In this document: one piece after another, positions 1 to 64,000 of the stretch
Layout of the letters: each line of letters opens with the position of its first letter
Position numbering within the stretch: the first letter of the stretch is position 1
From: Minisyncoccota bacterium
GTDB taxonomy: Bacteria; Patescibacteriota; Minisyncoccia; Phycocordibacterales; SBAW01
NCBI GenBank assembly: GCA_035546615.1
Contig: DASZWM010000002.1
Location: 32,001-96,000 of the forward strand
Length of the DNA stretch: 64,000 nucleotides
Reading direction: 5' to 3'
Made by a program: the position numbers and the translations under genes
Notes under the pieces: model-generated
Told to the model about the DNA's origin: nothing
Database searches by the model: none
What the model saw: only the letters and a program-made list of their open reading frames with translations

Positions 1-492
1 GCCCTCCACGTACGTCAGCGCGTTCATCTGGTAGTCGGTGAGAACGATTCCGTATTCGCGCAGCTTCTGCTCGCGGAAGCGCCGGAACGCCTCCTTGGTC
101 TGCAAGCCTTCCGCGTTGCTGGCTTCTCCGTTCTTAACTTGGATTCGCCACGGCTTCTCCAGGTCGTGAAGGAAGAATATCAGCGTGAAATCGTCGAGCT
201 CAAAGCGCATTGGCCTTCCGAAGGCCTTCTCGAACTCGTACAGGTGTCGCCCGTAGTTGAGGCCGTCGGTGATGTGGTCGATGTAGCCGCCTGCCCACGT
301 TTGATGGTTGTGGGTTGAACCCTGAGCCTTCTCGAAGAGCTTGCGATTATCCTGCAGGATGCGTTCGCAAGCGCCCCTCAGGCTGGTATCGCGGATATGA
401 GTCAGGCATTCATCGATAGTTTCGTAGTCGAAACCGAGGTTTATGGTCCGCACGGCTGTCTCCCTGGGTTTTGAAAGGACTGTTTTTACCAT
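1..492 (-). CDS. HD-domain-like phosphohydrolase, C-terminal part beyond window edge
   Basis: Minus-strand ORF: ATG at 492 with no stop before the window edge at position 1. Translation MVKTVLSKPRETAVRTINLGFDYE...HNHQTWAGGYIDHITDG...FFLHDLEKPW has H...HD spacing like HD-domain hydrolases. Confidence 0.35.
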   Translation of the reverse strand, partial: MVKTVLSKPRETAVRTINLGFDYETIDECLTHIRDTSLRGACERILQDNRKLFEKAQGSTHNHQTWAGGYIDHITDGLNYGRHLYEFEKAFGRPMRFELDDFTLIFFLHDLEKPWRIQVKNGEASNAEGLQTKEAFRRFREQKLREYGIVLTDYQMNALTYVEG

Positions 493-534
493 ACCACCTT
501 GTAAGGTTTTAATGAACGGCGCGTCAAAAGGGGT

Positions 535-954
535 ATGAAATTACAATTTTTTGCGGGATTTTTAGTAGCTATCTTGGCACTTGTGGGCGTTTGGGCGTAT
601 GCCTCTTGGGACCGCAACAAGATGCTGGACGGACAGGCGAACCAAAATATAGTTTCTAATGACGCCTCATCTTCTCCCGCGACCGGCGGCAAAAAGTCGC
701 CTACTTCGGAAACTTTGACCGGCACCATTGAGTGCCTCCCGCATAAGGGCGACGGCCCCCACACTATGGAATGCGCCGTCGGCATCAAGACCGACCAGGG
801 CCAGCACTACGCCCTCACCATGTTCGACTATCCGTCCGCTGCCGACGTTGGCGACCATGTGAAGCTCGTCGGAGTTACCGTAACTACAGACGAACTTCAT
901 GCGAGCTATGACATAGTCGGTACATTCCAGGTCGCAAGCGTTGAAAAGATATGA
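535..954 (+). CDS. hypothetical membrane-anchored/secreted protein
   Basis: 139-aa ORF with N-terminal hydrophobic segment (FFAGFLVAILALVGVWAYA); no recognizable family. Confidence 0.4.
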   Translation: MKLQFFAGFLVAILALVGVWAYASWDRNKMLDGQANQNIVSNDASSSPATGGKKSPTSETLTGTIECLPHKGDGPHTMECAVGIKTDQGQHYALTMFDYPSAADVGDHVKLVGVTVTTDELHASYDIVGTFQVASVEKI

Positions 955-1067
955 AAGCGCGCATCGTAAAAATGAAAAACGAATACGGAGGGGAGCTGAC
1001 GGTCATCCTGATAGCGCTTGCGGCGGTATTGGCCTACGCGTTCTGGGGCTCGCTGCTCATCAAGTAA
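951..1067 (+). CDS. possible 38-aa single-TM micro-protein
   Basis: ATG at 951; MKARIVKMKNEYGGELTVILIALAAVLAYAFWGSLLIK; stop followed directly by the GC-rich hairpin at 1072-1096. Confidence 0.2.
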   Translation: MKARIVKMKNEYGGELTVILIALAAVLAYAFWGSLLIK

Positions 1068-1071
1068 TAAC

Positions 1072-1096
1072 AGTACAAGCCCCCGCGGGGGCTTGT
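1072..1096. terminator. putative bidirectional intrinsic terminator
   Basis: Hairpin caagcccccgcgggggcttg between convergent ORFs. Confidence 0.4.
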
Positions 1097-1363
1097 TTAG
1101 AATTCGCGACCGAACCATTTCCCCTGATGCGGAGGCGCATCGTCCTCCATATCGCCCGGGGATGTGCTGACCGCCGCCTTTCGCATAAGAGCCGTCTGGA
1201 TGATGGTGTTGAGGTGCTCCGCTCTCGCGCGGTAGACAAGCACCGCGCCTCTCTTCACGTCATATCGCCGGTAGGCCTTGATCCCTGCCGCCGTCAATTC
1301 GCGGCGTATCGCCAGAACCGTTCTCTTGGCGGCTCTGACTTTTAGAACAGTCTCCTTCATTGC
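1097..1363 (-). CDS. hypothetical protein (88 aa)
   Basis: MKETVLKVRAAKRTVLAIRRELTAAG...; the track ORF 1097..1708 is its upstream extension and overlaps the plus-strand methyltransferase. Confidence 0.35.
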   Translation of the reverse strand, partial: AMKETVLKVRAAKRTVLAIRRELTAAGIKAYRRYDVKRGAVLVYRARAEHLNTIIQTALMRKAAVSTSPGDMEDDAPPHQGKWFGREF

Positions 1364-1432
1364 CGCTCCTGCCGCAGTATGCGCCTGAACCGACACGACT
1401 ATACCATGCGTTCGTGGGGTATACTTATACGC

Positions 1433-1990
1433 ATGGCAGAGAGTACTTTTTTGCACCCGGGTGCGGCGGTGCGAGCGGCCGGCATACATGAGGGGCTGCT
1501 CGTAGCCGACTTCGGGGCGGGGTCCGGCTTTTTTACCCGGGCGGCGGCGCGCGAGGTAGGCGATGCGGGCGCAGTGTGGGCGGTAGACCAGAATCGCGAC
1601 CTGTTGCCGCGCATCAAGAACCTTTCGGCAGGCGAAGGACTCAACAATGTAGAGGTTATGCACGGCGATATCGAGGTGGTGGGCGGCACCAACCTGCCGG
1701 AGAACCATTTCGACTTCGTTATTCTCGCCAACGTGCTTTTCATGCTCTCCGAGCGCGGCGAATGCATGGCGGAGATGCGCCGTGTGCTCAAAAAGACCGG
1801 CCGCGTTCTTGTTATCGACTGGAAGGATTCATTCGGGGGCCTTGGGCCGCATCCGGACCATGTGATCACTCAGGAAGCGGCACAGGCGCTGTTTGAAAAG
1901 CACGGCTTCACCATGGGCCCCGCGGTGCCGGCGGGCGAGTATCATTGGGGATTTGTCGTTCGCAAAAAAGCCGCGCAGGGCGCATTATAG
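1433..1990 (+). CDS. class I SAM-dependent methyltransferase
   Basis: Motif I VADFGAGSGFFT and a downstream acidic motif typical of Rossmann-fold MTases; an alternative start lies at 1379. Confidence 0.7.
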   Translation: MAESTFLHPGAAVRAAGIHEGLLVADFGAGSGFFTRAAAREVGDAGAVWAVDQNRDLLPRIKNLSAGEGLNNVEVMHGDIEVVGGTNLPENHFDFVILANVLFMLSERGECMAEMRRVLKKTGRVLVIDWKDSFGGLGPHPDHVITQEAAQALFEKHGFTMGPAVPAGEYHWGFVVRKKAAQGAL

Positions 1991-1999
1991 ATACAGGAT

Positions 2000-3301
2000 A
2001 TGTCCACGTTCCAAATCGTCGTCCTCGGCATCTTTTCTTCGCTTATCCTTATAGGCGTCGGCGTGTTCGCCGCCTTTGGCGGCGTGCTGGGCGGCGCGGC
2101 CATCGGCCCGGTTACTATTTGGGGCACGCTTGATAGGAACACGATGGACGGTCTTATAGAGGCCCTGCGCGCGGAGGACAAGGGCTTTGAAACCGTTACC
2201 TATGTGCAGAAAAGCGAAGCCGCGTACGAGGGCGACCTGGTAAACGCCATGGCATCCGGCTCCGGCCCCGATCTGTTCCTCCTTTCGGGCGACGAGGTGC
2301 TCCCGTTTTCCGACAAGATACTCACCATTCCGTACGGCTCCATTTCGCAGGGAAGCTACTTAGCTTCGTACGTGGACGAGGCGCAGCTATTTTTGACGCC
2401 GCAGGGCGTGCAGGCGCTGCCCTTCACGCTCGACCCCCTCGTGATGTACTGGAATCGCGACCTTTTCGCCTCCGCCGGCATCGCGTCGCCGCCGAGCGTC
2501 TGGAGCGAGTTTTTGACGCTGGCGCCCAAGATAACCTCGCTCGATACCCGGTCCACCGTGCAGAAAAGCGCGGTGGCACTCGGCGAATGGCGCAACATTC
2601 CGCACGCCAAGGATATTCTTGCCGCCCTGTTCATGCAGGTGGGGGACACTATCGTCGCCCGCGACGGTGCCGGAGCGCCTACGGTTACGTTCGGCTCGGA
2701 GCCCGAAGGCTCGGCCGGCAATCCGGCGGAGTCGGCCCTGCGCTTCTATACCGAGTTCGCAAATCCTTCAAAGACCAGCTACTCGTGGAACCGGGCGCTG
2801 CCTCCGGCGGCTGACGCGTTCGTGTCGGGCGACGTGGGCGTCTACTTTGGCTTCGCAAGCGAGTATACGGAAATTAGCCAGCGCAACCCTAACTTGCGGT
2901 TCGGCGTCGCGCTTCTGCCGCAGATAGACCAGGGCGGAAGCCGGGTCACCTACGGCGACATCACCGGCATCGCTATAGCGCGCACGGCAGCGAACGTTAA
3001 AGGCGCGCTTACGGTAGCGCAGATACTCTCGGGCAAAACATCGGTCGGCATTATCTCCGGAGCGCTCTCCTTGCCGCCCGTTCGGCGCGATGTCGCGGTG
3101 GATACCGCATCCAGCGCCACAGCGGGCGTCTTCGTGCAGTCGGGGCTTATCGCGCGCGGCTGGCTTGATCCGTCCCCGAAAGGAAGCGATACCGTGTTCC
3201 AGACCATGATAGAATCCGTGGTGAGCGGCAAGGAGGCGCCCGCCACTGCGGTAAGCGAAGGCAAGGGGGCGCTCAGCGAGCTGCTGCCGTCGACCAGATA
3301 A
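2000..3301 (+). CDS. extracellular solute-binding protein (ABC transporter family 1-like), membrane anchored
   Basis: N-terminal TM followed by an SBP-like region (LVMYWNRDLFASAGI..PPSVWSEF). Confidence 0.5.
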   Translation: MSTFQIVVLGIFSSLILIGVGVFAAFGGVLGGAAIGPVTIWGTLDRNTMDGLIEALRAEDKGFETVTYVQKSEAAYEGDLVNAMASGSGPDLFLLSGDEVLPFSDKILTIPYGSISQGSYLASYVDEAQLFLTPQGVQALPFTLDPLVMYWNRDLFASAGIASPPSVWSEFLTLAPKITSLDTRSTVQKSAVALGEWRNIPHAKDILAALFMQVGDTIVARDGAGAPTVTFGSEPEGSAGNPAESALRFYTEFANPSKTSYSWNRALPPAADAFVSGDVGVYFGFASEYTEISQRNPNLRFGVALLPQIDQGGSRVTYGDITGIAIARTAANVKGALTVAQILSGKTSVGIISGALSLPPVRRDVAVDTASSATAGVFVQSGLIARGWLDPSPKGSDTVFQTMIESVVSGKEAPATAVSEGKGALSELLPSTR

Positions 3302-3304
3302 GCG

Positions 3305-3787
3305 ATGAAACTATTTTTCTTCAAGCATAAGGAAGTCATGCGCGTGCTATTTACGGTGACAATATTCTTATTGCCAATCATAGCTCTTGGGGCAACTTCT
3401 TCGGGCGGCAATACGTTGCCCACGTCCTCCGGCGGCAACACCTTGCCGACCTCCTATGGCGGCAATACGGCAAATTCAGGCGACAACTGCGACCCCAGGG
3501 TCCAGGTATGCAACCCGCTCCAGTTCCATAGCATCTGCGGCCTGGTGACCGGCGTGTTGGATGCCATCATGGTAATCGGCATTCCGATAGCTATAATGTT
3601 CGTCGTATGGGCCGGATTTAAATTCGTCGTAGCGCAAGGCAATCCGGAATCCATTTCACAGGCTAAAACCAATTTTCTGCATGTCATCATCGGCATCGCC
3701 ATATTCGTGGGTGCTTCGCTAATCGCGCATGTCATCATGCAAACGATCGAAAATCTCGGAGTGACCGGCATTAGTTCCTGCCAATAA
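3305..3787 (+). CDS. TrbC/VirB2-like pilin family small membrane protein
   Basis: Signal peptide, SSGGNTLPTS repeats, Cys pair, then two hydrophobic helices (IPIAIMFVVWAG ... IGIAIFVGASLIAHV), the VirB2-type topology. Confidence 0.5.
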   Translation: MKLFFFKHKEVMRVLFTVTIFLLPIIALGATSSGGNTLPTSSGGNTLPTSYGGNTANSGDNCDPRVQVCNPLQFHSICGLVTGVLDAIMVIGIPIAIMFVVWAGFKFVVAQGNPESISQAKTNFLHVIIGIAIFVGASLIAHVIMQTIENLGVTGISSCQ

Positions 3788-3788
3788 T

Positions 3789-4145
3789 ATGCCGCTCACC
3801 GCCGCCGCTACGCTTTCAAACCAATCGTCGCTCAAAGATGTCGCATTATTCGCGGTGGAGATTCTCAACTCCCTGGTTCCGGTCCTCCTGGTGCTTATCC
3901 TCGTGCTCTTTCTCTGGATAGGGGTGCAGTATATCTACCGGGCCGACGGTGAGAACAAGGCCTCTACCCGGGAAGCGATTCTCTGGGGGCTTATAGCGCT
4001 ATTTGTCGCCTTCTCAGTGTGGGGAATAGTGCGCCTGGCTTGCAGCACGCTTCTTGGCACCAGCGAATGCAGTTCAGGCAGCAGCGGTGGAGGGGGAAAT
4101 GCAAACCAGGCGCCGCTCAATATCATTCCCGAATCGGCCCGCTAA
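3789..4145 (+). CDS. pilin-like small membrane protein (paralog)
   Basis: Two TM helices with the REAILWGLIALFVAFSVWGIVRL motif shared with the neighbours. Confidence 0.4.
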   Translation: MPLTAAATLSNQSSLKDVALFAVEILNSLVPVLLVLILVLFLWIGVQYIYRADGENKASTREAILWGLIALFVAFSVWGIVRLACSTLLGTSECSSGSSGGGGNANQAPLNIIPESAR

Positions 4146-4224
4146 GCTAAAAACTATCCACACGGCCGCCTTGTGCCGGAGCGCCCCGCGGCATACAGTT
4201 AAGCCATACCCATTTAATACTCGT

Positions 4225-4572
4225 ATGAAAAAAACAGCACTTATCTCATCTCTTTTGTTCGCCTTGCCGGCGTTCGCCTTCGCTCAGGTGCAGGGTAACA
4301 ACCTCCAGGGGCTTATCGCATGGCTGGGCGATACGCTCAATATGCTCATTCCGGTCCTTATCGCGCTCGCGCTCGTGGCATTCTTCTGGGGATTGGTCCG
4401 CTACGTTTGGGGTGCAGGCGGCGAAGGCGCAGCTGACGGCAAGAGCATCATGATAGCAGGGCTCCTTGGCCTTTTCATCATGGTGTCCGTCTGGGGCATC
4501 ATCAAGCTCGCGCAGAATACCCTTGGCGTTAACAACAGCAACGCTCCTCAATATCCGCAGGTTCCGCGCTAA
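4225..4572 (+). CDS. TrbC/VirB2-like pilin family protein (paralog)
   Basis: MKKTALISSLLFALPAFAFA signal peptide, two TM helices, GLLGLFIMVSVWGIIKLAQNTLGV motif. Confidence 0.5.
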   Translation: MKKTALISSLLFALPAFAFAQVQGNNLQGLIAWLGDTLNMLIPVLIALALVAFFWGLVRYVWGAGGEGAADGKSIMIAGLLGLFIMVSVWGIIKLAQNTLGVNNSNAPQYPQVPR

Positions 4573-4578
4573 CCGGGT

Positions 4579-4878
4579 ATGAACAACGCGGCGGCGGTTA
4601 CCGTGTCGGGCCAGTGCATAGACAGCGCGCGGCTCTTTGCGGGCTGCCTGGCTGACCTCATCATCAATCCAATACTGCTGCTCATATTCGTAGCGGGGCT
4701 CGTCGTATTCATTTACGGCATTGTCGAGTTCGTCTGGGGCCTTTCCGCGAACGGCGAGGAAAAGGAGAAAGGGAAGCAGCACATGCTCTACGGCCTTATC
4801 GGCATGTTCATCATGGCGGCGGCCTTCAGCATCATAAAAATAATTGCCAACACGATCGGCGTCTCGGTGCCGCACTAG
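4579..4878 (+). CDS. pilin-like small membrane protein (paralog)
   Basis: MLYGLIGMFIMAAAFSIIKIIANTIGV is paralogous to the C-terminus of 4225..4572. Confidence 0.45.
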   Translation: MNNAAAVTVSGQCIDSARLFAGCLADLIINPILLLIFVAGLVVFIYGIVEFVWGLSANGEEKEKGKQHMLYGLIGMFIMAAAFSIIKIIANTIGVSVPH

Positions 4879-4895
4879 CTTTTAGAAATAGAAAA

Positions 4896-4922
4896 GGCGC
4901 GGGAAAGAAATTTCCCGCGCCC
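4896..4922. terminator. putative bidirectional terminator
   Basis: Hairpin ggcgcgggaaagaaatttcccgcgcc between convergent genes. Confidence 0.4.
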
Positions 4923-4939
4923 TCAGTGTTGTTGACCTC

Positions 4940-5761
4940 CTAGTTGTACCGGGGAGGCGAGAGTGCGACCCCCAGTATGAAGGGAGTGTCGGCGCTCCAT
5001 GCCCACTCGGCGTCGTTTGGGAGACTTCCTCCACACACCTCGTAAGGGGTGGTATCTCCCGTCCATGCGGCACGCTGGACGATAATGCAGTGCCCGTCGT
5101 GCCACAGGTCCGGCGCGCACATGCCGCCGGGATTGAAGTTAGTGGGCGTTTCAGTATCCAGCGCGTAGCTTGTCTTCGAGGAACATGAATCCTGCGGACC
5201 CACGCTTCCGACAGCTACCTGCTCCGGCGCGCCACTGCCGCTCATGAGCGAAGCCAGCATCGGAATTGCGAAGAACCCGAGCAGGATGGTGAGGAAGACA
5301 GCGAATACCCGCCGCCCTCCTTTGCTGGTAAGTACCAGCACCGCCGTAGCCAACATGCCTGCAACGAGCAGACCTGTGAGCAATTGCGTTGTGAAGAACT
5401 TCGCTGCTGCCGTGCCTGTATTTCCTACGCTCGCCCAGATCGAAGCCTGGAATGAAGCAAGGAAGGCAAGCGGAGCGAGCAGCGCGGTGGCAAGCACAAT
5501 CAGAGTGATCGCCACTGCCACCCAAAGCCACCGAGGCAAGGCATACCACCGGGGACCGGTATGGGTCGCGGGTTCTTCGTGCCCGTGGCCACCACCCGCC
5601 GCAGGAGCGGCGGGTGCAGCTGCAGGCGTATGTACTGCCGGGGGAAGAGTCGCTCTCCCGGCAGGTGTTCTTGTTCTGCGCCCCCTGCTGAGCATGGCTG
5701 CGGAAAATATGATCGCAACGATACCAGCAGAGGCGACAGCGATAATCCAACCCTGAAGCAT
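4940..5761 (-). CDS. hypothetical polytopic membrane protein with Cys-containing C-terminal domain
   Basis: Several TM segments and a Pro/Ala-rich linker; start overlaps the upstream gene's stop (ATGA). Confidence 0.45.
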   Translation of the reverse strand: MLQGWIIAVASAGIVAIIFSAAMLSRGRRTRTPAGRATLPPAVHTPAAAPAAPAAGGGHGHEEPATHTGPRWYALPRWLWVAVAITLIVLATALLAPLAFLASFQASIWASVGNTGTAAAKFFTTQLLTGLLVAGMLATAVLVLTSKGGRRVFAVFLTILLGFFAIPMLASLMSGSGAPEQVAVGSVGPQDSCSSKTSYALDTETPTNFNPGGMCAPDLWHDGHCIIVQRAAWTGDTTPYEVCGGSLPNDAEWAWSADTPFILGVALSPPRYN

Positions 5762-7035
5762 TACGTTTCAGCTCCTTCTCTAAGTCTACGGACCTCGCGT
5801 ATGAGAGCAGCCTGTCCTGGGTCGATTTGAGCTCCACCCAGGATTACGATGCCGCCGTTCCTTCCGGCCGCTTCGGCCGCGCGAACCGTACCTTCGATCT
5901 GGGGAATGACAGTGGCGTCGGGGTATTCCTTGAGCGCTGCGCCGGTTTCCCGTATCAGTGCCGCCTGCCCCTTCGCCCGTTCGATTTGGGCATCCTTGTC
6001 CACCCGGGCTATCGCGAGGTCGCCAAGGCGAGCTCCGATAGCCGGATTTGTCGGAGTAATGTCCCGGATTTGCACCCGGACGTTCATTACGCCGAAGTCC
6101 AGCGTCGTACCGTCGGTGGTTTTTGCATCCACCGCCGGAGCCGGCTTTCCCGTGCGGGCGATGGCGTCTGCCAATTCCCGCGCCTCGTCTTCGTCCTGTG
6201 CTGATAGTACCGCGTTTAGGGAGTGCGACCTCGTGAACGCGGTTACAGCATCGGAAGTAGTAGTTAGCAGGCGGCGAGTCCAGTCATCATCCGTGTTATA
6301 GGCCGTATCGTACGGGTTGGTAACCCGCTCGATAAGGTCGACATGGATACTCACGGGAATCTTGTCCTGCGTGTCCGCCTTGGGGATGATGATGGGATAG
6401 AGGAAGTCAGCGACACGATAGTGGTCGCTATAGTCCTCGACCCGTACGAAGTCAACTTCCCCGTCCGGTCGGGTAATTTCCTTGAAGCGTTCGACCGGAT
6501 ACACGCGGATGTTCTGGAAGGGCGGGATGCCGGTGAATATGGCACCCGTGATCCAGTAGGTCCAACGCTTCCATGCCCACCAGAGAACGCTGATAGGCGA
6601 GTAGAGCAGCCAGACGAAAAAGAACCACCCGCGTTTTCTTCCCGGAAAGGGTATAGGATGAGAGTCGGTATAGCCGCCCTCGCCCGGCAGATTCGTTTCC
6701 TCCACCTTCCAATAGGCGTTATCACGCCGATGGAGGGGGTTATCTTTCTCGCCTTTGAACTTATGCCCTTCGAATGCCATGATGGCATCGACGAACCGCT
6801 GCCCGCGCTCCTTGATCTTCACCCGGCCTGGTTGCAGGTAGGTGAAAAAGCCGGCACGCGACGGCGGGTAATTCAGCTCATTGTTCCAGTCGTCCGGACG
6901 ATATTCGTTCGGGTCGTTGGTGAGCCGATCGACGGCATGCGGTATAAGCGGCAGAAGAAAGAGCACGGCAAAGATACCTGCTCCCGCCCATGCCACCCAA
7001 CCAAGTACCGTTACGAGCGTGAACAGAATTTCCAT
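5761..7035 (-). CDS. SPFH/band-7-like membrane protein (tentative)
   Basis: N-terminal TM; C-terminal region ERAKGQAALIRETGAALKE...GGIVILGG resembles stomatin/flotillin C-termini. Confidence 0.35.
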   Translation of the reverse strand: MEILFTLVTVLGWVAWAGAGIFAVLFLLPLIPHAVDRLTNDPNEYRPDDWNNELNYPPSRAGFFTYLQPGRVKIKERGQRFVDAIMAFEGHKFKGEKDNPLHRRDNAYWKVEETNLPGEGGYTDSHPIPFPGRKRGWFFFVWLLYSPISVLWWAWKRWTYWITGAIFTGIPPFQNIRVYPVERFKEITRPDGEVDFVRVEDYSDHYRVADFLYPIIIPKADTQDKIPVSIHVDLIERVTNPYDTAYNTDDDWTRRLLTTTSDAVTAFTRSHSLNAVLSAQDEDEARELADAIARTGKPAPAVDAKTTDGTTLDFGVMNVRVQIRDITPTNPAIGARLGDLAIARVDKDAQIERAKGQAALIRETGAALKEYPDATVIPQIEGTVRAAEAAGRNGGIVILGGAQIDPGQAALIREVRRLREGAET

Positions 7036-7195
7036 CTAGGTTACTCCTATTGAATTTTCAAGCATCTATTGCGAATAGCAGCCCAAAGGCAGCTACACGC
7101 TTCACCTACTATTATATCATACTTAGTACCACTTTGTCAAGCTACAAAAGCCTTGGAATATAAGGCCAAATCGAACGTTTTCCTACTGCTTTTTG

Positions 7196-7279
7196 TGCCG
7201 GGGGTGGGAATCGAACCCACACGAACTCGCGTTCTCAGGATTTTAAGTCCTGTATGTCTACCAATTCCATCACCCCGGC
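7196..7279 (-). tRNA. tRNA-Leu(TAA)
   Basis: Reverse complement GCCGGGGTGATGGAATTGGTAGACATACAGGACTTAAAATCCTG...GGGTTCGATTCCCACCCCCGGCA: cloverleaf with long variable arm, anticodon UAA. Confidence 0.85.
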
Positions 7280-7284
7280 GTTTC

Positions 7285-7332
7285 ATATTTTTACCACGAA
7301 TTTATGCTCTGTATATGATACAGTGTCAGCAC
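7285..7332. promoter_or_regulatory. putative divergent promoter region between two tRNA-Leu genes
   Basis: ttacca-17nt-tatgat on the plus strand; tgacac-17nt-ataaat on the minus strand; near-palindrome ctgtatatgatacag. Confidence 0.25.
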
Positions 7333-7414
7333 GCTGGGGTGGCGGAATTGGTATACGCACCTGCCTTAGGAGCAGACGGGGTAACCCATGGAGGTTCAAG
7401 TCCTCTCCCCAGCA
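7333..7414 (+). tRNA. tRNA-Leu(TAG)
   Basis: GCTGGGGTGGCGGAATTGGTATACGCACCTGCCTTAGGAGCAG...GAGGTTCAAGTCCTCTCCCCAGCA; type II variable arm, anticodon UAG. Confidence 0.85.
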
Positions 7415-7534
7415 CATTGTAAGAGATAAGTTTTTGTTGTATTTTGATTCATACGCGCCTATATCTTCCCCAGGTCGATATAGCCGTTCGTTCGGGGCGA
7501 ATGCAAAACAGGATTTTGCGCTCTTCCTCACTTC

Positions 7535-7607
7535 GCGCCTATAGCTCAGCTGGTAGAGCTGCTCCCTCTTAAGGAGAAGGTCCCAGGTTCGAATCCTGGT
7601 GGGCGCA
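7535..7607 (+). tRNA. tRNA-Lys(CTT)
   Basis: GCGCCTATAGCTCAGCTGGTAGAGCTGCTCCCTCTTAAGGAGAAGGTCCCAGGTTCGAATCCTGGTGGGCGCA. Confidence 0.85.
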
Positions 7608-7618
7608 CAGACGACAGT

Positions 7619-7642
7619 AAAATCCCGCTTGAGCGGGATTTT
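7619..7642 (+). terminator. hairpin immediately 3' of tRNA-Lys
   Basis: aaaatcccgcttgagcgggatttt. Confidence 0.4.
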
Positions 7643-7650
7643 CTGCGCTG

Positions 7651-7759
7651 TGCGGGGCGCAGCCATGTCCCGCACTGGCGGGACGGCGAGCCGGGGTCGC
7701 GAAACTATTTCGCGACGGCGAAATAGTATTTGTGACCACAAAGTGCGAGACGCTTTTTT
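7651..7759 (+). repeat. structured repeat family F1, copy 1 (3' of tRNA-Lys)
   Basis: Hairpin gtcccgc-actg-gcgggac, conserved GAGCCGGGGTCGCGAAA, hairpin actatttcgc-GACG-gcgaaatagt, conserved TATTTGTGACC, then gcgagacgc plus T-run. The second copy at 17829..17945 has different stem sequences that still pair. Confidence 0.6.
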
Positions 7760-7765
7760 GAGGCC

Positions 7766-7897
7766 AGGAGAAATCGATCAGGCGTTCAAAAATTGTCGTC
7801 ACAATTTTTGCCGCACGACCCTGCCTCGCTCCCAAGTCTGCTGACTTGGGGCCCGCTCCGGCTTGCGATTCCCGACGAGAAGCACCCCGTGCTTCTC
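7766..7897 (-). repeat. structured repeat family F2, copy A (sense on minus strand, 3' of infB-rbfA)
   Basis: Reading the minus strand: 9-bp hairpin with GGG loop; GGAATCGCAAGCCGGAGCGGGCCCC; 8-bp hairpin; GGGAGCGAGGCAGGGTCGTGCGG; AU-rich hairpin with GACG loop; tail CTGATCGATTTC complementary to the 5' GGAATCG. Confidence 0.65.
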
Positions 7898-8052
7898 TCC
7901 ATGGCCGCTTGCGTCGAAGACTCCTTAGAGGCCACGGCGGGAATCGCACCCGCGTATAAAGGATTTGCAGTCCCTTGCCTTACTACTTGGCTACGTGGCC
8001 ATTGCCTAGCGGCAGGCACGTGCCCGCACGCGTAGGTGTAATTACAATACCG

Positions 8053-8370
8053 TTACTGCGAGAGTTCGTCGAGGCGCTGCCGGTTCTTTTCGCCCATATC
8101 TATTTCGAATACGATGTCCGGCGGAAGCGCACCCTTGATGCGCGTCTTGAAGAAATCCTTCATCTCGGTGCGATTGCGATTGGCGAATGACAACGCGTTC
8201 TCCTCCGCAGTCTCAGGCAGTACGGTCATATAAATAGTCGCGTGCTTGTTGTCTTCGGTTAACATGGCGCGGGTAATGGTGATGAGCGAGCCGCGGCCCG
8301 CTTCGCGCACCATGAATTCCGCCGCGACATCGCGCAGTCCTGCCTCAAGCCGTTCGTGTCGGTTGTCCAT
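8053..8370 (-). CDS. rbfA: ribosome-binding factor A
   Basis: About 105 aa, downstream of infB in the conserved infB-rbfA order; RbfA-like sequence (SLITITRAMLTEDNKHATIYMTV). Confidence 0.7.
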   Translation of the reverse strand: MDNRHERLEAGLRDVAAEFMVREAGRGSLITITRAMLTEDNKHATIYMTVLPETAEENALSFANRNRTEMKDFFKTRIKGALPPDIVFEIDMGEKNRQRLDELSQ

Positions 8371-8381
8371 ACGTTTCTATA

Positions 8382-9902
8382 CTATTTGTATACGATCGTA
8401 AACGCCTGGAGAATATCACCGGCAGCCGGTTCGGCCTGCGTTTTTATCTGCGCGCCGAATTCGTTTCCGGCCTCTACCTTTTTAGTAGGCGCCTTCTGCG
8501 TCTGGAGGCTTACGACCGTGCCGCGCCCGAGCTCCATGTCGCGGCGCATGATCTTCACTTCCTCGCCCTGTATCAATTCGCCCTCCTCGACGCGGCCGCC
8601 GAGTATCACTTTGCCTTTGGCCGTGCTGAATACCTTGAGCACTTTGGCGGTGCCGGTGGCTTCCTCAGCACGCTCCTGCGGCACACGCTTCCGGATTTCC
8701 TCCCCAAGCCATTCGGATAATTTGTAGATGATGTCAAAGAGGCCTATCGAGACGCCAAGGCGGTCGGCCAAATCGCGCGCGACGCCTTCGGCCTTCACGT
8801 TGAAGCCGACCACAAGGCCCGGCGGCGTGCCGGAGCCCGCGAGCTTCACGTCCGATTCCGATATGGGGCCCACCGCCTTCGAGACGATGCGCACTTCGAG
8901 GCGCTCGTCTTGCGGCAATTTCTCAAGCTCGTGCATGACCGCGTCGGCGGTGCCGGCTACGTCGGTTTTGATGACGAGCGGGAGTATGATGTGCGTCTTT
9001 TCCTCCTCGCCCTCGACGGTCTGCTGCTGGGCGGCGCGCGCAGGAGGCGCTTTGACCGGCGTCACGGCCGCCTCTTCCGCCTCTTTCTTCGATTTCACCG
9101 CGCGCCACTTGGCGCCCACTGCCGGAAGTATTGAAAAGCCCACGATGCCGATGGCGCTCCCGGCCGAAGCTTCCTTGATAGGCTTGCCGAGGAAATTTTC
9201 CATGATGCGCACGGGCGCGGTCGCGGCTCCGGAGACGATATGCTCGCCGCTGTGGATAGTGCCGTTTTGCACAATAAGTGTAGCGGTATTGCCGCGGCGG
9301 TTGTCGACATGCGCTTCTATGACAAGCCCTTCGGCTGCGGCGTTCGGATCAGCAGTGATTCCTTCAAGCTCGCCGGCAAGCAAAATAAGGTCGAGCAGTT
9401 CAGGAATGCCTTCGCCGGTTTTGCCGGACACGGGGATGTAGGGGACGCTGCCGCCCAGGCCCTCGAGATATATATTGTGTTCAAGCAGAGACATCTTCGC
9501 TTTCTCGACATTGGCGCCTGGCTTGTCGACTTTCGTGAGCGCTACAACGTACGGGATCTTCGTCTCCTCGATAAGTTTCAGCGCTTCGACCGTCTGCGGT
9601 TTGACGCCTTCTTCGGCGGATACAACGAGTATCGCGACGTCGGCGACTTCGAGACCGCGCGAGCGCATCGCCTTGAACGCCTCGTGGCCCGGCGTGTCGA
9701 GGAAGGTAATGCGGTGTTCGCCGGTCGCATTTTTGTGGACGGCTTCGTAGGCCGAAAGATGCTGGGTGATGCCGCCCGCTTCGCCGGCCACGACGTTGGT
9801 TTTGCGGATATAGTCAAGAAGCGTCGACTTGCCGTGGTCGATGTGTCCTACAATAGCAACGATAGGGGGCCGCGCCCCCGCTGTGGGCTTCTGTTCAGGC
9901 AT
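8382..9902 (-). CDS. infB: translation initiation factor IF-2 (short form)
   Basis: G-domain motifs GHIDHGKST, DTPGH, NKVD; C-terminal IF-2 beta-barrel domains. Confidence 0.9.
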   Translation of the reverse strand: MPEQKPTAGARPPIVAIVGHIDHGKSTLLDYIRKTNVVAGEAGGITQHLSAYEAVHKNATGEHRITFLDTPGHEAFKAMRSRGLEVADVAILVVSAEEGVKPQTVEALKLIEETKIPYVVALTKVDKPGANVEKAKMSLLEHNIYLEGLGGSVPYIPVSGKTGEGIPELLDLILLAGELEGITADPNAAAEGLVIEAHVDNRRGNTATLIVQNGTIHSGEHIVSGAATAPVRIMENFLGKPIKEASAGSAIGIVGFSILPAVGAKWRAVKSKKEAEEAAVTPVKAPPARAAQQQTVEGEEEKTHIILPLVIKTDVAGTADAVMHELEKLPQDERLEVRIVSKAVGPISESDVKLAGSGTPPGLVVGFNVKAEGVARDLADRLGVSIGLFDIIYKLSEWLGEEIRKRVPQERAEEATGTAKVLKVFSTAKGKVILGGRVEEGELIQGEEVKIMRRDMELGRGTVVSLQTQKAPTKKVEAGNEFGAQIKTQAEPAAGDILQAFTIVYK

Positions 9903-9936
9903 ACTCAGAGGCAGTATATAGTAGATTAGACAAAGT

Positions 9937-11127
9937 ATGAAGTTATGGCAAAAAAATATCTATGCCGACGCGGCGGCGGCAACGCCGGTGTCCGGCGAGG
10001 TGCGGCGCGAGCTTGTACGCCTGCTGGGGCTTTTTGGCAACCCCGGCGGGCTCCATGCGGAAGCTAACGAGGCCAAACGCGAGCTGGATGCCGCGCGAGA
10101 GCGGACCGCGGCGGCAATCGGCGCGCATGCGGACGAAATAGTCTTCACCTCGGGCGGAACGGAAGCGAACAATCTCGCGGTTTTCGGGGCCCTGCGGCGG
10201 ATGCTGCGCGTGGGGGAGGACGTGCATGCGATAACAAGCGCGATAGAGCACTCGTCGGTGCTGGAGCCCCTGCGCGCGCTTGAAAAAGAGGGTCTGCGGC
10301 TTACGGAGCTTCCGGTCGATATGAGCGGATTCGTGTCGCACAAGGATCTGCGCGAAGCGCTGGAGGCGCGCACGGTCTTTGTTTCCATACAAATGGTCAA
10401 CAGCGAAGTGGGTACCGTGCAGGACATCCGCGAGCTTGCCAAAGAGATCCGGCACCAGCGCAAGGCGCGCGAAGGCGTAGGCGCGCCGCTGTATTTCCAT
10501 ACCGACGCCGCGCAGGCGCCGCTGTGGCTCCCTCTTAATGTCGAAAAGCTCGGCGTCGATCTGCTGACGCTGGACGCGCAAAAAATGCTTGGCCCCAAGG
10601 GCGCGGGGCTTTTGTACGTCCGCCGGGGCACCCGGCTGGAGCCGCATATATGTGGAGGGGGACAGGAGCGCGGATTGCGCAGCGGCACCGAGAACGTCGC
10701 AATGGCCGGGGCATGCGCGCTCGCGCTTTTGCGGGCGCAGGAAGCCGCCGAAGCCCGGGCAGAAAAGATATCACGCGTACAGGACTATCTATTGGAATCG
10801 ATACAGAAACTCCTTCCGGGAGTAATGCTCAACGGCCCAAAGGGGGAAGGCCGGATAGCGAACAACATCAATATTTCCCTGCCGAACCTGAACGGCGACA
10901 TGGCGGTTGTTGCCATGAGCGCGCAAGGCGTGGCCATTTCCACACGCTCGGCGTGCGATACCGACGACGAGGCCCCTTCGCATGTGCTTCAGGGGATCGG
11001 AGTCTTGCCGGAGAGGGCAAAAAATACCGTCCGCATCGCGCTTTTGCCCGACGCGACGCGACGCGACGCCCGATGCATTGCCCGGACGCTTTTTAAAGTC
11101 GCAGCGCGATACGCTAAGACGCCGTAG
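9937..11127 (+). CDS. cysteine desulfurase (class V aminotransferase, IscS/NifS family)
   Basis: HTDAAQA and LDAQKMLGPKGAGLLYV (PLP-lysine region) and the SACD C-terminal segment. Confidence 0.85.
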   Translation: MKLWQKNIYADAAAATPVSGEVRRELVRLLGLFGNPGGLHAEANEAKRELDAARERTAAAIGAHADEIVFTSGGTEANNLAVFGALRRMLRVGEDVHAITSAIEHSSVLEPLRALEKEGLRLTELPVDMSGFVSHKDLREALEARTVFVSIQMVNSEVGTVQDIRELAKEIRHQRKAREGVGAPLYFHTDAAQAPLWLPLNVEKLGVDLLTLDAQKMLGPKGAGLLYVRRGTRLEPHICGGGQERGLRSGTENVAMAGACALALLRAQEAAEARAEKISRVQDYLLESIQKLLPGVMLNGPKGEGRIANNINISLPNLNGDMAVVAMSAQGVAISTRSACDTDDEAPSHVLQGIGVLPERAKNTVRIALLPDATRRDARCIARTLFKVAARYAKTP

Positions 11128-11169
11128 CACTGGCAAATCCGCGCTTAAGTGCTATAATATCCAGTAAGT

Positions 11170-11934
11170 ATGGATCTCGAAAAGCTGACAAAACACCAAA
11201 TCGTCCTCCTAACCCTCCTGGTGTCCTTCGTCACGTCCATCGCTACCGGCATCGTTACCGTTTCCCTTATGGACCAGGCGCCGGCGGGCGTGACTCGGGT
11301 GGTGAATCAGATAGTCGAGCATACGGTAGAGAAGGTCGTGCCGGCCACGCAAAGCGCCGCCGCGATAACGACCACGGAAAAGACGGTTGTGGTGAAGGAC
11401 GACGACCTGGCCGCGCAGTCGATAGCGAAAGTGCAGAAGTCGATAGCGCGCGTGGTGCTTCCGGGCGGAAACGTTCTGGTCTCCCGCGGGATTATTATCG
11501 ATGCCAAGGGGACCGTGCTCGCCGACAAGGCGGCGCTTGCCGCGGCGAACGTTCGGAACTTCGAAGTCCTGCTGCCGGACGGGACCCGCGCTTCGGCCAA
11601 GTGGCGCGACCCGAAGGCAACCTCGACGCTCGCGACGCTGGATGTGAACGTCGGCACCTCGACCGGCTTCGCGCCGGCAACGATAGCCGACTCGAGTAAG
11701 CTTGCCCTGGGCCAATCCGTCATTCGCATAGGCGGAACGGGCGGCGACCAGGTAGGCACCGGTGTTGTTGCCTCGCTTCCCGGGGGCGCGGCGCATTCGG
11801 TGGACGCGAGCATTTCCTCGGCTACTCCCGGCTCGCTGCTTATGACTTTATTCGGCGAAGTCGTCGGCCTCTCGACCACGGCCGCGATACAAGCCGGCGG
11901 CAGCCTTTACACGACACTCTCGCTACCAAGCTAA
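11170..11934 (+). CDS. hypothetical membrane-anchored protein, possibly degenerate trypsin-like fold
   Basis: N-terminal TM; weak resemblance to HtrA-type protease cores but no GDSGG motif. Confidence 0.3.
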   Translation: MDLEKLTKHQIVLLTLLVSFVTSIATGIVTVSLMDQAPAGVTRVVNQIVEHTVEKVVPATQSAAAITTTEKTVVVKDDDLAAQSIAKVQKSIARVVLPGGNVLVSRGIIIDAKGTVLADKAALAAANVRNFEVLLPDGTRASAKWRDPKATSTLATLDVNVGTSTGFAPATIADSSKLALGQSVIRIGGTGGDQVGTGVVASLPGGAAHSVDASISSATPGSLLMTLFGEVVGLSTTAAIQAGGSLYTTLSLPS

Positions 11935-11947
11935 CTACTAAAAAACC

Positions 11948-14647
<2,700 letters not shown>

Positions 14648-14664
14648 AAAGAAAAAGCGGAGCC

Positions 14665-14695
14665 CGTCGCGCATCGAAAAATGCGCGACGGGCTT
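14665..14695. terminator. putative bidirectional terminator
   Basis: Hairpin cccgtcgcgcatcgaaaaatgcgcgacggg between clpB and the convergent GNAT gene. Confidence 0.45.
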
Positions 14696-15053
14696 ATGCG
14701 TGGTGGTATAGGAAATCATTCGTGACGTTCCCGACCCTGGAGAACCTGTTCTTTTCCCAGAATCGCTCGCTTTGGCGCTGGACTTGCACGGCGCGAATGT
14801 CCCGCAATCCGGCCTCCCAGGCTTGTTCGAGCAGTACAGCCAGCGCTTGGCTCCCGAAGCCGCGTCCATATGCCGTATGGGGTATGACGGTCATATTGGT
14901 AATGACCAGGTCGGCCCCGGTCTGCCGGTCGTTGAACACGATGCGGATGTGCGCCCGCACGGCGTTAGGGAAGGGAAAATGCAGGATGTATGCTTCTTCC
15001 GCGCGGTCGTCGGGTTCGATCTCGCAATACTCAGCCAGCTTCTTGATCAGCAT
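14694..15053 (-). CDS. GNAT family N-acetyltransferase
   Basis: Acetyl-CoA binding motif GRGFGSQAL; 119 aa. Confidence 0.7.
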   Translation of the reverse strand: MLIKKLAEYCEIEPDDRAEEAYILHFPFPNAVRAHIRIVFNDRQTGADLVITNMTVIPHTAYGRGFGSQALAVLLEQAWEAGLRDIRAVQVQRQSERFWEKNRFSRVGNVTNDFLYHHA

Positions 15054-15061
15054 GGTCCCTC

Positions 15062-15301
15062 CTAGTGTTTCGGTTGGGTTTTGGCGTAGAGCATGACCGC
15101 AACGGCATATACGGCCGTTAGGGTCGGCGCGCCCGTGGGGTACGTCTTCACCGCATGCTTGCCCTGATTGATCTCCTCAAGCGCCCGCTCGATGTATTCT
15201 CGCGGAACAGGAGTATCTCCCCGGCCTTGCGCCGTATCCTCGACTAGTTTTACCATGTCCGACATCCGCAGATTCTCCTTACTAACGCGTTCTGCCTCCA
15301 A
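15062..15301 (-). CDS. hypothetical protein (79 aa)
   Basis: ORF lying just upstream of the GNAT gene on the same strand. Confidence 0.3.
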   Translation of the reverse strand: MEAERVSKENLRMSDMVKLVEDTAQGRGDTPVPREYIERALEEINQGKHAVKTYPTGAPTLTAVYAVAVMLYAKTQPKH

Positions 15302-15416
15302 AATGCACTATACGGCACCGGAGCGGAATGGGAAAGGCGAGACAGTTTTATAGTGGATAGAATAGTGGACCAAGATAGAAAAAGCTGGCAATAAGCCAGC
15401 AGTTTCTTTTTTAGTG

Positions 15417-15553
15417 CGCCGGGGAGGAATCGGTCAGGAATAAAGTGTTCGCCGTCGCGAATACTTTTTCACGACCCTGCCTCGCTCCCGCATCTGGTGA
15501 TGCGGGGCCCGCTCCGGCTTGCGAATCCTCACGCAAGGTATCCCATACCTTGC
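15417..15553 (-). repeat. structured repeat family F2, copy B (immediately 3' of tRNA-Tyr)
   Basis: Same architecture as copies A and C: hairpin gcaaggtat-CCC-ataccttgc (plus-strand text), core GGATTCGCAAGCCGGAGCGGGCCCC...GGGAGCGAGGCAGGGTCGTG, hairpin with GACG loop, tail CCTGACCGATTCC. Confidence 0.65.
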
Positions 15554-15611
15554 TCCCGCGCAGCACATAACGCAAAAAGTCCTAGCAAGAGCTAAGACTT
15601 TTTGACGTTTG

Positions 15612-15694
15612 TGCGCCGGGGAGGATTCGAACCTCCGTAGCCCGAAGGCGACAGGTTTACAGCCTGTTGTAATTGACCACTCTACCACCGACGC
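15612..15694 (-). tRNA. tRNA-Tyr(GTA)
   Basis: Reverse complement GCGTCGGTGGTAGAGTGGTCAATTACAACAGGCTGTAAACCTGTCGCCTTCGGGCTACGGAGGTTCGAATCCTCCCCGGCGCA; long variable arm. Confidence 0.85.
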
Positions 15695-15735
15695 GTTTCA
15701 ATAGAACGTTCTTACTTTACACTGTTTGCTTTTCC

Positions 15736-15766
15736 TTGTCAGCAGGCGAAAATTGGGTGCTACAAT
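15736..15766 (+). promoter_or_regulatory. putative sigma70-like promoter (TTGTCA...TACAAT); the transcript may be leaderless
   Basis: ttgtca-19nt-tacaat ending 6 nt before the ATG at 15773. Confidence 0.3.
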
Positions 15767-15772
15767 ATTGGC

Positions 15773-16873
15773 ATGCGCAATAGGGGTGCCGTACTCATAT
15801 TTGCGGGAGGGCTGCTCTTTACCCTCTTGCCGTTTATCGCCTCGGCCGCCGGGATTGTTCCATGTGGCGATACCACGGGCCTTGCGCCAGGTACTCCTCA
15901 GTATTACGCGGCCGCAACAAGTTGTCAGGCATGCAGCGTAATTCAACTGATTCAGACCCTTATTAACTTCATGATAGGACTCTCCATTCCTATCGCGATG
16001 GCGCTCTTCGCCTGGGCCGGCGTCCTGTATTTTACAGCCGCTACCAAGGAGGAGAATATATCAAAGGCAAAGAGCATTTTCCGCAGCGTATTTGTCGGAT
16101 TCATCATAGTTCTCGGCGCATACCTTATGGTAGAGACGCTCCTGCACGCCATTCTTAATCAGGATTACTTTACCGGCTGGAACAAGATCGAATGCGTTGA
16201 TAATACCAAGCGCCCAACCCAGGGCACGCTCGGTCAACTGATAAATGAAGTAATAGGCCATCCGGAAGATTCTTTAGTTGTTGGGAAGGCTCCTGTCGCG
16301 GTAAGCGATCCGTCTACATGTACCGGCAAACTGAGCTACGACAGCTCTATCAATCAGTATTACTGCTTGAATACAGTCAGCGGCATGGTCAGTCAAACAG
16401 GCTCTGGACAGTGTGCGCCCGGCAGCATACAAGCTGCTGCTGCGGCGGGAGGATATCCCATTACACCAGCACAAGCTCAGACCTTTTCCTGCCTTGCGGC
16501 TCCGGAAAGCGGTTGCCAAGGGAATCCTGGCCAAGCCAGGACGCCGACCGGCGACCCGACAAGCGCTTCCGGCCATTTTCAGATCGTCCTTGGCCTCAAT
16601 GATCAGTGTCATAATCTGAATATTCCTGCATGCACCCAGGCTGCGCAAGCAGCCGGCTATTCGGTAAGCGGGAATCTCAATTGCTCCAGCCACTTCAGGG
16701 GAGGCGTTCCTATAGACGCAGTAGGACAGGCATGCAAGGCGGCGGCAAGCAACTTTACCTGCAATGCTTCGGCTGCGGCTTGTCTGGTAACGCAGAATCC
16801 AAGCTTTAGCGACTGGACGGCGGACCCTCGCAGCAGTTCACAGAAATCATGCGTCAATACGTATAATCATTAG
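15773..16873 (+). CDS. TrbC/VirB2-like pilin domain fused to a large Cys-rich C-terminal extracellular domain
   Basis: N-terminal 130 aa paralogous to 3305..3787 (C..C, IPIAMALFAWAG, ISKAKS, two TM helices), followed by about 230 aa with many Cys/Gly/Ala/Ser. Confidence 0.5.
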   Translation: MRNRGAVLIFAGGLLFTLLPFIASAAGIVPCGDTTGLAPGTPQYYAAATSCQACSVIQLIQTLINFMIGLSIPIAMALFAWAGVLYFTAATKEENISKAKSIFRSVFVGFIIVLGAYLMVETLLHAILNQDYFTGWNKIECVDNTKRPTQGTLGQLINEVIGHPEDSLVVGKAPVAVSDPSTCTGKLSYDSSINQYYCLNTVSGMVSQTGSGQCAPGSIQAAAAAGGYPITPAQAQTFSCLAAPESGCQGNPGQARTPTGDPTSASGHFQIVLGLNDQCHNLNIPACTQAAQAAGYSVSGNLNCSSHFRGGVPIDAVGQACKAAASNFTCNASAAACLVTQNPSFSDWTADPRSSSQKSCVNTYNH

Positions 16874-16876
16874 GAT

Positions 16877-17485
16877 ATGAAAAGCACTACTCTATATGGA
16901 CTTATAGGATTGGGGGTCATCGCAGTGCTTTTTGCGGGCATATGGATCTGGCGCACGACGTCCGCTGCGCCTGCGGAACAAATTCCCTCCAATGACGGAA
17001 CCCCGGTATCCATCGGCGGAAATTCCTCTTCTGTAAATGTTCCGGTAAACCCGTCAAATCCATCTTCCGGCAGGGATACGGAGCCGACTATCTCAATTAG
17101 CGGTCAAAACGGAAGTTCTTTCGTAACGAAAGACTTCATCCATAACGGGGAGACCGCTTCTGACGTGGTAAATCCGGGCAATTACTATCTGGCAGGCTCT
17201 ATCGGATACTGCCTTGCTGACGGCAGATGTCCGGCAGGAGCCACCACTACGGATTTTAACGTGAGCTATGACAGCAACCACAGCTCATTCAGTATATTGT
17301 TGCTGGAAGAACCGCTGGGCCAATCCCGACTCCATGCCGAAACATTCCTTGAGGAAAAGCTCGGCCTTACGGAGGCTCAATTGTGCGGCCTCAATTATTG
17401 GCTGGGCACGACCTATTGGGTAAACGAGATCTACGCCGGCAAGAACCTCGGATTCAGCTTCTGCCCGGGCGCGACCCAGCTCTAG
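16877..17485 (+). CDS. hypothetical membrane-anchored extracellular protein
   Basis: N-terminal TM and a Ser/Asn/Pro-rich linker; translationally coupled to the upstream gene. Confidence 0.4.
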   Translation: MKSTTLYGLIGLGVIAVLFAGIWIWRTTSAAPAEQIPSNDGTPVSIGGNSSSVNVPVNPSNPSSGRDTEPTISISGQNGSSFVTKDFIHNGETASDVVNPGNYYLAGSIGYCLADGRCPAGATTTDFNVSYDSNHSSFSILLLEEPLGQSRLHAETFLEEKLGLTEAQLCGLNYWLGTTYWVNEIYAGKNLGFSFCPGATQL

Positions 17486-17544
17486 GATGGTCCTGGCGCG
17501 CCTGGGTTGCGCAAAAGGCCCTTATACGGTATAGTCTTCTGGTC

Positions 17545-17703
17545 ATGTCACAAGATAGGCTTATACGGCTCGCCTGCACCAAGTGCAAGCGCATAAACTA
17601 CTGGTCTTCCAAGAATAAGAAGCTGGTGACCCGCAAGATAGAGCTCAAGAAGTGGTGCAAATGGTGCCGGGCTCAAACCGTGCACAAAGAGGCAAAAAAG
17701 TAG
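17545..17703 (+). CDS. rpmG: 50S ribosomal protein L33
   Basis: 52 aa: MSQDRLIRLACTKCKRINYWSSKNKK...LKKWCKWCRAQTVHKEAKK, the CxxC...CxxC zinc-ribbon form of L33. The track's longer ORF 17383..17703 is an upstream extension. Confidence 0.8.
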   Translation: MSQDRLIRLACTKCKRINYWSSKNKKLVTRKIELKKWCKWCRAQTVHKEAKK

Positions 17704-17718
17704 TATCCTAAGCCGTAC

Positions 17719-17789
17719 GGGCCTATAGTTTAACGGTAGAACGTCGGTCTCCAAAACCGTCGGTCGAGGTTCAATTCCTCGTGGGCCCG
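17719..17789 (+). tRNA. tRNA-Trp(CCA)
   Basis: GGGCCTATAGTTTAACGGTAGAACGTCGGTCTCCAAAACCGTCGGTCGAGGTTCAATTCCTCGTGGGCCCG; anticodon CCA, discriminator G. Confidence 0.8.
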
Positions 17790-17828
17790 CAAAAGACGCA
17801 AAATGCAACCTTCGTTGCTTTTTGTGCG

Positions 17829-17945
17829 TTGCGGGAGACGGAGCGATGCCGCGCAATGGCGCGGCCGCGAGTCGGGGTCGCGAAAATTTTTTGCGACGGC
17901 AAAAAGTTATTTGTGACCGCTCAAAAATTTTTTTGCGAGCCGCAT
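17829..17945 (+). repeat. structured repeat family F1, copy 2 (3' of tRNA-Trp; its 3' part overlaps the miaA stop region)
   Basis: Hairpin gccgcgc-aatg-gcgcggc, GAGTCGGGGTCGCGAAA, hairpin aattttttgc-GACG-gcaaaaagtt, TATTTGTGACC, gcgagccgc after a T-run. Confidence 0.6.
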
Positions 17946-18800
17946 AGCCTTCGCTTTGTTCCCGATCCAGATAATGTCCTTGTTCCGCTTGAACCAGCGC
18001 ATCTGGCGCTTGGCATAATCCCAGTTTCCCCGTTCTATTTCCGCTACAAGCGCCTCTTTGTTCAGCAAGCCTTGCAGATACTGCGCAAGAGAACGGTATT
18101 CAAGCCCCAGCTCATGCATGCGCTTGTATGACACTCCTGCCTTGTGCAAACGTTTTGCTTCCATCACCATGCCTGCTTTCATGCGCCGGATGGTGCGAAG
18201 ATGGATATTTTTCTTGAGCTTTTTCTCATCTGGCGCCAGCCCCAGCCACAGGACGTCATATTTCTGTTCAGGCTTGGGTAGAGGGCTTTTGCCGATAGCC
18301 TTGGCTATCTCTATCGCGCGTATGATACGCCGCTTGTGTCCGGGTTCAATAGTGCCAGCGCGGCGCAGGTCGAGCTTTTTAAGAATTGACAGCAGCTCTT
18401 CGGCGCTCTTTTTCTCGAGCCGCGCACGAAGTGCGGGGTTAGGCGCCACATTGGGCATAGTCATGCGGCCCAGGAGCATATCGATATACAGCCCCGTTCC
18501 ACCAACTACTATGGGGAAAGTATGATATATCATACTTTTTTCGATCACGTTTTGCGCCTTCTTTACGAAGTCGTCGACGGAGAACTGCCTTTTAGGCGAC
18601 GCGACGTTGAGCAGGTGGTGGGGGATGCCGGCCATCTCTTTTTTTGTAACTTTGCCGGTCGCAATATCGAGGCCGCGGTAGACTTGCCGCGAGTCGGCGG
18701 AGATTATCTCGCCGCCCAACTTTTGCGCAAGAAAAATACCAAGGGCGCTCTTGCCCGAAGCGGTCGGTCCGACTATAGCGATAACTTTAGGCTTTGACAT
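17907..18800 (-). CDS. miaA: tRNA dimethylallyltransferase
   Basis: P-loop GPTASGKS and the IISADSRQVYRGLDIATGK motif. Confidence 0.9.
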   Translation of the reverse strand: MSKPKVIAIVGPTASGKSALGIFLAQKLGGEIISADSRQVYRGLDIATGKVTKKEMAGIPHHLLNVASPKRQFSVDDFVKKAQNVIEKSMIYHTFPIVVGGTGLYIDMLLGRMTMPNVAPNPALRARLEKKSAEELLSILKKLDLRRAGTIEPGHKRRIIRAIEIAKAIGKSPLPKPEQKYDVLWLGLAPDEKKLKKNIHLRTIRRMKAGMVMEAKRLHKAGVSYKRMHELGLEYRSLAQYLQGLLNKEALVAEIERGNWDYAKRQMRWFKRNKDIIWIGNKAKAMRLAKKFLSGHK

Positions 18801-18898
18801 CTCGACACTTTTACACTGTTTGTATAAAAAGGGAAGAGAAGCTAGAATGCCCTCGGCTCGTACAAAGTACTGTACGGCAGCAATACGGAGGTGTATCA

Positions 18899-19630
18899 GT
18901 GAAAGACATAGGAAGGAAAGCGATAATCCTTGCTCTAGACGAGCTTACGCTCGACCAGGCCTTGGAACTCTGCTCCAAAGTGGGCGACCGGATATTTGCC
19001 GTTAAGGGCCACAGTATTGTGGACCACTACGGCCCCGGTGTCGTTTCGCAGCTTCTCCAAGCGGGCGCTCCGCAATTTTGGGAAGATGCCAAACTTCTCG
19101 ATATCCCGAACACGGTGCGGCTGCGCGCTCAAGCAATCGCTTCGTCGGGCGTCAACATACTTACCCTGCAAGCAGAGGGAGAAATCGAAATGATGCTGGC
19201 CGGCCGCAAGGGCGGGTCTGGCATGAAGCTCTACGCCATTACCGTGCTAACCTCGCTCTCCGAAGAAGAAGTGCAGCTCCAGTCCGGACACTCGGTGAAA
19301 GCGACGGTGCTCTACCGCGCGCGTCTTGCCAAGCTGGCGGGAATGGACGGCATCGTTTGTTCGCCTCAGGAAGTTGAGCTCATTGCGAAACGCCCCGAGC
19401 TAAATGGGCTTGAGATCGTCGTTCCCGGCAGCAGATCTGCCGGCAAGGACCATGGCGACCAAAAGCGGGTCGGCACGCCAACGGCAGTGATCAAAGCGGC
19501 AGGCGATCGGCTTGCACGTCTGGTTATTGGGCGGCAAGTTACGCAGGCTTCCGACCCGATTGCTGCCCTTGAAGAACTCGAAGCCGAGATTGCAGCGGCG
19601 ATCAAAGAGAAGGAAGCAGGAGTACCATGA
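18899..19630 (+). CDS. pyrF: orotidine 5'-phosphate decarboxylase
   Basis: ALD..T...A, KLLDIPNTV motif; GTG start at 18899 preceded by a ggagg RBS. The track ORF starts further upstream. Confidence 0.75.
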   Translation: MKDIGRKAIILALDELTLDQALELCSKVGDRIFAVKGHSIVDHYGPGVVSQLLQAGAPQFWEDAKLLDIPNTVRLRAQAIASSGVNILTLQAEGEIEMMLAGRKGGSGMKLYAITVLTSLSEEEVQLQSGHSVKATVLYRARLAKLAGMDGIVCSPQEVELIAKRPELNGLEIVVPGSRSAGKDHGDQKRVGTPTAVIKAAGDRLARLVIGRQVTQASDPIAALEELEAEIAAAIKEKEAGVP

Positions 19631-20343
19631 TACACGCTACGGACGTTCTCAAAATGGGTCTCCCGGAACTTCGTAAGCTGCAGGTGGACGACTTTGGTGT
19701 CCTCATGTCGCGAGCGGAGTTCGACCACATCCTCGAGACATGCCAGGCCCTCTGGCTCCACTCCGGGAAGCCACAGGACCCGCACGCACTTCTCACCAGT
19801 CTTCGGCACAGTGACGGGTTCGTCGACACGCTCCGAATGCTCCGGTATGCCAACCTGTGCATGATCATGGCCCAGCAGGTCGTGCTCAGGTTGCAGGAGT
19901 GCTACGACGACCGGGTCGATTGGGTCATCGGCTCCGACCACGCAGGCGCGACGCTCTCGTTTGCGGTTGCGTACCTGCTGGGTGCCAAGCACGACTTCAG
20001 CGAAAAAGACCCGAAGAACGACAAGAAACAGATCTGGAAGCGCTTCGAGATCGAACCGGGCGAAGTCGTCCTCCAGGTGGAGGAACTTGTAACCACTACG
20101 CAGACCCTGCACGCGGTGCGGGACGCTATCCGCGCCGGCAACTCGACACCGGTCCAGTTTGCGCCGATTGTCATGACGCTGGTCCACCGCTCCGATACCC
20201 TAGAGTTTGAGGGCGGACCGATCGGCCACGTCGTGCATTACGACATCAAGAGCTGGACAGCGGAAGAATGTCCTCTGTGCGCAGGGGGCTCGAAGGTACT
20301 TCCGCCGAAGAAGAATTGGTTGGAACTCACCCGGAAGGAATGA
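19627..20343 (+). CDS. phosphoribosyltransferase-like protein (possible orotate PRTase)
   Basis: PRPP-binding-like VVLQVEELVTTTQTL; start overlaps the pyrF stop by 4 bp. Confidence 0.4.
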   Translation: MIHATDVLKMGLPELRKLQVDDFGVLMSRAEFDHILETCQALWLHSGKPQDPHALLTSLRHSDGFVDTLRMLRYANLCMIMAQQVVLRLQECYDDRVDWVIGSDHAGATLSFAVAYLLGAKHDFSEKDPKNDKKQIWKRFEIEPGEVVLQVEELVTTTQTLHAVRDAIRAGNSTPVQFAPIVMTLVHRSDTLEFEGGPIGHVVHYDIKSWTAEECPLCAGGSKVLPPKKNWLELTRKE

Positions 20344-20352
20344 TATGCAAGA

Positions 20353-20390
20353 TCGAGGGTGTACGCGAATTGTCTCGCGCACACCCTTTT
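20353..20390 (+). terminator. putative intrinsic terminator
   Basis: gggtgtacgcgaattgtctcgcgcacaccc followed by tttt. Confidence 0.4.
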
Positions 20391-20557
20391 GCTTTTTATG
20401 GCGGGGGGAATCGGCTACCACGTAGCCAGGTACTTTTCGATCTCGATGACTCGATAACGAAAAGTCTTTCGATTCTCCCATGGAAGCAAATCAATTTGCT
20501 TCCTCCCCGGACTCCAGACAGAAAAAGAGCCGGGCGGTAAGCCTGGCCTGTTTTCTG

Positions 20558-20644
20558 TGGTGCCGGGGGGGAGAATCGAACTCCCATGCCATTGCTGGCG
20601 CGGGATTTTGAGTCCCGTGCGTCTACCAATTCCGCCACCCCGGC
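20558..20644 (-). tRNA. tRNA-Leu(CAA) with encoded CCA
   Basis: Reverse complement GCCGGGGTGGCGGAATTGGTAGACGCACGGGACTCAAAATCCCG...GGGAGTTCGATTCTCCCCCCGGCACCA. Confidence 0.85.
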
Positions 20645-20673
20645 TTGTGTTGGCTCGTGTTAGAATATCGTTT

Positions 20674-21672
20674 ATGGCAGGGTTTTACAATAACGCTATT
20701 TTCTGGGTCGAAGTAGAGAAGATACGGCCGAATCCCTTTCAGCCGCGCAAGGAATTCGACGAGGCGAAATTGCGCGATTTGGCAAACTCCGTGCGCCAGT
20801 ACGGCGTAATCCAGCCGCTTACCGTCACGCGACACGAGGTGCAGAAGGAGGACGGCGGGCTGGCTTCCGAATACGAGCTTATCGCCGGCGAGCGCCGGCT
20901 GCGCGCGGCGAAGATGGCGGGCATCACCTCGGTGCCCGTGCTTATCCGCGACTCGTTCGACGACGACAAGACCAAGCTGGAGCTCGCGATAATCGAGAAC
21001 CTTCAGCGCGAGGACCTCAATCCCATAGACCGTGCGCTGGCCTTCGACCGGCTGGTGAAGGAATTCAGCTTCAAGCACGCCGAAGTTGCCGAAAAGATAG
21101 GCAAGAGCCGCGTGTACGTCTCCAACACCATCCGCCTGCTGGGAATGCCTCCGGAAATGCAGCAGGCGCTTTCGGAAGGCAAGATAAGCGAAGGCCACAC
21201 ACGGCCGCTCCTCATGCTTGCCGACCGGCCGCAGGAGCAGAGCGTGCTCTTCCGCGAAATAATGCTGAAGCGGCTCACCGTGCGCGACACAGAAAGCATT
21301 GCGCGGCGCATCGCCTTCGACCGCGTGCGCAAGAAGGAATATCTCTATTCGCCGCAGATACTCGAAATGGAGCGCGAGCTGACCGAGGCGCTCGGCACCC
21401 GCGTTGCCATAGAGCCCAAGGAGAACGGCGGCAAAGTGTCCATAGATTTTATGAGCGAGGAGGACTTGCAGATACTTTTCGCGCACCTGGCGGCCAAGAT
21501 CAATGCTTCAAAAGAGGTGTCGACACAGCTGATACCCGCAGCCGCCACAGCTCTTGCTGAGGAACAGCCGGCGGCTTCCGACGTGCCGCTGGCGCAAAGC
21601 CTCGACGATCGTTCGCGCGACGAAATCACGAAGGACGAAAACACCTTCGACCCGACGAATTTCTCTATCTAG
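20674..21672 (+). CDS. parB: chromosome partitioning protein ParB/Spo0J
   Basis: ParB box motifs (YELIAGERRLRAAK, LELAIIENLQREDLNP). The track ORF start at 20557 overlaps the tRNA; ATG at 20674 chosen. Confidence 0.85.
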   Translation: MAGFYNNAIFWVEVEKIRPNPFQPRKEFDEAKLRDLANSVRQYGVIQPLTVTRHEVQKEDGGLASEYELIAGERRLRAAKMAGITSVPVLIRDSFDDDKTKLELAIIENLQREDLNPIDRALAFDRLVKEFSFKHAEVAEKIGKSRVYVSNTIRLLGMPPEMQQALSEGKISEGHTRPLLMLADRPQEQSVLFREIMLKRLTVRDTESIARRIAFDRVRKKEYLYSPQILEMERELTEALGTRVAIEPKENGGKVSIDFMSEEDLQILFAHLAAKINASKEVSTQLIPAAATALAEEQPAASDVPLAQSLDDRSRDEITKDENTFDPTNFSI

Positions 21673-23219
21673 CCGCTCTTCTCCGCTTCAAGCGCATTCC
21701 GGATGTGCCTTCGGGCAAGAGTGGTTTTGGCGAAGTCGAGCCATTTCTGCTTGGGCCGCGCGTTCTTCTTAGTCTGTATCTCAACGATGTCGCCGTTGTG
21801 AAGCTCGGTATCAAGCGGAACCATCTTGCCGCCCACTTTTGCGCCGAACAGGCGGTCGCCCAGGTCGGAGTGTATGGCGTATGCGAAATCCACGGGGGTT
21901 GCGGCAACCGGCAGGTCTACCACGTCGCCGTGCGGCGTAAAGACGAACACGCGGTGGGAAAATATGTCGCCGCGCACCGCGGTGTCGAAGTCAGGGTCCT
22001 CAAGCTCGTTTTCCTCAAGGCCCGAAAGCCATTCAGGCACCGGCGCGGAGCCGTAGCGCGTGCGCTCGGGGCCTTTTGGCGCGGCATCGGCCTCCGGCTT
22101 TTTCTCGGGCGCGCGGCGGAAACCCGGCAGGAGCGAGCGTATCCAATCGAAGCTGGAACCGCGGCCGCGCGCCGGATCGCCGGCCCCGCCGCGTTCTTTA
22201 TAGATAACGTGGGCGGCGATGCCGAAGAGCGCGTCGCGATGCATCTCTTTGGTGCGTATCTGGACCTCGACGATGCCGCCGTCGCCCGCGAACACCGTGG
22301 TATGGAGCGACTGGTAGCCGTTGGGCTTCGGGAAGGCGATATAGTCCTTGATTTTGTAGGGAAGCGGCTGCCAGAGATTGTTCACGAGCCCCAGCACGCG
22401 GTAGCAGTCCGCGACGTTCTCCACCACGACGCGCAGCGCGGCAATGTCGTAGACCTTGTCGAGCTCGCCGCCTTTGCGCTTGAGCTTCTGCCACAGGCTC
22501 CAGAGGCCCTTCACGCGGAAGTCGGTCTCGAAGTTGCGGATATCGTTCTTGCCGAGCTCTTTCTTGAGCGTGCGGCTCATCTCCTCGAGCCTGTTCTGCG
22601 TTTCTTTGGACTTCTCGGTCAGGAGCTTGCGCGCCTCGGCATATTCTTCCGGGTACGCGTACTCGAACGCGAGGTCTTCCAATTCCTTGCGCACCACTCC
22701 CATGCCTAAACGGTGGGCGATAGCGGCGTATATCTCGAGCGTTTCGAGCGCGATACGCTTTCGTTTCTCGGGCGGGACATGCTTGAGCGTGCGCATGTTG
22801 TGGAGCCTGTCCATCAGCTTGATGATAAGCACGCGCACGTCCTTGCCGGTCGCCACCAGCAGCTTGCGCAAGGACTCGCGATGGCGCTCCGCGCCGCGGT
22901 ACTTGAGGTGTCCGAGCTTGGTAACGCCTTCCACCAAAAACAGCACATCCTTGCCGAACTCTTTCTCAATAGTGGCGGCTTCGACGCCCATATCCTCGAT
23001 GGTGTCGTGGAGCAGTCCGGCGGCGATAGTGCGCGCGCTCATGCCTATTTCGGCGAGCGACTCGGCCGTGGCGGCCAGGTGGGTGATGTACGGCGCGCCG
23101 GAGAAGCGCTTGTGGTCGCGGTGCGCGTGCGCCGCGAACGCGTACGCTTTTTCAACCAGCGCCCTATCCTCCGCGGTGGGGGAGCTCATCTTGCCCAGTA
23201 TGTCTTTCACTTCGGGCAT
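21669..23219 (-). CDS. (p)ppGpp synthetase/hydrolase, RelA/SpoT family (short form)
   Basis: HD domain (HLAATAESLAEIG...LLHDTIED), synthetase domain (YQSLHTTV), TGS domain. Confidence 0.9.
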   Translation of the reverse strand: MPEVKDILGKMSSPTAEDRALVEKAYAFAAHAHRDHKRFSGAPYITHLAATAESLAEIGMSARTIAAGLLHDTIEDMGVEAATIEKEFGKDVLFLVEGVTKLGHLKYRGAERHRESLRKLLVATGKDVRVLIIKLMDRLHNMRTLKHVPPEKRKRIALETLEIYAAIAHRLGMGVVRKELEDLAFEYAYPEEYAEARKLLTEKSKETQNRLEEMSRTLKKELGKNDIRNFETDFRVKGLWSLWQKLKRKGGELDKVYDIAALRVVVENVADCYRVLGLVNNLWQPLPYKIKDYIAFPKPNGYQSLHTTVFAGDGGIVEVQIRTKEMHRDALFGIAAHVIYKERGGAGDPARGRGSSFDWIRSLLPGFRRAPEKKPEADAAPKGPERTRYGSAPVPEWLSGLEENELEDPDFDTAVRGDIFSHRVFVFTPHGDVVDLPVAATPVDFAYAIHSDLGDRLFGAKVGGKMVPLDTELHNGDIVEIQTKKNARPKQKWLDFAKTTLARRHIRNALEAEKSG

Positions 23220-23248
23220 ATCCTCTAATACTACTCCTTTTGCAGTAA

Positions 23249-25468
23249 TTATTCCGCTTTTTTCTTTGCAAAGCCTCTGCGCTTCTTTTCTTCGCTCAGT
23301 ATCTCAAGCGCGCGATCGAGCGTAATCGCATATACGTCATCGGTTTTGAGTGAGCGGAAGTCGGGTTTGGGCTTCGTATTGTGGGCGATATAGGGACCAA
23401 AACGGCCGATGTTTGCAGTAATGGTCTCCTCGGTATCGGGGTGTACACCGAGCACGCGTGGGAGGCTCAAATACTTAAGAGCATCTTCAAGCGTAACTTC
23501 TTCGGGCACTTTTTCTTTGGGGATGGAGCCGCGCTTGGGCTTGTTCTTGGACTTCGAGCCCTTGCCGGTCGGCGTTTCGCCCACCTGCACGTACGGGCCG
23601 AATCGTCCGGTCAGCACGTAAATGGGCTCGCCGGTCTCCGGATAATTGCCGATGGGCTTGGGCGGCTCGTTTGAAATAACTTCGCCGGTCTCCGTGCGCG
23701 CGCCGAGGCAGTCGGGGAAGCGCGAGCAGGACATGAACTTGCCCTGGCGCGAGAGCTTGAACACCATGGGGCTGCCGCAGAGGGGGCATTTGAACTCTTC
23801 CGGCGCGGGACCGAGATCGGTAATCTTACCGGCCTCCTTATCCTTCAATTTAACGTCCTTAAGGAACGGGGTGTAGAAATCGCCGAGGGTCTTGGCATAT
23901 TCGCGCTTGCCCTGCGCGATGTCGTCGAGCTCGTCTTCCATCTCGGCGGTAAAGGTATCTGAAATATAGTTGGCGAAGTTATCCTCGAGGAAGCTCGATA
24001 CCACGTCGCCGGTGTCGGTGGGCATAAGCGTGCGGCCTTCCTTCAATACGTAGCCGCGGTCCTGGAGCGTCTTCATGATGCTCGCGTACGTGGACGGGCG
24101 GCCGATGCCGCGCTTCTCAAGCTCCTTTATGAGGCCGGCCTCGGTATAGCGGTTGGGCGGAGTGGTAGCCTTTTCCTCGGCCGACACGTCCTTAACGTCG
24201 AGCACTTCCTTGGCCGATACTTTCGGCAGTTCCACATCCTCGCCGCGGGCCGCAGGGTCGGCCTTGAGCCAGCCGTCGAATACGACGCGCGAGCCGTTGG
24301 CCGCAAATTGGGGGATCTTGGCGTTCTTGGTCTCGGCTACGACTTTCGTCTTGAGGAGCTTTGCATCCGCCATCTGGGAGGCGATTGTGCGCGCCCAGAT
24401 AAGCTCGTAGAGCTTTTTCTGGTCCGGGGTCGTGCCGACCGACTCCTTTTCTATGTGGGTGGGACGCACCGCCTCGTGGGCTTCCTGCGCGTTCTTGGAC
24501 TTGGCGGCGAAGGTATGCGCCTCGACATAGTTCTTGCCGTACTTCTTTTCGGCGTGGGCAAGTATGGAGGCGCGCGCCGGAGCGCCGAGGTTGGTCGAGT
24601 CGGTGCGCATGTAGGTGATATGCCCGGCTTCATACAGCTTCTGCGCGATGCGCATAGTATTGGAAGGGGAATACCCGAGGCGCGTCGAAGCCGCCTGCTG
24701 GAGGGTGGAAGTGGTGAACGGCGCCCGGGGTGCGCGCTTCATTTCGCTTTCGGTCACGTCCAAGACGGTAAGCCCGTCCTTTTTGACGGCCTCTAGTATC
24801 TTGTCAGCCTCGTCCTTCTTGCGCGGCTCCTCGACGCAGGTAAGCATCAGGTCATCCTTTGCCTCGGTCTTCGTCGCCGCAGTTATTACATAAAACGTTT
24901 CGGGTACGAAGGCGCGTATCTCGCGCTCGCGCTCCATGATGATGCGCAAGGCGGGGCTCTGCACGCGTCCGGCCGAAAGCCCGTAGCGCACTTTCTTCCA
25001 AATGAGGCCGGAGAGGTCGTAGCCCACGAGGCGGTCGAGCACGCGGCGGGCCTCCTGGGCGAAGCGGAGGTTCTGGTCTATCTGGCGCGGATTCGCGAGC
25101 GCCTCGGCAATGGCTTCCTTGGTAATTTCGTGGAATACGATGCGCTCGGGCTTTTTGAGCTTAAGCTCCTGGCCGATGTGCCAGGCGATAGCCTCGCCCT
25201 CGCGGTCGGGGTCGGTCGCGAGTATGACCTCGTCGGCCTTCTTGGCGAGATGCGCCAGCTCGTCGATGACCTTGGCCTTGCCGGGCACGACCTCGTAGTG
25301 GGGGACGAAGCCCGCCGGAATGTCGATGGCTTTCTTATTGGACTTCGGCAGGTCGCGCACGTGGCCCACGGATGCCCGCACGACGAAATCGCCTTTCTTG
25401 TCTATTTCGGAAAGGTACTTCTCAATAGTTTTCGCCTTGGCGGGCGACTCGACGATGACCAGTTTCAT
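23249..25468 (-). CDS. topA: DNA topoisomerase I
   Basis: TOPRIM start MKLVIVESPAKAKTIEKYL; C-terminal Zn-ribbon CPLCGSPM. Confidence 0.9.
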   Translation of the reverse strand: MKLVIVESPAKAKTIEKYLSEIDKKGDFVVRASVGHVRDLPKSNKKAIDIPAGFVPHYEVVPGKAKVIDELAHLAKKADEVILATDPDREGEAIAWHIGQELKLKKPERIVFHEITKEAIAEALANPRQIDQNLRFAQEARRVLDRLVGYDLSGLIWKKVRYGLSAGRVQSPALRIIMEREREIRAFVPETFYVITAATKTEAKDDLMLTCVEEPRKKDEADKILEAVKKDGLTVLDVTESEMKRAPRAPFTTSTLQQAASTRLGYSPSNTMRIAQKLYEAGHITYMRTDSTNLGAPARASILAHAEKKYGKNYVEAHTFAAKSKNAQEAHEAVRPTHIEKESVGTTPDQKKLYELIWARTIASQMADAKLLKTKVVAETKNAKIPQFAANGSRVVFDGWLKADPAARGEDVELPKVSAKEVLDVKDVSAEEKATTPPNRYTEAGLIKELEKRGIGRPSTYASIMKTLQDRGYVLKEGRTLMPTDTGDVVSSFLEDNFANYISDTFTAEMEDELDDIAQGKREYAKTLGDFYTPFLKDVKLKDKEAGKITDLGPAPEEFKCPLCGSPMVFKLSRQGKFMSCSRFPDCLGARTETGEVISNEPPKPIGNYPETGEPIYVLTGRFGPYVQVGETPTGKGSKSKNKPKRGSIPKEKVPEEVTLEDALKYLSLPRVLGVHPDTEETITANIGRFGPYIAHNTKPKPDFRSLKTDDVYAITLDRALEILSEEKKRRGFAKKKAE

Positions 25469-25506
25469 TGGATGCCTTGGATACTACAGTAGCACAGTGC
25501 GGAACA

Positions 25507-28500
25507 TTACCCTTTTTCCACTTCGCTTGGCAAGCGCCCCGGCCAGCGGTACACGAGCGTCGGAATGAGAATGAGCGTCAGTATCATCGCGAAGGAAAGC
25601 CCGAAAAGAATGGCGAACGCCAGCGGCCCCCACAGGGCGGACGCGAAGGTGAGCGGTATCATGCCGATCACCGTGGTGATGGTCGTGAGGACGATGGGGC
25701 GCAGGCGCGAGGTCGCCGCCTCGACCACGATGTCGGAGAATGTGCGGCCCGCTCCCGCGTGGAGGCGCTGGAGTATGGAGTCCATGAGGATGATGGCGTG
25801 GTTGATAATGACGCCCGCGAGCGCAATGACGCCCAGAAGCGAGGAGAACGAGAGCGTCTGGCCGGTCAGCACCAGGCCGCCGAACACGCCGATGAGAGAA
25901 AGCGGGATAATGGCGAGCAGATACGTGGTGTAGCGGAATGAGTTGAAGGCAAGCACGAGAATGACGAACATAAGCGCCATGCCCGCCAACAGCGCGATAC
26001 CCATCTCGGCGAAGGACTGATTGGTCTCTTCGTTCTCGCCGCCGATAGATACCGTGACGCCCACGGGAAGCTCGACGCTCTTCATCTTCTCGTTGTACGC
26101 GGCAAGCACCGCTCCGGCGGTGTAGCCCGGCAGCGTATTGGCCGACAAGGTTACTATGCGCTCCCGGTCCTCGTGGTTGATTGTCGAGTCGTTGCGCGCC
26201 ACGCTTTCCTCAAGGAGCGAGCCGAGCAGTATCGTAGTCCCGCTCTGGGTGGTGATAGGCACCTGATGAAGCGCGTCTATGGTGGCGTTTGAGGCGTCAT
26301 GCGGGTCAATGTAGGACGGGTTTAGATTGAGAAGCACGTTTATGTCCACGTCGCGCTCGGCGCCCGAAATGGACGTTGCCTTCATGCCCGACACCGCGGT
26401 GCGCAGGGTAGAGGCCACTTGCGCGGCCGTCACGCCCGCCTGCGCGAGCCGCGAGCGGTCGATGCGAAGCTCGAACTGAACGGTCTCGTTCTTGTTTGAA
26501 GCGTCGACGCTGGTGGCGCCGGGTGTCGACTCGAGCACGCCGCGCGCGGCCGCCACCGCCGCATCCAGCGCGTCGCGGTCGGAGCCGAGGAACTTAATAA
26601 GTACGGGCGCGCCCACGGGCGGGCCGCCGGTCGGCTGGTCGGACGTTACCTTGGCGCTCCGGATGCCGGAAAGCTCTTTCCGGACTTGGCTCAGCACTTC
26701 GGTGCTGGTCTTCGAGCGGCCTTTCGGCAAATTGATGGTGAGGCTCGCAAATCGCGGATCGGACTGGGGATTGCCGCTGAATTCGCTGGTGCGGCCGACG
26801 GTCGTCACGAAGGACGCGATGTCGTGGTCGTTGTACAGCACTTCCTCCACCTGGCGCGCGACCAGATCGCTCTGATTGAGCGACGAGCCCGGCGGAAGCT
26901 CAATATCGGTATATAAAAAGTCTATGTCATCCTGCGGGAAAAAGCTCACGGGAAGCAGTCCCGCGATGGGCAGGGCGAGGGCCAGAACGAACGCGAGCGC
27001 CATGCCCCACAGGAAGCGGTTCTGGTTCTTCTTGTGATGCAGGAAGCTTTTCAGCTTCGCGGAGTACCAGGTACGCGCCGCCTCGGCGTACTCTTCCTGC
27101 TTGTCCAAGAGCCAGCCGCGCGCGCCTATCTTCTGCGAGAACATCATGGTGAGCGTCGGCACCAGCCCCAGCGCCACGAAAATGGAGGCGATGAGCACGA
27201 ATATGAGCGTGTACGGGATGCCGGCGATGAATTTGCCCACGATGCCCGAAATAAAGAAGAGCGGGAAGAACACCGCGACGGTCGTCATCGTGCCGCCGAT
27301 GAGCGGCCAAGCGTACTCGCGGAGGGCCTCGAAGGCAGCCACTTTTTTGTCGCCGAACGTGCGTATGCGGGTGTGTATGGCTTCGACGACGACGATGCCG
27401 GAGTCCACGAGGATGCCGATGGCGAGAATGAGCGAGAAGAGGGAAATAAAGTTGAGCGTGTTGCCGGTGTAGAGGAGCCCGACGAACGCGATAAGGAACG
27501 AAAGGGGAATGGAAAGGCCCGCGACTATCGCCTCGCGCCAGCCGATGGTCGCAAAGAGCACGAGCATCACGAGCACGACGGTCTCAAGCCCCGTGCGGGT
27601 AAGCTCGGTCAGGTCCTGCTGCACCTCGTCGCCGGCGTCCAGCGACACCACGACCTGGCTGCCGTCCAGAAGCCCTGCCTTGAGCGTATCAAGCCTTGCC
27701 TTCACCGCGCGGGTCACAGCGGTCACGTCCTGTCCGCGCACTTTGTATACCAAAAGGGTCATGGCCTGCTCGGAGGGCGCGCCCGCAACCGAGATGCGCG
27801 AGTAGGAGGTCGCCTTCTCGACGCCGTCGGACACGTCGGCGATATCGCGCACGTAGATGACCTGCCCGCCGACGTTCAGTATCGCCACCGAGCCGATGTC
27901 CTCGGTCGTATCGAAGCTGCCGTCGAAGGCGATATTGTAGTTGATGTCATTGACCTCGATGGAGCCCACCGGAAGCGACGAGTTCGCAGCGCCTATGGCC
28001 GCCACGACCTGGGGGAGCGAAATGCCGTAGCGCGCGAGGTCCTCCTTGCGCACGACGACGTCTATCTCGCGGTTGCGCACACCGGAGATGTCTACGCGCT
28101 GGACTCCCTTCACGGCCTGGAGCTCGTTCTGTACCTGATCGGCCAGTTCCGCCAGCTGGGCGAAGGGCTCGTTGGCGGAAATGGAGATTATCTGTATAGG
28201 CTGGTCGACGAAGTTCACGTCAGATACCGTCGGGTCCTTCGCTTCCGCCGGGAGGTCCACTTTCGCCTTATCGACCTCGTCCTTGAGCTTCTGGATGGAC
28301 TTGTCGAGGTCGGCCGACGCGAGGAACTGCACGGTCACGACCGAGATGCCGTCGCGCGATGTCGAGGTGAGCGTGTCGAGGTTCTCGATGTTGGCCAGAT
28401 GCTCTTCAAGCTTGTTAGTGACCAGGCGCTCGACGTCCTCGGCCGATGCGCCCGGAAGCACGGTCGATACGATGCCCACCGGGATGGATACTTCCGGCGC

Positions 28501-28611
28501 CGACTCCTTGGTGATGCGTACGGCCGCGAAGACGCCCGATATCGTGACCGCCGCGATGACGAGCAGGGTGAACTGGCGCTTTTCTATGAAGAATTTCCAG
28601 AATGACAGCAT
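25507..28611 (-). CDS. RND family efflux transporter permease (AcrB-like)
   Basis: 1034 aa, 12-TM RND architecture with two large periplasmic loops. Confidence 0.9.
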   Translation of the reverse strand: MLSFWKFFIEKRQFTLLVIAAVTISGVFAAVRITKESAPEVSIPVGIVSTVLPGASAEDVERLVTNKLEEHLANIENLDTLTSTSRDGISVVTVQFLASADLDKSIQKLKDEVDKAKVDLPAEAKDPTVSDVNFVDQPIQIISISANEPFAQLAELADQVQNELQAVKGVQRVDISGVRNREIDVVVRKEDLARYGISLPQVVAAIGAANSSLPVGSIEVNDINYNIAFDGSFDTTEDIGSVAILNVGGQVIYVRDIADVSDGVEKATSYSRISVAGAPSEQAMTLLVYKVRGQDVTAVTRAVKARLDTLKAGLLDGSQVVVSLDAGDEVQQDLTELTRTGLETVVLVMLVLFATIGWREAIVAGLSIPLSFLIAFVGLLYTGNTLNFISLFSLILAIGILVDSGIVVVEAIHTRIRTFGDKKVAAFEALREYAWPLIGGTMTTVAVFFPLFFISGIVGKFIAGIPYTLIFVLIASIFVALGLVPTLTMMFSQKIGARGWLLDKQEEYAEAARTWYSAKLKSFLHHKKNQNRFLWGMALAFVLALALPIAGLLPVSFFPQDDIDFLYTDIELPPGSSLNQSDLVARQVEEVLYNDHDIASFVTTVGRTSEFSGNPQSDPRFASLTINLPKGRSKTSTEVLSQVRKELSGIRSAKVTSDQPTGGPPVGAPVLIKFLGSDRDALDAAVAAARGVLESTPGATSVDASNKNETVQFELRIDRSRLAQAGVTAAQVASTLRTAVSGMKATSISGAERDVDINVLLNLNPSYIDPHDASNATIDALHQVPITTQSGTTILLGSLLEESVARNDSTINHEDRERIVTLSANTLPGYTAGAVLAAYNEKMKSVELPVGVTVSIGGENEETNQSFAEMGIALLAGMALMFVILVLAFNSFRYTTYLLAIIPLSLIGVFGGLVLTGQTLSFSSLLGVIALAGVIINHAIILMDSILQRLHAGAGRTFSDIVVEAATSRLRPIVLTTITTVIGMIPLTFASALWGPLAFAILFGLSFAMILTLILIPTLVYRWPGRLPSEVEKG

Positions 28612-28628
28612 GGGATGATGCGGCGGGA

Positions 28629-30158
28629 TTACTGCGCTACTTCTACCGTTTCCCTCGCGCGCAGGCCCCGGGCGTCCGTGACTATCAGCATGTCGGGAGT
28701 GGCGCCGTCGAGTATGACCACGCGGTCGCCGAGCAGCTCGCCTATCGTTACTGTATGCGCCACGAGCATATTGTTCGCGTCCACCGTAAAGACGCTCATG
28801 CCGCCCTGGCCAATCTTAAGCGCCGCAAGGGGAATGACGAGGCGCGCGGGAGCGGCGGCCGTGGCGGCGTTTTGCGCGCGGGCAAGCTCGACCGTGACCG
28901 ACTGGCCGTTGATGAGAGCGGTCGCGGAGCCGCTGATGCCGACGCGCACCTCTATTTTCTTGGTGACGGGGTCAATGGCGGGCGCGATGCGGGTTATGAC
29001 GCCGTCTGCCGAGCCGCCGAGCTTCGCCTTGCCGCCTACCGCAAGCTGGCGGGCGTCGGATTCGGTGACATAGGCTACCACTTCAAGCGCGCCGTTGTTG
29101 GCTACCGTAAGGACCGCGGAGCCGAGCTGGACGTAGTCGCCGCGCTTCAGCGACAGGGAATTGATAGTGCCGGAAATGGGGGCGCGGATGAGCGTATGCT
29201 CAAGGTTGGCGCGCGCGGAGGCGAGGCCCGCCTGGGCCTGCTTTACCGCCGCGGCGCTGACCGAGGCGTTTGCGCCGGTGCCCGCGATGCTCTGGCGGGC
29301 GCTGCCGAGCGCGGTTATGGAGGCGGTCACGGCCGTGCGCGCCGCGATAGTGGCAGCCTTATAGCCGTCCAGCACCGATGCGGTCACGACCTCGTCGGGC
29401 TCGCCGGCGTTAAGCGCGCGCAGGAGGGCATCGAGGAAGTTGCGCACCTGCTGGAGCTCGGCTTCGGTTTGAGCAAGCTCGCCGCTTTGGTCTGAGGCGG
29501 AAGAGATCTGCGCCGATGCGGCCTTCTGCCTGTCGAGCGCGGCATCGAGCGCGCTGCGCAGGCTTTCGGCCTCGCGTTTGGAGGCGGAATCTTCCGTCTT
29601 TACGCGCAGGTAATACGTGTGCGGCGTGGTATCCGGATTGATGAACATAGGGTCCGCCGCGTTGTGCACCGCGTTGTCTGCCGCCGCGTAGGCGGAGAGG
29701 AGCGCGCTTGCGGCGCTGGTGCCTGAAATGCCGGCGGAGGCCTGCGCCGCCTCGACGCCGGCCTGCGCCTGGAGCACCGCCGCGCGCTCGGACGCGTTCT
29801 CGACTTCCGCTACCACCGCGCCCGCGCCGACGTAGTCGCCGAGCTGGTAGTTGAGCGAGGTAATCTCGCCGGATTTCTCCGCGCGCACGGTAGCCTCGGA
29901 CTTGGAGCTCACGGTGCCCGCTACCGAAAGCCCGGAGGTCTGGTTGGAAAGGTCGGCGATGGAGCGCAGCTCAACGCTGCGGGTATTGTTCGGCGCCGCC
30001 GCTTCGGAAGCGCCGCCTGAGAACGCCGCGTGGAGGACGATAAGCAGGACGACCAGAACGCCCGCCCCCGCGGCGAGTTTTTTCCAGCCCAGACGCTTGG
30101 CTGTACGGGTCAGATACGAAACGAAGTCCTGGAGGCGCGCGAAAATAGATTGCAACAT
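28629..30158 (-). CDS. efflux RND periplasmic adaptor (membrane fusion protein, HlyD family)
   Basis: N-terminal TM, biotinyl/lipoyl-like hairpin (SGEITSLNYQLGDYV), long coiled coils, beta-barrel C-terminus. Confidence 0.8.
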   Translation of the reverse strand: MLQSIFARLQDFVSYLTRTAKRLGWKKLAAGAGVLVVLLIVLHAAFSGGASEAAAPNNTRSVELRSIADLSNQTSGLSVAGTVSSKSEATVRAEKSGEITSLNYQLGDYVGAGAVVAEVENASERAAVLQAQAGVEAAQASAGISGTSAASALLSAYAAADNAVHNAADPMFINPDTTPHTYYLRVKTEDSASKREAESLRSALDAALDRQKAASAQISSASDQSGELAQTEAELQQVRNFLDALLRALNAGEPDEVVTASVLDGYKAATIAARTAVTASITALGSARQSIAGTGANASVSAAAVKQAQAGLASARANLEHTLIRAPISGTINSLSLKRGDYVQLGSAVLTVANNGALEVVAYVTESDARQLAVGGKAKLGGSADGVITRIAPAIDPVTKKIEVRVGISGSATALINGQSVTVELARAQNAATAAAPARLVIPLAALKIGQGGMSVFTVDANNMLVAHTVTIGELLGDRVVILDGATPDMLIVTDARGLRARETVEVAQ

Positions 30159-30167
30159 ATGAAAATA

Positions 30168-30419
30168 TTATCTGTTCTTCTTAATAATACCCTGAATGAC
30201 GTTGAGCCGCTTGGACAGGTGGGTGGCGAACTTCTCGACGCCCGATAGCTTCGCGAAGGTCACCATCTCGCCGCCCATGCCGAACACAAGCAGTTTCTGG
30301 CCCTTCTTGAGGCCCATCGCCTCGCGGGCGTCCGCGGGAATGACTATCTGGCCCTTTTCGCCCAAGGTCGTGATGCCGTATATCTTCTCCGCGGGGTGGT
30401 GAGCATGGTTCTTAAGCAT
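30168..30419 (-). CDS. AbrB/MazE/SpoVT family DNA-binding protein
   Basis: Swapped-hairpin motif GEKGQIVIPADAREAMGLKKGQKL; first gene of the efflux operon. Confidence 0.65.
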   Translation of the reverse strand: MLKNHAHHPAEKIYGITTLGEKGQIVIPADAREAMGLKKGQKLLVFGMGGEMVTFAKLSGVEKFATHLSKRLNVIQGIIKKNR

Positions 30420-30507
30420 AGTATGAAATGTATTACTTTTCCTACACTGTACCGCAGGAAGGCCGTGCGGTCAATGAAGGCTTACGTGGCGTAAAAAATG
30501 CCCCGCG

Positions 30508-30535
30508 CGACTATGAGTCGCGCGGGGTGATGTTG
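30508..30535 (-). terminator. intrinsic terminator 3' of the gcrA-like gene
   Basis: Minus-strand ccccgcgcgactcatagtcgcgcgggg followed by a T-run. Confidence 0.45.
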
Positions 30536-30542
30536 TCTGGGC

Positions 30543-31070
30543 CTAGTAGGCCCCATACTGCGGATTGACCGGCGTTGCGGCCTGCCGTCCATAATGCGCG
30601 TGATAGAGGCAATACTGATTCCTTTTTCCTCCCGTATCCGCGCCGCAGTACAGCGCGGGGCTCGTTTCCGTCTGGTCGCGCACGATAGTGTGACACATCC
30701 CTTCCTCAACCTGCAGGAGCGTCACGTTGATGCTCTTCGGTTGCGGGATTTCCATGACGGCACGGGGCAGCGCAGCCTGCCGCGCGGCTTCCGGATGCAG
30801 CTTGGGCGGCTCGCGCCTTGCTTTTATCCGTAACCGCATGAGCGCGGCATTGTTTGTTGAGCCTGTTCGCGGTTTGCGCGGCCGGGCCTGGCTGGGTGCG
30901 GGCTTCGGCCGTCCGGAAAGGTTGAGACGGTGGATTTTTCCAATGACGGCATTCGCCGTAACTCCGCCCAGCTGGGCGGCTATCTGGCTTTTGGAAAATC
31001 CCTCGCTCCAGAGCTTTTTGAGCAATTCAATGCGCTCGTCCGTCCAGCCATGATTCTTGGTAGAACCCAT
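30543..31070 (-). CDS. GcrA-family cell-cycle regulator-like protein
   Basis: N-terminus WTDERIELLKKLWSEGFSKSQIAAQLGGVTANAVIGKIHRLNLSGR and C-terminal Cys/His block (MCHTIV...YCGADTGGKRNQYCLYHAHY) match the GcrA (PF07750) pattern; 175 aa. Confidence 0.6.
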   Translation of the reverse strand: MGSTKNHGWTDERIELLKKLWSEGFSKSQIAAQLGGVTANAVIGKIHRLNLSGRPKPAPSQARPRKPRTGSTNNAALMRLRIKARREPPKLHPEAARQAALPRAVMEIPQPKSINVTLLQVEEGMCHTIVRDQTETSPALYCGADTGGKRNQYCLYHAHYGRQAATPVNPQYGAY

Positions 31071-31123
31071 AGGCTTTTACTCCTTGTACTGATAGTGGAA
31101 CAAATGTCCTGTCCTTACTATAA

Positions 31124-31984
31124 CTATGTCCGTACTATCTTGCCAAGACGCTCTTCTACGAGCCCGCGGATCTGCAGCGATGAAAGCGCGATGTTCGCTT
31201 CCTGAGCGGAAAGCCCCGCGCGCTCAATAAGCTCGTCTTTTTCGAGTGCTTCGGCCAATGCCTCGAGTATTTTCGCTTCGGCAGGCGTCAGATCGGACGG
31301 GAAGGAGGCTTCCGCAGCATCTTCGACTTTCAGTCCGAGCGCTTCAAGAATATCTTCGCTGTTGCGAACGAGCGTTGCGCCTTCGCGAATCAGCCGGTTG
31401 ACGCCCGCGCCGCTCTCGCGCCCCAGCTCGTGCGGCACGGCGAGCACTTCGCGGTTGTAGTCAAGCGCGAGCCGCGCGGTAATAAGCGTGCCGGACTTTT
31501 CTCCCGCTTCTATTATGAGCGTGGCAAGCGCCATGCCGGCCCCGATGCGGTTTCGCTTGGCGAAATCGAACAGCTGGGGCCGGTAGGGGCCGGGATTCTC
31601 GCTTACGAGCGCGCCGCCCTTCTCAAGTATCCGCTGCGCCAGCCCGCGGTTGCTTGCGGGATATATAGAAGAGTCATCGCATGAGGAGGGGAGCACCGCT
31701 ACGGTTGCCAGCCCGGCATCGAGCGCCGCCTTGTGCGCTTCGGCGTCTATGCCTAAAGCGAGGCCCGAGACTATCGCGACCGGATACCGCGCTAGCCCCG
31801 CGATAAGCGCTTGGCACATACGCCTTCCATATATAGACGTAGCGCGCGAGCCCACGACGCACAGGAGCTTGTACTCGGGCGGGGGAAGTTCGCCGCGTAG
31901 GTACAGCATTTTCGGCTTGTCCGGAATTTCCCTCAAAAGGTCGGAAAATCCGTCAGGCGGCAGTTGTCGGATAGGGAAAGCCAT
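31124..31984 (-). CDS. dprA: DNA processing protein DprA (SMF family)
   Basis: Rossmann-like GSR...VSGLALGID and C-terminal winged-helix region. Confidence 0.85.
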   Translation of the reverse strand: MAFPIRQLPPDGFSDLLREIPDKPKMLYLRGELPPPEYKLLCVVGSRATSIYGRRMCQALIAGLARYPVAIVSGLALGIDAEAHKAALDAGLATVAVLPSSCDDSSIYPASNRGLAQRILEKGGALVSENPGPYRPQLFDFAKRNRIGAGMALATLIIEAGEKSGTLITARLALDYNREVLAVPHELGRESGAGVNRLIREGATLVRNSEDILEALGLKVEDAAEASFPSDLTPAEAKILEALAEALEKDELIERAGLSAQEANIALSSLQIRGLVEERLGKIVRT

Positions 31985-32009
31985 TGTATTCTATGGATAT
32001 TCTGAACAT

Positions 32010-33281
32010 ATGTTAGATATCACGTTCATCCGCGAGAATCTAGAGCTCGTGAAGGCCGGCGCCAAGAAGAAGCATATCGAGGTCGACCTCGACCGGCTCA
32101 TGTCCGTGGACGAAAAGCGCCGCGCGCTCCTGGTGGAGATAGAGACCATGCGCGCCAAGCAGAACGAGGTGTCCGACATGGTGGTCAAGGCGAGCCCCGA
32201 GGAAAAAGAAAAGGCTATCGGCGAAATGCGGGTGCTCAAGGAGACGCTTCAGGGCAAAGAGAAGGAAATGGAGGAGGTGATGCATGAATGGCAGCTCCTT
32301 ATGGTGGCGGTGCCGAACATTCCGGATTTGTCAGTGCCCGACGGCGACTCCGACGCGGACAATAAAGAGGTGAAGGTGTGGGGCGGAAAGCCGCAGTTCG
32401 CTTTTACCCCGAAGAGCCACGTCGAATTGATGCAGGACCTCGAGATGGCGGACTTCGAGCGCGGCACCAAGGTCGCCGGATTCCGCGGCTACTTCCTCAA
32501 GGGCGACGGGGCGCTCTTATCTTTCGCTATCTGGCGCTACGCGCAGGATTTTTTCCTGAAAAAGGATTTTACGCCGATGATAGTGCCGAGTTTGGTAAAG
32601 CGCGTCGCATTTTTGGGCAGCGGGTACCTGCCCCAGGGCGAGGACGACCTGTATAAGACGCAGGACGGCGATTTTTTGGCCGGCACCGCGGAAGTGGCGA
32701 CGATGGGGTACTACATGAACGAAGTATTGCCGAAAGAAAAACTGCCGATGAAATTCCTTTCCTTCTCGCCGTGCTTCAGGCGCGAGGCGGGCGCGCACGG
32801 CAAGGACGTCAAAGGCCTTATCCGGGTACACGAATTCTTCAAATGGGAGCAGGTCATCGTGTGCGAGGGCACGCATGAGGAGTCGGTCAAATGGCACGAA
32901 TGGGTGAATCGCAACACGGAAGAGTTCATCGAGTCGCTTGAGATCCCGTACCACACGGTGCTCAACTGTGGCGGTGACCTCGGGCTGGGCCAGGTAAAAA
33001 AGTATGACATCGAGCTGTGGGTGCCGGGCGAGAATACGTATCGCGAGATAAGCTCGGCCTCGTACTTCCATGACTTCCAGACCCGCCGTCTTAACATCCG
33101 CTATCGCGACGAGAACGGAAAGATGCAGTACTCGCATTCGCTTAATTCCACCGCCATTCCGACTCCGCGTATCCTCGTGTCTTTGATAGAGAATTACCAG
33201 CAGGAAGACGGCTCCATCCTCATCCCGAAAGCCCTGCAGCAGTACATGGGCAAGGAAAAAATAGAAAAAGCGAAAGCGTAA
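32010..33281 (+). CDS. serS: seryl-tRNA synthetase
   Basis: N-terminal coiled coil and class II core motifs (FRREAGAHGKD, GLGQ); 423 aa from the ATG at 32010. The track ORF from 31650 is an upstream extension overlapping dprA. Confidence 0.9.
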   Translation: MLDITFIRENLELVKAGAKKKHIEVDLDRLMSVDEKRRALLVEIETMRAKQNEVSDMVVKASPEEKEKAIGEMRVLKETLQGKEKEMEEVMHEWQLLMVAVPNIPDLSVPDGDSDADNKEVKVWGGKPQFAFTPKSHVELMQDLEMADFERGTKVAGFRGYFLKGDGALLSFAIWRYAQDFFLKKDFTPMIVPSLVKRVAFLGSGYLPQGEDDLYKTQDGDFLAGTAEVATMGYYMNEVLPKEKLPMKFLSFSPCFRREAGAHGKDVKGLIRVHEFFKWEQVIVCEGTHEESVKWHEWVNRNTEEFIESLEIPYHTVLNCGGDLGLGQVKKYDIELWVPGENTYREISSASYFHDFQTRRLNIRYRDENGKMQYSHSLNSTAIPTPRILVSLIENYQQEDGSILIPKALQQYMGKEKIEKAKA

Positions 33282-33283
33282 GT

Positions 33284-34123
33284 ATGGCACGCGTGCAACT
33301 GCCGGTCTCCAAGCTCAAGGCGCGCAAGCGCCGCAGGCGCGTGCTTGCGCTGGTGTTCGCGCTTGCGGGCGCCCTCGCGCTTGCGGCAGGCGCGATAGCG
33401 CTTACATGGGCGCCGTTCCTGCGCATCCAGAAGCTTGAGGTAGCAGGAGTGTCGTCGGTAAATAAAGAGCTGGTGGAGGAGCAGATCCGCAAAAGCCTCA
33501 GCGGCGCGTATTGGGGCGTATTTCCGCGCGACAATATCTTTTTGTATTCCAAAGCCGAGATGCGCGCGCGGCTGCTTTCGCAGTTTCCGGTGTTCGCAAG
33601 CGCGAGCCTTTCTTCCGAGGGCTTCGACGGCCTGCGCGTAGACCTGGTCGAGCGCAAGCCGGCGGCGCTTTGGTGCGGCGAGGGGCCGGAGCTTTCAGGC
33701 TCATGCCTTACGCTCGACGAAAGCGGCGCGGCGTATACCCTCGCGGCGGATTTCTCCGGCTCGGTATATGCGCGGTACACCGGAGCGCTTCCGCAAGGGC
33801 CTTTGCCGCGGCAGTTCCTGGCGCCCGAGCAGTTCCGCGGCCTTGCAGCCTTCGTGAGCGAGCTGTCGGGCAAGCTTTCAAGCACGTCGATAAGCGTCGT
33901 CGCTGTCGGCGGGGACGGCGACGTGCAGGTGGTGTGCGAGAACGGCTTCAGGCTGGTGTTCTCGCTGGATGATAACGGCGCCGATGTGCTTGAGCGCTTC
34001 GCGCTGGCGCTGACCGCGGGGCCGTTCGCAACCCACAAGCTTTCGGACTTTGAATATCTCGACCTTCGCTTTGGCGACAAGCTGTACTACAAGCTGAAAG
34101 GGGAGGAAAAAGCGGAAGAATAA
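33284..34123 (+). CDS. FtsQ/DivIB-like cell division protein (POTRA domain)
   Basis: Basic N-terminus, one TM, then IQKLEVAGVSSVNKELVEEQI typical of FtsQ POTRA. Confidence 0.45.
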   Translation: MARVQLPVSKLKARKRRRRVLALVFALAGALALAAGAIALTWAPFLRIQKLEVAGVSSVNKELVEEQIRKSLSGAYWGVFPRDNIFLYSKAEMRARLLSQFPVFASASLSSEGFDGLRVDLVERKPAALWCGEGPELSGSCLTLDESGAAYTLAADFSGSVYARYTGALPQGPLPRQFLAPEQFRGLAAFVSELSGKLSSTSISVVAVGGDGDVQVVCENGFRLVFSLDDNGADVLERFALALTAGPFATHKLSDFEYLDLRFGDKLYYKLKGEEKAEE

Positions 34124-34126
34124 AAG

Positions 34127-34148
34127 AGGGCGCGCCGTACGGCGCGCC
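34127..34148. terminator. putative bidirectional terminator
   Basis: gggcgcgccgtacggcgcgccc. Confidence 0.45.
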
Positions 34149-34159
34149 CCGCTTCGTTT

Positions 34160-34405
34160 TCATCGCCCGGTGAGATTTCCCCACCAGTCGTCTATTCGCT
34201 TCAGCAGCCGCCGGAGTTTGCCCGGCTCCTTCTGCTTTTGCTGCATGGGCTCTTCGGGATCCTCGGGTTCAGGCTTCATGACCTCAAGGCAGCTTGCCTC
34301 CCAATCATAGTGAATGCCCTGCTTTCCGGGCGGGATTTGCTTTAAAGCCCGTTCTGCCGGGGAATCACCCGGGTTGATCGGACCCAGTCCTATTCTGGCT
34401 GTCAC
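34160..34405 (-). CDS. hypothetical protein (81 aa)
   Basis: ORF only. Confidence 0.3.
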   Translation of the reverse strand: MTARIGLGPINPGDSPAERALKQIPPGKQGIHYDWEASCLEVMKPEPEDPEEPMQQKQKEPGKLRRLLKRIDDWWGNLTGR

Positions 34406-34466
34406 GTCGATTGCTCCTCGTACTGGTTCAGTTGACTATTACACCGCCGCTCGGTAGCCTTGTCAA

Positions 34467-35444
34467 ATGAAGTCAAAAGAAAGCTTCTGGAACGGCCTTC
34501 CCAAGCCCTTGTTCGTGCTCGCGCCTTTGGCGAACGTCACCGACGCGGCGTTCCGGCGCATAATCGCCAAGTACAGCAAGCCGGCGGGGCCGCACGTGTT
34601 CTGGACTGAATTCGTCTCGGCGGACGGGCTTGTCCTCGCCAATGAGGAAGGGAAGGCAAAGCTCATGCGCGACCTTATATATACGGAAGCGGAGCGGCCC
34701 ATAGTGGCGCAGTTCTTCACCTCGACTCCGGCGCATATGGAGAAAGCCGCCGCGCTTGCGGCCGAGCTTGGCTTCGACGGCATCGATATAAACATGGGAT
34801 GCCCCGACAAAAGCATTGAGAAGCAGGGTGCGGGGGCGAAGCTCATTCAGACCCCTGAAGTTGCGCAAGAACTCATTGCCGCGGCAAAGCGCGGGGCGCC
34901 GAATCTGCCCGTTTCGGTCAAAACGCGGCTCGGCTACAACAAGGATATTCTTGAAGAATGGCTGCCTAAGCTGCTTGCCGCTGAACCGGCTGCCCTGACC
35001 TTGCACGCGCGCACGCGCAAGGAGATGTCGGCCGTGCCCGCGCATTGGGACAGAGTGAAGCGCGCGGTTGAGATCCGCAACGAGCTCGGAAGCAAAACTC
35101 TCATCATCGGCAACGGCGATGCGATGGACCTCGAAGATGCTAAAAAGAAGGCGGAAGAGTCGGGAGCTGACGGTGTTATGCTCGGCCGCGCCATTTTCGG
35201 CAAGCCGTGGCTCTTCAGCGGGGCCGAGGCACCCGCGCTTACGGAGCGGCTGCGCATCGCGGTGGAGCACAGCAAGCTCTTTGAGGAGCTTTTGGGCGAT
35301 ATCAAGAATTTTGCCATCATGAAAAAGCACTTCAAAGCATATGCCGAAGGGTTTCCGGGCGCGAAGGAGCTTCGCATGGAGCTGATGGAGACGAAAAGCG
35401 CCGCGGAGATAGAAAAGGTGGTTGAATACTTTCTCGCATCCTGA
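34467..35444 (+). CDS. dus: tRNA-dihydrouridine synthase
   Basis: APLANVTD...GIDINMGCP...SVKTRLG TIM-barrel Dus motifs. Confidence 0.85.
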   Translation: MKSKESFWNGLPKPLFVLAPLANVTDAAFRRIIAKYSKPAGPHVFWTEFVSADGLVLANEEGKAKLMRDLIYTEAERPIVAQFFTSTPAHMEKAAALAAELGFDGIDINMGCPDKSIEKQGAGAKLIQTPEVAQELIAAAKRGAPNLPVSVKTRLGYNKDILEEWLPKLLAAEPAALTLHARTRKEMSAVPAHWDRVKRAVEIRNELGSKTLIIGNGDAMDLEDAKKKAEESGADGVMLGRAIFGKPWLFSGAEAPALTERLRIAVEHSKLFEELLGDIKNFAIMKKHFKAYAEGFPGAKELRMELMETKSAAEIEKVVEYFLAS

Positions 35445-35479
35445 TATAAAAACTGTAGGCAGTAGGCAGGGAGGCTTCA

Positions 35480-35794
35480 GTGAAGCAGGGACAGAAAAAG
35501 CCAATCACTACGGGTAGTCTGCTCCGGGCTGCCCGGGAGCTAAAGGCGGAGGGCCAAAAGGTCACGTATTCGAGTTTGGGAAAAAAGACTGGCCAACACG
35601 GCCATTCGATCAAACGTTTTTTAGATCGAGTGCCGTGGATAATTGCTGAACTCGAAATAGTACGGGTAGCAAAGGGATATGCTCCCCAAGAACCTGACCG
35701 GCTCAGACGGCTTATCTTGACGTTTCCTGAGGATGGAGCGTTCGGCTGGCTCGCCCAAAGGATCGGGCCTCGTATCTTTCAGGAAAGCTTGTGA
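35480..35794 (+). CDS. hypothetical protein (GTG start)
   Basis: 104-aa basic protein; region slightly lower in GC than surroundings. Confidence 0.3.
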   Translation: MKQGQKKPITTGSLLRAARELKAEGQKVTYSSLGKKTGQHGHSIKRFLDRVPWIIAELEIVRVAKGYAPQEPDRLRRLILTFPEDGAFGWLAQRIGPRIFQESL

Positions 35795-35807
35795 GTCCGC
35801 CCGCAGC

Positions 35808-35836
35808 CACGACCGATGGTAGGAATACTATCGGTC
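35808..35836 (+). terminator. putative terminator hairpin
   Basis: acgaccgat-ggtaggaatact-atcggtcgt. Confidence 0.35.
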
Positions 35837-35874
35837 GTTTTCGTTCCTCTTAATTAGTAGCGTATACTAAGGCC

Positions 35875-36186
35875 ATGAACGAGCTGGTGCATGCCGATAT
35901 CTTCTTTTTTATAACGTCCGTTGCTGTCATAGCACTGTCGGCCGCCATGCTCGTCCTCCTCTTGTATCTTATTCCGGCCGCACGCGATCTGCGGTCGATT
36001 ACGGCCAAAGTGCGGAAGGCCGGCGACGAGATGGAGAAGGATTTCGAGGACCTTCGCGCGAATCTGCGGGCGGAAGGTAGCAAGGGAAAGATGCTGGTAG
36101 ATATCGTGCTCGGCTGGGCGGGCCACGTACTCAAGGCGCCCGCCGCGCGTCGGGCAAAGAAACAGCCGCCTTCATCCGAAGTTTAG
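35875..36186 (+). CDS. small membrane protein (DUF948-like topology)
   Basis: One N-terminal TM then a charged coiled region. Confidence 0.35.
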   Translation: MNELVHADIFFFITSVAVIALSAAMLVLLLYLIPAARDLRSITAKVRKAGDEMEKDFEDLRANLRAEGSKGKMLVDIVLGWAGHVLKAPAARRAKKQPPSSEV

Positions 36187-36243
36187 GTTAGGGCTGTATT
36201 GTGAAGAAGAGCGGAAATATTCATTAACCTAATTACTGTTACT

Positions 36244-36651
36244 ATGGCAAAGAAAAATTCTGGAATGGGCATGTCAGTGGGCGTCGGGGCGGGGCTCGCT
36301 GCGGCTGCTACGGCTGGAGCGGCGGCGTACTGGCTCTACGGCTCCAAGCACTCGGCACAGCACCGCAAATTGGCCAAGAGCTGGATGCTCAAGGCGCGCG
36401 CCGAGGTAATGGAGGCGATAGAGAAGATACAGGACATAGACAAGGAGCAGTACATGGCTGCGGTCAACGGCGTGCTCAAGAACTACGCGGGCGCAAGCTC
36501 AACCGAGATGGCGGCCATGATGCGCGATTTCAAGACCGCATGGACCCACATGCAGGCCGCGCAGAAGAGCGGCAGCAAGGGCGCAAAGAGCGCCAAGCGC
36601 ACCGGCAAGAAGATGGTGAAAAGCGCTCGTAAAATGGTCCGCGGAAAGTAA
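36244..36651 (+). CDS. hypothetical Ala/Lys-rich protein
   Basis: N-terminal Gly/Ala hydrophobic segment, basic C-terminus. Confidence 0.35.
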   Translation: MAKKNSGMGMSVGVGAGLAAAATAGAAAYWLYGSKHSAQHRKLAKSWMLKARAEVMEAIEKIQDIDKEQYMAAVNGVLKNYAGASSTEMAAMMRDFKTAWTHMQAAQKSGSKGAKSAKRTGKKMVKSARKMVRGK

Positions 36652-36701
36652 TACTTTAATCAGCAAGCAAAAGGTCGTCGAGGAAGGTTCCCGGCGGCCT
36701 T

Positions 36702-37778
36702 TTGTTATATACTGGCTTCATGGCAAAGGGCTCCAAGGAAGAAATCGCTGCGCCTATGGCGCTGTATCGCAAATACCGGCCTTCCGGCTTTGCGGAAGTG
36801 CGCGGGCAGGAAGAGGTCGTTTCGGTCCTTGAGGCCGCTATAAAGAAGAACGAAATCGCGCACGCCTACCTTTTCTCCGGCGGGCGCGGCACCGGCAAGA
36901 CCTCGATGGCGCGCATTTTGGCCCGCGCGGTCGGGACCAGCGAGCAGGATATCTACGAGATGGACGCCGCATCCAACCGCGGTATCGACGAGATACGCGA
37001 GCTTCGCGAAGGTGTCTCGACGATGCCGTTCGATTCCAAATACAAGTTCTATATCATCGACGAGGCTCACGCGCTCACCAAAGACGCCTGGGGAGCGTTT
37101 CTCAAGACCCTTGAGGAGCCGCCGGCGCACGCGATATTCGTGCTTGCGACGACCGAGCTCGACCGCGTGCCCGAAACCATCCAGTCGCGCTGCCAGGTGT
37201 TCCGTTTCAAGAAGCCCAGCCACGAAACGCTTAAGAAGCTCGTCCTCGATGTAGCCAAGAAAGAAGGCGTCGCGCTTGCGCCCGCAGGTGCGGAGCTTGT
37301 CGCTTTGGTAGGGGAAGGCTCGTTCCGCGACACACTCGGCACGCTCCAGAAGGCGCTTACGATTTCGGAAGACAAGAAACTGACGGAAGAGGAGATAGCG
37401 AAGGTAATTGGTGCGCCATCGGCCGGGCTGGTAAATAATTTTATCTCGGCGCTTGCCCAGAAAAATATAGACGACGCGCTTGCCGCCTTCTCGGCCGCGG
37501 TAAAAAACGGCTCGGAGCCGCAGATATTCATCTTGCTCGCCGTTGCGAAAGTGCGCGGGATATTGCTCCTGCGCTTTGCCCCCAAAATGCGCGGAGAGCT
37601 TGCCGAGCAGTTCGGCGAGGACGATATGAAGCTGCTTGAGTCGCTCGCAAAGGGCGAGGGCGCAAGCATTAACTCCCAAACCCTGGCAGAATTCCTGACC
37701 GCGCTCATTGAAACTCCGCGCGCTCCGCTTCCGACTATTCCGCTGGAGCTTGCTCTGTACCGCCTCTTCCAACAATAG
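36702..37778 (+). CDS. dnaX: DNA polymerase III subunit gamma/tau (short form)
   Basis: YRKYRPSGF, GGRGTGKTS, IIDEAH, SRCQVF box motifs. True start may be the internal Met at about 36720 or 36756. Confidence 0.85.
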   Translation: MLYTGFMAKGSKEEIAAPMALYRKYRPSGFAEVRGQEEVVSVLEAAIKKNEIAHAYLFSGGRGTGKTSMARILARAVGTSEQDIYEMDAASNRGIDEIRELREGVSTMPFDSKYKFYIIDEAHALTKDAWGAFLKTLEEPPAHAIFVLATTELDRVPETIQSRCQVFRFKKPSHETLKKLVLDVAKKEGVALAPAGAELVALVGEGSFRDTLGTLQKALTISEDKKLTEEEIAKVIGAPSAGLVNNFISALAQKNIDDALAAFSAAVKNGSEPQIFILLAVAKVRGILLLRFAPKMRGELAEQFGEDDMKLLESLAKGEGASINSQTLAEFLTALIETPRAPLPTIPLELALYRLFQQ

Positions 37779-37780
37779 AT

Positions 37781-38446
37781 ATGGAATTTATACAGTCATC
37801 GAATCCGAGCGAGGGCGCCCAGGCTATGGCGCAGAAGATAGTTGAATCTTTGCGGAAGGGAAAAGTGCTGTGGCTGATATGCGGCGGCTCGAACGTGCCG
37901 CTTTCGGCGGAGGCCATGGATGCCGTACGCGCCGCAGTTTCTGCGGATGAATTGCGGAACCTAACGGTCGGCATGACGGATGAGCGGTACGGGCCGCTTG
38001 GGCACGCCGACTCCAACTGGAAGCAGCTTGAGGATGTTGGGTTCAATATAGAAGGAGTCACGGCTATTCCGGTACTTACGGGAAAGCCGCTTGAAGAGAC
38101 TGTTTCGGAATATGCTCAGAAGCTCGAAGATGCGCTGCAAGAAGAACCGCTTGTTATCGCGCAATTCGGCATCGGCGCGGACGGGCATATCGCGGGCATG
38201 CTTCCGCACAGCCCCGCGGTCTCAAGCACGGACACTATATACGCATACGAAGCCGCGCCATTCACGCGCATTACAATAACCCAGCCGGTATTCAAGAAAA
38301 TATCCGTCGCGTATGCGATAGTATTCGGCGAGTCCAAAAAAGCCGCCATCGACCGCCTCAAGAACGAGGACCTTCCGGTTGAGGAAATGCCCTGCCAGTT
38401 GCTTAAGCAAATCCCCGAAGCGTATTTTTATACCGACCAGCTTTAA
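37781..38446 (+). CDS. 6-phosphogluconolactonase-like protein (NagB/Pgl family)
   Basis: LICGGS and GIGADGHIAGMLP motifs of 6PGL/glucosamine-6-P deaminase-fold enzymes. Confidence 0.65.
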   Translation: MEFIQSSNPSEGAQAMAQKIVESLRKGKVLWLICGGSNVPLSAEAMDAVRAAVSADELRNLTVGMTDERYGPLGHADSNWKQLEDVGFNIEGVTAIPVLTGKPLEETVSEYAQKLEDALQEEPLVIAQFGIGADGHIAGMLPHSPAVSSTDTIYAYEAAPFTRITITQPVFKKISVAYAIVFGESKKAAIDRLKNEDLPVEEMPCQLLKQIPEAYFYTDQL

Positions 38447-38485
38447 GAAAAACATCCTTACAAACTTGAGAATGTAAGGATGTTT
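38447..38485. terminator. bidirectional hairpin built from the ACATCCTTACA / TGTAAGGATGT inverted repeat
   Basis: aaaacatccttaca-aacttgagaa-tgtaaggatgtttt between convergent genes. Confidence 0.4.
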
Positions 38486-38791
38486 TTAGAGATTCTGGAA
38501 GGATTTTAGGAAGCGGACGAATATCTTACCGTAGGGCGAAAGCCGGTGCTCCACGAACTTGCCGCGATACTTTTTTGCGATAAGGCCGGCCACATAGAGC
38601 CGCCTGGTGTGCTCGCCGATGGTCTTCTCGTTCGCATTAAGGGTCGCCGCAATAGTATCGAGCGTAACGCCCTCGTGCCGGGCGATAAGAAGCAGTATCT
38701 CGATGCGGTAATGATTTGCCATGCCCTTGAGATGGCGTTCCATCTGCTTTGCCGTCTTCGTATTTTTCATGCGGGAGAGTATACATGACAC
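38486..38791 (-). CDS. ArsR/SmtB family transcriptional regulator
   Basis: HYRIEILLLIARHEGVTLDTIAATL wHTH signature. Confidence 0.7.
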   Translation of the reverse strand: MSCILSRMKNTKTAKQMERHLKGMANHYRIEILLLIARHEGVTLDTIAATLNANEKTIGEHTRRLYVAGLIAKKYRGKFVEHRLSPYGKIFVRFLKSFQNL

Positions 38792-38797
38792 CCCAAC

Positions 38798-38819
38798 ATT
38801 CTCAAGTTTGTAAGGATGT
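38798..38819. promoter_or_regulatory. putative operator half of a 22-bp inverted repeat flanking the ArsR gene
   Basis: attctcaagtttgtaaggatgt is the exact reverse complement of 38452..38473. Confidence 0.35.
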
Positions 38820-38890
38820 GTGGAAAGGGAAGAGGCGGGGCTGGAAGCGTTTTGTGAAGGAGCCTTAAATTTGCTATCCTCAGATTGTAT

Positions 38891-38961
38891 TGCCCGATCG
38901 TCTAATGGTAGGACAGAGGCCTTTGAAGCCTTTAATTGGGGTTCGAATCCCTGTCGGGCAG
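38891..38961 (+). tRNA. tRNA-Gln(TTG)
   Basis: TGCCCGATCGTCTAATGGTAGGACAGAGGCCTTTGAAGCCTTTAATTGGGGTTCGAATCCCTGTCGGGCAG; U1-A72 pair as in bacterial tRNA-Gln. Confidence 0.8.
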
Positions 38962-38992
38962 CAAATGTAGCGAAGCGTAATTTGCGCCCGAA

Positions 38993-39125
38993 GGAAGCAA
39001 TGGGATTGCTTCCGGCAGGGATTCGAAAGCCGGAGCGGGACCCGCATCAGCAGATGCGGGAGCGAGGCAGGGTCGTGCGGCTAAAGTTGCGACGGCAACT
39101 TTAGAACGCCTGACCGAATCCCTAA
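38993..39125 (+). repeat. structured repeat family F2, copy C (3' of tRNA-Gln)
   Basis: ggaagcaat-GGG-attgcttcc; GGATTCGAAAGCCGGAGCGGGACCC; gcatc-AGCA-gatgc hairpin; GGGAGCGAGGCAGGGTCGTGCGGC; aaagttgc-GACG-gcaacttt; tail CCTGACCGAATCC pairs with the 5' GGATTCG. Confidence 0.65.
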
Positions 39126-39185
39126 GAAGTTTCTAGTTTTCTCTGTCTCTAGGCAGAATCACTTTTTGATGGTAAATCTGTCCTG

Positions 39186-40859
39186 ATGCCGTATTCGACT
39201 GATATGTCAGTGTATTTAGATTTGGGCGGCGCTTTAGCTGCTTTTGGCCTTTTATTTACTGTTTACCAACTTCGGCGACCAAGGTGGGAGGTAATTTTGC
39301 GAATTAGAAATAATTGGCAAAGTGATATTTTCTGGATATTAGGTTTTATAGGTTTGTTTTATGCCCTAGTTGGCGTGCTTGTATCTGAACTCCCAATTAA
39401 TTCTTTCAACTTTCCGTTTAATACCCCATTACTTTACGAGGTGGCAGCGTACCTATCGTTTGTAGCTTCACCTCTGTCATTAATATATTTTGCGACCAAT
39501 GACAAAAAGTTATTTAACGCAAAAACTGCAGAAACTTTCTACGAAGTAATCTTGCAAGAAATTTCTAAATCTAGTGATGTAAACCTAGATGCGGCATTGG
39601 AAATAGTCTTGAGAAACTTTAATGAAATTTGTGATGCAACTCTTCAAAATACAGATAAAGATTTGCGCTCATACGCAAGGTCAATTTTAGACGTTGTACT
39701 AAGTGACGAGTCTGTAGTAAAAGTGCTCACTACCAAGAGGCTTGATGCTTTGCAATATATCTTTTATTTAATAAAGGAAAAGAATATCACTCGTGCTCAT
39801 TCGGGGATAGGTATACCGAGAATTGTAAATAATCTTTTCTTTGACGAAAATTCCTTCCTCTATAAACAACTCGATAGAAAAGGGTTGGCACTTTCATCAA
39901 ATATATACACGAGCATTTTTGAATCTCCAGTTATACTCACCAACTTTGATCTGTTTGGGTACCCGACTATCGGTTATGGAATGAGTAGAGATACTGGCAA
40001 TGCTGGTATAAGAGTATTTATCAAAGCCTTATCTCTAAGCATTGAAACTTACTTTAAAACAGGGAGCGTGCCTCCGAGGCACATTAATAATGGGTTGTCT
40101 TACTTAAGCAATATATTTGGAGGGTTGTGTGCAAAAATTGCCATCAAAGAAAATAAAGGTGTTGATACTAAATCTAGTTTAGAAGATGAGTGGTGGGGCT
40201 TACATCAAATAGCCTCCTTTTTAGGACATGATTATATTTTTCTTGCCTATGAAGAAAAACTAAATCAGCAAGTTCTGGAAAACGAAAAAACTGCCCATGA
40301 GGCTCGATTTGGCTCAAATGCAACTATAAATGAGGGTATTGCAGCTGTTATCTATAAAGCTTTTGAGCAGCTTTCACAAATTAAAAAAACCACAGACATA
40401 TATCATACAGTTCTGGAGCTCTTGCATGGAATGATGAATGAGCCTACCTACAAGGAAGGTTATAGACCGCCTTTTGAAAAGAGACTCTGGCAACAAATCG
40501 GTGCAAATGTTGCTAAACGTTATTATCCTGCCGTCGTTAGAACGTATTTAACCTTTGTTGGGTTCTGTCTTGGCGCAGATGCAAACCAACGACAAGGTTG
40601 GATTGGCGAACAAGCGGAACGTATGAGACGACTTTTGTATATTGACCTTAAGCCTTTATTTGATAAGAATGAAAAAATGATAAATAAGGAATTTATGAAA
40701 GACGTTTTGCTCCCAGATTCCATGTCCTATAAAGATGGTAAATTTACTTATACCTCTGGATTCGGAGAAGGTACAACCACTGAAGTAGCACCACCCCCTG
40801 AGGGTGCGACATCAGGTTTGGAAGGAATAGATTTAGAGAGTATGCCTCACTTCGTCTAG
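39186..40859 (+). CDS. hypothetical membrane protein (AT-rich island gene 1; 557 aa)
   Basis: Three N-terminal TM helices and a large soluble domain with no recognizable family. Codon usage and GC clearly differ from the flanks. Confidence 0.5.
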   Translation: MPYSTDMSVYLDLGGALAAFGLLFTVYQLRRPRWEVILRIRNNWQSDIFWILGFIGLFYALVGVLVSELPINSFNFPFNTPLLYEVAAYLSFVASPLSLIYFATNDKKLFNAKTAETFYEVILQEISKSSDVNLDAALEIVLRNFNEICDATLQNTDKDLRSYARSILDVVLSDESVVKVLTTKRLDALQYIFYLIKEKNITRAHSGIGIPRIVNNLFFDENSFLYKQLDRKGLALSSNIYTSIFESPVILTNFDLFGYPTIGYGMSRDTGNAGIRVFIKALSLSIETYFKTGSVPPRHINNGLSYLSNIFGGLCAKIAIKENKGVDTKSSLEDEWWGLHQIASFLGHDYIFLAYEEKLNQQVLENEKTAHEARFGSNATINEGIAAVIYKAFEQLSQIKKTTDIYHTVLELLHGMMNEPTYKEGYRPPFEKRLWQQIGANVAKRYYPAVVRTYLTFVGFCLGADANQRQGWIGEQAERMRRLLYIDLKPLFDKNEKMINKEFMKDVLLPDSMSYKDGKFTYTSGFGEGTTTEVAPPPEGATSGLEGIDLESMPHFV

Positions 40860-40861
40860 AT

Positions 40862-41419
40862 ATGAATCCAAACATTTGGTTTTACACTTTTAGTACAGCA
40901 GCCCAAGTAATGGCGGCTTTGGCCGGTTTATTTGCAGTATTTGTTGTATATAAGATTCAAGATTTTAGTCAGCTTATAAAAGACGCCCGCTCTAGTCTGT
41001 CCCGGTTGATTCCATACAATTCAGCGAATACGGGCGGAGATACAATCTCTAAGCAGGAAGTATTAGATATGACTGATAGAGAATTGGTTACTACGCTTGC
41101 CGAGTTGTTAGTACTTGAGACATCTCAGAATGGAGCGTTCTTTAGCGGACATTCAGAAACTATAGATGGCACAACGATAGCTGTAAACTCGAATACCTAC
41201 GACTATTTCGCAGCCCTTGTTGATAAAAAGGAAAGAATACTAAAACGTCTGATTTTTGTCTTGGGTTTAAGTTTAGGAACTATTTGTGTTTGTCTAGTAT
41301 CATTGGTGCTAATTGACGTGTTATCAAAGTTTGAGTGGTTTATTTGGATGTGTTTGGCTTTATTTATATACACCCTTTGGACAATCGGAATGGATATTTA
41401 CAAGATAACCCTAGAGTAA
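40862..41419 (+). CDS. hypothetical membrane protein (island gene 2)
   Basis: One N-terminal and two C-terminal TM helices; starts 3 nt after gene 1. Confidence 0.45.
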   Translation: MNPNIWFYTFSTAAQVMAALAGLFAVFVVYKIQDFSQLIKDARSSLSRLIPYNSANTGGDTISKQEVLDMTDRELVTTLAELLVLETSQNGAFFSGHSETIDGTTIAVNSNTYDYFAALVDKKERILKRLIFVLGLSLGTICVCLVSLVLIDVLSKFEWFIWMCLALFIYTLWTIGMDIYKITLE

Positions 41420-41428
41420 TCTTTCTCT

Positions 41429-41752
41429 ATGAAAGGAATAATTATCGAAAATAGTCTCAAAGACAAAAGTATTATCACCGAAGCTGAAATTATTCGAACT
41501 TGGGAAGATGGAAGTTGGAAGTTGCGGGAGGTAAAAGTTTCAACAGAATGGGCTGAAAAATTTGGAGGATACTTAAATGATGGACCCTGGTATGTTCACT
41601 TTTGGGAATCCGACAGCGACGATGTACTAGTAGTATTTAAAGACAAAAGCTTCTGGATCAAACATTCGGACAAGAATACTTGGCAAGATGCTATTGCTCA
41701 TGGAAAGTCGTTACATATACCCGTGGAGCAATTAGACTTTCCTATTGATTGA
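41429..41752 (+). CDS. hypothetical soluble protein (island gene 3, 107 aa)
   Basis: ORF only; AT-rich. Confidence 0.4.
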   Translation: MKGIIIENSLKDKSIITEAEIIRTWEDGSWKLREVKVSTEWAEKFGGYLNDGPWYVHFWESDSDDVLVVFKDKSFWIKHSDKNTWQDAIAHGKSLHIPVEQLDFPID

Positions 41753-41790
41753 GATTTCGATTTCTCCCTTTTATATTATATAATCAAGAT

Positions 41791-42174
41791 ATGAAGTATT
41801 TGCTAATCACGGCTTTATTTTTGGTTGTCTTTGTGTTTGCTACTCCAGCAAAGGCCGCACCATTAACCCAATCCCAAGTAAATGCAATAATTACTATTAT
41901 GCAGTCTTTCGGTGTAGATAGTGCTACGATTTTAAATATCAAAACAACACTCTCTAATTCGACTTCCGCTAAGGTAGAATCCGTCGTCAAAACTACTTTT
42001 AAAGGAGTTCCTACCTACGCACAAGTGAAAAGAGAGTTAGCAAAATCACGCAATAAGGAGGTGACTTATATGGAGAATGGATGTGTATACTCAATAAACC
42101 ATTTAGTGAGTGAACATATTTTCAAAACACGCGATATGAGTATTCGCGATCTTGCATCTGGAGCAAGTTGTTAG
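41791..42174 (+). CDS. hypothetical secreted protein (island gene 4)
   Basis: Signal peptide MKYLLITALFLVVFVFATPAKA. The track start at 41749 would overlap gene 3. Confidence 0.4.
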   Translation: MKYLLITALFLVVFVFATPAKAAPLTQSQVNAIITIMQSFGVDSATILNIKTTLSNSTSAKVESVVKTTFKGVPTYAQVKRELAKSRNKEVTYMENGCVYSINHLVSEHIFKTRDMSIRDLASGASC

Positions 42175-42217
42175 TGCTCCTTGGTGTATAAAGTTTAAAA
42201 ATATAGTTAATCTTCTC

Positions 42218-42700
42218 TTACCCCCGTCGCGCCGCATCAATAGCGGCAACGTCGAGCTTTTTCATCGTCATCATCGCGTCAAACGCGCGTTTTGCCTCAT
42301 CGCCGCCCTTGGCAAGTGCTTCGGTCAGCGTGCGCGGCGTTATTTGCCACGATACTCCCCAGCGGTCCTTGCACCAGCCGCACTCGCTCTCCTGGCCGCC
42401 GTTTCCGACGATGGCATTCCAGTAGCGGTCCGTCTCTTCCTGATCGTCCGTCGCTATCTGGAAGGAAAACGCCTCGCTTTGCTTGAAATACGAGCCGCCG
42501 TTAATGCCCATGCAAGGAATCCCGCAGACCGTGAACTCTACCGAGAGCACGTCGCCTTTCTTGCCCGACGGGAAATCGGCAGGCGCATGGAAGACGCCCG
42601 TTACCTTGCTGTCGGGGAACGTAGCGGCATAGAAATTCGCCGCCCCTTCCGCATCCTTATCAAACCAGAGGCAAATAGTGTTTTTTGGTATCATATACAT
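42218..42700 (-). CDS. VOC superfamily protein (PhnB-like, 3-demethylubiquinone-9 3-methyltransferase domain)
   Basis: CLWFDKDAE...NGG...SFQI...DQEETDRYW...CGWCKDRWGVSWQI pattern. Confidence 0.6.
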   Translation of the reverse strand: MYMIPKNTICLWFDKDAEGAANFYAATFPDSKVTGVFHAPADFPSGKKGDVLSVEFTVCGIPCMGINGGSYFKQSEAFSFQIATDDQEETDRYWNAIVGNGGQESECGWCKDRWGVSWQITPRTLTEALAKGGDEAKRAFDAMMTMKKLDVAAIDAARRG

Positions 42701-42800
42701 ATATTTTATAGCACCTCAGGATAATCTACAAAATAAGCGGAGGCTCCGGAAAAGGCCCGACATCGTCCCAGAGGATCCATCCTTTGCTATACTGGCCACT

Positions 42801-43154
42801 ATGAAGGCTTTGATAAGACGCCTCTCACACCCGTTTCGCGGGCTTAAGTACGCCCTTATGCACGATTTCGCCGTACGCTTCGAAGTATTTGTCTTCGGGG
42901 GAATCGGCCTGCCGGCTGCGTACTTCTTTTTCGGGCCGTTTTCAGCGCGCGAAATGCTGCTGCTCATATTCTGCTGGTTTTTTGTGGTAGTGGCGGAACT
43001 GCAGAATTCGGCTATCGAAGTTGCCCTCGACAAGATTCATCCCGAACGCCATGAGGCGATTGGCCGTAGCAAAGACCTGGCTGCAGCGGCCGTGGTGTGG
43101 GCGTCGTTTTTCGGCATTATAAGTTTTATTTTTGTAGTGACCGGATTGATCTAA
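42801..43154 (+). CDS. dgkA: diacylglycerol kinase (prokaryotic DgkA family)
   Basis: ELQNSAIE...DKIHPE...GRSKDLAAAAV motifs; three TM helices. Confidence 0.6.
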   Translation: MKALIRRLSHPFRGLKYALMHDFAVRFEVFVFGGIGLPAAYFFFGPFSAREMLLLIFCWFFVVVAELQNSAIEVALDKIHPERHEAIGRSKDLAAAAVVWASFFGIISFIFVVTGLI

Positions 43155-43160
43155 AGGAGT

Positions 43161-43412
43161 ATGACTACCCAAAAAATCGCCGGAGGCGTGGTTCACACCA
43201 TGCCGGACGACTTGCGAAAGGCGATTGCCTCGGTGCCTGCGGCGCTGGCCGTGTGGGAGGACGTCACGCCGCTGGCGCGCAACGAGTGGATCTGCTGGGT
43301 CATCTCCGGCAAAAAAACGGAGACGAGAAGCATTCGCATCAAGAAGGCGATATCGAAGATGAAGAGCGGCATGCGCAGGCCTTGCTGCTGGGCGGGCTGT
43401 CCGCATCGGTAA
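43161..43412 (+). CDS. YdeI/OmpD-associated family protein
   Basis: DLRKAIASVPAALAVWEDVTPLARNEWICWVISGKKTETRSIRIKKAI matches the family pattern. Confidence 0.5.
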   Translation: MTTQKIAGGVVHTMPDDLRKAIASVPAALAVWEDVTPLARNEWICWVISGKKTETRSIRIKKAISKMKSGMRRPCCWAGCPHR

Positions 43413-43513
43413 AATCTGCGCGAGGATATACACGCTCGGAAGGTATCTATAGACATTTTATAAATTCCATTGTAGAGTACTCCCTGGATTGAAATACAAG
43501 ATGGGAGCGAAGG

Positions 43514-44263
43514 ATGTATCTACCGACACAACCGGTTTTGGCTTCTCGCGTGATTAGGGGAATGGGCGGCGTGGGCAACTACGAGCTCTACCCCAGCAAC
43601 GGCTCATACCTGCGTACGCCGGAGGGGAAGATGCTCCGCAAGGCGCCTCTCAAAAAGTGGCTCGCCTATATGTTCGAGACCGACAGCGGAATATACCGCG
43701 GAGCGATAACGGATACGATCCTTGTCGAGCGCATCATGGAGTACATGGCGCGCTATCATGGCAAGCATTTCACGAACTGCTCCGCGCTCGCGCACTTTCT
43801 GACCACCGGCGAGTTCGTCGAATGCTCGGAAGATCGAGGCCTGCTGGTTGCCGAACAGGGCATGCGCCTCTATACAGGCCAGACGGTCGGCGTAGGAGAC
43901 ATGCTGTGCATCTTCTATGCGAATGAGCGCCGCTTACGGTCCCGCAAGGAGCCGTGGCGCAGGCTCTACTTGAATTCGCAAAAGGGCCGGCATGAAGACG
44001 GGCGGTTCAGTCACGGATGCGTGCCGGCGCAGAAAGTCTTCACTGCGCAGGACCTGCACAAAATCCAAAAGGACTATCGCGTCGACGACTATCACTTTCT
44101 CGTGTGCGTCGCGAAGCATAACGGCGAGCCCGTTTGGATCGCGCAGTGGGGCTATTCTCGCCCTAATGAGGCGCCCGCCTCGCTGGTGCTTACGGTGGGA
44201 GAGCATGACGGCTACCATATCCGTACGCCATTCCTAGTGTTCATCAAGAAACGCAGGAACTGA
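43514..44263 (+). CDS. hypothetical protein (249 aa)
   Basis: ORF only. Confidence 0.35.
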   Translation: MYLPTQPVLASRVIRGMGGVGNYELYPSNGSYLRTPEGKMLRKAPLKKWLAYMFETDSGIYRGAITDTILVERIMEYMARYHGKHFTNCSALAHFLTTGEFVECSEDRGLLVAEQGMRLYTGQTVGVGDMLCIFYANERRLRSRKEPWRRLYLNSQKGRHEDGRFSHGCVPAQKVFTAQDLHKIQKDYRVDDYHFLVCVAKHNGEPVWIAQWGYSRPNEAPASLVLTVGEHDGYHIRTPFLVFIKKRRN

Positions 44264-44317
44264 AGATCTTGAAGCGTTGGCGGCCGCGCAAGCGGCTGCC
44301 ATTTCTTTTTTACGTAC

Positions 44318-44824
44318 TTACTTAGCCAGTTGTTTGTATTCCCGAAAGAGCAGTGTACACGCCGCGGCCACGCCCGCAAAAATAGCCGCCGTGCCGGTTG
44401 CATACAGCGTGCCGGCTACTTGCGGCGTCCAGTACAAAAAGTTAGTCGTGCTCAGCAGGTAGTGCCAGTCGTGCATCACGCCATCGCCGCCCAGAAGCGG
44501 CAGCTGCATGGCAAGGGCATCGCCGGCGTATATGGAGACGTTCACCAAGCTTTGACCCGCCCACATGAGGCACACGGCCGCGGAGAGCTTTTGGCCGGTG
44601 TAGAAAAAATATCCGGCTAGGAACGCGGGGAGGGCAACCTGAAAACCGGAACCCATCAGGACATGGATGAACTGCCCGAAGAATATGAATATAGCGTGGC
44701 CGGCCTCGTGGAAGATAAGGTTGGCGCCGTCGATAAAGTGCCATTGCGCGGGCGTTGCGGCGCAGCGCAGAAAATATATGCTTGCGAGCGCGACTCCGGC
44801 CGCCCGGGCGTACCAGGAATTCAT
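44318..44824 (-). CDS. membrane protein with HEXXH motif (putative intramembrane zinc metalloprotease-like)
   Basis: FHEAGHAIF sits in a TM segment; four predicted TMs. Confidence 0.35.
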   Translation of the reverse strand: MNSWYARAAGVALASIYFLRCAATPAQWHFIDGANLIFHEAGHAIFIFFGQFIHVLMGSGFQVALPAFLAGYFFYTGQKLSAAVCLMWAGQSLVNVSIYAGDALAMQLPLLGGDGVMHDWHYLLSTTNFLYWTPQVAGTLYATGTAAIFAGVAAACTLLFREYKQLAK

Positions 44825-44914
44825 GCTGGTAGTATACTTCCTCTAAAAAACGTACGAAAAAGCGCCGCTTACTGAGAAGGTGAGCGGCGCTTTTTAGCAA
44901 TTCAGAACAAGTGG

Positions 44915-45379
44915 TCAGGCTACTGCGATGGCGAGCGACTGAGGCATGCGGCCTCCTATGCGCACATTCTCACCGCCGGCCGATTGCAGTTTCTCCAGGA
45001 ACGGAAGGTACCAGAGCAGCCACACGACGTCTGCAGGGCTGTCGATGTATCCTTCAAACGCGTCGGCAACCTGTGCAGGTAACGGGGCAGAAGCCGGCAT
45101 CGTACGCAAGCCGTCGGTTCCGGTCCTCACAAACGCGCCGAACTGGCCGATAATAGTCAGTACGAATTCCTCGTCCGGATTCAGGCTGCCACCGGCATAC
45201 CATACGCTTTTCAGCGTTCCGTCGAGGAATAGGCGAGCTATCGCGGCCCGTTTCTGCGAAGGCCAGCCGTGCTTTAGGCCAATCCTTATCAGATGCGCAT
45301 GATACGGCAGCCAAATGGCCAAGAACCAGAAAGCGGCTAAGCCTCCGCAGATCAGCAGGCAAATTTTCCAAAGAGACAT
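44915..45379 (-). CDS. hypothetical membrane-anchored protein
   Basis: N-terminal TM only. Confidence 0.3.
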   Translation of the reverse strand: MSLWKICLLICGGLAAFWFLAIWLPYHAHLIRIGLKHGWPSQKRAAIARLFLDGTLKSVWYAGGSLNPDEEFVLTIIGQFGAFVRTGTDGLRTMPASAPLPAQVADAFEGYIDSPADVVWLLWYLPFLEKLQSAGGENVRIGGRMPQSLAIAVA

Positions 45380-45482
45380 GTCGCGTCCTCCGTGCTATCC
45401 AGGCGCGATTAAACCATACAAATCAGCCTAACAAAAGCAATACCCTCGCTTCTTTCTTTTGCTACAATAGCCCCACTATCCA

Positions 45483-46748
45483 ATGCCCCAAAAAAATTCA
45501 TACGATGTCATAGTGGTGGGCGGCGGGGCCTCGGGCCTTATGGCCGCGGGCCGGGCCGCGGAGCGGGGGTTCAAAGTGCTTTTGTTGGAGAAAAATCGCA
45601 AAGTGGGGGAGAAGCTCAGGATAACCGGCGGGGGGCGGTGCAATATCACGAATGCCGAGGAAGACGCGCAGGCGCTTTTGCGCGCGTACGGCAAGGCGGA
45701 GCAGTTTCTGTACTCGCCGTTCTCGCAATTCGGCGTGAAGGATACGTTCGCGTTTTTCGAATCGCGGGGATTGCCGCTTGTCGTGCAGGCCCGCAAACGC
45801 GCGTTCCCAAAGAGCGAGAAAGCGGCAGATGTCCTCGCGGTGCTCGAGAAATACACGAAAGATGGCGGGGTAATTTTCAAAACTGGTTCTCCGGTGACGG
45901 AAGTGCACGCGGCAGGAGAAGGAATCACGGGTATTTCCTGCGGCAAGGAAACATACGCCGCTTCCAACTATATTTTCGCGACCGGCAGCGTATCGCACCC
46001 GGAGACCGGCTCAAGCGGCGACGGGCTCAAGTGGCTCACTCAGCTTGGGCACACGGTAGAAGAGCCCACTGCGGCAATCGTGCCGCTTGCGGTGAAAGAA
46101 GACTGGAGCAAGGCGCTTGCGGGCACGACTATCTCGGGCATGAAATTGACGTTTTTCGTAGAAGGTAAAAAGGCGTTTTCTGAAACGGGCGGGCTTTTAT
46201 TCACTCACTTCGGCCTTTCAGGGCCGCTTGTCCTCAATAGCGCGCATAAAGTCGCGGACTTGCTTCATGGCGGGGTGGTGACCGCAGCCATAGACCTCTA
46301 CCCGCAGACCGACTTGGGGGCGCTTGAGAAAAAGATACTCGCGGCGTTCGATGCGAACAAGAACAAGGCGCTCAAGAATGTCGTGAAGGAATTCGTACCG
46401 GAAGGAACGCACAAGGGCGTTGCGATGCTCATCGCCGCGCAAACGGATATCGAGAAAAAAGTGCATCTCGTGAGCCGCGCTGAGCGCAAGCAGATGGCGA
46501 GGCTGCTCAAAGCCCTGCCGCTCACTATCGTGGGGCTCATGGGGTTCGATAGGGCGGTCATCGCCGACGGCGGCGTCGTGCTTGAGGAAGTGGACACGCG
46601 CACGATGCGCTCCAAAAAAGTGCCGAACTTGTACGTGACCGGCGATTTGCTGCATATCAACCGGCCTTCAGGCGGCTACAGCCTCCAGCTGTGCTGGTCC
46701 ACCGGCTTCGTGGCAGGGGACCATGTCGGGGAGAAAGAGCCTCTCTGA
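45483..46748 (+). CDS. NAD(P)/FAD-dependent oxidoreductase, HI0933/BaiN family
   Basis: YDVIVVGGGASGLMAAGRAAERG dinucleotide-binding motif; about 420 aa, typical of this family. Confidence 0.8.
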   Translation: MPQKNSYDVIVVGGGASGLMAAGRAAERGFKVLLLEKNRKVGEKLRITGGGRCNITNAEEDAQALLRAYGKAEQFLYSPFSQFGVKDTFAFFESRGLPLVVQARKRAFPKSEKAADVLAVLEKYTKDGGVIFKTGSPVTEVHAAGEGITGISCGKETYAASNYIFATGSVSHPETGSSGDGLKWLTQLGHTVEEPTAAIVPLAVKEDWSKALAGTTISGMKLTFFVEGKKAFSETGGLLFTHFGLSGPLVLNSAHKVADLLHGGVVTAAIDLYPQTDLGALEKKILAAFDANKNKALKNVVKEFVPEGTHKGVAMLIAAQTDIEKKVHLVSRAERKQMARLLKALPLTIVGLMGFDRAVIADGGVVLEEVDTRTMRSKKVPNLYVTGDLLHINRPSGGYSLQLCWSTGFVAGDHVGEKEPL

Positions 46749-46760
46749 TACAATGGATAG

Positions 46761-47636
46761 GTGAAGCATCTTCTTTATATAGGAATATGCGCCGCGGCCT
46801 TCTTCGCCTTTTTTCCTCAGGCCTCTTTTGCCGCCGCAGTTACGGCTCCTTCAATACTCGTTTCTTCAAGCACTCCGCTTCAGGGCGAGCCGGTGCTCGT
46901 GACGTTTGAGGGCGTCACCGCCACATCTTCCATACAAAGCATTTCGTATAACGGCGGCAAGCCGGGCACCTTCTTATACGCGGGCAAGGTCCATGCGCTT
47001 TTGGCTGTCGACCTGCATCAGAAGCCGGGGCCGTATGCTGTCTCGGCGCTTCTGGCCACGGGCAAGAAGCTCGAAAAGATTATTACGGTCATAGAGCGGC
47101 CGCAGGTAAAAGCCCCGCTGGGCATTCCGGAAAAGCTCGGCGGAAATACGGCGGCGAGCCAGGCGACGCTGGTATCCACGCTTGCGAGCGAGAATGCGAG
47201 CCTTGCGAACATTTGGACCGGCACGAAGGCGTTCTGGTCGCAGAACTTCCAGTGGCCGCTTAAAAGTATTACCGTGACCGACCCGTACGGCTACTCGCGG
47301 GAAACCGGCGCGTATTCGATCGCCCATAAGGGCACCGACCTTCGCGCGGCGGAAGGCACGCCCGTTGCGGCGATAAACCGCGGGGTAGTGCGCGTTGTGC
47401 ACGAGTATCGCGACTACGGAAAGACGATAGTGGTCGACCACGGGCTCGGGCTGATGTCCTTTTACATGCATCTCTCAAAAATAAATGTCGTCGCGGGCCA
47501 GCTGGTGCTCCCGGGGCAGATAATGGGCTTGAGCGGCCATACCGGCTATGCCGACCAGCCGCACCTTCATCTCACCATCCGAATTAACGGAATCTCCATA
47601 GACCCGGTGCTGTTCTTCAAGCTCTTTAATTTATAG
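46761..47636 (+). CDS. M23 family metallopeptidase
   Basis: HKGTDL...HTGYADQPHLHLTI signature (HxxxD...HxH). Confidence 0.75.
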   Translation: MKHLLYIGICAAAFFAFFPQASFAAAVTAPSILVSSSTPLQGEPVLVTFEGVTATSSIQSISYNGGKPGTFLYAGKVHALLAVDLHQKPGPYAVSALLATGKKLEKIITVIERPQVKAPLGIPEKLGGNTAASQATLVSTLASENASLANIWTGTKAFWSQNFQWPLKSITVTDPYGYSRETGAYSIAHKGTDLRAAEGTPVAAINRGVVRVVHEYRDYGKTIVVDHGLGLMSFYMHLSKINVVAGQLVLPGQIMGLSGHTGYADQPHLHLTIRINGISIDPVLFFKLFNL

Positions 47637-47651
47637 TGGTACGCTAAGGGT

Positions 47652-48350
47652 ATGAAAAAACTAATAGGCCTGCTGTTCGTCGCTGGGGCCGTGGCGGTGA
47701 ATATTCCGTACGCGCTCCTTATCTCCAATTTCAATTATCCGGATATCCTGCGCGAGCCGGCGGGGACGGTGCTGACGCAGTTCGCGGCGGGAGGCGATAC
47801 TCTTATATACACCTGGCTTTTCTTCGCGCTCTCGGGCCTGCCGCTCTTGTTCGCTACGATCCTGCTCGGCCGGCTGTGGAACGACGCGTCGAAGGCGCTG
47901 GTCGGCCTCGCGACGACCTTCGGGGTTATCGCGCTCACAGCCCAGCTTATCGGCCTGCTTAGGTGGGTGTTCGTCGTTCCGATGCTGGCGCGAGAGTACG
48001 CCGCGGCAGGCTCGTCGGACGCGCTCAAAGAGGCTTCGGTCGTCGCGTTCCAGACGGTGAACCAGTTCGGCGGCGTGCTCCTGGGCGAATACGTCGGCCA
48101 GCTCTTCAGCATCATCTCGATGCTCCTGTTCAGCATCGTTATCTTCCGGGAGAGGCTTCTGAGCCGGGCGGTGGCATGGCTCGGATTCGCGGCGTCGGCG
48201 GTGTACTTGCTGGCCCAGGGTGAGCTCTTCCATACGGTCGTTCCGGCGTTCCCGGTACTTGATATAGCCGGCCTTTTGGGCAGCATGCTGTGGATACTCT
48301 GGCTTATCGCGCTCGGCGCTTTCCTCATTCTCCGCAAGGACCGTTCCTAA
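47652..48350 (+). CDS. DUF4386-like polytopic membrane protein
   Basis: Six predicted TM helices; no catalytic motif. Confidence 0.35.
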   Translation: MKKLIGLLFVAGAVAVNIPYALLISNFNYPDILREPAGTVLTQFAAGGDTLIYTWLFFALSGLPLLFATILLGRLWNDASKALVGLATTFGVIALTAQLIGLLRWVFVVPMLAREYAAAGSSDALKEASVVAFQTVNQFGGVLLGEYVGQLFSIISMLLFSIVIFRERLLSRAVAWLGFAASAVYLLAQGELFHTVVPAFPVLDIAGLLGSMLWILWLIALGAFLILRKDRS

Positions 48351-48453
48351 TAAACGGCTTAGATACAGGCTTATTCGGGCACTATTGCCCGTACCCCGCC
48401 TGTGCTTTAATAGATAGGTTAGAGGGGCACCCGATTAGCCGTAATAATTTTCC

Positions 48454-49359
48454 ATGAAAAAATCACTCATTGCAGTTATTGTCATTATCCTCGTCATTAT
48501 TCTCGGCGCCGGGGTCTACTTTTGGATGCAGCAATCCTCCAACACCGCAAACGTAACTCCGCCTGATACGACCGGCACTACGCCGGACACTACGCAAGCG
48601 ACCACGACCGCGGAGGGAGCGTCGGTGGTCATCGGCAAGTCGGCCGGAGGCAACGACATCACCGCGTACAACTACGGCACCGGCGATACCCGCATCCTCT
48701 TCGTCGGGGGCATACACGGCGGCTACGAGTGGAACACCTCGCTCGTCGCGTACCAGCTCATGGATTATCTCGAAGCGCATCCGGACGCGATTGCAAAGAA
48801 CGAAACCGTTACCGTCATCCCCGTGGTCAATCCGGACGGCCTTAAGAAGGTAGTCGGCACCGCAGGGCCGTTTACCGCGGCGGACGTTACCGTCTCCTCG
48901 GCCGCGACCGTGCCGGGCCGCTTTAACGCCAACACCGTGGATCTTAACCGCAACTTCGACTGCGACTGGCAGGCGGAGGGCACGTGGCAGAATACGAAGG
49001 TCAGCGGCGGCACTTCCGCCTTCTCCGAGCCGGAATCGCAGGCCATCAAGGCATACGTCGAGTCGCATGATCCGGCGGCCGTCATAGTCTGGTACTCTTC
49101 GGCGGGCGGCGTATATGCCTCGAGCTGCCACAACGGCGTTTCCGCCGCCACGGCCGCGCTCACAAAGACATTCGCCGACGCCTCCGGCTATCCGGCGCAC
49201 CAGACCTTCGACTTCTACGAGATAACCGGCGACATGGTCAACTGGCTCGCCAAGAACCAGATCCCGGCCATCAGCGTATTGCTCACCAACCACACCGACA
49301 CCGAGTGGACTAAGAACTGGAAGGGCATCGCGGCGGTCCTCAACGCCTACGCCGAGTAA
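48454..49359 (+). CDS. M14 family zinc carboxypeptidase-like protein
   Basis: GGIHGGYEW...VDLNRNFDC...SEPESQA motifs. Confidence 0.6.
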   Translation: MKKSLIAVIVIILVIILGAGVYFWMQQSSNTANVTPPDTTGTTPDTTQATTTAEGASVVIGKSAGGNDITAYNYGTGDTRILFVGGIHGGYEWNTSLVAYQLMDYLEAHPDAIAKNETVTVIPVVNPDGLKKVVGTAGPFTAADVTVSSAATVPGRFNANTVDLNRNFDCDWQAEGTWQNTKVSGGTSAFSEPESQAIKAYVESHDPAAVIVWYSSAGGVYASSCHNGVSAATAALTKTFADASGYPAHQTFDFYEITGDMVNWLAKNQIPAISVLLTNHTDTEWTKNWKGIAAVLNAYAE

Positions 49360-50243
49360 TGCCGCCTCTCGCTAAGCGCATTCTTATCGCGGTAATCGCC
49401 CTCGCCGTCTTGGGCGGGGGGATCGCCGCATGGATGGCGCTAAATAAAAAAGCTCCCGTTCCGGCCGCTCAGGCGCCGGTTGAGAAGCCCGGTCCTGTAG
49501 CCGAAGTCATCGGTTCTTCGGTGGAAGGCCGCAGCATCACTGCCTACACCTACGGCAAGGGCGCGACAAAGCTCCTATTCGTTGGCGGCATGCACGGCGG
49601 CTACGAGTGGAACAGCGTGCTCCTGGCATACCAGTTCATGGATTACCTTGATGCAAATCCCGCGGCCGTTCCCTCAAATCTCTCTATAACGGTCGTTCCA
49701 TCCATCAATCCCGATGCGGTGTACGAAGCGGTAGGCAAGGAAGGCCGATTCACTGCAGCCGACGCGACGACGAGCGCTTCGGCGCTGGCGGCGGCGCGCT
49801 TCAACGCCCACAACGTGGACCTCAACCGCAACTTCGATTGCCATTGGGCACCGACGAGCATGTGGCAGAACAAGACCGTAAGCGCGGGCACCGCGGCATT
49901 CTCCGAGCCGGAAGCGCAGGCGCTCCGCGGCTTCGTCGCCAGGTATCGCCCTGCGGCGGCGGTGTTCTGGCACAGCGCGGCCGGAAGCGTGTACGCTTCC
50001 GAGTGCGATGCGGGCGTCCTGCCGGGCACAATGGATGCGATGAACGCATACGCGAAGGCCGCCGGCTATCCCGCGGTCGCGTCGTTCGACGCGTATCCGA
50101 TAACCGGCGACTCGGAAGGCTGGCTCGCCTCGCAGAACATCCCGGCTATAACAGTGGAGCTCTCAAGCCACACCGCGGTGGAGTGGGACAAGAACCTCGC
50201 GGGCATCAAGGCGCTCATCGCGCTCTATGCGTCCGCGCGGTAG
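49359..50243 (+). CDS. M14 family carboxypeptidase-like protein (tandem paralog)
   Basis: Same motifs, about 50% identical by eye to 48454..49359; start overlaps the upstream stop (taATG). Confidence 0.6.
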   Translation: MPPLAKRILIAVIALAVLGGGIAAWMALNKKAPVPAAQAPVEKPGPVAEVIGSSVEGRSITAYTYGKGATKLLFVGGMHGGYEWNSVLLAYQFMDYLDANPAAVPSNLSITVVPSINPDAVYEAVGKEGRFTAADATTSASALAAARFNAHNVDLNRNFDCHWAPTSMWQNKTVSAGTAAFSEPEAQALRGFVARYRPAAAVFWHSAAGSVYASECDAGVLPGTMDAMNAYAKAAGYPAVASFDAYPITGDSEGWLASQNIPAITVELSSHTAVEWDKNLAGIKALIALYASAR

Positions 50244-50308
50244 AGTACTTTACTTAGTAAAGTATCGGCTGGTATACTGTACGCATATCACTAACTTTCA
50301 GTCATCCT

Positions 50309-50923
50309 ATGCGACTCTATTATTCTCCCGGTTCGTGCGCGCTGTCCCCGCATATCGTCGCGCGCGAAGCGGGGCTCGACGTCGAGATCGAAAAGGTCGT
50401 CTTCTCCGCCGACGGCCGCCGCACGCAGGAGCACGACGAGAACTTCTACGACGTGAATCCGCGCGGCTACGTGCCGGCCCTCAAGCTTGATTCCGGAGAC
50501 ATTCTGACCGAGGGCGTGGCTATCGTCCAATACTTGGCGGACCAGGCGCCCGGCGCCGGCCTAATGCCCAAGCATCAGAGCGGGGACTATTACAAAGCGC
50601 TCAGCTGGCTCACGTTCATCAGCTCGGAAGTGCATAAGGGCTTCAGCCCGTTCTTCCGCTCCAATCTGCCGGAGGAAGAGAAAAAGATAGCGCTGGACCG
50701 GCTGCTCAAGCGCTTTGACTGGATAAACGGCGCGCTTGAGGGAAACGATTATCTGGTGGGCGGAGCGTTCAGCATTGCGGACGCGTATTGCTACACCATC
50801 CTGCGCTGGCACCCGAAGGCCGGCATTGATCTGGGCAAGTATCCGAATATCAAGGAATACTACGAGCGCATCGGCTCGCGCCCTGCGGTCAAGACGGCGC
50901 TTAAGGAGGAAGGACTCGAATAG
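50309..50923 (+). CDS. glutathione S-transferase
   Basis: MRLYYSPGSCALSPHI thioredoxin-like N-domain plus alpha-helical C-domain. Confidence 0.8.
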   Translation: MRLYYSPGSCALSPHIVAREAGLDVEIEKVVFSADGRRTQEHDENFYDVNPRGYVPALKLDSGDILTEGVAIVQYLADQAPGAGLMPKHQSGDYYKALSWLTFISSEVHKGFSPFFRSNLPEEEKKIALDRLLKRFDWINGALEGNDYLVGGAFSIADAYCYTILRWHPKAGIDLGKYPNIKEYYERIGSRPAVKTALKEEGLE

Positions 50924-51193
50924 CCTCTAGGCCCGATTTAAGAGCCTTCATCCTTTTCAGGACGAACTGTGGTAGACTGCTTATCTGGTCGCTTCTTACC
51001 AGCCGTTCGCTAATCGATATTGACTTTATGACAGACGAAACAACGAAGCCCGCAGCACCGGTCGAGATTCCTCCGATGGAACAGCCGGCGACTACGACCC
51101 CTCCTCAGGCGGACACGACGACCGCCTAAGCGAAAAACACCGGCCACGCGCCGGTGTTTTTCGTGCACCCCTTCAGTATTCCTTCATCGATGC

Positions 51194-52609
51194 GTGCTAC
51201 CCTGTATATACGTGATTACATACCTGTATAAGGGCGCAGTTGGATTTGCGCTATGCTTGGCCATTATCCTGCCGTTCGGTTTTTTGTACACGCCTGCCCA
51301 TGCCGCAACCCGGACATACGGGGGGTTCTATACGGCCGACGGCTCCAGCGAATCCTCCGCCGAGCGCCAGCAGCGCATAAACAGCTACCGCCGGCAATCG
51401 AGCGACCTGCAGAAAAAAATAGACGCGCTTGACGACGATGCCGACGAAGACGTTACGATGCCCGTTCTCTTCGGCGTGACGCTGAATGACATATCGCCGA
51501 ACTTCGGCGACCCGCGCAGCGGGGGCCGCACCCACGAGGGCGAAGACATTCTAGGGGTCAAAGGCACGCCCGTCGTCTCGCCGACCGAGGCGGTCGTGCT
51601 GCGCGCGGTTACGGGAGCGAGCGAAGGCAATGCGGTATACACCGCCAACCCCGGCGGGGAAGTATTCGTGTATATGCACCTGGACCGCTTCGGCGAAGGC
51701 GTATCGGCCGGCGACGTGCTGGAGCGGGGCTCGCTTATCGGCTACTTGGGAGACACCGGCAACGCCGCGGGCGGGCCGGCGCACCTGCATTTCGAGATAC
51801 ACGACAAGTCAAACAAGCCTACCGACCCGTTCCCGCGCCTGACCGAGGAATTTTCGCTCAAGCAGAAGATATCGTATTTGGAAGACATCCTAAAGCAGAC
51901 AGACGACGAGGACGAGCTGGCGGAATTCCTCGTAACCAATTTTCGCGCCACGTTCAATGCCGCCCTGGCCGCGGACATCGAACTCCCGGATTCCATGGTG
52001 AAGGCGCTTGCTACGGTGCCGGTTAACGCTCCTCGCGCCGCAAGCGCCGGCTCGGCGCTGCCGTCCGGCGACCTTGATCTCGGCTCATCCGGCGCGGCGG
52101 TCATAGCGCTGCAGACATATCTGATACAGGCGGCAAGCGGCCCGGCCGCCGCGAGCCTTGCCAAGGCGGGCGCCACAGGCACCTTCGGCCCCCTGACAAA
52201 AGCGGCGCTCATAGAGCTTCAGATCGGTTTGGCTATTAAGCCGGCAAGCGGCTACTACGGGCCGGAGACGCGTTCGTATGTAGAAAAGCATCCTAATAAG
52301 GGTTCCGCGGTTGTTACAACGCCGGTTGCTTCGCCGACACAAATTCCTGCTGCAGGCACGGCTTCCTCCGGTGCCGTACGCGACCTTGAACTGGGAATGA
52401 CCGGCGAGGATGTGCGCGCGCTCCAGATAGTGCTGAATGCGAACGGCTATCCGGTGGCAATAACCGGTTCCGGCTCGCTCGGCAATGAAACAACATATTT
52501 TGGCCCGGCTACGAAAGCGGCGGTTATAAAATTCCAGACAGAAAACGCCATACGGCCTGCGGCAGGATACGTAGGCCCGGTCACGCGCGCGGCGCTGGCG
52601 TTCTTATAA
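51194..52609 (+). CDS. M23 peptidase with two C-terminal peptidoglycan-binding (PG_binding_1) domains
   Basis: HEGEDI...HLHFEIH M23 motifs; two repeats LxxGxxGxxVxxLQxxL...FGPxT. Confidence 0.7.
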   Translation: MLPCIYVITYLYKGAVGFALCLAIILPFGFLYTPAHAATRTYGGFYTADGSSESSAERQQRINSYRRQSSDLQKKIDALDDDADEDVTMPVLFGVTLNDISPNFGDPRSGGRTHEGEDILGVKGTPVVSPTEAVVLRAVTGASEGNAVYTANPGGEVFVYMHLDRFGEGVSAGDVLERGSLIGYLGDTGNAAGGPAHLHFEIHDKSNKPTDPFPRLTEEFSLKQKISYLEDILKQTDDEDELAEFLVTNFRATFNAALAADIELPDSMVKALATVPVNAPRAASAGSALPSGDLDLGSSGAAVIALQTYLIQAASGPAAASLAKAGATGTFGPLTKAALIELQIGLAIKPASGYYGPETRSYVEKHPNKGSAVVTTPVASPTQIPAAGTASSGAVRDLELGMTGEDVRALQIVLNANGYPVAITGSGSLGNETTYFGPATKAAVIKFQTENAIRPAAGYVGPVTRAALAFL

Positions 52610-52621
52610 AAAAGCCGCAGC

Positions 52622-52858
52622 CTACGCCATTTCGCTGTTATGGAGCGGAAGCCAATCCATTATTTTTTTGCGGTGCTCGTCGAGCGACCAGGACTCGCCG
52701 TGCTTGAAAAACGAAGCATGCTCTTCCTTGAATTTCTTCAGGAGCGATTCGGAGGCGTGGGGAAAGCCCTCCGGAATGTTCTTATTGTACGACCGCAGGA
52801 ACTCGCCGATGGATATCTGCACTTCGCTCACCGGGGTAGGCTTAGGAGTCATCTTCAC
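52622..52858 (-). CDS. hypothetical protein (78 aa)
   Basis: ORF only. Confidence 0.3.
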   Translation of the reverse strand: MKMTPKPTPVSEVQISIGEFLRSYNKNIPEGFPHASESLLKKFKEEHASFFKHGESWSLDEHRKKIMDWLPLHNSEMA

Positions 52859-52920
52859 GCCTTAAGAATACCATAAATAGGAGCGATAATCAACACGCTT
52901 TTGCTTGATATACTCATTCC

Positions 52921-53436
52921 ATGACGCTACGGATTCGCACGCTCGACGATTTTTATGAGCAGTCAAAGAAATATGCGGGGATCTTTGACGCATTCGCCGC
53001 TAAGCACGCCCTCGTCGGGGAAGTGAAGGCGGACCATATCTGCTACAAATGCGGCTCTGCGGAATCTTTCGAGCATATTCGCGCGCTTTTCGAGCAGGGG
53101 AGCCGGTACGTCTTCCAATCGATAATTTCCGGGAGGCGGATAGCGTATATCCGTATGAAAAAGGGTATCGAGACCTCGCTGGGCACCATAGAATTCCTCG
53201 AATTGTCCGATCAGAAACCCGACGGGCCTCAAAGGGACGGCTTCGACCATATAGAAGCGTATGCGACGGCTTATTCGTATGACGACATGGTGAAAAAGCT
53301 CGAGGCGGTCGAAAAGGTAGTAAGGGTAGAGCGCCCGCACCATACCACGCATGATATCGAGATCGGCGAAGAATTCCTGTTTCGATGCACACGAGGGCCG
53401 CTCATCGAAAAGATAACCAAAGAAGAGATGCTATAA
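52921..53436 (+). CDS. hypothetical protein, possibly VOC/YecM-like
   Basis: Weak resemblance only. Confidence 0.3.
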   Translation: MTLRIRTLDDFYEQSKKYAGIFDAFAAKHALVGEVKADHICYKCGSAESFEHIRALFEQGSRYVFQSIISGRRIAYIRMKKGIETSLGTIEFLELSDQKPDGPQRDGFDHIEAYATAYSYDDMVKKLEAVEKVVRVERPHHTTHDIEIGEEFLFRCTRGPLIEKITKEEML

Positions 53437-53855
53437 TCGGGTAGTACCAAGTAAGTTTTACATATGGGAAAAGGGAACAACGCGTATCGCAAGGACAAGA
53501 AGAAGCCGAAAAAGGGCGGCAAATAATACGCCCGTCTTAACCGAGCCTACATGCATGCTCGCGTATGCTTGGAGCGAGGTCGAGATTATTGGTCGTAAGA
53601 GCAGGAATTCGTATGGCAAACAATGATAGGAGTTCCAGCACGAGCAGCCGCAGCTCTTCATCGGGCAGCAACTCGCATCAAGGGGGCAGTTCGCGCGGGG
53701 GGCGCTCAAGCGGCAGCGATAGCGACAGATAGCGTACACTAGCGCACAGGGATGCTGGACATCCGCTGTGCGGCAAAAGGCAGCCTTACACAGGCTGCCT
53801 TTTGCAGGGCCCCTATCAAAAGTAAAAGGGCGGCGCGCAAGCGCCGCCCCCAACG

Positions 53856-54680
53856 CTACCTGACCACGGCCCTCTTCTGCCGTATGTTGGCCTCCATGTT
53901 CGCTATTTCCGCGTCGAATGCCGGATCGTTCGACCGGCGCAGCTTCACCACGTTCACGCTATGGAGAATGGTCTTTGAATCCCGGTCCCCGAAGTAGGAG
54001 GACATCTTCGCATAGATCATGCCGGTCATGGACCTCACCAAAAAAATCGCGACGTGACGCGCGAGCCGGTATCTGCCGACCTTGATATCGGATTCAAGAT
54101 CGGAAACCGTTACGTCATAGTGCAGGGCAACAGTTTCCTTTATCAGCGTGATGAGGTCTTCCTCGTCCTCCGTGTTTTTCTGGCTCTCGAGTACCGCCTC
54201 AATCCCGTCGAAGCTCTCGAGAACGACAGGCGCTGCTGAGAGCGGCTGTGCAGCCGGCTTTTCAGAAGATGCGTCTTCAGGAGTATCCTCCCGGGGCGGC
54301 GGCTTAGCCTTCGCCTCGGTCTTGGGGTTTTTTGTCGCAGCGGCCTTTTTGGCGGCTTCTTGCGCAGCCGTGGCCGCTTGATAGATGCGGCCCTTTTGCG
54401 TCGCGATGCTGCGCACCGCAACCAGCACCTCCGTCACGCCGTTGCGCTCTGCCTGCCAGGCGGCAAGCAGGCGCGCGCGATAGATGTCGAGTATCTGTCT
54501 GCGCAGGCCCGCTACGGGGACGCTGACACTGACGGTTGCCTGCGTTATTCCTTCAAGTTCCATTCGCCGGAAGAAGGCACTGAAGGCATCCTCGCCCAGA
54601 TCCTTTTTCAGGCGTTCCTGCACGCGCGACCACTGCTTTGCCGCGTTCGTGCCTTCCCCCACGGGGGTTTGAGCATCCAT
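53856..54680 (-). CDS. DnaA-like protein with DnaA N-terminal domain I and C-terminal DNA-binding domain IV but no AAA+ domain
   Basis: N-terminus WSRVQERLKKDLGEDAFSAFF..MEL (domain I pattern); C-terminus LARHVAIFLVRSMTGMIYAKMSSYFGDRDSKTILHSVNVVK (domain IV FGGRDHTTV-like). ATG at 54680 with a GGAG RBS; only 274 aa. Confidence 0.55.
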   Translation of the reverse strand: MDAQTPVGEGTNAAKQWSRVQERLKKDLGEDAFSAFFRRMELEGITQATVSVSVPVAGLRRQILDIYRARLLAAWQAERNGVTEVLVAVRSIATQKGRIYQAATAAQEAAKKAAATKNPKTEAKAKPPPREDTPEDASSEKPAAQPLSAAPVVLESFDGIEAVLESQKNTEDEEDLITLIKETVALHYDVTVSDLESDIKVGRYRLARHVAIFLVRSMTGMIYAKMSSYFGDRDSKTILHSVNVVKLRRSNDPAFDAEIANMEANIRQKRAVVR

Positions 54681-54842
54681 CCCTATACTCCTTTTGCCTC
54701 TTAGGCGCCCCAAGGCGCGAAAACAAAATCCAAATACACTTAAACACATCCTCCTGGATTTTCAAGTGAATGGGGCAGGGCAGATTGACAATATCCGTTC
54801 TATTATATATAATCATAAGCGACTGAATCTCTTTTAGTCGTT

Positions 54843-56081
54843 ATGTATCAAGGCAATTCTTCATCTCGCCGCCCTACTAACCGCTCCGGCGGCCGGCCTC
54901 AATTCGGTACCAGGAAGCCCTTTCACAGCGGCGGCCCTTCTAGGCGCTTTGCCCGCCCGGCTCCGCGCACGAACCATATCGACGTATCGCGCTATATCAA
55001 CAAGGCGGTCATTACCGAGGAAGTGGAGCGCTTCGTGCCCGAGCACAAGTTCGCCGATTTCGCGCTTGATGAGCGCCTCAAGGCAAATATCGTAAAGAAA
55101 GGCTATGTCGAGCCGACGCCAATACAGGACCGCTCTATTCCGCACATCCTGCGCGGGGAAGACGTCGTCGGCATCGCCAATACCGGAACGGGCAAGACCG
55201 CGGCATTTCTCATACCGCTCATCCATAAAGCTATTACTCAACGCAGTGAGCGCGTGCTTGTTATGGTGCCCACGCGCGAGCTCGCCCAGCAGATAGCAGC
55301 GGAGCTCAAGGAGTTCACGCCGGGACTCCAGATATTCTCGGCAGTAGGCGTAGGCGGCGCGGGCATCGGCCCGCAGATGGCGGATCTCCGTAAGAAGCCG
55401 CAATTCGTTATCGGCACGCCGGGGCGCCTCAAGGACCTGCTCGAGCGCAAAGCGCTTATCCTCTCCAACTTCCAGACGGCGGTCCTCGACGAAGCCGACC
55501 GCATGCTCGACATGGGCTTTATCGCCGATATGCGCCGCATCCTTTCGCTTTTGCCTTCCCCGCGCCATACCCTTTTCTTTTCCGCGACGCTTTCCCCGGA
55601 AATAGAGAAGCTCATCGGCGAGTTCCTCCGCACGCCGGTGCGCGTCTCGGTTAAGACCCGCGACACCTCCTCGACCATCGACCAGGATGTCGTGCGCGTG
55701 GCACCCGGCACCAACAAGCTCGACGTCCTCCACGACATGCTCGTAAAGCCTGAGTTCAACAAGGTGCTTATCTTCGGCCGCACCAAGCACGGCGTCGAGC
55801 GCCTCTCTAAAACGCTTGTGGAGCGCGGCTTCCGCGCGGAGTCCATTCACGGCAACAAGACGCAGGGCAAGCGCCAGAAAGCGCTCGAGCTCTTCAAGCG
55901 CGACCATGTGCAGGTGCTCGTTGCGACCGACGTCGCCGCGCGCGGCCTGGACATCAACGGCGTCTCGCACGTCATCAACTATGACCTTCCTGCGTCGCAT
56001 GAGGATTACATCCACCGCATCGGCCGCACCGGCCGGGCAGGGAAGAAGGGTCAGGCGCTTACCTTTATCGACGGCAAGTAG
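54843..56081 (+). CDS. DEAD-box ATP-dependent RNA helicase
   Basis: Q motif, ANTGTGKT, DEAD (VLDEADRMLDMGF), SAT, HRIGRTGR motifs. Confidence 0.9.
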   Translation: MYQGNSSSRRPTNRSGGRPQFGTRKPFHSGGPSRRFARPAPRTNHIDVSRYINKAVITEEVERFVPEHKFADFALDERLKANIVKKGYVEPTPIQDRSIPHILRGEDVVGIANTGTGKTAAFLIPLIHKAITQRSERVLVMVPTRELAQQIAAELKEFTPGLQIFSAVGVGGAGIGPQMADLRKKPQFVIGTPGRLKDLLERKALILSNFQTAVLDEADRMLDMGFIADMRRILSLLPSPRHTLFFSATLSPEIEKLIGEFLRTPVRVSVKTRDTSSTIDQDVVRVAPGTNKLDVLHDMLVKPEFNKVLIFGRTKHGVERLSKTLVERGFRAESIHGNKTQGKRQKALELFKRDHVQVLVATDVAARGLDINGVSHVINYDLPASHEDYIHRIGRTGRAGKKGQALTFIDGK

Positions 56082-56084
56082 GGG

Positions 56085-56270
56085 ATGGCACGAAATTTTA
56101 TGAAAGAGAAAGAAGTGGAAAAAAAGAAAGCGAACACCTGGGGTCATTGGACCGCAGCTCCCCGCCGCACCACGACCCTGGTGTGCGAATGCGGCGCACG
56201 CTACATCAAGACCCGCCCGGGCCAGACCATGTGCATGGTATGCACCCGCAAGGCGGGGGAAGCAAAATAA
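56085..56270 (+). CDS. small zinc-ribbon protein
   Basis: CEC...C.VC cysteine pairs; starts 4 nt after the helicase stop. Confidence 0.35.
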   Translation: MARNFMKEKEVEKKKANTWGHWTAAPRRTTTLVCECGARYIKTRPGQTMCMVCTRKAGEAK

Positions 56271-56365
56271 GCGCCTCTTAATGTACGCTTCATGTGCCGC
56301 CCCTTACTGTGTGTAATGCAGGCGGTTTTTTAGACCCTTATTCATTAAATATCTATACCTAACTT

Positions 56366-56518
56366 ATGTTGGTAACTGTCGCAGCGCTTCTGGTTATTTT
56401 GTGGCTTCTCGGACTCGTGACGTCCTACACGCTGGGCGGCTTCATCCATATCCTTTTGGTGGTGGCCATCATCGCGGTGCTCATCCGCCTCATTCGCGGC
56501 GAGAACCCCATCGCCTAA
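56366..56518 (+). CDS. Lmo0937-family small membrane protein (50 aa)
   Basis: MLVTVAALLVILWLLGLVTSYTLGGFIHILLVVAIIAVLIRLIRG matches this widespread micro-protein family; absent from the ORF track because it is under 60 aa. Confidence 0.5.
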   Translation: MLVTVAALLVILWLLGLVTSYTLGGFIHILLVVAIIAVLIRLIRGENPIA

Positions 56519-56551
56519 ATTCTGGACTTCGTAAGTCCAGAATGGCACAAG

Positions 56552-56572
56552 CCCGCGTCAGGCGGGTTTTTG
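56552..56572 (+). terminator. intrinsic terminator
   Basis: cccgcgtcaggcggg followed by ttttt. Confidence 0.5.
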
Positions 56573-56585
56573 CTATGATGTATAC

Positions 56586-57113
56586 ATGCAAAAGGAAACT
56601 ATCGTGCTCGGCGGCGGCTGCTTCTGGTGCACAGAAGCGGTGTTTAACATGTTGAAGGGCGTGTCGGGCGTCGAGCCCGGCTACGCGGGCGGGCACGTGG
56701 ATAATCCTACCTATGAGCAAGTCTCGACCGGGGAAACCGGGCATATCGAGGTCATAAAAATAGACTACGACCTCGACCAAATAGCGTTCGAGGAAATTCT
56801 CCAGGTGTTTTTCGAGACGCACGATCCGACCACCGCGAACCGGCAGGGGAACGACGTGGGGCCGCAGTATCATTCGGCCATTTTCTACACCACCGACCGG
56901 CAGAAGGAAAAAGCCGAGCACTATATAAAAATGATAGCGGGGAAATACACGAAGCCCATCGTCACGACCGTGGCGCCGCTGAAGACTTTCTACAAGGCCG
57001 AGGACTATCATCAGAAATACTACGAGAACCACAAGGACGCCGGCTACTGCCAGGTGATAATCGAGCCGAAGGTAGAGAAGGTGCAGGAGAAGTTCAAGAA
57101 TCTGCTCAAGTGA
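56586..57113 (+). CDS. msrA: peptide methionine sulfoxide reductase MsrA
   Basis: GGGCFWC active site and the conserved MsrA core. Confidence 0.9.
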   Translation: MQKETIVLGGGCFWCTEAVFNMLKGVSGVEPGYAGGHVDNPTYEQVSTGETGHIEVIKIDYDLDQIAFEEILQVFFETHDPTTANRQGNDVGPQYHSAIFYTTDRQKEKAEHYIKMIAGKYTKPIVTTVAPLKTFYKAEDYHQKYYENHKDAGYCQVIIEPKVEKVQEKFKNLLK

Positions 57114-57523
57114 CCGCGCAAGAGTTCGAAATACTCGTTGCAGAAGAATTTCCGGGAGCGGTGCCGGAAAAGTTTCGCGCGCAGATAGAGAACGTCGCGT
57201 TTCTTGTGGAGGAACAGCCGTCGGCCGATCTCCGGCGGGAAGAGGGCCTTGGCCCGCACGAGACACTGCTCGGGCATTACCGCGGCATTCCGCATACCAG
57301 CCGCGGCGATTGGTACGGCGTCGGAGGAACCTTGCCGGATACCATCACCCTGTACCGTTTGCCTATCGAAATGGAGGCGCAGGAGCTTGCACAGCGACTG
57401 AACCTCTCCGAAGAGGAGAGCGTGCGCAAGGTCATACGCGAGACCATCTGGCATGAGGTCGCGCATCACTTCGGCATGGACGAGCGCGAAGTGCGGGAGC
57501 GCGAAAGCGAAATGGGGTTTTAG
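57110..57523 (+). CDS. zincin-like metallopeptidase family protein (DUF1025-like)
   Basis: C-terminal IWHEVAHHFGMDE HEXXH motif; acidic N-terminus typical of the family. Confidence 0.55.
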   Translation: MTAQEFEILVAEEFPGAVPEKFRAQIENVAFLVEEQPSADLRREEGLGPHETLLGHYRGIPHTSRGDWYGVGGTLPDTITLYRLPIEMEAQELAQRLNLSEEESVRKVIRETIWHEVAHHFGMDEREVRERESEMGF

Positions 57524-57545
57524 GCGGACGTGATACCATACGGAT

Positions 57546-58106
57546 ATGGAGCGGAAGATACTTATTCTGATAGGAACGCTTGCGGCACTCGTTCTTATCG
57601 CCGCGGCGTATGCTGTCCTGCATGGCCCGCAGGGTGCGAACGGTTCCGCGCCGGGCTCTAAACTCGTTCCATACATTTCGCAGGACCTCGGCATAGCGTT
57701 CGCCTATCCCGCGCGATACGAATTGTCGGAAGACGTCACCGCCGGCGGATATGTGCTGACGCTGGGCGATAAAGAGGCGCTCGCCGCCGCCCGCGCCAGG
57801 GAAGTATCCGAGGGTCCGCCGACCATCGCTATCGCCGCCGTCCAAAATCCCGACAACCTTTCGCTTGACGAATGGGTCAAGCAGGCGATAGAAGCCAATA
57901 GCAGCGCGACGGACCAGGAGCCCGCATCGACAATCCTGGCGGGGGAGCCGGCGCTCAAGTACCGCCTTATCGGCCTGTACGACAGCGATGCGACGGCGCT
58001 GATCCATAACGGGAGGATATATGTCTTCAGCGTCGCATGGCTTACGCCCGCGGATTCCATGGTCAAAGACTTTGAGCAAATCATAAAGAGCGTTACATTT
58101 ATCTGA
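57546..58106 (+). CDS. hypothetical membrane-anchored protein
   Basis: N-terminal TM only. Confidence 0.35.
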   Translation: MERKILILIGTLAALVLIAAAYAVLHGPQGANGSAPGSKLVPYISQDLGIAFAYPARYELSEDVTAGGYVLTLGDKEALAAARAREVSEGPPTIAIAAVQNPDNLSLDEWVKQAIEANSSATDQEPASTILAGEPALKYRLIGLYDSDATALIHNGRIYVFSVAWLTPADSMVKDFEQIIKSVTFI

Positions 58107-58537
58107 TGGAAAAGCCCCTCCTTGCCCCGTTCTATCTTATCGCCGCGACATTCATCGGCTTGGCGGACACCCTCTACCTTTCGTACTTCGCGTTTATGAA
58201 CGCCGTGCCCGGGTGCGCCATCGGCGGCTGCGAGGCCGTGCTCACCAGCGCTTACTCGAAGTTCTTCGGCGTACCCTTGGCGTATATCGGCCTCGTCTTC
58301 TATATATACATGCTGGCGCTTGCCGTTCTTCTTGCAATGGAGCCGCGCTCGCGGACGCTGAGCCTGGCGACGCTCGGCTATACCCTCGTCGGCTTGGGGC
58401 TCTCGCTCGTGTTCGAGTTCTACATTCAGGGCATGCTCATCGGCGAGTACTGCATGTACTGCGCCATCTCAGCGGTAACGACCCTGGCGCTGTTCGGAAC
58501 CGCGGTGTGGCATTTCCGGAGCACTCGCGTACAATAA
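58106..58537 (+). CDS. vitamin K epoxide reductase (VKOR) family protein
   Basis: Loop cysteines PGCAIGGC and active-site CMYC within TM4. Confidence 0.65.
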   Translation: MEKPLLAPFYLIAATFIGLADTLYLSYFAFMNAVPGCAIGGCEAVLTSAYSKFFGVPLAYIGLVFYIYMLALAVLLAMEPRSRTLSLATLGYTLVGLGLSLVFEFYIQGMLIGEYCMYCAISAVTTLALFGTAVWHFRSTRVQ

Positions 58538-58548
58538 AGAAAAGATAT

Positions 58549-59295
58549 ATGACCGACATCCAGGGACAGAAATTTCTCGACAAGCCGTTCGTGCTTCCGG
58601 CGATACTGCTGGGCATCGGGCTTTTCCTGAGCGCCGTTGCGGTTTCCTACACTCTGTATGCGATACGCGGCCTGGATAACACGCTCTCCGTGACCGGCTC
58701 CGCCAAGCAGGACGTGAAGGCCGACAGCGCCAAGTGGACCGTGCAGGTGTTCCGCAGCGTGTCTGAGGAGGGCGTTTCCGCCGCGTACGGGCAGGTTGGC
58801 CGCGATGCCGACGCGGTCAAGGCGTACTTCGCGCAGGCGGGGATTCCGGCGGAAAGCATTACCGTTACGACCGTCGTTGCCGACCAGGACTGGAGCTATA
58901 ACCAGAACGGCGGCCCCAAGCACTACAACGTGCACGAGGACATCACGATACAGTCCGGCGATGTTGAAAAGATACAGGGCCTTTCGCAGAACATAACCGC
59001 GCTCGTTGCCAAGGGCGTTTCCATAATGCCGCAGCAGCCGCAGTATTTCGTAAGCACCCTGCCCGATCTTCGCATACAGCTTCTGGGCCAGGCGATAGCC
59101 GACGCGAAGGCCCGCGCGCAATCGATAGCAGGGACCGCGGGTGCAGGCGTCGGCCGGCTCAAGAGCGCATCAAGCGGCGTGGTTCAGGTATTGGCTCCGA
59201 ACGCGACCAACGTGGAGGATTACGGCTCGTACGACACCTCGACCATCGACAAGGAAGTGATGGTCACCGCCCGCGCGACCTTCTTGGTGAGATAA
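58549..59295 (+). CDS. SIMPL domain-containing protein (DUF541)
   Basis: N-terminal TM and SIMPL-like length and pattern. The track ORF from 58213 is an upstream extension overlapping the VKOR gene. Confidence 0.55.
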   Translation: MTDIQGQKFLDKPFVLPAILLGIGLFLSAVAVSYTLYAIRGLDNTLSVTGSAKQDVKADSAKWTVQVFRSVSEEGVSAAYGQVGRDADAVKAYFAQAGIPAESITVTTVVADQDWSYNQNGGPKHYNVHEDITIQSGDVEKIQGLSQNITALVAKGVSIMPQQPQYFVSTLPDLRIQLLGQAIADAKARAQSIAGTAGAGVGRLKSASSGVVQVLAPNATNVEDYGSYDTSTIDKEVMVTARATFLVR

Positions 59296-59298
59296 TTT

Positions 59299-60084
59299 TT
59301 AGTACGCGTAGCTCGGCCTGCGGAAGCGCTTATACGTGCGCCACAGGACGAAGAAAAACAGTATCGCAAGGAGCGGGTAGAAGATGCCCGCGCTTCCGAC
59401 GAGGAACCGCAAGATAGTGAAGAGATATAGGCTTATCGTCGCCAGAAAGAACCAGAGCGTGCCCATGATGCCGCTTGGGCTCGGGTCGGCGGTAGAGGCG
59501 CCGAGCACTTCGCCGGGCTTCTTGCCGCCTGTCGTATCTTTTGCCCACTCGATGCCGCTGTCCAGCGCATCCGCCGCTTTGGAGCGCGCGGAATCTATTG
59601 CGTTGAAGACCGGCGCGGCGGCATTGGCCGCCGCGGGGGAATATTTTTCTATCCCGTCCTGAATATCCTGGGACGATTCGACAGCCGCGGCGGAAGAGCG
59701 CGTATTCGATGACGCCGGCTTCGGCTTTGCGTCAACCTTGAACGTCGCGGATTCCTTTTCTACGACCGCGCCGGCGGGATCGGTAAGCTCCGCGGTGACC
59801 GGATGAGAGCCGGGACCCGGCTTCCAGGAAATAGAAGTCGCCGCGGCGCCCCCGGGGGAAATGGTCACGGCGACCGAGCCGATAGTGACGCCCTCGTCCG
59901 CGAATTTGACGCTTCCCGTGAATTTGTCGGCGCCCTCGTTCGCCACGACGGCGTGGATAAGCACGGTTTCGCCTTCCGTAACAGGGGTCTTTGACAGGAA
60001 CAGGGATTCCTTTGCAAAACCCGCAGCCGAGGCGGGGAGAGGGAGCATTGCCAACAGGAGAAGCGCCCACGCCGTGATTCGCAT
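59299..60084 (-). CDS. hypothetical secreted protein with C-terminal TM anchor
   Basis: Signal peptide, Ig/CARDB-like beta region, C-terminal TM. Confidence 0.35.
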   Translation of the reverse strand: MRITAWALLLLAMLPLPASAAGFAKESLFLSKTPVTEGETVLIHAVVANEGADKFTGSVKFADEGVTIGSVAVTISPGGAAATSISWKPGPGSHPVTAELTDPAGAVVEKESATFKVDAKPKPASSNTRSSAAAVESSQDIQDGIEKYSPAAANAAAPVFNAIDSARSKAADALDSGIEWAKDTTGGKKPGEVLGASTADPSPSGIMGTLWFFLATISLYLFTILRFLVGSAGIFYPLLAILFFFVLWRTYKRFRRPSYAY

Positions 60085-60107
60085 GATAGTATTGTACTAC
60101 ACAGCCT

Positions 60108-61253
60108 ATGAAGCCCGTGAAGGATTTTTTCAGGAAGGTTAAGGACCACTTCATTCCCTCCGCGCGCAATGTCTACCGTCCGCACGTGCTGCGCCGGCCG
60201 TTCCTCGTCTTTTTCCTGGCCGTCATACTCACCGCGGAAGGCGTGTTCGTATTCGACCTCGTAGCGCGCCAATACGCCTTCAATTTCCTTGCTTCGGTGC
60301 TTCCGGGCGAGGTCATCGCGCTTACCAATACCGAGCGCGTGGACAATAATGTCGGCCGGCTCAGCGAGAACGCGCTTTTGGACGCCGCCGCGCAGGCCAA
60401 GGCCGACGACATGGCGGCGAAGGGATATTTTTCGCACGTGGGGCCGGACGGCAAGGAGCCGTGGGCCTGGATAACGGGCGCAGGCTACGGCTACAACTCC
60501 GCCGGCGAGAACCTTGCCGTGCGCTTCTCCGACTCGACCGACGTGGTGAACGCATGGATGGCGTCGCCCACGCATCGCGCCAACATCGTGAAGCCGGTGT
60601 ATCAGGAAATTGGCGTCGGCGTGGCACAGGGCACCTTCCAGGGTCAGCCGGCGACCTTCGTGGTGCAGTATTTCGGTACGCCGTTATCGACCGGACTTGC
60701 AGCCGCTCCTGAACAGCGTCTGGCAGTAGCTTCCGCGCCTGCGGCTCCGGAAGAAGCAGCTTCGCCCGCTTCGGCTCCGGCGGGCGCGGCCGCCTCCGCC
60801 GACGTGCAGGGCGCGGAAACGCAAGAGGCGGCCGCTGAAGGCACGCCGCCCGTCGAGGAGCAGCCCCAAGCTGCTACCGCTCCCGAGCCCGTCACCGCAT
60901 CCGCGCCTGTTGAAGCGGCGTCTCAGCACAGCCAGACTCCCTGGAGCTCGTTCGCCCGCGAGCTGGTGCGCGGCGACGTGCAGCCGGGCGGCGCTATCTT
61001 GTGGGTGCTCGGGGGCACGGCAACGCTTCTCATAATCGCGCTTGCGCTCGCTTTCTTCGTCCACATACAGGTGCAGGCGACCGACATGCTGGTGGGCGGC
61101 GCGGTAGTGGCCGTGGTCGCCATTTCCTTCCTCGCGCTTAACGTAAAGACGCCCTACTCGGAACACGCGAACTATCAATCGGCGGCGGTGTTCGGGGCGA
61201 TGCCGCACAGCGGCGGTTTCATAGATTCGGTAGCCGCCAGCACCCAGCAGTAA
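60108..61253 (+). CDS. CAP (SCP/PR-1-like) domain protein with Ala/Pro-rich linker and C-terminal TM
   Basis: GYFSHVGPDG...GENLA...WMASPTHRANI motifs of the CAP superfamily. Confidence 0.65.
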   Translation: MKPVKDFFRKVKDHFIPSARNVYRPHVLRRPFLVFFLAVILTAEGVFVFDLVARQYAFNFLASVLPGEVIALTNTERVDNNVGRLSENALLDAAAQAKADDMAAKGYFSHVGPDGKEPWAWITGAGYGYNSAGENLAVRFSDSTDVVNAWMASPTHRANIVKPVYQEIGVGVAQGTFQGQPATFVVQYFGTPLSTGLAAAPEQRLAVASAPAAPEEAASPASAPAGAAASADVQGAETQEAAAEGTPPVEEQPQAATAPEPVTASAPVEAASQHSQTPWSSFARELVRGDVQPGGAILWVLGGTATLLIIALALAFFVHIQVQATDMLVGGAVVAVVAISFLALNVKTPYSEHANYQSAAVFGAMPHSGGFIDSVAASTQQ

Positions 61254-61260
61254 TCAGCGT

Positions 61261-61713
61261 CTACTTGGCCGATACAAAAGCGGCCCAGCGCTCGGACTTC
61301 GTAAAAAGCGGATCTTTCCAGCGTCGCTCAAATTCTTCGAGCACTAAGGAAGTCGTGCCGGTCCGAGAATCGGGATCGATAAGCGTTATTGCCCCCTTCT
61401 CTATCTTTTCAACGATAGCGTAGTGACCCCACTCAAGCACGGGCTCCGTATAGCATACGACGCAGACTTTTTCTTCCGATACCGCAGCCGCTAAGTCGTC
61501 GATAGTCCGTTTTTCAGCCGCGTCCACTGACAGTCCCAGTCCTTTTAATGCGCCGACTAATCCTTCTATAGGCGTTCCGACCTCTTCGTTTGTCTGGGCA
61601 AGGACGGCCGCTTCTTGCTGTGTTATCGTGCGTCCAAACGCGCCGAGCGTCATGGCGATAATGGCCGGACCGCAAAAGTAATCGTTTTCCTGCAATACGT
61701 GAGGAATATTCAT
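61261..61713 (-). CDS. peptidase C39-like (papain-fold) domain protein
   Basis: YFCGPAIIAMTL Cys motif and a downstream His (WGHYAIV); ATG at 61713 preferred over the track start. Confidence 0.45.
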   Translation of the reverse strand: MNIPHVLQENDYFCGPAIIAMTLGAFGRTITQQEAAVLAQTNEEVGTPIEGLVGALKGLGLSVDAAEKRTIDDLAAAVSEEKVCVVCYTEPVLEWGHYAIVEKIEKGAITLIDPDSRTGTTSLVLEEFERRWKDPLFTKSERWAAFVSAK

Positions 61714-61787
61714 GCTTGGATAGTAATACATAATGCGCGGGGATAACAGGAGTTGCTTGGGCCCCTGCGGGGGAGTACCGTATACGT

Positions 61788-62258
61788 ATGACAACACAAA
61801 CACTTATCCGGGGCATCGCGGTCACGGTCGCGCTGGCCGTCGTCCTCGTATTCTTCATCCTGTTCGGCAATCCGCTGGGCGGCGACATCCTATCCGGCTC
61901 GGTAGATCAGATGAGCGGGGGACAGCCGACCCAGCTTATCGCGCAGGACGAGGTTGTCGGCACGGGCGCGGAGGCGCGCGTGGGCGATACGCTTTCGGTC
62001 AATTACACGGGCAAGCTCGAAGACGGTACGGTATTCGACACGTCGGTCGGCCGCGGCCCGTACCCGTTCGTGCTTGGCGCCGGCGAAGTCATTCCGGGCT
62101 GGGACCAGGGGCTTGCCGGCATGAAGGTGGGCGGCAAGCGCCTCCTTATCATTCCGGCTTCGCTCGCCTACGGCTCGCAGGGCAGGGGCCCCATTCCGCC
62201 TAACGCGACGCTCATATTCGAGGTCCAGCTTGTTGGCATAACGCCGCAGGGACAGTAG
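61788..62258 (+). CDS. FKBP-type peptidyl-prolyl cis-trans isomerase
   Basis: [16 protein letters not shown]...[23 protein letters not shown]...LIFEVQL. Confidence 0.85.
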
Positions 62259-62268
62259 ACTGCTTCCC

Positions 62269-63486
62269 GTGCGCCCTATTTCCTTCACTATCGAGAAAGA
62301 ACTTCCCGGCTCCCTTGCGAGGGCCGGGATTTTGAAGACCGCGCACGGGGAATTGAAGACCCCCGCCTTTATTGCCGTGGCGACCAAGGCGACGGTCAAA
62401 GGCATATCCTCGCAGAGCTTCCGGGAACTGGGCGTGCAGGGCGTTATCGCCAACACATACCATCTATACCTAAACCCGGGGGAGAAAACGGTGGAGAAGG
62501 CCGGCGGCGTGAACAAGTTTATGCAGTGGAATGGCCCGAGTATGACCGATTCGGGCGGCTTCCAGGTGTTTTCCCTGGGCGTCGGATTCGGCAAGAAGCT
62601 CTCGAAGTTCCTTCCGGAGCAGGCCTCGCCGGAAGAGGGCGTTGCGGTGTTCGACGAGGAGCTCGCGACCTCCCACGGCAAGCTCGCGGTCATCGATGAG
62701 GACGGCGTGTCCTTTACCTCGCATTTGGACGGCTCTCTCCACCGCTTCACGCCGGAGCGCTCTATCGAGATACAGCACGCGCTCGGCGCCGATATCATCT
62801 ACGCGTTCGACGAATGCACGGCGCCGAGCGCCGATTGGGACTACCAGAAGGAAGCGATGGACCGCACGCACCGCTGGGCCCGCCGGAGTCTCGCCGCGCA
62901 CCGGGGCAATGTCGCCAAGAACGCCGCGCAGGGCATCTACGGCATCGTCCAGGGCGGCCGCTACGCGGACCTGCGCATCGAGAGCGCCCGCGAGATAGCG
63001 TCGATGGATTTCGACGGCATCGGCATCGGCGGCTCCTTCAGCAAGCACGACCTGCTCGGCATCCTCGACAAGGTGAATGCGGAACTCCCCAAGGAAAAGC
63101 CGCGGTACCTATTGGGCATCGGCGAGCCGGAGGATATCTTCATCGGCGTTGCCGCGGGCATCGACACCTTCGACTGTGTGCTCCCGACGCGCACGGGCCG
63201 CACCGGCGGGCTCTATACTAGAGGCGGCAAGATACAGATCCCGAACGCACAGTACAAAGAGGACTTCACGCCGATAGACGACAAGTGCGGCTGCCCGGTC
63301 TGCACAACGTTCACTAAAAGCTATATCCACCACCTGTTCCGCAGCGGCGAAATGCTGGGGCCCATGCTCGCGAGCGAGCACAATCTCTATTTCCTGGCCA
63401 ATCTCACCGCGCGGATACGCGAATCGCTTATTGACGGGAGCTTCGATAAGTTCCGCGATGCGTTTTTAGGGGGTTATCACCGTTGA
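62269..63486 (+). CDS. tgt: queuine tRNA-ribosyltransferase
   Basis: TDSGGFQV, YAFDEC, Zn site CGCPVCTTF...H. Confidence 0.9.
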   Translation: MRPISFTIEKELPGSLARAGILKTAHGELKTPAFIAVATKATVKGISSQSFRELGVQGVIANTYHLYLNPGEKTVEKAGGVNKFMQWNGPSMTDSGGFQVFSLGVGFGKKLSKFLPEQASPEEGVAVFDEELATSHGKLAVIDEDGVSFTSHLDGSLHRFTPERSIEIQHALGADIIYAFDECTAPSADWDYQKEAMDRTHRWARRSLAAHRGNVAKNAAQGIYGIVQGGRYADLRIESAREIASMDFDGIGIGGSFSKHDLLGILDKVNAELPKEKPRYLLGIGEPEDIFIGVAAGIDTFDCVLPTRTGRTGGLYTRGGKIQIPNAQYKEDFTPIDDKCGCPVCTTFTKSYIHHLFRSGEMLGPMLASEHNLYFLANLTARIRESLIDGSFDKFRDAFLGGYHR

Positions 63487-63662
63487 CGCTGAACCGAGTG
63501 AACGTATAGTGAAAAAGTCGACGCTTTGTCCGGCACTTCCTCCCTCCGGACTCCCTGGGCGACGACCACCTTCGGACCGCCTCGCCCTCCGCGAGCGGTC
63601 CTTTTTCTTTTTTCGGCAAAATATATAAAAATACGCTGCAATATGTTAAAATGCTTGTAAAT

Positions 63663-64000
63663 GGCCAATTTCAAGCTCAAATCCGAATACGCTCCGGCCG
63701 GCGACCAACCCAAGGCTATCGAGGCGCTGGTAAAGGGTATCAAGGCGGGGGAGCGGCACCAGACGCTTCTTGGCGTTACAGGCTCCGGCAAGACATTCAC
63801 CGCGGCGAACGTCATCGCGCAAATAGACAAGCCGACGCTCGTTATCGCGCACAACAAGACGCTCGCGGCCCAGCTGGCGCAGGAGTATCGCGAGTTCTTC
63901 CCCGACGCGTCGGTGCAGTACTTCGTGTCCTACTACGACTATTACCAGCCGGAGGCGTACATCCCGCACAGCGACACCTATATAGAAAAGGAGGCGCAGA
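63663..64000 (+). CDS. uvrB: excinuclease ABC subunit B (N-terminal part, continues past window end)
   Basis: [24 protein letters not shown]...[12 protein letters not shown]...[16 protein letters not shown]. Confidence 0.9.

Follow-up and report, generated by a model that had tools for sequence, protein, structure and literature searches.

Patescibacteria account for a large fraction of the bacteria not yet cultured, and they seem to live at the expense of host cells. VirB4 has been found in 2,417 of 3,035 of their genomes, together with 441 VirB2 arrays of 2–11 genes in which paralogues share 25% identity on average and 54% at most, and a pilin gene was located near virB4 in only 1,135 of the 1,948 assemblies surveyed (PMC12102498). 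In Southlakia epibionticum, a cultured Saccharibacterium and the one species tested, its type IV secretion system (T4SS) and the pilin series that lies within the T4SS gene cluster are essential (PMC10633639; PMC12857230). No pilus is reported in these papers for the T4SS of Patescibacteria, a pilus-like structure being only proposed (PMC12857230).

Here we consider an array of four VirB2-like genes in a 64-kb window, by which we mean the whole stretch of DNA that was analysed, from a Candidatus Paceibacterota MAG within the Patescibacteria (locus tags VHD55_00505 to 00515). The four genes stand in tandem with low mutual identity, where two or more such genes are taken to make an array, and relatives bearing such arrays are found among the Adler-, Nomura-, Zambryski-, Kaiser- and Campbellbacteria. 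Because Patescibacteria VirB2 arrays of this size range have already been published, the locus is another example and leaves the general picture unchanged. What it offers specialists is that the set appears to form a fixed module of four types, that precomputed Pfam tables often miss it and that it comes with a candidate partner, a solute-binding-type protein (SBP).

Four related two-helix proteins

An earlier note, made from the sequence, had described four consecutive plus-strand genes encoding 99–160 aa, and all four open reading frames were recovered: W1, the type-1 pilin (3305–3787, 160 aa), W2, type 2 (3789–4145, 118 aa), W3, type 3 (4225–4572, 115 aa) and W4, type 4 (4579–4878, 99 aa), with a single direction of transcription and intergenic spacing of 1–79 nt. 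The W1 start at 3305 is backed by the N-termini of its orthologues (MKxFF) and by the gap of 3 nt that follows the SBP stop codon, and that of W3 is placed at 4225 (MKKTAL), the start common to its orthologues, the mechanical ORF opening at 4054; upstream extension of the W2 and W4 ORFs is impossible. The 79-nt gap between W2 and W3, folded as a candidate attenuator, gave no support for one (z = −0.32). BLAST identities are 41% for W2–W3, 41% for W3–W4 and 29% for W2–W4, and the motifs that had been quoted for the whole set are present in genes 2–4. W1 has no BLAST-detectable similarity to the other three and is joined to them by profile alone, the W1-family and W3-family profiles aligning with an hhalign probability of 96.8% (E = 2.7e-10), where the W3-family profile takes in W4- and W2-type sequences; the paralogy proposed at the outset thus holds for all four genes.

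The best Pfam match of every one of the four proteins is PF18895 (T4SS_pilin, gathering cut-off 26.6 bits for the whole protein), which W1 and W2 pass with 36.3 and 34.0 bits and below which W3 and W4 remain with 18.6 and 23.3 bits. Against PF04956 (TrbC/VirB2, 27.9 bits) W1 reaches 22.8 bits (E = 1.1e-4) and W3 11 bits, both below the cut-off, and neither W2 nor W4 has a match. The VirB2/TrbC-like assignment of the earlier note, when put to the HMM search, is borne out by PF18895. Matches to the Mbov_0395 pilin-like model NF045849 (40 bits) amount to 30.8 bits for W2, 22.8 for W1 and 19.8 for W4, all under its cut-off, and W3 is without a match. Precomputed Pfam tables often miss the array, since the scores of types 3 and 4 lie under the PF18895 gathering cut-off, and Paceibacteria arrays may be under-counted when set against that cut-off, as distinct from the survey's own thresholds.

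The family itself is large: at E ≤ 0.001 it counts 14,519 cluster representatives. Its conserved positions include non-hydrophobic ones, namely NPL, a loop Gly/Glu and a GK motif. Homologues of W1 carry PF18895 in 56 of 56 cases and a precomputed PF04956 match in 22 of the 56, and some of them are named 'pilin' by NCBI. In hhalign comparisons with six VirB2/TrbC proteins from virB operons the W1 family aligns in register with a probability of 40–50% (E = 1.6e-4 to 2.9e-4), and the W3 family does not align significantly with canonical VirB2 (E = 0.067, probability 0.8%). The family profile finds only chance GPCR matches (E about 7) among all PDB chains, and to fold searches one two-helix hairpin is indistinguishable from any other. 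Further afield, the Macrococcus plasmid pJEK46-1 encodes a 76-aa protein that scores above the cut-offs of PF04956 (39.2 bits) as well as PF18895 (34.8 bits); its gene adjoins a VirD4-like gene, a relaxase gene and the gene of a P-loop ATPase which matches TraG/AAA_10 below threshold and is taken to be a VirB4-like ATPase, and 'pilin' genes of haloarchaeal plasmids adjoin a CagE/TrbE/VirB-type protein. As judged from these sequence comparisons, W1–W4 are related copies of a VirB2-like T4SS pilin subunit.

The PF18895 core, some 70 aa in which a short polar loop connects two hydrophobic helices, is seen in these proteins by hydropathy and, for W1 and W3, in AF2 models. W1 consists of a signal peptide, a variable Gly/Ser/Thr-rich linker and the core (AF2 helices 9–29, 77–109 and 114–150, residues 30–76 being of low confidence), and W3 of a Sec-type signal peptide (…AFAFA/QV) followed by the core (helices 3–18, 27–62 and 68–100, pLDDT 74). 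W2 has the core (hydropathy segments 17–53 and 62–90) and ends in a Gly/Ser-rich tail. A signal peptide and two helices had been claimed for all four proteins; the two-helix core was borne out, but hydropathy indicates signal peptides in W1, W3 and a further protein, W5, and none in W2 and W4, which open with a short hydrophilic tail and then the two hydrophobic helices, an absence that is conserved in types 2 and 4.

The W1 linker contains the SSGGNTLPTS tandem repeats that had been pointed out, as a 27-nt unit at 3395–3469 (+) that lies in frame and encodes SSGGNTLPT in 2.3–3 copies (period 27 and 2.3 copies by TRF; three copies of 76–100% identity in a repeat search), and its orthologues have other Gly/Ser/Thr-rich repeats at the same site, such as GQPxGGAT in L003 and SSGxLNG in L005. 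The Cys pair of W1 (CDPRVQVC) is present as described but is lineage-specific, Cys occupying its two columns in 1% and 13% of 82 orthologues; a Cys before helix 1 and a C-terminal Cys occur in 48% and 62% of them. W5 (15773–16873, +) is a fifth family member and the sole further array-HMM match in the six-frame window, with a signal peptide, a pilin core that is 32% identical to that of W1 and scores 28.4 bits against PF18895, above the cut-off, and a Cys-rich C-terminal extension of about 230 aa. A type-5 array-HMM match directly follows a ClpB match in L040 and L084, in a partial comparison where the ORFs reach the end of the locus.

Gene neighbourhood and order of the array

The array lies at the end of a co-directional block that is headed by a class I SAM-dependent methyltransferase gene (1379–1990, +; Pfam Methyltransf_31/11/25), which ends 9 nt 5' of the gene for a membrane-anchored SBP_bac_1 protein (2000–3301, +; SBP_bac_1 73.6 bits, also SBP_bac_8). 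A methyltransferase orthologue is found upstream in 55 of 70 related loci; its connection with the pilins is one of gene position. The SBP has an N-terminal hydrophobic anchor without a lipobox Cys and has distant relatives among the sugar-binding proteins of the PDB (4r9f, E = 5.5e-11). Its gene stands directly 5' of the first pilin gene in each of the 72 loci with enough flank, with a median gap of 3 nt from stop codon to ATG and an ATGA overlap in 13 loci, and in every species examined the array is, by this measure of gaps and overlaps, translationally coupled to it. ABC-transporter Pfam domains are found neither in the 54 window proteins scanned nor beside the SBP in the annotated loci L003–L008, and the binding protein therefore looks like an orphan. 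The operon of SBP and pilin genes is also kept in L084 (chromosome OZ244961.1).

Beyond W4 there is a GC-rich hairpin (4893–4924; 11–14 bp stem, 4-nt loop; folding z = −3.6 on the plus and −4.2 on the minus strand) between W4 and the convergent gene at 4940–5761 (−). The hairpin with which the array had been said to end is thus real and strong, but its T-run/U-tract is on the minus-strand side, which makes it primarily the terminator of the convergent gene. Other neighbours encode an uncharacterised membrane protein, an SPFH protein, RbfA and IF-2, besides tRNAs. Of the downstream genes, the convergent one for a membrane protein of 273 aa and that of the SPFH protein came into question as partners but were set aside, only 2 and 6 other loci having kept them. 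The region from gyrA to clpB is collinear in the clade, GyrA being encoded upstream in all of 56 loci and IF-2 downstream in 33 out of 47, and the linkage of SBP and array may therefore in part be general synteny.

One-to-one orthologues in L002 are 63% (W1), 58% (W2), 75% (W3) and 57% (W4) identical, as compared with 29–41% between paralogues. Arrays of 4–7 genes are present in 83 of 86 loci, the remaining three having 2–3 genes at contig ends, and across about 80 species the types follow one another in the fixed order 1-2-3-4 with expansions of type 3. The strict order is found in 25 loci; the rest mostly show type 3 expansions with type 4 last, type 4 being the terminal array gene in nearly all loci. 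Conservation is highest for type 3, and in arrays of 5–7 genes it is again type 3 that has been duplicated. That each of the types is conserved across species and the order kept points to distinct structural roles and, to judge by orthology and position, the Paceibacteria pilin set is a fixed four-type module and not a variable repertoire.

T4SS genes and competing explanations

A Pfam scan of the 54 window proteins revealed no VirB4, VirB6, VirD4 or VirB11 domain, and together with phmmer it confirms the remark of the earlier note that VirB4, VirB6 and VirD4 genes are absent from the window; the 4.3 kb upstream beyond the window contain no T4SS gene either. Upstream of each of six reference virB2 genes there is a T4SS gene or one for a lytic transglycosylase, VirB1 in two cases, and virB3 lies downstream. 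Adjacency to virB3 or virB4 was found neither in the window nor within 10 kb in about 85 related loci, none of which has a VirB4-like gene within 10 kb of the array. As phmmer queries against ORFs of at least 300 aa from the window and about 85 loci we used two VirB4-like proteins, namely an ATPase from Macrococcus and a CagE/TrbE-like protein from Haloarcula, together with one VirD4-like protein and a transmembrane protein of the pLS20_p028 family. No match was obtained, in a search that covers clear homologues only, single-sequence phmmer being less sensitive than CONJScan profiles. When ORFs of at least 450 aa were clustered the only Walker-A families were IF-2 and ClpB, with four isolated Walker-A ORFs in addition. 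In none of these loci, then, is there genetic linkage between the array and its putative motor, unlike the essential Saccharibacteria array. VirB4 is listed for 7 of 11 array-bearing relatives and not for the other 4 (Table S1, PMC12102498), which are scaffold-level drafts of 0.44–0.64 Mb, and 4 of 11 is no different from the 20% background (binomial P of at least 4 = 0.16).

The explanation that we favour, and consider reasonably probable, is that the array encodes a fixed heterotypic set of VirB2-like pilins of a Patescibacteria-type, monoderm-derived T4SS, assembled by a T4SS encoded elsewhere. For this set we infer assembly by such a system, formation of a filament and a role in host contact or uptake. 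Each pilin would lie in the cytoplasmic membrane as a helix-loop-helix hairpin with both ends outside, W1 and W3 being inserted via cleavable Sec signal peptides and W2 and W4 by translocation of their short N-terminal tails; natural fusions in some relatives, with 2–3 domains per chain, agree with an ends-outside topology. A VirB4-class ATPase with VirB3/VirB6 partners, encoded elsewhere in the genome, may then pull the subunits from the membrane, and the extracted subunits may be put together as a short pilus, or as a conduit that spans the wall, where the host cell is contacted. Type 3 would supply the bulk subunit and type 1 would expose at the surface an N-terminal segment that is variable and rich in repeats. 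The operon-like linkage suggests that the array is co-transcribed with the membrane-anchored sugar-type binding protein which, to judge by gene order alone, probably acts together with the structure, either as its receptor or in capture.

Several observations speak against a T4SS subunit, including the missing motor linkage, the 4 array-bearing drafts listed without VirB4, the scores of W3 and W4 under the Pfam cut-off and the lack of a significant match between the W3 family and canonical VirB2, and for the fused relatives with 2–3 domains a membrane complex is no worse a fit than a polymerising filament. One could imagine a T4SS-independent module, derived from VirB2 and no longer in need of VirB4, in which the four two-helix proteins and the anchored SBP constitute a membrane or surface complex of their own, be it a heteromeric bundle or a short fibre, for the capture or uptake of host sugars. 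The fusions and the distance from VirB4 fit such a module, as does the tight and constant position of an SBP that looks orphan, with its frequent ATGA overlaps. However, the SBP linkage may perhaps owe something to the gyrA-to-clpB collinearity, the VirB4-negative genomes are small drafts whose frequency does not exceed the background, and family members elsewhere are found in conjugation or T4SS clusters. The T4SS-independent filaments of the earlier note were suggested solely by the absence of VirB4 in a 64-kb window of a roughly 0.6-Mb-class genome. We regard an independent module as unlikely, while granting it a real chance of being correct. A somewhat different proposal, which strikes us as quite doubtful, is that the SBP-pilin operon specifies a distinct Paceibacteria apparatus, an anchored binding protein plus a heteromeric VirB2-like fibre or conduit that imports host-derived molecules, with a T4SS motor used for assembly only or not used at all. 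Were it true, it would provide a first genetic handle on the idea of uptake through a T4SS pilus in episymbiotic ultrasmall bacteria; the SBP coupling is circumstantial support for an uptake conduit and suggests a partner protein.

A variable pilin repertoire, with paralogues as alternative major subunits that are expressed singly or recombined for surface specificity or escape, has been put forward in published work that draws a parallel to Bartonella and Anaplasma, and adaptation to different host strains is also mentioned (PMC12102498). The low identity between paralogues would be in keeping with it, as would the W1 linker, which is hypervariable between species and whose 27-nt repeat could change in copy number; yet that repeat is in frame and would alter length, not switch expression on or off. 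Moreover, every type has its own orthologue elsewhere in a position that is kept, the longest DNA similarity between paralogues extends over 47 nt at 70% identity, the repeat search, apart from the W1 tandem repeat, turned up no recombination substrate or invertible element, with no flanking inverted repeats, invertible-promoter signature or silent cassettes, and the genes are closely packed in one direction. We therefore consider a variable repertoire very improbable and abandon the phase-variable set suggested previously, given one-to-one orthologues of 57–75% identity in fixed order and the lack of recombination-grade or inverted repeats. It is hardly credible, finally, that the Pfam matches stem from hydrophobic composition and that the four are small membrane proteins of unrelated kinds, for instance holins or subunits of transporters. 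The sub-threshold PF18895 scores of W3 and W4, the scattered weak matches of all four proteins to unrelated membrane families and the lack of a sequence match to any solved structure could be so read, but none of W1–W5 has a PHROGs match at E ≤ 0.01, the neighbourhood is one of housekeeping genes and not of phage, and members below and above the threshold are strongly linked by profile-profile comparison within a family of many thousand representatives with conserved non-hydrophobic positions. The small transporters or holins that the earlier note had named as its counter-case are thus disfavoured, PF18895 being the best Pfam family throughout.

Comparison with known systems

Agrobacterium VirB2 and RP4 TrbC resemble the array proteins in being small, with two hydrophobic helices, a short loop and a Cys motif before helix 1 (NICTFI versus SICGLV). 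They are the conjugative T-pilins of diderm MPF-T systems, whereas the host here is monoderm, W1 stays under the PF04956 cut-off (22.8 versus 27.9 bits), W2 and W4 show no signal peptide by hydropathy and, unlike in the six reference loci, there is no adjacent virB1, virB3 or virB4. VirB2 and TrbC are associated with head-to-tail cyclisation and a lipid-containing pilus. The pilins of Macrococcus pJEK46-1, of pLS20-like plasmids and of the Mycoplasma ICE (Mbov_0395, NF045849) are like it in coming from monoderm hosts, in having some 70 aa of two-helix core and in belonging to PF18895, and the NF045849 matches, although under the 40-bit cut-off, are weak but consistent. Those pilins are, however, encoded by single genes in mobile conjugation modules with VirD4 and a relaxase, in contrast to the present case, where four to seven copies stand on the chromosome among housekeeping genes.

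The archaeal Ced and Ted systems reportedly employ a VirB2-like CedA1 in cells without an outer membrane, for import and not export of DNA, along with a VirB4-like ATPase. The ced genes are said to be clustered with that of their ATPase, and the likeness to our array is drawn at the level of description. Several divergent virB2 copies also stand side by side in the T4SS of Bartonella and Anaplasma, where they are read as antigenic or host-range variants in animal pathogens; the positional orthology of the array argues against such a role in variation here.

The arrays of other Patescibacteria, such as the SEML1_0006-0019 region of Southlakia epibionticum ML1 and that of Nanosynbacter lyticus TM7x, come from the same phylum and contain the same Pfam families. 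Like the present array they consist of tandem, divergent small two-helix proteins, with identities of 29–41% in our case, and have no relaxase or coupling-protein gene nearby. The Saccharibacteria array lies inside a T4SS cluster and is essential, while ours has no VirB4-like gene within 10 kb in any locus and, again unlike the Saccharibacteria array, follows an SBP_bac_1 gene wherever the locus is informative and keeps its paralogues in a fixed order.

Four tandem genes of the T4SS pilin family

The array consists of four plus-strand open reading frames, W1 (3305-3787, 160 amino acids), W2 (3789-4145, 118 amino acids), W3 (4225-4572, 115 amino acids) and W4 (4579-4878, 99 amino acids), separated by 1, 79 and 6 nt. 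Two co-directional plus-strand genes lie 5' of it and encode a SAM-dependent methyltransferase (1379-1990) and a membrane-anchored solute-binding-type protein of the SBP_bac_1 family (SBP, 2000-3301), whose stop codon is 3 nt from the ATG of W1. The public gene call places the W1 start at an internal Met (3338, 149 amino acids) but we prefer 3305 because of this 3-nt gap and because orthologue N-termini read MKxFF.... A 27-nt tandem repeat inside W1 (3395-3469, plus strand) encodes SSGGNTLPT in frame.

PF18895 (T4SS_pilin, cut-off 26.6 bits) is the top Pfam match for each of the four proteins, with W1 (36.3 bits) and W2 (34.0 bits) above the cut-off and W3 (18.6 bits) and W4 (23.3 bits) under it, in agreement with the VirB2/TrbC-like assignment of an earlier note. 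W1 also matches PF04956 (TrbC/VirB2) below its cut-off (22.8 against 27.9 bits), and an NCBIfam search gave solely sub-threshold matches, to NF045849, a pilin-like family of Mycoplasma ICEs. Pairwise identity among W2, W3 and W4 is 29-41% and BLAST detects no match between W1 and these three, but a profile of W1 orthologues aligns with that of the W3 family (54 sequences) over the entire two-helix core (hhalign probability 96.8%, E 2.7e-10). The genes are therefore rightly described as four paralogues, of which W1 is the outlier; the motifs that had been quoted for the set are likewise found in the array proteins. At E <= 0.001 the family numbers 14,519 cluster representatives, and some of the chains carry two or three pilin domains in tandem. 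Three of these, P0125, P0127 and P0133, are single polypeptides of 257-358 amino acids in which linkers join 2-3 complete pilin domains; they represent naturally fused arrays.

The connection with canonical VirB2 is weak though consistent. Six VirB2/TrbC proteins encoded in annotated virB operons can be aligned in register with the W1 family (probability 40-50%, E 1.6e-4 to 2.9e-4), which is not so for the W3 family. A bridging case is a 76-residue protein of Macrococcus plasmid pJEK46-1 that scores above cut-off for both PF04956 and PF18895; its gene adjoins those for a VirD4-like protein, a relaxase and a P-loop ATPase with sub-threshold TraG/AAA_10 matches, which we take as a putative VirB4-like ATPase.

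In the AF2 models (pLDDT 74-75) two long helices fold into a hairpin behind a signal helix, with low confidence for the repeat-bearing linker of W1 (residues 30-76). N-terminal signal peptides, ascribed earlier to all four pilins, are found in W1 and W3 but not in W2 or W4, and their absence is conserved within types 2 and 4. Nor is the Cys pair noted earlier in W1 conserved; it is lineage-specific. Among 82 orthologues, a Cys just before helix 1 occurs in 48% and a C-terminal Cys in 62%. These two would be on the outer face, where they could plausibly staple both ends together. A VKOR-family protein (58106-58537, plus strand, 77.7 bits), likely a disulfide-forming enzyme, fits nearby Cys-rich exported proteins and suggests that this organism possibly has the capacity to make exported disulfides.

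A six-frame search of the window with an HMM of pilin cores finds no copy beyond W1-W4 and a fifth member, W5 (15773-16873, plus strand, 366 amino acids). W5 has a signal peptide, a pilin core (PF18895, 28.4 bits; 32% identity to W1) and a Cys-rich C-terminal extension of ~230 residues with no match in Pfam, NCBIfam or PHROGs, and could be a pilin-adhesin fusion. It follows ClpB and tRNA-Tyr, and in two other loci (L040 and L084) a type-5 match of the array HMM comes directly after a ClpB match.

The strong hairpin said to end the array is indeed present (4893-4924, GC-rich) and far more stable than shuffled sequence (z = -3.6 and -4.2). The minus-strand side carries the U-tract, so that the hairpin mainly terminates the convergent gene at 4940-5761; it probably also acts as a bidirectional stop.

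A conserved gene order

The related genome GCA_964587895.1 has an identical methyltransferase-SBP-four-pilin layout, with one-to-one orthologues of W1-W4 (63, 58, 75 and 57% identity) and of SBP (73%). Scanning one genome per GTDB species yielded 481 relatives, of which we used the best 80 loci together with six from other look-ups. Same-strand arrays contain 4 genes in 36 of these 86 loci, 5 in 22, 6 in 18 and 7 in 7; the three with 2-3 genes are all at contig ends. Each pilin was assigned to its best-matching window paralogue, giving the order 1-2-3-4 in 25 loci; in most others type 3 is expanded mid-array, with type 1 first, sometimes preceded by a type-5-like copy, and type 4 last.

SBP is directly 5' of the array in every locus with a flank of at least 1.5 kb (72/72), its stop codon a median of 3 nt from the first pilin ATG (<= 47 nt in 77/78 loci, with an ATGA overlap in 13). 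Farther upstream are GyrA (56/56 loci) and the methyltransferase (55/70), and the genes just 3' of the array differ between loci. SBP is an orphan, membrane-anchored distant relative of sugar-binding proteins, translationally coupled to the first pilin in 72/72 loci, and the gene calls of the annotated loci L003-L008 show neither an ABC permease nor an ATPase beside it.

Other genes of the window

A 297-residue protein with DnaA_N and Bac_DnaA_C domains and without the AAA+ module (53856-54749, minus strand) resembles DnaA minus its ATPase, and its gene adjoins one for a DEAD-box helicase. A clear GcrA cell-cycle-regulator homologue (30543-31070, minus strand; PF07750, 114 bits) is present in this Paceibacterota genome; the GcrA family is known mainly from Alphaproteobacteria. 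An AcrB-type RND pump (612 bits) and HlyD-type adaptor (25507-30158, minus strand), with an AbrB/MazE-like gene ahead, form a tripartite-style efflux pair unexpected for a presumed monoderm. Cell-wall-active enzymes cluster at 46761-52609 (plus strand), comprising two Peptidase_M23 proteins, one with PG_binding_1, and two adjacent M14 carboxypeptidases; a stand-alone Peptidase_C39 is at 61261-61803 (minus strand). Between an SPFH gene and rbfA/infB, tRNAs Leu-TAA, Leu-TAG, Lys-CTT and Cys-GCA lie on alternating strands (7195-8000); the window contains eight tRNA genes and no rRNA.

Assembly and relation to known systems

As the earlier note had remarked for VirB4, VirB6 and VirD4, none of these domains, nor VirB11, occurs among the 54 window proteins; the same holds for 4.3 kb farther upstream and for 10 kb around the array in any locus. 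Matching of organism names to Table S1 of PMC12102498 gives VirB4 in 7/11 array-bearing genomes, the other four being scaffold-level drafts of 0.44-0.64 Mb. We judge it probable that W1-W4 are VirB2-like subunits of a fixed heterotypic set, assembled by a VirB4-class T4SS encoded elsewhere. Each subunit would be membrane-embedded with its two ends on the outside, and at the host contact that system would build from them either a short pilus or a conduit spanning the wall. Type 1 would bear an exposed segment that varies, and type 3 would be the probable bulk subunit because it is the most conserved and the duplicated type. The data above demonstrate the family, the paralogy, the conservation and the operon structure; how the subunits assemble, whether they form a filament and what they do are inferences.

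The main rival, a T4SS-independent complex of the pilins with the binding protein, is favoured by the invariant SBP coupling, the absence of VirB4 linkage from every locus and the fused multi-domain relatives. Yet the region is collinear in general and the MAGs are incomplete, and we regard this rival as unlikely; the T4SS-independent surface filaments proposed previously are not supported. A phase- or antigen-variable repertoire, also suggested for the array, is contradicted by orthology that follows position and by the lack of any recombination substrates found, making it very improbable. That the genes encode unrelated transporters, other membrane proteins or holins is hardly credible given the profile links between family members and the absence of a PHROGs match.

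VirB4 occurs in 2,417 of 3,035 Patescibacteria genomes, and VirB2-like genes, retrieved with PF04956 and PF18895, in 1,948 assemblies, near virB4 in 1,135 of them (PMC12102498); a pilus-like conduit has been put forward as a hypothesis only (PMC12857230). Pilin arrays of Paceibacteria are probably under-detected. A full-text search combining Patescibacteria, VirB2 and solute-binding protein returned no paper, and PMC12102498 is silent on SBP. That study lists 441 arrays, which consist of 2-11 pilin genes and average 25% identity, and in Southlakia epibionticum a predicted pilin series within the T4SS cluster is essential (PMC10633639), so that this kind of feature is already known in Patescibacteria; the present comparison adds that the four types keep a fixed order, that arrays in Paceibacteria probably go under-detected, and that an orphan binding protein of the sugar type is invariably coupled to the array.

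Follow-up and report, generated by a model that had tools for sequence, protein, structure and literature searches.

In the present work, F1 and F2, repeated structures behind tRNA genes of a Minisyncoccota contig, proved to be copies of one ~90-nt three-way-junction element and not separate families, and they may represent two attachment types of a single non-coding, Patescibacteria-specific insertion element. At a probability of roughly 0.45, we favor an insertion element that is non-autonomous and site-specific, with the folded core and the closing helix P1 together as the presumed cis-acting site. Underlying this reading, we observed a common fold, two junction positions, duplications, a range of hosts, presence and absence at orthologous loci, and tandem arrays. 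Neither did any Rfam family match the element nor did our literature search find a paper that describes it; it is thus uncatalogued.

In the window (the entire 64,000-nt stretch of DNA that we analyzed), a covariance model built from 86 copies (R1) found exactly five matches (78-84 bits; next best, 14 bits), a gap far beyond chance. In all five, a tRNA gene lies 5' of the core and on the same strand, and the same holds for the five occurrences of the pattern GCGAG.{1,4}GGGTCG. The two F1 repeats described in the first-pass annotation are real, with cores at 7652-7739 and 17833-17920 just 3' of the plus-strand genes for tRNA-Lys and tRNA-Trp; yet F1 is no second family, as R1 also matches the F2 copies behind tRNA-Cys, tRNA-Tyr and tRNA-Gln, and what F1 and F2 have in common goes deeper than the apex motif proposed earlier. 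Their sole difference is the point from which the sequence following the core repeats the upstream tRNA: C72 in F1 (hereafter type A) and the T-loop position C56 in F2 (type T). The blocks noted as conserved in F1 are indeed exact in both copies; GGGGTCGCGAAA is mismatch-free at the Lys and Trp copies only, and TATTTGTGACC occurs twice (0.53 expected), at these same copies. As for the apex motif, the 8-mer GCGACGGC shows no enrichment by itself (10 occurrences, 8.4 expected; four of the ten inside elements) and is replaced by GTGACGAC in the Cys copy; only within its hairpin context is it specific.

At the convergent Lys/Cys locus (7535-8000), a type-A copy follows tRNA-Lys(CUU) (7535-7608, plus strand; ARAGORN and Rfam), whose 3' end and trailer form segment X (CGCACAGACGACAG, about 7604-7617). 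Reading on along the sequence, a terminator-like hairpin (AAAATCCCGC-TTGA-GCGGGATTTT, 7619-7642) is the tip of a long X/X' hairpin, with the same spacer kept in the orthologue L123, and is followed by X' (CTGCGCTGTGCG, 7643-7654), the complement of the tRNA-Lys 3' end and trailer, the 3' part of which doubles as the 5' strand of P1. Orthologues show covariation between Lys X and its X' (TAAAG/CTTTA, AAAAG/CTTTT, AGACG/CG.CT). Core copy 1 (7652-7739, plus; R1 79.8 bits, fold z -4.74) comprises a P2/Pa arm (GCAGCC-AU-G UCCCGC ACUG GCGGGA C GGC GA G) and a P3/Pb arm (GGUCGCG ... GCGACGGC ... UGUGACC), and a short repeat of the tRNA-Lys end (C72-A73-CA..: CACAAAG, 7737-7743, plus; start at C72 by direct-repeat analysis) supplies the P1 3' strand. 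On the opposite strand, tRNA-Cys(GCA) (7928-8000, minus; ARAGORN and Rfam) hosts a type-T copy, with a scaffold at 7866-7897 made up of hairpin H0 (7897-7877, GAGAAGCAC-GGG-GUGCUUCUC) and the P1 5' strand (7876-7866, GUCGGGAAUCG), core copy 2 (7774-7866; 78.1 bits; 91% identity to its orthologue in L130) and, as P1 3' strand, a second but decayed version of the 3' part of tRNA-Cys from C56 (CGATTTCTCCTGGCCTC, 7760-7776). The two cores thus end about 30 nt apart, at 7739 and 7774, in keeping with the convergence reported before. Between the two units lies a small hairpin (GCGAGACGC, 7745-7759) with T/A runs at its flanks, which is common to both but outside the conserved element.

At the second F1 copy, tRNA-Trp(CCA) (17719-17790, plus; ARAGORN and Rfam) is separated from core copy 4 (17833-17920, plus; 81.0 bits) by a terminator-like hairpin found in a terminator scan (GCAACCTTCGTTGC followed by TTTTT, 17805-17818, plus). 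None of 200 shuffles folded as well as the Lys and Trp copies (z -4.7 and -4.0). The convergent miaA gene (17907-18800, minus) ends within the last helix of this core, with its stop codon at 17907-17909 and the end of its translation (..GHK*) on GGTCACAAATAA. The ending "GCGAG-CGC plus T-run" that had been assigned to F1 does not belong to the element: it is absent from the family consensus, corresponding at Lys to the hairpin shared with the Cys unit and at Trp to miaA coding sequence. Likewise, the unit starts not at 7651 or 17829 but at the tRNA 3' end, given that the terminator-like hairpin and the complement of the tRNA 3' end precede the core. Turning to the remaining type-T copies, tRNA-Tyr (15611-15694, minus) is followed by a terminator-like hairpin (about 15604-15574), an acceptor-5'-strand mimic (about 15565-15552), H0 (15553-15533), the P1 5' strand (15530-15522), core copy 3 (15430-15522; 82.5 bits) and a second copy of the tRNA 3' part from C56 to the 3' end (CGATTCCTCCCCGGCGCAC, 15414-15432; 18 of 19 positions identical to the tRNA). 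Downstream of tRNA-Gln (38891-38962, plus), the scaffold (38985-39025; fold -74 kcal/mol, z -6.8) contains the acceptor-5'-strand mimic GCCCGA (38985-38990), H0 (38993-39013) and the P1 5' strand GGGAUUCG (39018-39025); core copy 5 (39025-39117; 84.3 bits) then leads into CGAATCCCT (39115-39123), which re-starts the tRNA at C56 and is the P1 3' strand. Behind the Gln unit comes a low-GC block whose ORFs have no Pfam matches.

Across the family, P1 closes a three-way junction with the arms P2/Pa, bearing a GGA/GA internal loop and an AU bulge, and P3/Pb, bearing an invariant G.U pair and a GACG-capped tip. Both F1 hairpins had been said to covary, and they do: the sequence changed while pairing was kept, and the whole family follows suit. 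Pairing holds in 90.6% of cells across the 86 copies, as against 70.5% in shuffles; there are 614 double-change cells (174 in shuffles), and slid controls reach 0.07-0.13 compared with 0.50. In an independent set, found through IF2 synteny and not through a DNA pattern, 33 of 34 pairs show compensatory changes. Since G.U pairs outnumber A.C pairs by 172 to 18, folding is limited to the tRNA-sense strand. Besides, columns 49, 56 and 91 covary as a triplet (GCG in 65, AUC in 17). Such traits of a functional-RNA-type core, i.e. the invariant G.U, tandem G.A pairs and three-position covariation, count against the insertion reading.

In P1, the 3' strand (X2) repeats part of the host gene's 3' end, beginning at T-loop C56 or at C72/discriminator, and the 5' strand (X') is a built-in complement of that piece; between the intact gene end (X1) and X', the element contributes the trailer and usually a terminator-like hairpin, to which type T adds a tRNA-like scaffold of acceptor-strand mimic and H0. 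Past GUGAC, the flank begins the upstream tRNA anew, at C56 in 34 of 67 copies and at C72 in about 21. Repeats of at least 10 nt occur in 27% of copies (1% in isotype-shuffled controls), the longest examples spanning 19-35 nt with the trailer included; type-A repeats are short, about 5 nt, which again speaks against insertion. The P1 5' strand is closer to X1 than to X2 in 13 cases and the reverse in one, as expected if X' and X1 travel together. X2 identity is 93% over the first 8 nt and 56% over the next 10; P1 therefore outlives the decay of the rest of X2, implying selection on the in-place fold, and this would suit a host function no less than an element-level one and so also weighs against our preferred reading.

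The family is widespread across classes of the tiny-celled Patescibacteria, in agreement with the lineage specificity suggested before, always sits on the host gene strand and uses nearly every tRNA isotype. The element also follows tmRNA genes; topA, rpsI and one further protein gene are likewise occupied at their 3' ends, each with the junction at a T-loop-like GGT(T)CGA motif. In topA, a coding stretch of 65-67 nt is present twice; its downstream version retains frame and stop codon (in L032 also a terminator-like hairpin), and the two versions differ at 8-9 synonymous and 5 non-synonymous codons. Here the element carries a replacement coding end, resembling elements that bring new gene ends. 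Orthologous tRNA-Lys genes in relatives are occupied in some cases and empty in others. The window and many other relatives carry the element in the syntenic cluster infB-tRNA Cys-Leu-Lys-Leu; L132, L136 and L149 have a compact cluster without it, and in the closest relative (L121) the Leu-Lys-Leu part is tight and empty. In an unbiased set of 66 IF2-selected loci, 28 of 165 tRNAs (17%) are occupied. Between genomes with IF2 proteins of only 67% identity, the Cys core reaches 91%. In L140, a perfect tandem multimer consists of two identical 140-nt monomers with a third X behind them. Units measure 100-250 nt, the core motif lies 59-128 nt from the tRNA, and other, unrelated cores occur on the same scaffold.

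How might such an element move? The mobile unit would be X1-spacer-X'-core, with no gene of its own. Units contained no ORF, and no recombinase, transposase or reverse transcriptase was seen inside or adjoining any of them, which weighs against the insertion reading. Once single-stranded, the unit may fold such that P1 mimics a duplex target beside the conserved core, and a putative recombinase or nuclease-ligase acting in trans could exchange strands at the P3/P1 junction (GUGAC|C), with T-arm-like sites (GGTT|CGAA) or tRNA 3' ends as targets. Because the unit carries X1, the interrupted gene would be regenerated, its original end remaining as X2, and later recombination between X1 and X2 could yield tandem multimers or precise loss. 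We thereby infer an excised form and an enzyme, with DNA or RNA as the active nucleic acid; neither an excised form nor an autonomous relative was seen, one scan of viral contigs having given a chance match only. This counts against the model, as does its giving no account of how X' comes to match each new target.

The first-pass annotation had instead read the GCGACGGC-capped AU-rich hairpin as a lineage-specific termination or processing signal, with which its position 3' of tRNAs and the same apex in all copies would agree. This hairpin, however, is an internal arm of a larger fold, followed by no T-run but by YGUGACC, which pairs back to GGGUCGYG, and the terminator-like hairpin is a different, upstream element. 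Moreover, the apex varies in other genomes with the fold retained (GAAG, GUAG, GUCG, GACA), and most orthologous tRNAs lack the element. Since orthologous tRNAs in close relatives lack the element, and since a terminator leaves the gene-end duplications at tmRNA and protein-gene hosts unexplained, the signal reading is unsupported and barely plausible, while a common protein-binding role of the conserved core is possible. Rather unlikely is a structured RNA that benefits the host from the tRNA 3' trailer, transcribed by read-through from tRNA, tmRNA or mRNA, be it as a cis-acting 3' protective or processing module, as ligand of a conserved Patescibacteria protein, or as a tRNA top-half mimic for RNase P, RNase Z or the CCA-adding enzyme. 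It would fit the constant strand, the strong conservation of fold and sequence across classes, the persistence of P1 after outer repeat decay, the covarying pairing of X' with the tRNA 3' end and the likeness of the type-T scaffold to an acceptor/T-arm minihelix. On the other hand, a terminator-like hairpin stands between tRNA and element, the acceptor stem of the tRNA would face competition from X' pairing, the 17% occupancy and the empty cluster of the nearest relative speak against a host function, and duplicated ends with non-functional trailers, replacement topA ends and identical tandem monomers are left unexplained.

A new, RNA-catalyzed mobile element with a built-in guide is unlikely as well. 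Here, X' would dock the target X beside the core, which would cleave and ligate at GUGAC|C, with X1 and X2 as alternative substrates of one guide, as in a splicing/reverse-splicing cycle, and genomic copies would arise through reverse transcription or recombination. That the repeat junction falls exactly at the three-way junction, beside an invariant G.U-containing helix, that X' can pair with X1 or X2, and that unit-length tandem repeats look like rolling-circle multimers of a strand-specifically folding unit all point this way. Yet no ribozyme or intron family in Rfam matched even at E<=10, the junction strands are, by eye, unlike hammerhead, HDV and hairpin cores, no tRNA was found that needs unit removal to be complete, no reverse transcriptase is linked to the units, and unrelated cores occupy the same scaffold. 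Very improbable, finally, are scars of larger integrated prophages or islands, i.e. attL and attR remnants after interior deletion, with the core as att-proximal arm of a widespread Patescibacteria integrative-element family. The placing of the repeats in tRNA and tmRNA genes, at the classical T-loop and 3'-end positions, the replacement gene ends and the low-GC ORF block behind the Gln unit would suit such scars; but deletion end points should vary while the distances from tRNA to core motif are uniformly small, one-strand covariation is not expected of a protein-binding duplex arm, identical 140-nt tandem monomers do not fit, no integrase was seen beside any copy, and one scan of viral contigs gave a chance match only, without the core.

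Compared with known systems, the proposed insertion element shares individual features with several. Group I introns occur in Patescibacteria tRNA genes (PMC13011429). They resemble our element in phylum, tRNA hosts and a guide-like exon complement beside a structured core; it lies, however, behind intact tRNAs instead of in the anticodon loop, its core of about 90 nt has no group I match and no terminal G, and no tRNA depends on its removal. HDV-like "theta" and other self-cleaving ribozymes occur 3' of tRNAs. Like these, the present element is a structured RNA directly behind tRNA genes on the same strand that might define or process 3' ends, but it has no Rfam ribozyme match, forms a simple three-way junction and not a nested double pseudoknot, follows a 60-120-nt spacer with a terminator-like hairpin, duplicates its target and has protein-gene hosts. 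MITEs and REP/PATE-type elements are similarly short, non-coding, multicopy, intergenic and hairpin-forming, whereas our element lacks terminal inverted repeats of its own, has a long, variable flanking duplication (5-67 nt) that regenerates the gene end, chooses sites strictly at gene 3' ends and evolves by compensatory change, with copies that are not near-identical.

Integron attC and the CTXphi attP(+) hairpin are folded single-strand recombination sites. Unlike them, the element has no R''/R' (RYYYAAC/GTTRRRY) or dif-like boxes and no known link to IntI or Xer, it has a conserved three-way junction bearing RNA-like motifs where they have a variable loop as spacer, and its targets are T-arm-like; it shares with them the X'-structured spacer-X geometry, a one-strand stem that reproduces the duplex target and whose 3' arm derives from the target after integration, structure conserved above sequence, and strand-specific folding. 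Tyrosine-integrase-type elements, in turn, reportedly target tRNA and tmRNA genes at the T-loop or the 3' end. In contrast to these integrative elements, the present unit is only 100-250 nt long without integrase or other ORF, bears a conserved single-strand fold directly against the junction, carries the target complement X' and uses nearly every tRNA isotype within one family. Even so, it shares with tRNA/tmRNA-targeting integrative elements and the phage 21/e14-icd case a direct repeat from the T-loop or the extreme 3' end, regeneration of the gene by an element-borne copy, the use of tmRNA genes and protein-gene 3' ends, tandem insertions, and a replacement coding end that differs mainly at synonymous sites.

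The window holds eight tRNA genes (ARAGORN and Rfam), and a regular-expression search with GCGAG.{1,4}GGGTCG returned exactly five matches in it, each 3' of a tRNA gene and on the same strand as that gene: behind tRNA-Lys and tRNA-Trp, the repeats grouped as F1 in the first-pass annotation, and behind tRNA-Cys, tRNA-Tyr and tRNA-Gln, its F2 group. The Lys and Trp copies were 81% identical on alignment, and the two blocks said to be conserved between them, GGGGTCGCGAAA and TATTTGTGACC, indeed showed no mismatch in either copy and were absent or rare elsewhere in the window. All five copies folded far better than shuffled sequences (z -4.0 to -6.8). When run with filters off, R1, a covariance model built from 86 copies, recovered the same five at 78-84 bits and scored everything else in the window at 14 bits or below (E-values from R1 are rough). 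F1 and F2 thus constitute one family, not two with a chance apex in common. The features described as shared between the groups held up, while the notion of a 'second' family did not, given that a single model finds all five. The bare apex octamer GCGACGGC was not enriched, being present 10 times in the window vs 8.4 times expected. The convergent miaA gene ends within the Trp element (17907-17920), and UUAUUUGUGACC, which forms the P3 3' strand, is the reverse complement of its final codons and stop (G, H, K, stop).

A pattern-based scan for the core in one genome per species yielded at least 119 loci. Among the matches listed, nearly all belonged to Patescibacteria (Saccharibacteria, Kaiser-, Nomura-, Adler- and Yonathbacteria, Paceibacterota and Minisyncoccia), with a few chance matches in high-GC genomes; from the matches listed, 86 distinct copies were aligned over 98 columns. 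Read 5' to 3', the consensus starts with the 5' strand of the closing helix P1, AAA, G-N-C (P2) and GGA, continues with GCG-AU-G, a variable Pa hairpin, C-CGC-GA, G-N'-C and R-G, and finishes with the P3/Pb arm (GGUCGYG as P3, the AU-rich hairpin Pb, whose tip often consists of tandem G.A pairs and GC-GACG-GC, and YGUGAC) and the 3' strand of P1. In this alignment, 90.6% of cells were paired vs 70.5% in shuffles, double-change cells numbered 614 vs 174, and the covariation score reached 0.50 vs 0.16 (0/500 shuffles; slid controls 0.07-0.13), with the N/N' pair occurring as C-G (33), G-C (33), A-U (13) and U-A (1). Because the search pattern had fixed some columns, the count was repeated on loci picked solely via homology of IF2, the infB product: 38 matches had 92.4% of cells paired vs 64.2%, and compensatory changes were seen in 33 of 34 pairs, P3 included, in an alignment that was fitted to the model and so somewhat favours structure. 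A G.U pair within P3 was conserved (86/86 and 33/36 copies). G.U pairs outnumbered A.C pairs by 172 to 18, which confines folding to the tRNA-sense strand. Besides, columns 49/56/91 of alignment A3 (7692/7699/7733 in a window example) changed together (G/C/G 65, A/U/C 17, A/U/A 2, others 2); in the A/U/C state a Watson-Crick pair turns into a U.C opposition, and the triplet could stem from a base triple or mark a linked subfamily.

Searches of Rfam 15, whose families include the hammerhead, HDV, twister, pistol, hatchet and hairpin ribozymes, group I/II introns and tRNA-like RNAs, returned the tRNAs alone for the whole window at the gathering threshold, and nothing meaningful over either type of copy in 7100-8100 at E<=10. 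Fits by eye to the type I hammerhead, HDV-like ribozymes, loop A/B of the hairpin ribozyme, group II domain 5 and the k-turn were discarded on account of mismatching junction lengths and strand positions. We found no description of the element in open-access papers and preprints, the nearest paper dealing with group I introns within Patescibacteria tRNAs (PMC13011429). The GACG-capped hairpin had previously been read as a termination or processing signal. It is, however, an AU-rich internal arm, whereas an intrinsic terminator is a G+C-rich hairpin with a T-run directly behind it; here the hairpin is followed not by a T-run but by YGUGACC, the pairing partner of GGGUCGYG, and the only terminator-like site that a scan detected in the Trp unit (17805-17818) lies upstream of the core. 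A terminator function of the element as such was likewise not borne out: the terminator-like hairpin is a separate upstream feature, and most orthologous tRNAs lack the element.

Directly after GUGAC, the tRNA sequence starts anew, namely at C56 in the T-loop in 34 of 67 tRNA-linked copies (type T, corresponding to F2) and at C72, the last acceptor pair, in ~21 of them (type A, corresponding to F1). This repeat measures 19 nt at L005 and L076, 28 nt at L070 and ~35 nt at L066 (L-numbers denote loci in other Patescibacteria genomes), may extend into the non-functional trailer, and is identical to the tRNA at 18/19 nt in the window's Tyr copy. Repeats of >=10 nt were present in 27% of copies, vs 1% when tRNAs of other isotypes were swapped in. 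P1 consists of the repeat paired with X', a strand 5' of the core that is its complement and not a copy of the T-arm 5' half (at L066, GTGGGAGTTG stands opposite CAACTCCCAC). For this reason we rejected the idea that P1 is a T-arm split at the palindrome TTCGAA with duplication of CG, to which tRNA-Cys (T-loop TGCGATT) and L066 (TGCAACT) are counter-cases. Type-T units usually also contain a mimic of the tRNA 5' acceptor strand, the dinucleotide AG and the scaffold hairpin H0; such a unit resembles a tRNA top half whose T-loop has been replaced by the core. The X' of type A is complementary to the final acceptor bases plus trailer and thereby lengthens the terminator-like hairpin between tRNA and core. 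Pairing between X' and X, the tRNA end plus trailer that it complements, covaries among orthologous tRNA-Lys loci (TAAAG/CTTTA, AAAAG/CTTTT, AGACG/CG.CT). Across 31 type-T copies, the downstream repeat matched the tRNA at 93% of its first 8 nt, the part within P1, vs 56% of the next 10 nt, where copies were bimodal with either 10/10 or <=4/10 matches, indicating that the outer repeat decays and P1 is retained. X' paired better with X1, the intact 3' end of the host gene, than with X2, the re-copied end after the core, in 13 copies vs 1 (17 ties). This bias fits X' and X1 being parts of one travelling unit, yet pairing of X' with the tRNA itself would also fit.

As for the hosts, 85 of 125 R1 matches (96 loci) had a same-strand tRNA at most 450 nt upstream, ~15 matches lay at locus edges, and three were located downstream of tmRNA genes confirmed by Rfam. 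Other copies followed the 3' ends of protein genes, namely topA (4 loci), rpsI (2 loci) and one further gene, and a T-loop-like motif was found at each of these junctions (topA GGCA|CGAAAAC, rpsI TGGT|CGAAGCG, L075 GGGGT|CGAGTC). The upstream tRNA was complete in every tRNA-linked copy, and joining the upstream sequence to X2 in the 12 copies without a detected tRNA, that is, removing X1 through core, produced no tRNA. A self-splicing intron was accordingly rejected, since the hosts are intact and no tRNA dependent on the unit's removal was found. At topA, the duplication covers 65-67 nt of coding sequence in L032 and L115. The upstream copy is the end of the functional gene, followed by hairpin, X' and core; the downstream copy preserves frame and stop codon, which in L032 precedes a terminator-like hairpin. 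The two copies differ from each other by 8-9 synonymous and 5 non-synonymous codons, the downstream copy of L115 has lost one zinc-ribbon cysteine, and that of L074 has decayed to ~17 recognisable bases. These differences are not adenine-specific, which rules out DGR-type repeats. Judged by sequence, such a duplication is the pattern that integrative elements bringing a replacement gene end would leave. The window's own topA cannot serve as an empty site because its zinc-ribbon tail is absent.

Relatives chosen via IF2 (50-78% identity) have in common the cluster infB-tRNA Cys-Leu(UAA)-Lys(CUU)-Leu(UAG). Proteins of the window itself had best identities of ~69%, to MAGs labelled Kaiserbacteria, Patescibacteria group, Saccharibacteria or Minisyncoccia, which marks its source as a Patescibacteria relative. 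The four tRNAs are spaced 3-40 nt apart and free of the element in L132, L136 and L149, and Leu-Lys-Leu is also tight and empty in L121, the closest relative, while main-class cores follow Cys, Leu or Lys in the window and in many other relatives and some relatives have other cores within the same scaffold. Overall, a main-class core followed 28 of 165 tRNAs at 66 non-redundant loci (Cys 9/52, Leu-UAA 6/43, Lys 12/36, Leu-UAG 1/31). The element hence sits behind many Patescibacteria tRNA genes, five of eight in the window and ~1/6 of orthologous tRNAs in this unbiased set, despite the very small genomes. Tandem arrangements occurred as well: L140 comprises two identical 140-nt monomers (X, H0, P1 5' strand, core) and then a third X, L130 one unit plus the stump of a second, and L057 and L116 three cores in a row. 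The window's Cys core was 91% identical to the Cys core of L130, whose IF2 is just 67% identical, and 84% identical to the window's Gln core. Single tRNA genes are inverted or re-ordered among relatives L121-L165, with spacers from 3 nt to >2 kb, and in L121 a protein gene is inserted directly after tRNA-Cys. The minus strand of the window (7111-7140) carries, directly downstream of tRNA-Leu(UAA), a perfect match to a sigma-70-type promoter (TTGACA, 18 nt, TATAAT, with TG); L121 and L136 have the same promoter region behind the last tRNA of their cluster.

Cores of other kinds occupy the same position. Behind tRNA-Leu(CAA) (20558-20644), the window carries a unit on the minus strand (20405-20515) with the same scaffold, that is, H0, AAAG after the P1 5' strand GGGAGAAUCG, and a decayed C56 tRNA repeat CGATTCCCCCC, around a different two-hairpin core (ACUUUUCG..CGAAAAGU, then GGCUAC-GUG-GUAGCC) that scored 7.6 bits with R1. 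Similar 'ACUUUUC' cores follow tRNA-Phe and tRNA-Glu in L022, and at least three more classes of core, or enlarged variants, e.g. a 'CCCGAUUGAG...' class, were seen at L085 (Arg), L165 and L199 (Lys), L167/L168 (Lys), L100 (His), and L015 and L092 (Arg-CCG). Their layout is P1, AAG or AAAG, core, and then the tRNA repeat from the T-loop, so the tRNA-like scaffold seems to be a general platform for interchangeable inserts. In L139, tRNA-Lys (6278-6351) and its downstream sequence form a long perfect palindrome (tRNA 3' acceptor bases, A-run, GC hairpin, T-run, complement of the tRNA end). No core follows it; the palindrome is either what remained once a core was lost or a sign that X' can occur on its own. 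Besides, L028 has tandem ~45-nt repeats 3' of tRNA-Lys(CUU), each with a T-loop/T-stem remnant CCTCGAATCCAACC, and L047 has two ~70-nt repeats 3' of tRNA-Ala(UGC) followed by a second partial tRNA-Ala copy whose start is close to the anticodon arm; both represent further forms of duplicated tRNA ends within the phylum.

Taken as sequence patterns, these observations fit best with a small insertion element that lacks genes of its own and would regenerate the gene it enters. The two fixed junction positions, the gene ends duplicated together with trailers and coding sequence, the use of tRNA, tmRNA and T-arm-like sites in protein genes, the variable occupancy of orthologous sites and the unit-length tandem repeats all argue for such an insertion. 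If the element is taken as X1-spacer-X'-core, its ends would join at GUGAC|C, and a free form would again adopt the three-way junction, its P1 being formed by X' and X1; the P1 stem would thereby reproduce the target next to a conserved structure. The mechanism we prefer is a site-specific exchange of strands at the P3/P1 junction, carried out by a trans-acting factor; recombination between X1 and X2 could then account for both tandem arrays and clean loss. Units measure 100-250 nt and contain no ORF. Neither a scan of the window's ORFs nor one of viral contigs turned up an enzyme, an excised form or an autonomous relative: no integrase domain was present among the window ORFs scanned, and the one viral match to the core pattern fell in a high-GC coding sequence lacking a tRNA. 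Starting ~60 nt after the tRNA-Gln element, a low-GC block (39186-44824; GC 0.46-0.52 vs ~0.58-0.60 in its flanks) may represent an island; none of its seven ORFs matched Pfam at E<=0.01, and an integrase was not among them.

A trailer RNA that is useful to its host would also be expected to retain P1 and to show the RNA-like features seen in the core, an explanation we regard as rather unlikely. The same two properties could point to a ribozyme bearing its own guide, yet we found no tRNA for which the unit has to be removed, and we consider this reading improbable. More speculatively, the core together with X' might constitute a new catalytic or guide RNA, either a small three-way-junction ribozyme or the RNA part of a recombinase, whose built-in target complement would guide insertion into tRNAs (T-loop or 3' end), tmRNA and T-arm-like sites. 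Although this is rather unlikely, the smallest bacterial genomes would then harbour a mobile RNA that is tRNA-shaped and programmable, and a catalytic or recombinase-guiding core would define a novel class of ribozymes or guide RNAs whose target recognition is both built in and changeable. If the insertion element is mobile, it would be of a new kind in that it is gene-less, restores the gene it interrupts, and carries a folded site together with the complement of its target, and it could explain the scrambled order and orientation of tRNA genes among close relatives. Under either reading, the element is a large, strongly covarying structure absent from Rfam, and care is needed in these genomes not to mistake duplicated gene ends, partial copies of tRNAs or tRNA 3' flanks for assembly errors or pseudogenes.

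[quoted passage not shown] In geometry, the nearest known counterparts are the att sites of integron cassettes and CTXphi, in which one strand folds into an imperfect hairpin whose stem mimics the duplex partner site. The strand bias of the fold and the complementarity of X' to X would fit such a site, but folding as DNA and as RNA would look alike in sequence data; the consensus contains no R''/R' boxes (RYYYAAC/GTTRRRY) or dif-like XerC/D arms. With regard to site choice, tRNA/tmRNA-targeting integrases are the nearest known counterpart. The integrative elements concerned encode their own integrase, whereas the present units have no ORF, yet both leave the gene intact and the insert flanked by a direct repeat of the gene's 3' part that starts at the T-loop or the 3' end.

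Follow-up and report, generated by a model that had tools for sequence, protein, structure and literature searches.

Six of the eight tRNA genes in the window, i.e., the whole stretch of 64,000 nucleotides analysed here, from a bacterium of the candidate phyla radiation, bear an element at their 3' ends, namely five copies recognized by a covariance model and a sixth, element F, behind tRNA-Leu-CAA. The whole element is 170-250 nt long, non-coding and tightly folded. The initial annotation had described a family of three copies, behind tRNA-Tyr, tRNA-Gln and rbfA. These three, A (7766-7897, minus strand), B (15417-15553, minus strand) and C (38993-39125, plus strand), were found at those positions, and the 20-mer GGGAGCGAGGCAGGGTCGTG that they share has exactly three matches in the window versus zero expected. 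Because tRNA-Cys (7928-8000, minus strand) sits between rbfA (8053-8370, minus strand) and copy A, all three copies lie behind tRNA genes, and the association of copy A with rbfA is a mis-annotation. The family is also larger than three, as a covariance-model search of the window and of public loci yielded further copies, among them two divergent ones in the window, D after tRNA-Trp and E after tRNA-Lys. Copies A, B and C are referred to as type 1, D and E as type 2, and F, whose outer architecture is that of the other copies and whose core is different, as type 3. The length of 110-135 nt given previously is too short, since a spacer or hairpin, a tRNA-antisense arm and the repeated tRNA 3' end have to be added. 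The parts are listed below (T, tRNA 3' end; T'a and T'b, arms antisense to it; P1-P3, helices; DR2, downstream repeat of the tRNA 3' end; bits, covariance-model scores).

7928..7946, minus strand: left T of copy A, last 19 nt of tRNA-Cys from C56 to the 3' end, CGATTCCCGCCGTGGCCTC, the sequence to which the element arms are matched
7907-7927, minus strand: spacer of copy A, within 7899..7927
7899-7906, minus strand: arm T'a of copy A, GGCCATGG, antisense to the acceptor 3' strand
7877..7897, minus strand: 9-bp hairpin of copy A with GGG triloop
7866..7874, minus strand: P1 5' strand (T'b) of copy A, CGGGAATCG, exact complement of tRNA-Cys CGATTCCCG
7776..7865, minus strand: conserved core of copy A, P2 at 7823-7865 and P3 at 7776-7821, 114 bits
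7760..7776, minus strand: DR2 of copy A, CGATTTCTCCTGGCCTC, repeating the tRNA-Cys 3' end in degenerate form
15611..15629, minus strand: left T of copy B, last 19 nt of tRNA-Tyr, CGAATCCTCCCCGGCGCAC
15553..15610, minus strand: spacer and T'a of copy B, with a terminator-like hairpin (15574-15603) flanked by A and T runs
15553-15566, minus strand: arm T'a of copy B, GTGCTGCGCGGGAG
15533-15553, minus strand: GGG-triloop hairpin of copy B, within 15522..15553
15522-15530, minus strand: P1 5' strand of copy B, GAGGATTCG
15432..15521, minus strand: conserved core of copy B, P2 at 15479-15521 and P3 at 15432-15477, 110 bits
15414..15432, minus strand: DR2 of copy B, CGATTCCTCCCCGGCGCAC, matching the tRNA-Tyr 3' end at 18 of 19 positions, with a second A/T-run-flanked hairpin behind it
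38944..38962, plus strand: left T of copy C, last 19 nt of tRNA-Gln
38963..39025, plus strand: spacer to P1 5' strand of copy C
38981-38991, plus strand: arm T'a of copy C, TTTGCGCCCGA
38993-39013, plus strand: GGG-triloop hairpin of copy C
39017-39025, plus strand: P1 5' strand of copy C, AGGGATTCG
39026..39115, plus strand: conserved core of copy C, P2 at 39026-39068 and P3 at 39070-39115, 125 bits
39115..39123, plus strand: DR2 of copy C, reduced to CGAATCCCT; a low-GC island begins immediately after it
about 17796-17944, plus strand: copy D, after tRNA-Trp (17719-17790), 48 bits; hairpin 17796-17829, arm TGCGGG 17830-17835, P2 17836-17873, P3 17874-17918
17934-17944, plus strand: shortened start of another unit in copy D, TGCGAGCCGCA
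about 7609-7753, plus strand: copy E, after tRNA-Lys (7535-7608), 46 bits; hairpin 7619-7642, arm CTGTGCG 7648-7654, P2 7655-7692, P3 7693-7737
7737-7743, plus strand: short repeat CACAAAG of copy E
7744-7753, plus strand: shortened start of the next unit in copy E, TGCGAGACGC
20398..20557, minus strand: element F, after tRNA-Leu-CAA (20558-20644)
20519-20557, minus strand: terminator-like hairpin of F, followed by an anti-acceptor arm (20502-20516) and a hairpin (20483-20502)
20470-20479, minus strand: P1 5' strand of F, GGGAGAATCG
20414-20469, minus strand: core of F, smaller than and unrelated to that of the other copies
20398-20413, minus strand: DR2 of F

Fold and covariation of the core

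RNAalifold, applied to copies A, B and C, gave a three-way junction with an upstream 9-bp GGG-triloop hairpin and two-sided changes in 19 of 48 pairs. The shared blocks, taken to be single-stranded in the initial annotation, are to a large extent base-paired, within P2 or in the basal part of P3. Its proposal that selection acts on RNA secondary structure and not on sequence is supported by the strong compensatory signal of a larger alignment of 111 copies (109 distinct), in which 93.0% of cells are paired versus 64.8% in shuffles, with none of 500 shuffles reaching 93.0%. When the partners were slid out of the true register, 33-43% of cells were paired. In the true register, 34 of the 38 pairs show double changes. 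Alignment A5 was fitted to the covariance model. Pairing is lowest in P1 (81.6% versus 91-99% in the other helices). The fold contains a tandem G-A motif, invariant junction nucleotides and an invariant G-U pair adjoining the arm; one G-U pair is retained in 102/109 sequences. The excess of G-U over A-C pairs (219 versus 52) favours the tRNA-sense strand as the folded one, while minimum free energy does not discriminate between the strands (-74.8 versus -76.1 kcal/mol). Length is uniform, with 14 of 18 extracts (3 window copies and 15 genome-locus copies) spanning exactly 168 nt between the same anchors.

Arms, repeats and distribution

The 3' flank of the element repeats the tRNA 3' end from the T-loop onward, and its 5' arm is the exact reverse complement of that end. 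The longest exact direct repeat has a mean of 10.1 nt (5.0 nt in shuffled sequences; maximum 27 nt) and the inverted match a mean of 9.1 (5.1 shuffled; maximum 19). The start of the repeat in type 1 mostly lies 19 nt upstream of the tRNA end (range 19-21 nt), which corresponds to C56, and in the two tmRNA copies it lies at -19 and -20; in type 2, the complementarity spans the junction between mature end and trailer. Among copies, direct repeats as short as about 4 nt and as long as about 40 nt are found. A tRNA pseudogene or tandem tRNA duplicate was ruled out: at locus L001 the arm GGACCTT is the perfect complement of the U70-containing strand, whereas the 5' strand of tRNA-Ala reads GGGCCTT (G3-U70), and the arm GATCG is the T-loop complement, not TTCGA. 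Judged from these sequences, the arm is a copied complement and not a duplicate of the tRNA. The P1 5' strand forms 662/830 Watson-Crick pairs with the real tRNA versus 540/830 with DR2, the better partner being the tRNA in 47 copies and DR2 in 9, with no difference in 27, as would be expected if T' and the left T belonged to the unit and DR2 were a relic. In many copies, tRNA and core are separated by a hairpin with A and T runs on its flanks. The core is not followed by a U run, and a strict intrinsic-terminator scan of 7100-8100 detected none.

In the window and public loci, 111 copies were found at E<1e-6 on 93 sources, and all organism-labelled sources are Patescibacteria. Since the loci were fetched with a core-derived pattern, the distribution is biased. 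Of the copies, 84/111 lie just 3' of a tRNA or tmRNA gene on the same strand (median gap 44.5 nt), and a further 9/111 are cut by contig ends. The targets comprise 19 tRNA isotypes and tmRNA (33 anticodon species counting tmRNA). Across genomes the subtypes prefer particular tRNAs, type 1 being found at Cys, Gln, Gly and Tyr and type 2 at Lys and Trp. Comparison of the whole window with Rfam 15 at gathering thresholds matched only the eight tRNAs and no family for the element, in agreement with the earlier failure to recognize a tmRNA, RNase P, SRP, 6S or riboswitch; at E<=10 the region of copy C gave only noise (6-14 bits). Viral contigs did not match the element, and no report of such an element was found in the literature. 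In about 140 loci there was neither an ORF inside the elements nor a recurrent neighbouring ORF.

Presence differs from relative to relative. The corresponding tRNA-Cys, Lys, Trp and/or Tyr genes have empty sites in relatives at 75%, 70% and 43% RbfA identity, whose syntenic loci do not match this covariance model, while a relative at 84% carries elements behind the same four tRNAs. In loci L137 and L140 the genes form a compact cluster in the order tRNA-Cys, tRNA-Leu, tRNA-Lys. Recent spread is seen in nearly identical cores behind different tRNAs: the tRNA-Tyr core of L136 and the tRNA-Ile core of L012 are 97% identical with differing arms, copy C (Gln) and the core in L008 (Glu) are 95.6% identical, and L110 (Lys) and L122 (Ile) are 94% identical in the core and comparably so through the remainder of the unit. 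Tandem re-insertion has occurred in L123 (172-nt unit), L126 and L084, and in two copies at non-tRNA sites (L076, L036) the arms match the local sequence. Together, the tRNA-copied arms, empty sites, shared cores, arrays and non-tRNA copies fit an insertion element better. Of the functional-RNA interpretation made initially, selection on structure, fixed position and orientation behind stable-RNA genes and absence from Rfam stand, and the dedicated host cis-element or small RNA is not supported in the form proposed; an undescribed mobile element mimicking its target fits better than a housekeeping RNA.

Models for the origin of the elements

The reading of the elements as a non-autonomous mobile element, lacking its own gene and specialised on tRNA and tmRNA 3' ends in Patescibacteria, has in our judgement about an even chance of being correct. 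We infer a mobile unit that would consist, in order, of T_el (the tRNA 3' end copied from C56 in the T-loop onward), a spacer or hairpin that is often terminator-like, T' and the core, where T' is the reverse complement of T broken by the small hairpin and the core is the conserved three-way junction with P2 and P3. Type 1 would insert in the T-loop between positions 55 and 56, and type 2 just before the terminal CAC. The element-borne T would then take over as the working tRNA 3' end, and the original end, displaced downstream, would become the decaying direct repeat DR2. The active form is presumed to be single-stranded, either RNA or top-strand DNA, so that the T'/T stem might imitate the acceptor/T minihelix of the target, and the three-way junction may be a handle for an enzyme supplied in trans, e.g., a recombinase or nuclease. 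This helper is hypothetical because no integrase, transposase, HUH protein or reverse transcriptase is found among the 50 ORFs of the window or as a recurrent neighbour. Further points stand against the mobile-element model: the rewriting of both arms for a new tRNA has no explanation in it, the conservation of the core is well above the needs of a selfish repeat, and the tendency of a subtype to occupy the same tRNA across genomes might stem from ancient vertical inheritance together with a host function.

Such a function is assumed by the alternative of a cis-acting RNA module of the host that serves the 3'-end biogenesis of tRNA and tmRNA, which we consider unlikely. Here the antisense arm would pair across the precursor 3' end and trailer, and the three-way junction would recruit or position RNase III, RNase Z or an exonuclease, or serve as a terminator or protective cap. 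It would account for the strict place and orientation behind tRNA and tmRNA genes (six of eight in the window), the strong covariation, the exact complementarity that the arm keeps to the functional tRNA end and the crossing of the mature-end/trailer junction in type 2. However, close relatives lack the element at the same tRNAs, and therefore the module is not a general requirement; the A/T-run-flanked hairpin of many copies would stop co-transcription of tRNA and core, T'-tRNA pairing would unfold the tRNA, and the direct repeat, tandem arrays, non-tRNA copies and differing cores in the same frame are left unexplained. An independent family of tRNA-like small RNAs borrowing the tRNA maturation machinery was also considered, with T'a/DR2 and T'b/DR2 mimicking an acceptor/T minihelix, RNase P and RNase Z cutting it to release a stable RNA of about 170 nt, and the three-way junction carrying the function. 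Its outer stem does copy the acceptor and T stems, the small hairpin takes the place at which the D and anticodon arms would branch off the helix, 6/7 acceptor-like pairs are kept in copies A and B, and the fold lies on the sense strand. We find it quite unlikely, as DR2 is decayed in many copies (its acceptor part is gone in copy C), P1 is the least paired helix, type 2 has no minihelix mimic and no own promoter is evident.

Ordinary integrative elements moved by an integrase might also have left these sequences as scars (attL/attR remnants, or elements mobilisable in cis); the core would then be the conserved end, on the att side, of a larger element since deleted. At classical tRNA integration sites the tRNA 3' end is directly repeated from the T-loop onward, as in type 1 (repeat up to 27 nt), and copy C has a low-GC island right behind it. 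Nevertheless, this origin is highly improbable: the uniform 168-nt length and the fold-preserving compensatory changes common to 111 copies speak against it, it gives the antisense arm no role, and there is neither an integrase nearby nor a match in viral contigs. The least probable reading is a self-cleaving or self-ligating ribozyme that uses the antisense arm as a substrate-binding guide, cuts or joins at the tRNA 3' region and moves at the RNA level. The guide-like arms, the invariant junction nucleotides, the tandem G-A motif and the invariant G-U pair beside the arm are in line with it, but no Rfam ribozyme family was matched even at E<=10, the RNA route requires a reverse transcriptase, of which none was seen, and a non-systematic look noticed no conserved pseudoknot. 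The hammerhead core pattern does not fit (alignment A4), with CUGACCGA, one nucleotide longer, in place of CUGANGA, A-G instead of the U-H cleavage site and no A15.1-U16.1 pair. Rfam 15 families including hammerhead, twister, HDV, group I intron, tmRNA, RNase P, IS605-orfB, HEARO and STAXI stayed below the gathering threshold.

Likeness to known systems

Folded single-strand recombination sites, e.g., integron attC and CTX-phi attP, leave parts arranged as T - X - T' - core - T, which is also the arrangement of the elements. Common to the elements and to attC/CTX-phi attP(+) are the post-integration order (target copy, cargo, inverted copy, structured spacer of about 60-140 nt, target copy), a strand-specific fold with structure rather than sequence conserved, a stem broken by an extrahelical element, and tandem arrays. 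The element, however, carries no cargo gene, its arms (8-27 nt, different for each target) read CGAATCC.. or CACAAAG and not GTTRRRY or dif as for IntI/Xer, its centre is a conserved three-way junction instead of a variable loop, and its enzyme is only hypothetical. An attC site proper, with the RYYYAAC/GTTRRRY palindrome, cassettes and intI, was rejected, the arms being tRNA-derived (e.g., CGAATCCCT or CACAAAG) and no cassette ORF or intI being seen. Prophages, ICEs and genomic islands that target tRNA and tmRNA genes likewise insert in the 3' part of the gene with an identity block from the T-loop, restore the 3' end and displace the old one as a direct repeat; here, in contrast, the inserts are 170-250 nt overall, without an ORF or internal integrase (no recombinase among the 50 window ORFs or recurrent neighbours), and have an arm antisense to the att repeat and a covarying structured core.

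The primer-binding site of retroviruses and LTR retrotransposons is similar in its 18-19 nt exactly complementary to a host tRNA 3' end, into the T-loop; in the element, the complementarity follows the gene into the trailer rather than the added CCA, its start is at C56 and not at position 59, and LTRs and reverse transcriptase are absent. Like MITEs, Correia elements, RPE and ERIC, the elements are short, multi-copy, non-coding, foldable and patchy among relatives, but they have neither fixed terminal inverted repeats nor a short fixed target-site duplication, and they do have a strict target class (tRNA 3' ends) and covariation over phylum-level diversity. Assignment as a MITE was rejected on the inverted arms, which vary with the target, and the inconstant direct repeat. 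With IS200/IS605-derived PATEs and REP/REPIN sequences they share a non-coding, hairpin-rich, strand-specific organization without terminal inverted repeats of their own. They differ in the 19-27 nt direct repeats and long guide-like arm of type 1, in having a three-way junction rather than simple hairpins, and in their unmatched Rfam IS605 and HEARO families; no TnpA (Y1) or RAYT was seen in the window or in flanks of up to 10 kb round each fetched copy. Type 2 resembles PATE/REP sequences further in that it appears to go in behind ..GCAC, a short motif that is fixed, and its end reads ..GACCAC; as it thus ends in its own insertion motif, the target would be recreated and arrays could be formed.

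Fold and distribution of the element

The initial annotation had described three copies of a structured-RNA-like element, at 7766–7897 (minus sense, copy A), 15417–15553 (minus sense, copy B), and 38993–39125 (plus sense, copy C), and all three are present at these positions. The window contains exactly three occurrences of the invariant 20-mer GGGAGCGAGGCAGGGTCGTG, with none expected, and each copy lies 30–80 nt downstream of a same-strand tRNA gene identified by ARAGORN and Rfam:

7928–8000, minus strand, tRNA-Cys, upstream of copy A (ARAGORN, Rfam)
15611–15694, minus strand, tRNA-Tyr, upstream of copy B (ARAGORN, Rfam)
38891–38962, plus strand, tRNA-Gln, upstream of copy C (ARAGORN, Rfam)

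Copy A had been placed at the 3′ end of rbfA; tRNA-Cys, preceded by infB and then rbfA, sits between that gene and the copy. Since rbfA is only the upstream neighbour of tRNA-Cys, the "rbfA" copy is really a tRNA-Cys copy. In the RNAalifold structure of copies A–C, a GGG-triloop hairpin of 9 bp accompanies the closing stem P1 and two further parts: P2, which includes an internal loop of tandem G-A, and P3, which has an AU-rich covarying stem capped by GCGACGGC. Both-side changes occur in 19 of 48 pairs. P2 and P3 make up the core, which forms a three-way junction with P1. The pair GGAATCG/CGATTTC of copy A, previously taken for a compensating change, instead reflects decay of DR2 (the downstream repeat of the tRNA 3′ end), buffered by G-U pairs.

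An exact scan with the 20-mer, covering one genome per species, found it in 15 loci, of which 12 are labelled Patescibacteria (Adlerbacteria, Kaiserbacteria, Parcubacteria, and "Saccharibacteria" MAGs) and two come from one unclassified "uncultured bacterium" MAG. The Syntrophales match (L013) was rejected as chance, with no element around it and no score from the model; the same 20-mer gave 0 matches in the viral contigs scanned. A covariance-model search for further copies, as earlier suggested, was run with the core model R1, built from 15 cores. In an unfiltered run on the window, R1 scored A, B, and C (type 1) at 110–125 bits and detected two divergent copies (type 2), D after tRNA-Trp (48 bits) and E after tRNA-Lys (46 bits). 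E (plus strand) and A (minus strand) are convergent at 7737–7776, their 3′ ends (7753, 7760) being about 6 nt apart. A looser pattern scan of metagenome contigs yielded at least 120 loci, and R1 detects in total at least 111 copies at E<1e-6 on 93 sources.

In the alignment of the 111 copies, whose covariation figures have to be read with its fitting to the model in mind, standard pairs fill 93.0% of cells versus 64.8% in shuffles (0 of 500 shuffles reach this level), paired cells drop to 33–43% when partners are slid, and double changes occur at 34 of 38 pairs. The ungapped MAFFT alignment has the same covariation, and the selection on secondary structure proposed at the outset is thus borne out by both. 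One G-U pair is retained in 102 of 109 sequences. G-U pairs exceed A-C pairs by 219 to 52 (73 to 16 without P1 and the invariant pair), which argues that the fold belongs to the tRNA-sense strand; folding energy did not separate the strands. The suggested comparison with Rfam agreed with the absence of a known family: at gathering and permissive thresholds only tRNAs and noise were returned, and no family matches the element even at E<=10.

Arms derived from the target gene

The key new finding on the element is its arms. In most copies, the flank directly 3′ of the core is a repeat of the upstream tRNA's 3′ end, and the flank on the 5′ side, interrupted by a small hairpin, is the reverse complement of the same end. 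In 62 tRNA-linked copies, the longest exact direct match averages 10.1 nt, compared with 5.0 nt for shuffled tRNA ends (maximum 27 nt), and the longest inverted match 9.1 nt compared with 5.1 nt (maximum 19 nt). In type 1, P1 is formed by the complement of the T-loop 3′ half and T-stem 3′ strand, paired with the downstream copy; the usual start of the repeat is C56, 19 nt before the tRNA end (19–21 nt), and in the two tmRNA copies it is at −19 and −20. In type 2, the pairing partner of the arm CTT(T)GTG(C) is (G)CAC|AAAG, made up of the final few nucleotides of the tRNA and the first ones of the element, and the unit ends in ..GACCAC. At one locus (L001) the arm reads GGACCTT and the tRNA-Ala 5′ strand GGGCCTT with G3-U70. 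This test and the T-loop complement rule out a tRNA duplicate or pseudogene; the arm is a copied complement of the tRNA. The P1 5′ strand forms 662 of 830 Watson-Crick pairs with the functional tRNA versus 540 of 830 with the downstream repeat (by copy, 47 pair better with the tRNA, 9 pair better with the repeat, and 27 pair equally well with either), so DR2 behaves as a decaying relic, and the left copy and the antisense arm stay matched to each other.

Among the matches listed, a same-strand tRNA or tmRNA ends <=255 nt upstream of 84 of the 111 copies, with a median gap of 44.5 nt (<=90 nt in 77), and the targets comprise 19 tRNA isotypes (33 anticodon species counting tmRNA) and tmRNA. Contig ends cut nine of these 111 copies, and 18 lack an upstream gene by this measure. 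Those 18 include the second unit of a tandem array and a copy (L011) that follows a tRNA with a group I intron; there the intron (1701–1928, minus strand; Rfam, 56.9 bits) lies within a tRNA missed by ARAGORN, whose 3′ end the element adjoins. Two non-tRNA copies have arms matching the local sequence, one after an ORF terminator (L076) and one with a repeat of about 40 nt including the terminator (L036). At L045 (5540–5860, plus strand), the element lies between two diverged copies of a zinc-ribbon-like coding repeat (..ERCSNKSCQNHNPHK.. / ..ERCSNKGCPNHNPHK..), a position that could result from a long duplication of the target or from insertion between natural repeats. Three near-identical non-tRNA copies (L003 353–400, L007 4190–4244, and L009 5039–5090) carry an extra hairpin, GTGCTTGCC-TGC-GGCAAGACAC, in the P1 3′ strand, and Rfam recognized nothing in the sequence upstream of them. 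Most tRNA genes of the window are without a full encoded CCA (7601–7610, 15611–15615, 17783–17792); after the discriminator base they end in CA, followed by divergence (..GCGCAC|A, ..CCCGCA|AAAG). The exceptions ending in CCA are tRNA-Leu-CAA and some tRNAs in related loci.

Occupied and empty sites

RbfA homologues led to five syntenic loci with the same tRNA set, here named by RbfA identity. The 84% relative (L136) has elements after tRNA-Cys, tRNA-Lys (two in tandem), tRNA-Trp, and tRNA-Tyr, and the 60% relative (L139) a single one, after tRNA-Lys. The 75%, 70%, and 43% relatives (L137, L138, and L140) have no match to the R1 model; in them tRNA-Leu follows tRNA-Cys by 0–22 nt, and in L137 and L140 the Cys, Leu, and Lys genes form a compact cluster. 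Homing-endonuclease-like ORFs, with faint LAGLIDADG_3 and weak HNH matches, follow the rbfA-linked tRNA cluster in L138 (10684–11334, without an R1-model element there) and in the P0034 locus. The repeat in L136 is 18 nt long and exact, and the next bases (AAG...) resemble the beginning of the trailer at the L137 empty site, a likeness that weakly suggests that DR2 may be the original tRNA end after displacement. None of the empty sites has the type 2 "trailer" AAAGACAG, which hence belongs to the element.

Near-identical cores are shared between different tRNA targets of different genomes. Those of L136 (Tyr) and L012 (Ile) are 97% identical, with different arms and left parts; those of copy C (Gln) and L008 (Glu) are 95.6% identical, and copy B and L008 have identical hairpins. 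L110 (Lys) and L122 (Ile) are 94% identical in the core and comparably so over the rest of the unit, which runs from the position following ..GCGCAC to ..GACCAC. L123 (172-nt unit), L126, and L084 contain tandem arrays, and both D and E end in the truncated start of another unit, TGCGAGMC:

7744–7753, truncated next-unit start in E, TGCGAGACGC
17934–17944, truncated next-unit start in D, TGCGAGCCGCA

The same outer frame also houses another core, in the tRNA-Leu-CAA element (20398–20557, minus strand), and a further variant in L028. The tRNA-Leu-CAA element consists of a terminator-like hairpin, an anti-acceptor arm, a small hairpin, a T-loop-complement stem, and a tRNA 3′ repeat around an unrelated, smaller core; L097 (3234–3301) contains a weak relative of it.

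A proposed mobile unit and its rivals

The simplest account is a non-autonomous mobile unit composed of its own tRNA 3′ end (T_el), a spacer or hairpin, the antisense arm T′, and the core. Such a unit explains the direct repeat, the tracking of the left copy by T′, the "trailer" travelling with the element, and the patchy distribution; arrays would arise because each unit recreates its own target. Type 1 would enter the T-loop at 55|56 and type 2 just before CAC, the unit providing a new working tRNA 3′ end and displacing the old one. The order tRNA end–X–T′–core–tRNA end is what folded single-strand sites, among them integron attC/attI and CTX-phi attP(+)/dif, produce. By this likeness we favour, and infer, insertion via a single-stranded intermediate, RNA or DNA, in which T′ paired with the tRNA end would mimic the gene's duplex acceptor/T end and a putative enzyme could use the three-way junction as its handle. 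The account further presumes an acting enzyme, a kind of strand (RNA or DNA), and the rewriting of both arms for a new tRNA. The spacer of copy C contains GCGAAGC (38970–38976), and C-GNA-G-like motifs (CGAAG, CGTAG, GCAAG) occur in other type 1 spacers; d(GCGAAGC) forms a DNA mini-hairpin of very high stability, and this may hint faintly at a single-stranded DNA form of the element. When tRNA-Tyr and copy B are folded together, the tRNA 3′ part pairs with T′, and such pairing would be predicted to unfold the tRNA. This could account for the terminator-like hairpin that many copies retain between the tRNA and T′. In its fullest form, which we advance tentatively and at low confidence, the proposal is of a new class of gene-less mobile element with a target set by base pairing, in which the 5′ arm would act as a guide that can be rewritten, its sequence copied from the occupied tRNA gene at its 3′ end, the three-way junction would be a scaffold for a trans-acting enzyme or itself catalytic, and the element's own tRNA 3′ end would be swapped in on insertion.

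The main rival, a host module for tRNA 3′ ends, must account for the relatives' empty sites, direct repeats, arrays, and non-tRNA copies, and is considered rather unlikely. A small RNA that resembles a tRNA and is matured by RNase P and RNase Z, a reading that we regard as quite improbable, fits copies A and B but misfits type 2 and the decay of DR2. Scars of integrase activity would leave the covarying fold and the antisense arm unexplained, and are very unlikely; a ribozyme, with no family match and no supporting motif, is slightly more doubtful still. The hammerhead-like reading of CUGA..GAAA was a misfit, and a group I intron remnant was rejected, as the element has no Rfam match. Published tRNA group I introns of Patescibacteria occupy anticodon-loop position 35/36 (PMC13011429) and are thus unrelated to the element.

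A literature search found no description of the element. The nearest kind are small non-autonomous or structure-based recombination elements; however, target-copied arms, tRNA 3′-end replacement, and a conserved three-way junction are absent from every family compared. Whichever reading holds, the element represents a well-supported new structure family (RNA or single-stranded DNA) that is not in Rfam. Patescibacteria genomes are tiny, yet six of the eight tRNA genes in the 64-kb window bear a structured insert that provides the working tRNA 3′ end or at least mirrors it. If mobile, the element would rank with the smallest known site-specific elements, its arms rewritten for >30 tRNA species, and would imply a templated or guide-based targeting principle that merits study and is possibly re-usable. 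Were it instead a host module, tRNA 3′-end biogenesis would gain a new layer in a major uncultured lineage. The element also sets annotation traps, namely pseudo tRNA 3′ ends and false attachment sites.

As to a helper protein for the proposed mobile unit, all-against-all clustering of 1,809 ORFs from the collected loci gave only syntenic housekeeping genes (e.g., IF-2, ClpB, RbfA) as recurrent neighbours, and a Pfam scan of 50 window ORFs gave no integrase/recombinase, transposase, HUH protein, or reverse transcriptase. A low-GC island (39130–42215; GC 0.38–0.46 versus about 0.58 for the window) begins right after the truncated repeat of copy C, behind tRNA-Gln. Its ORFs (39186–40859, 40862–41419, and 41791–42174) have no Pfam match, and a search for a far-end repeat of the tRNA-Gln 3′ end gave none. 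The window also encodes a short DnaA-like protein of 297 aa (53856–54749, minus strand), with matches to the N- and C-terminal DnaA domains and none to the AAA+ domain, and a GcrA-family protein (30543–31070, minus strand).
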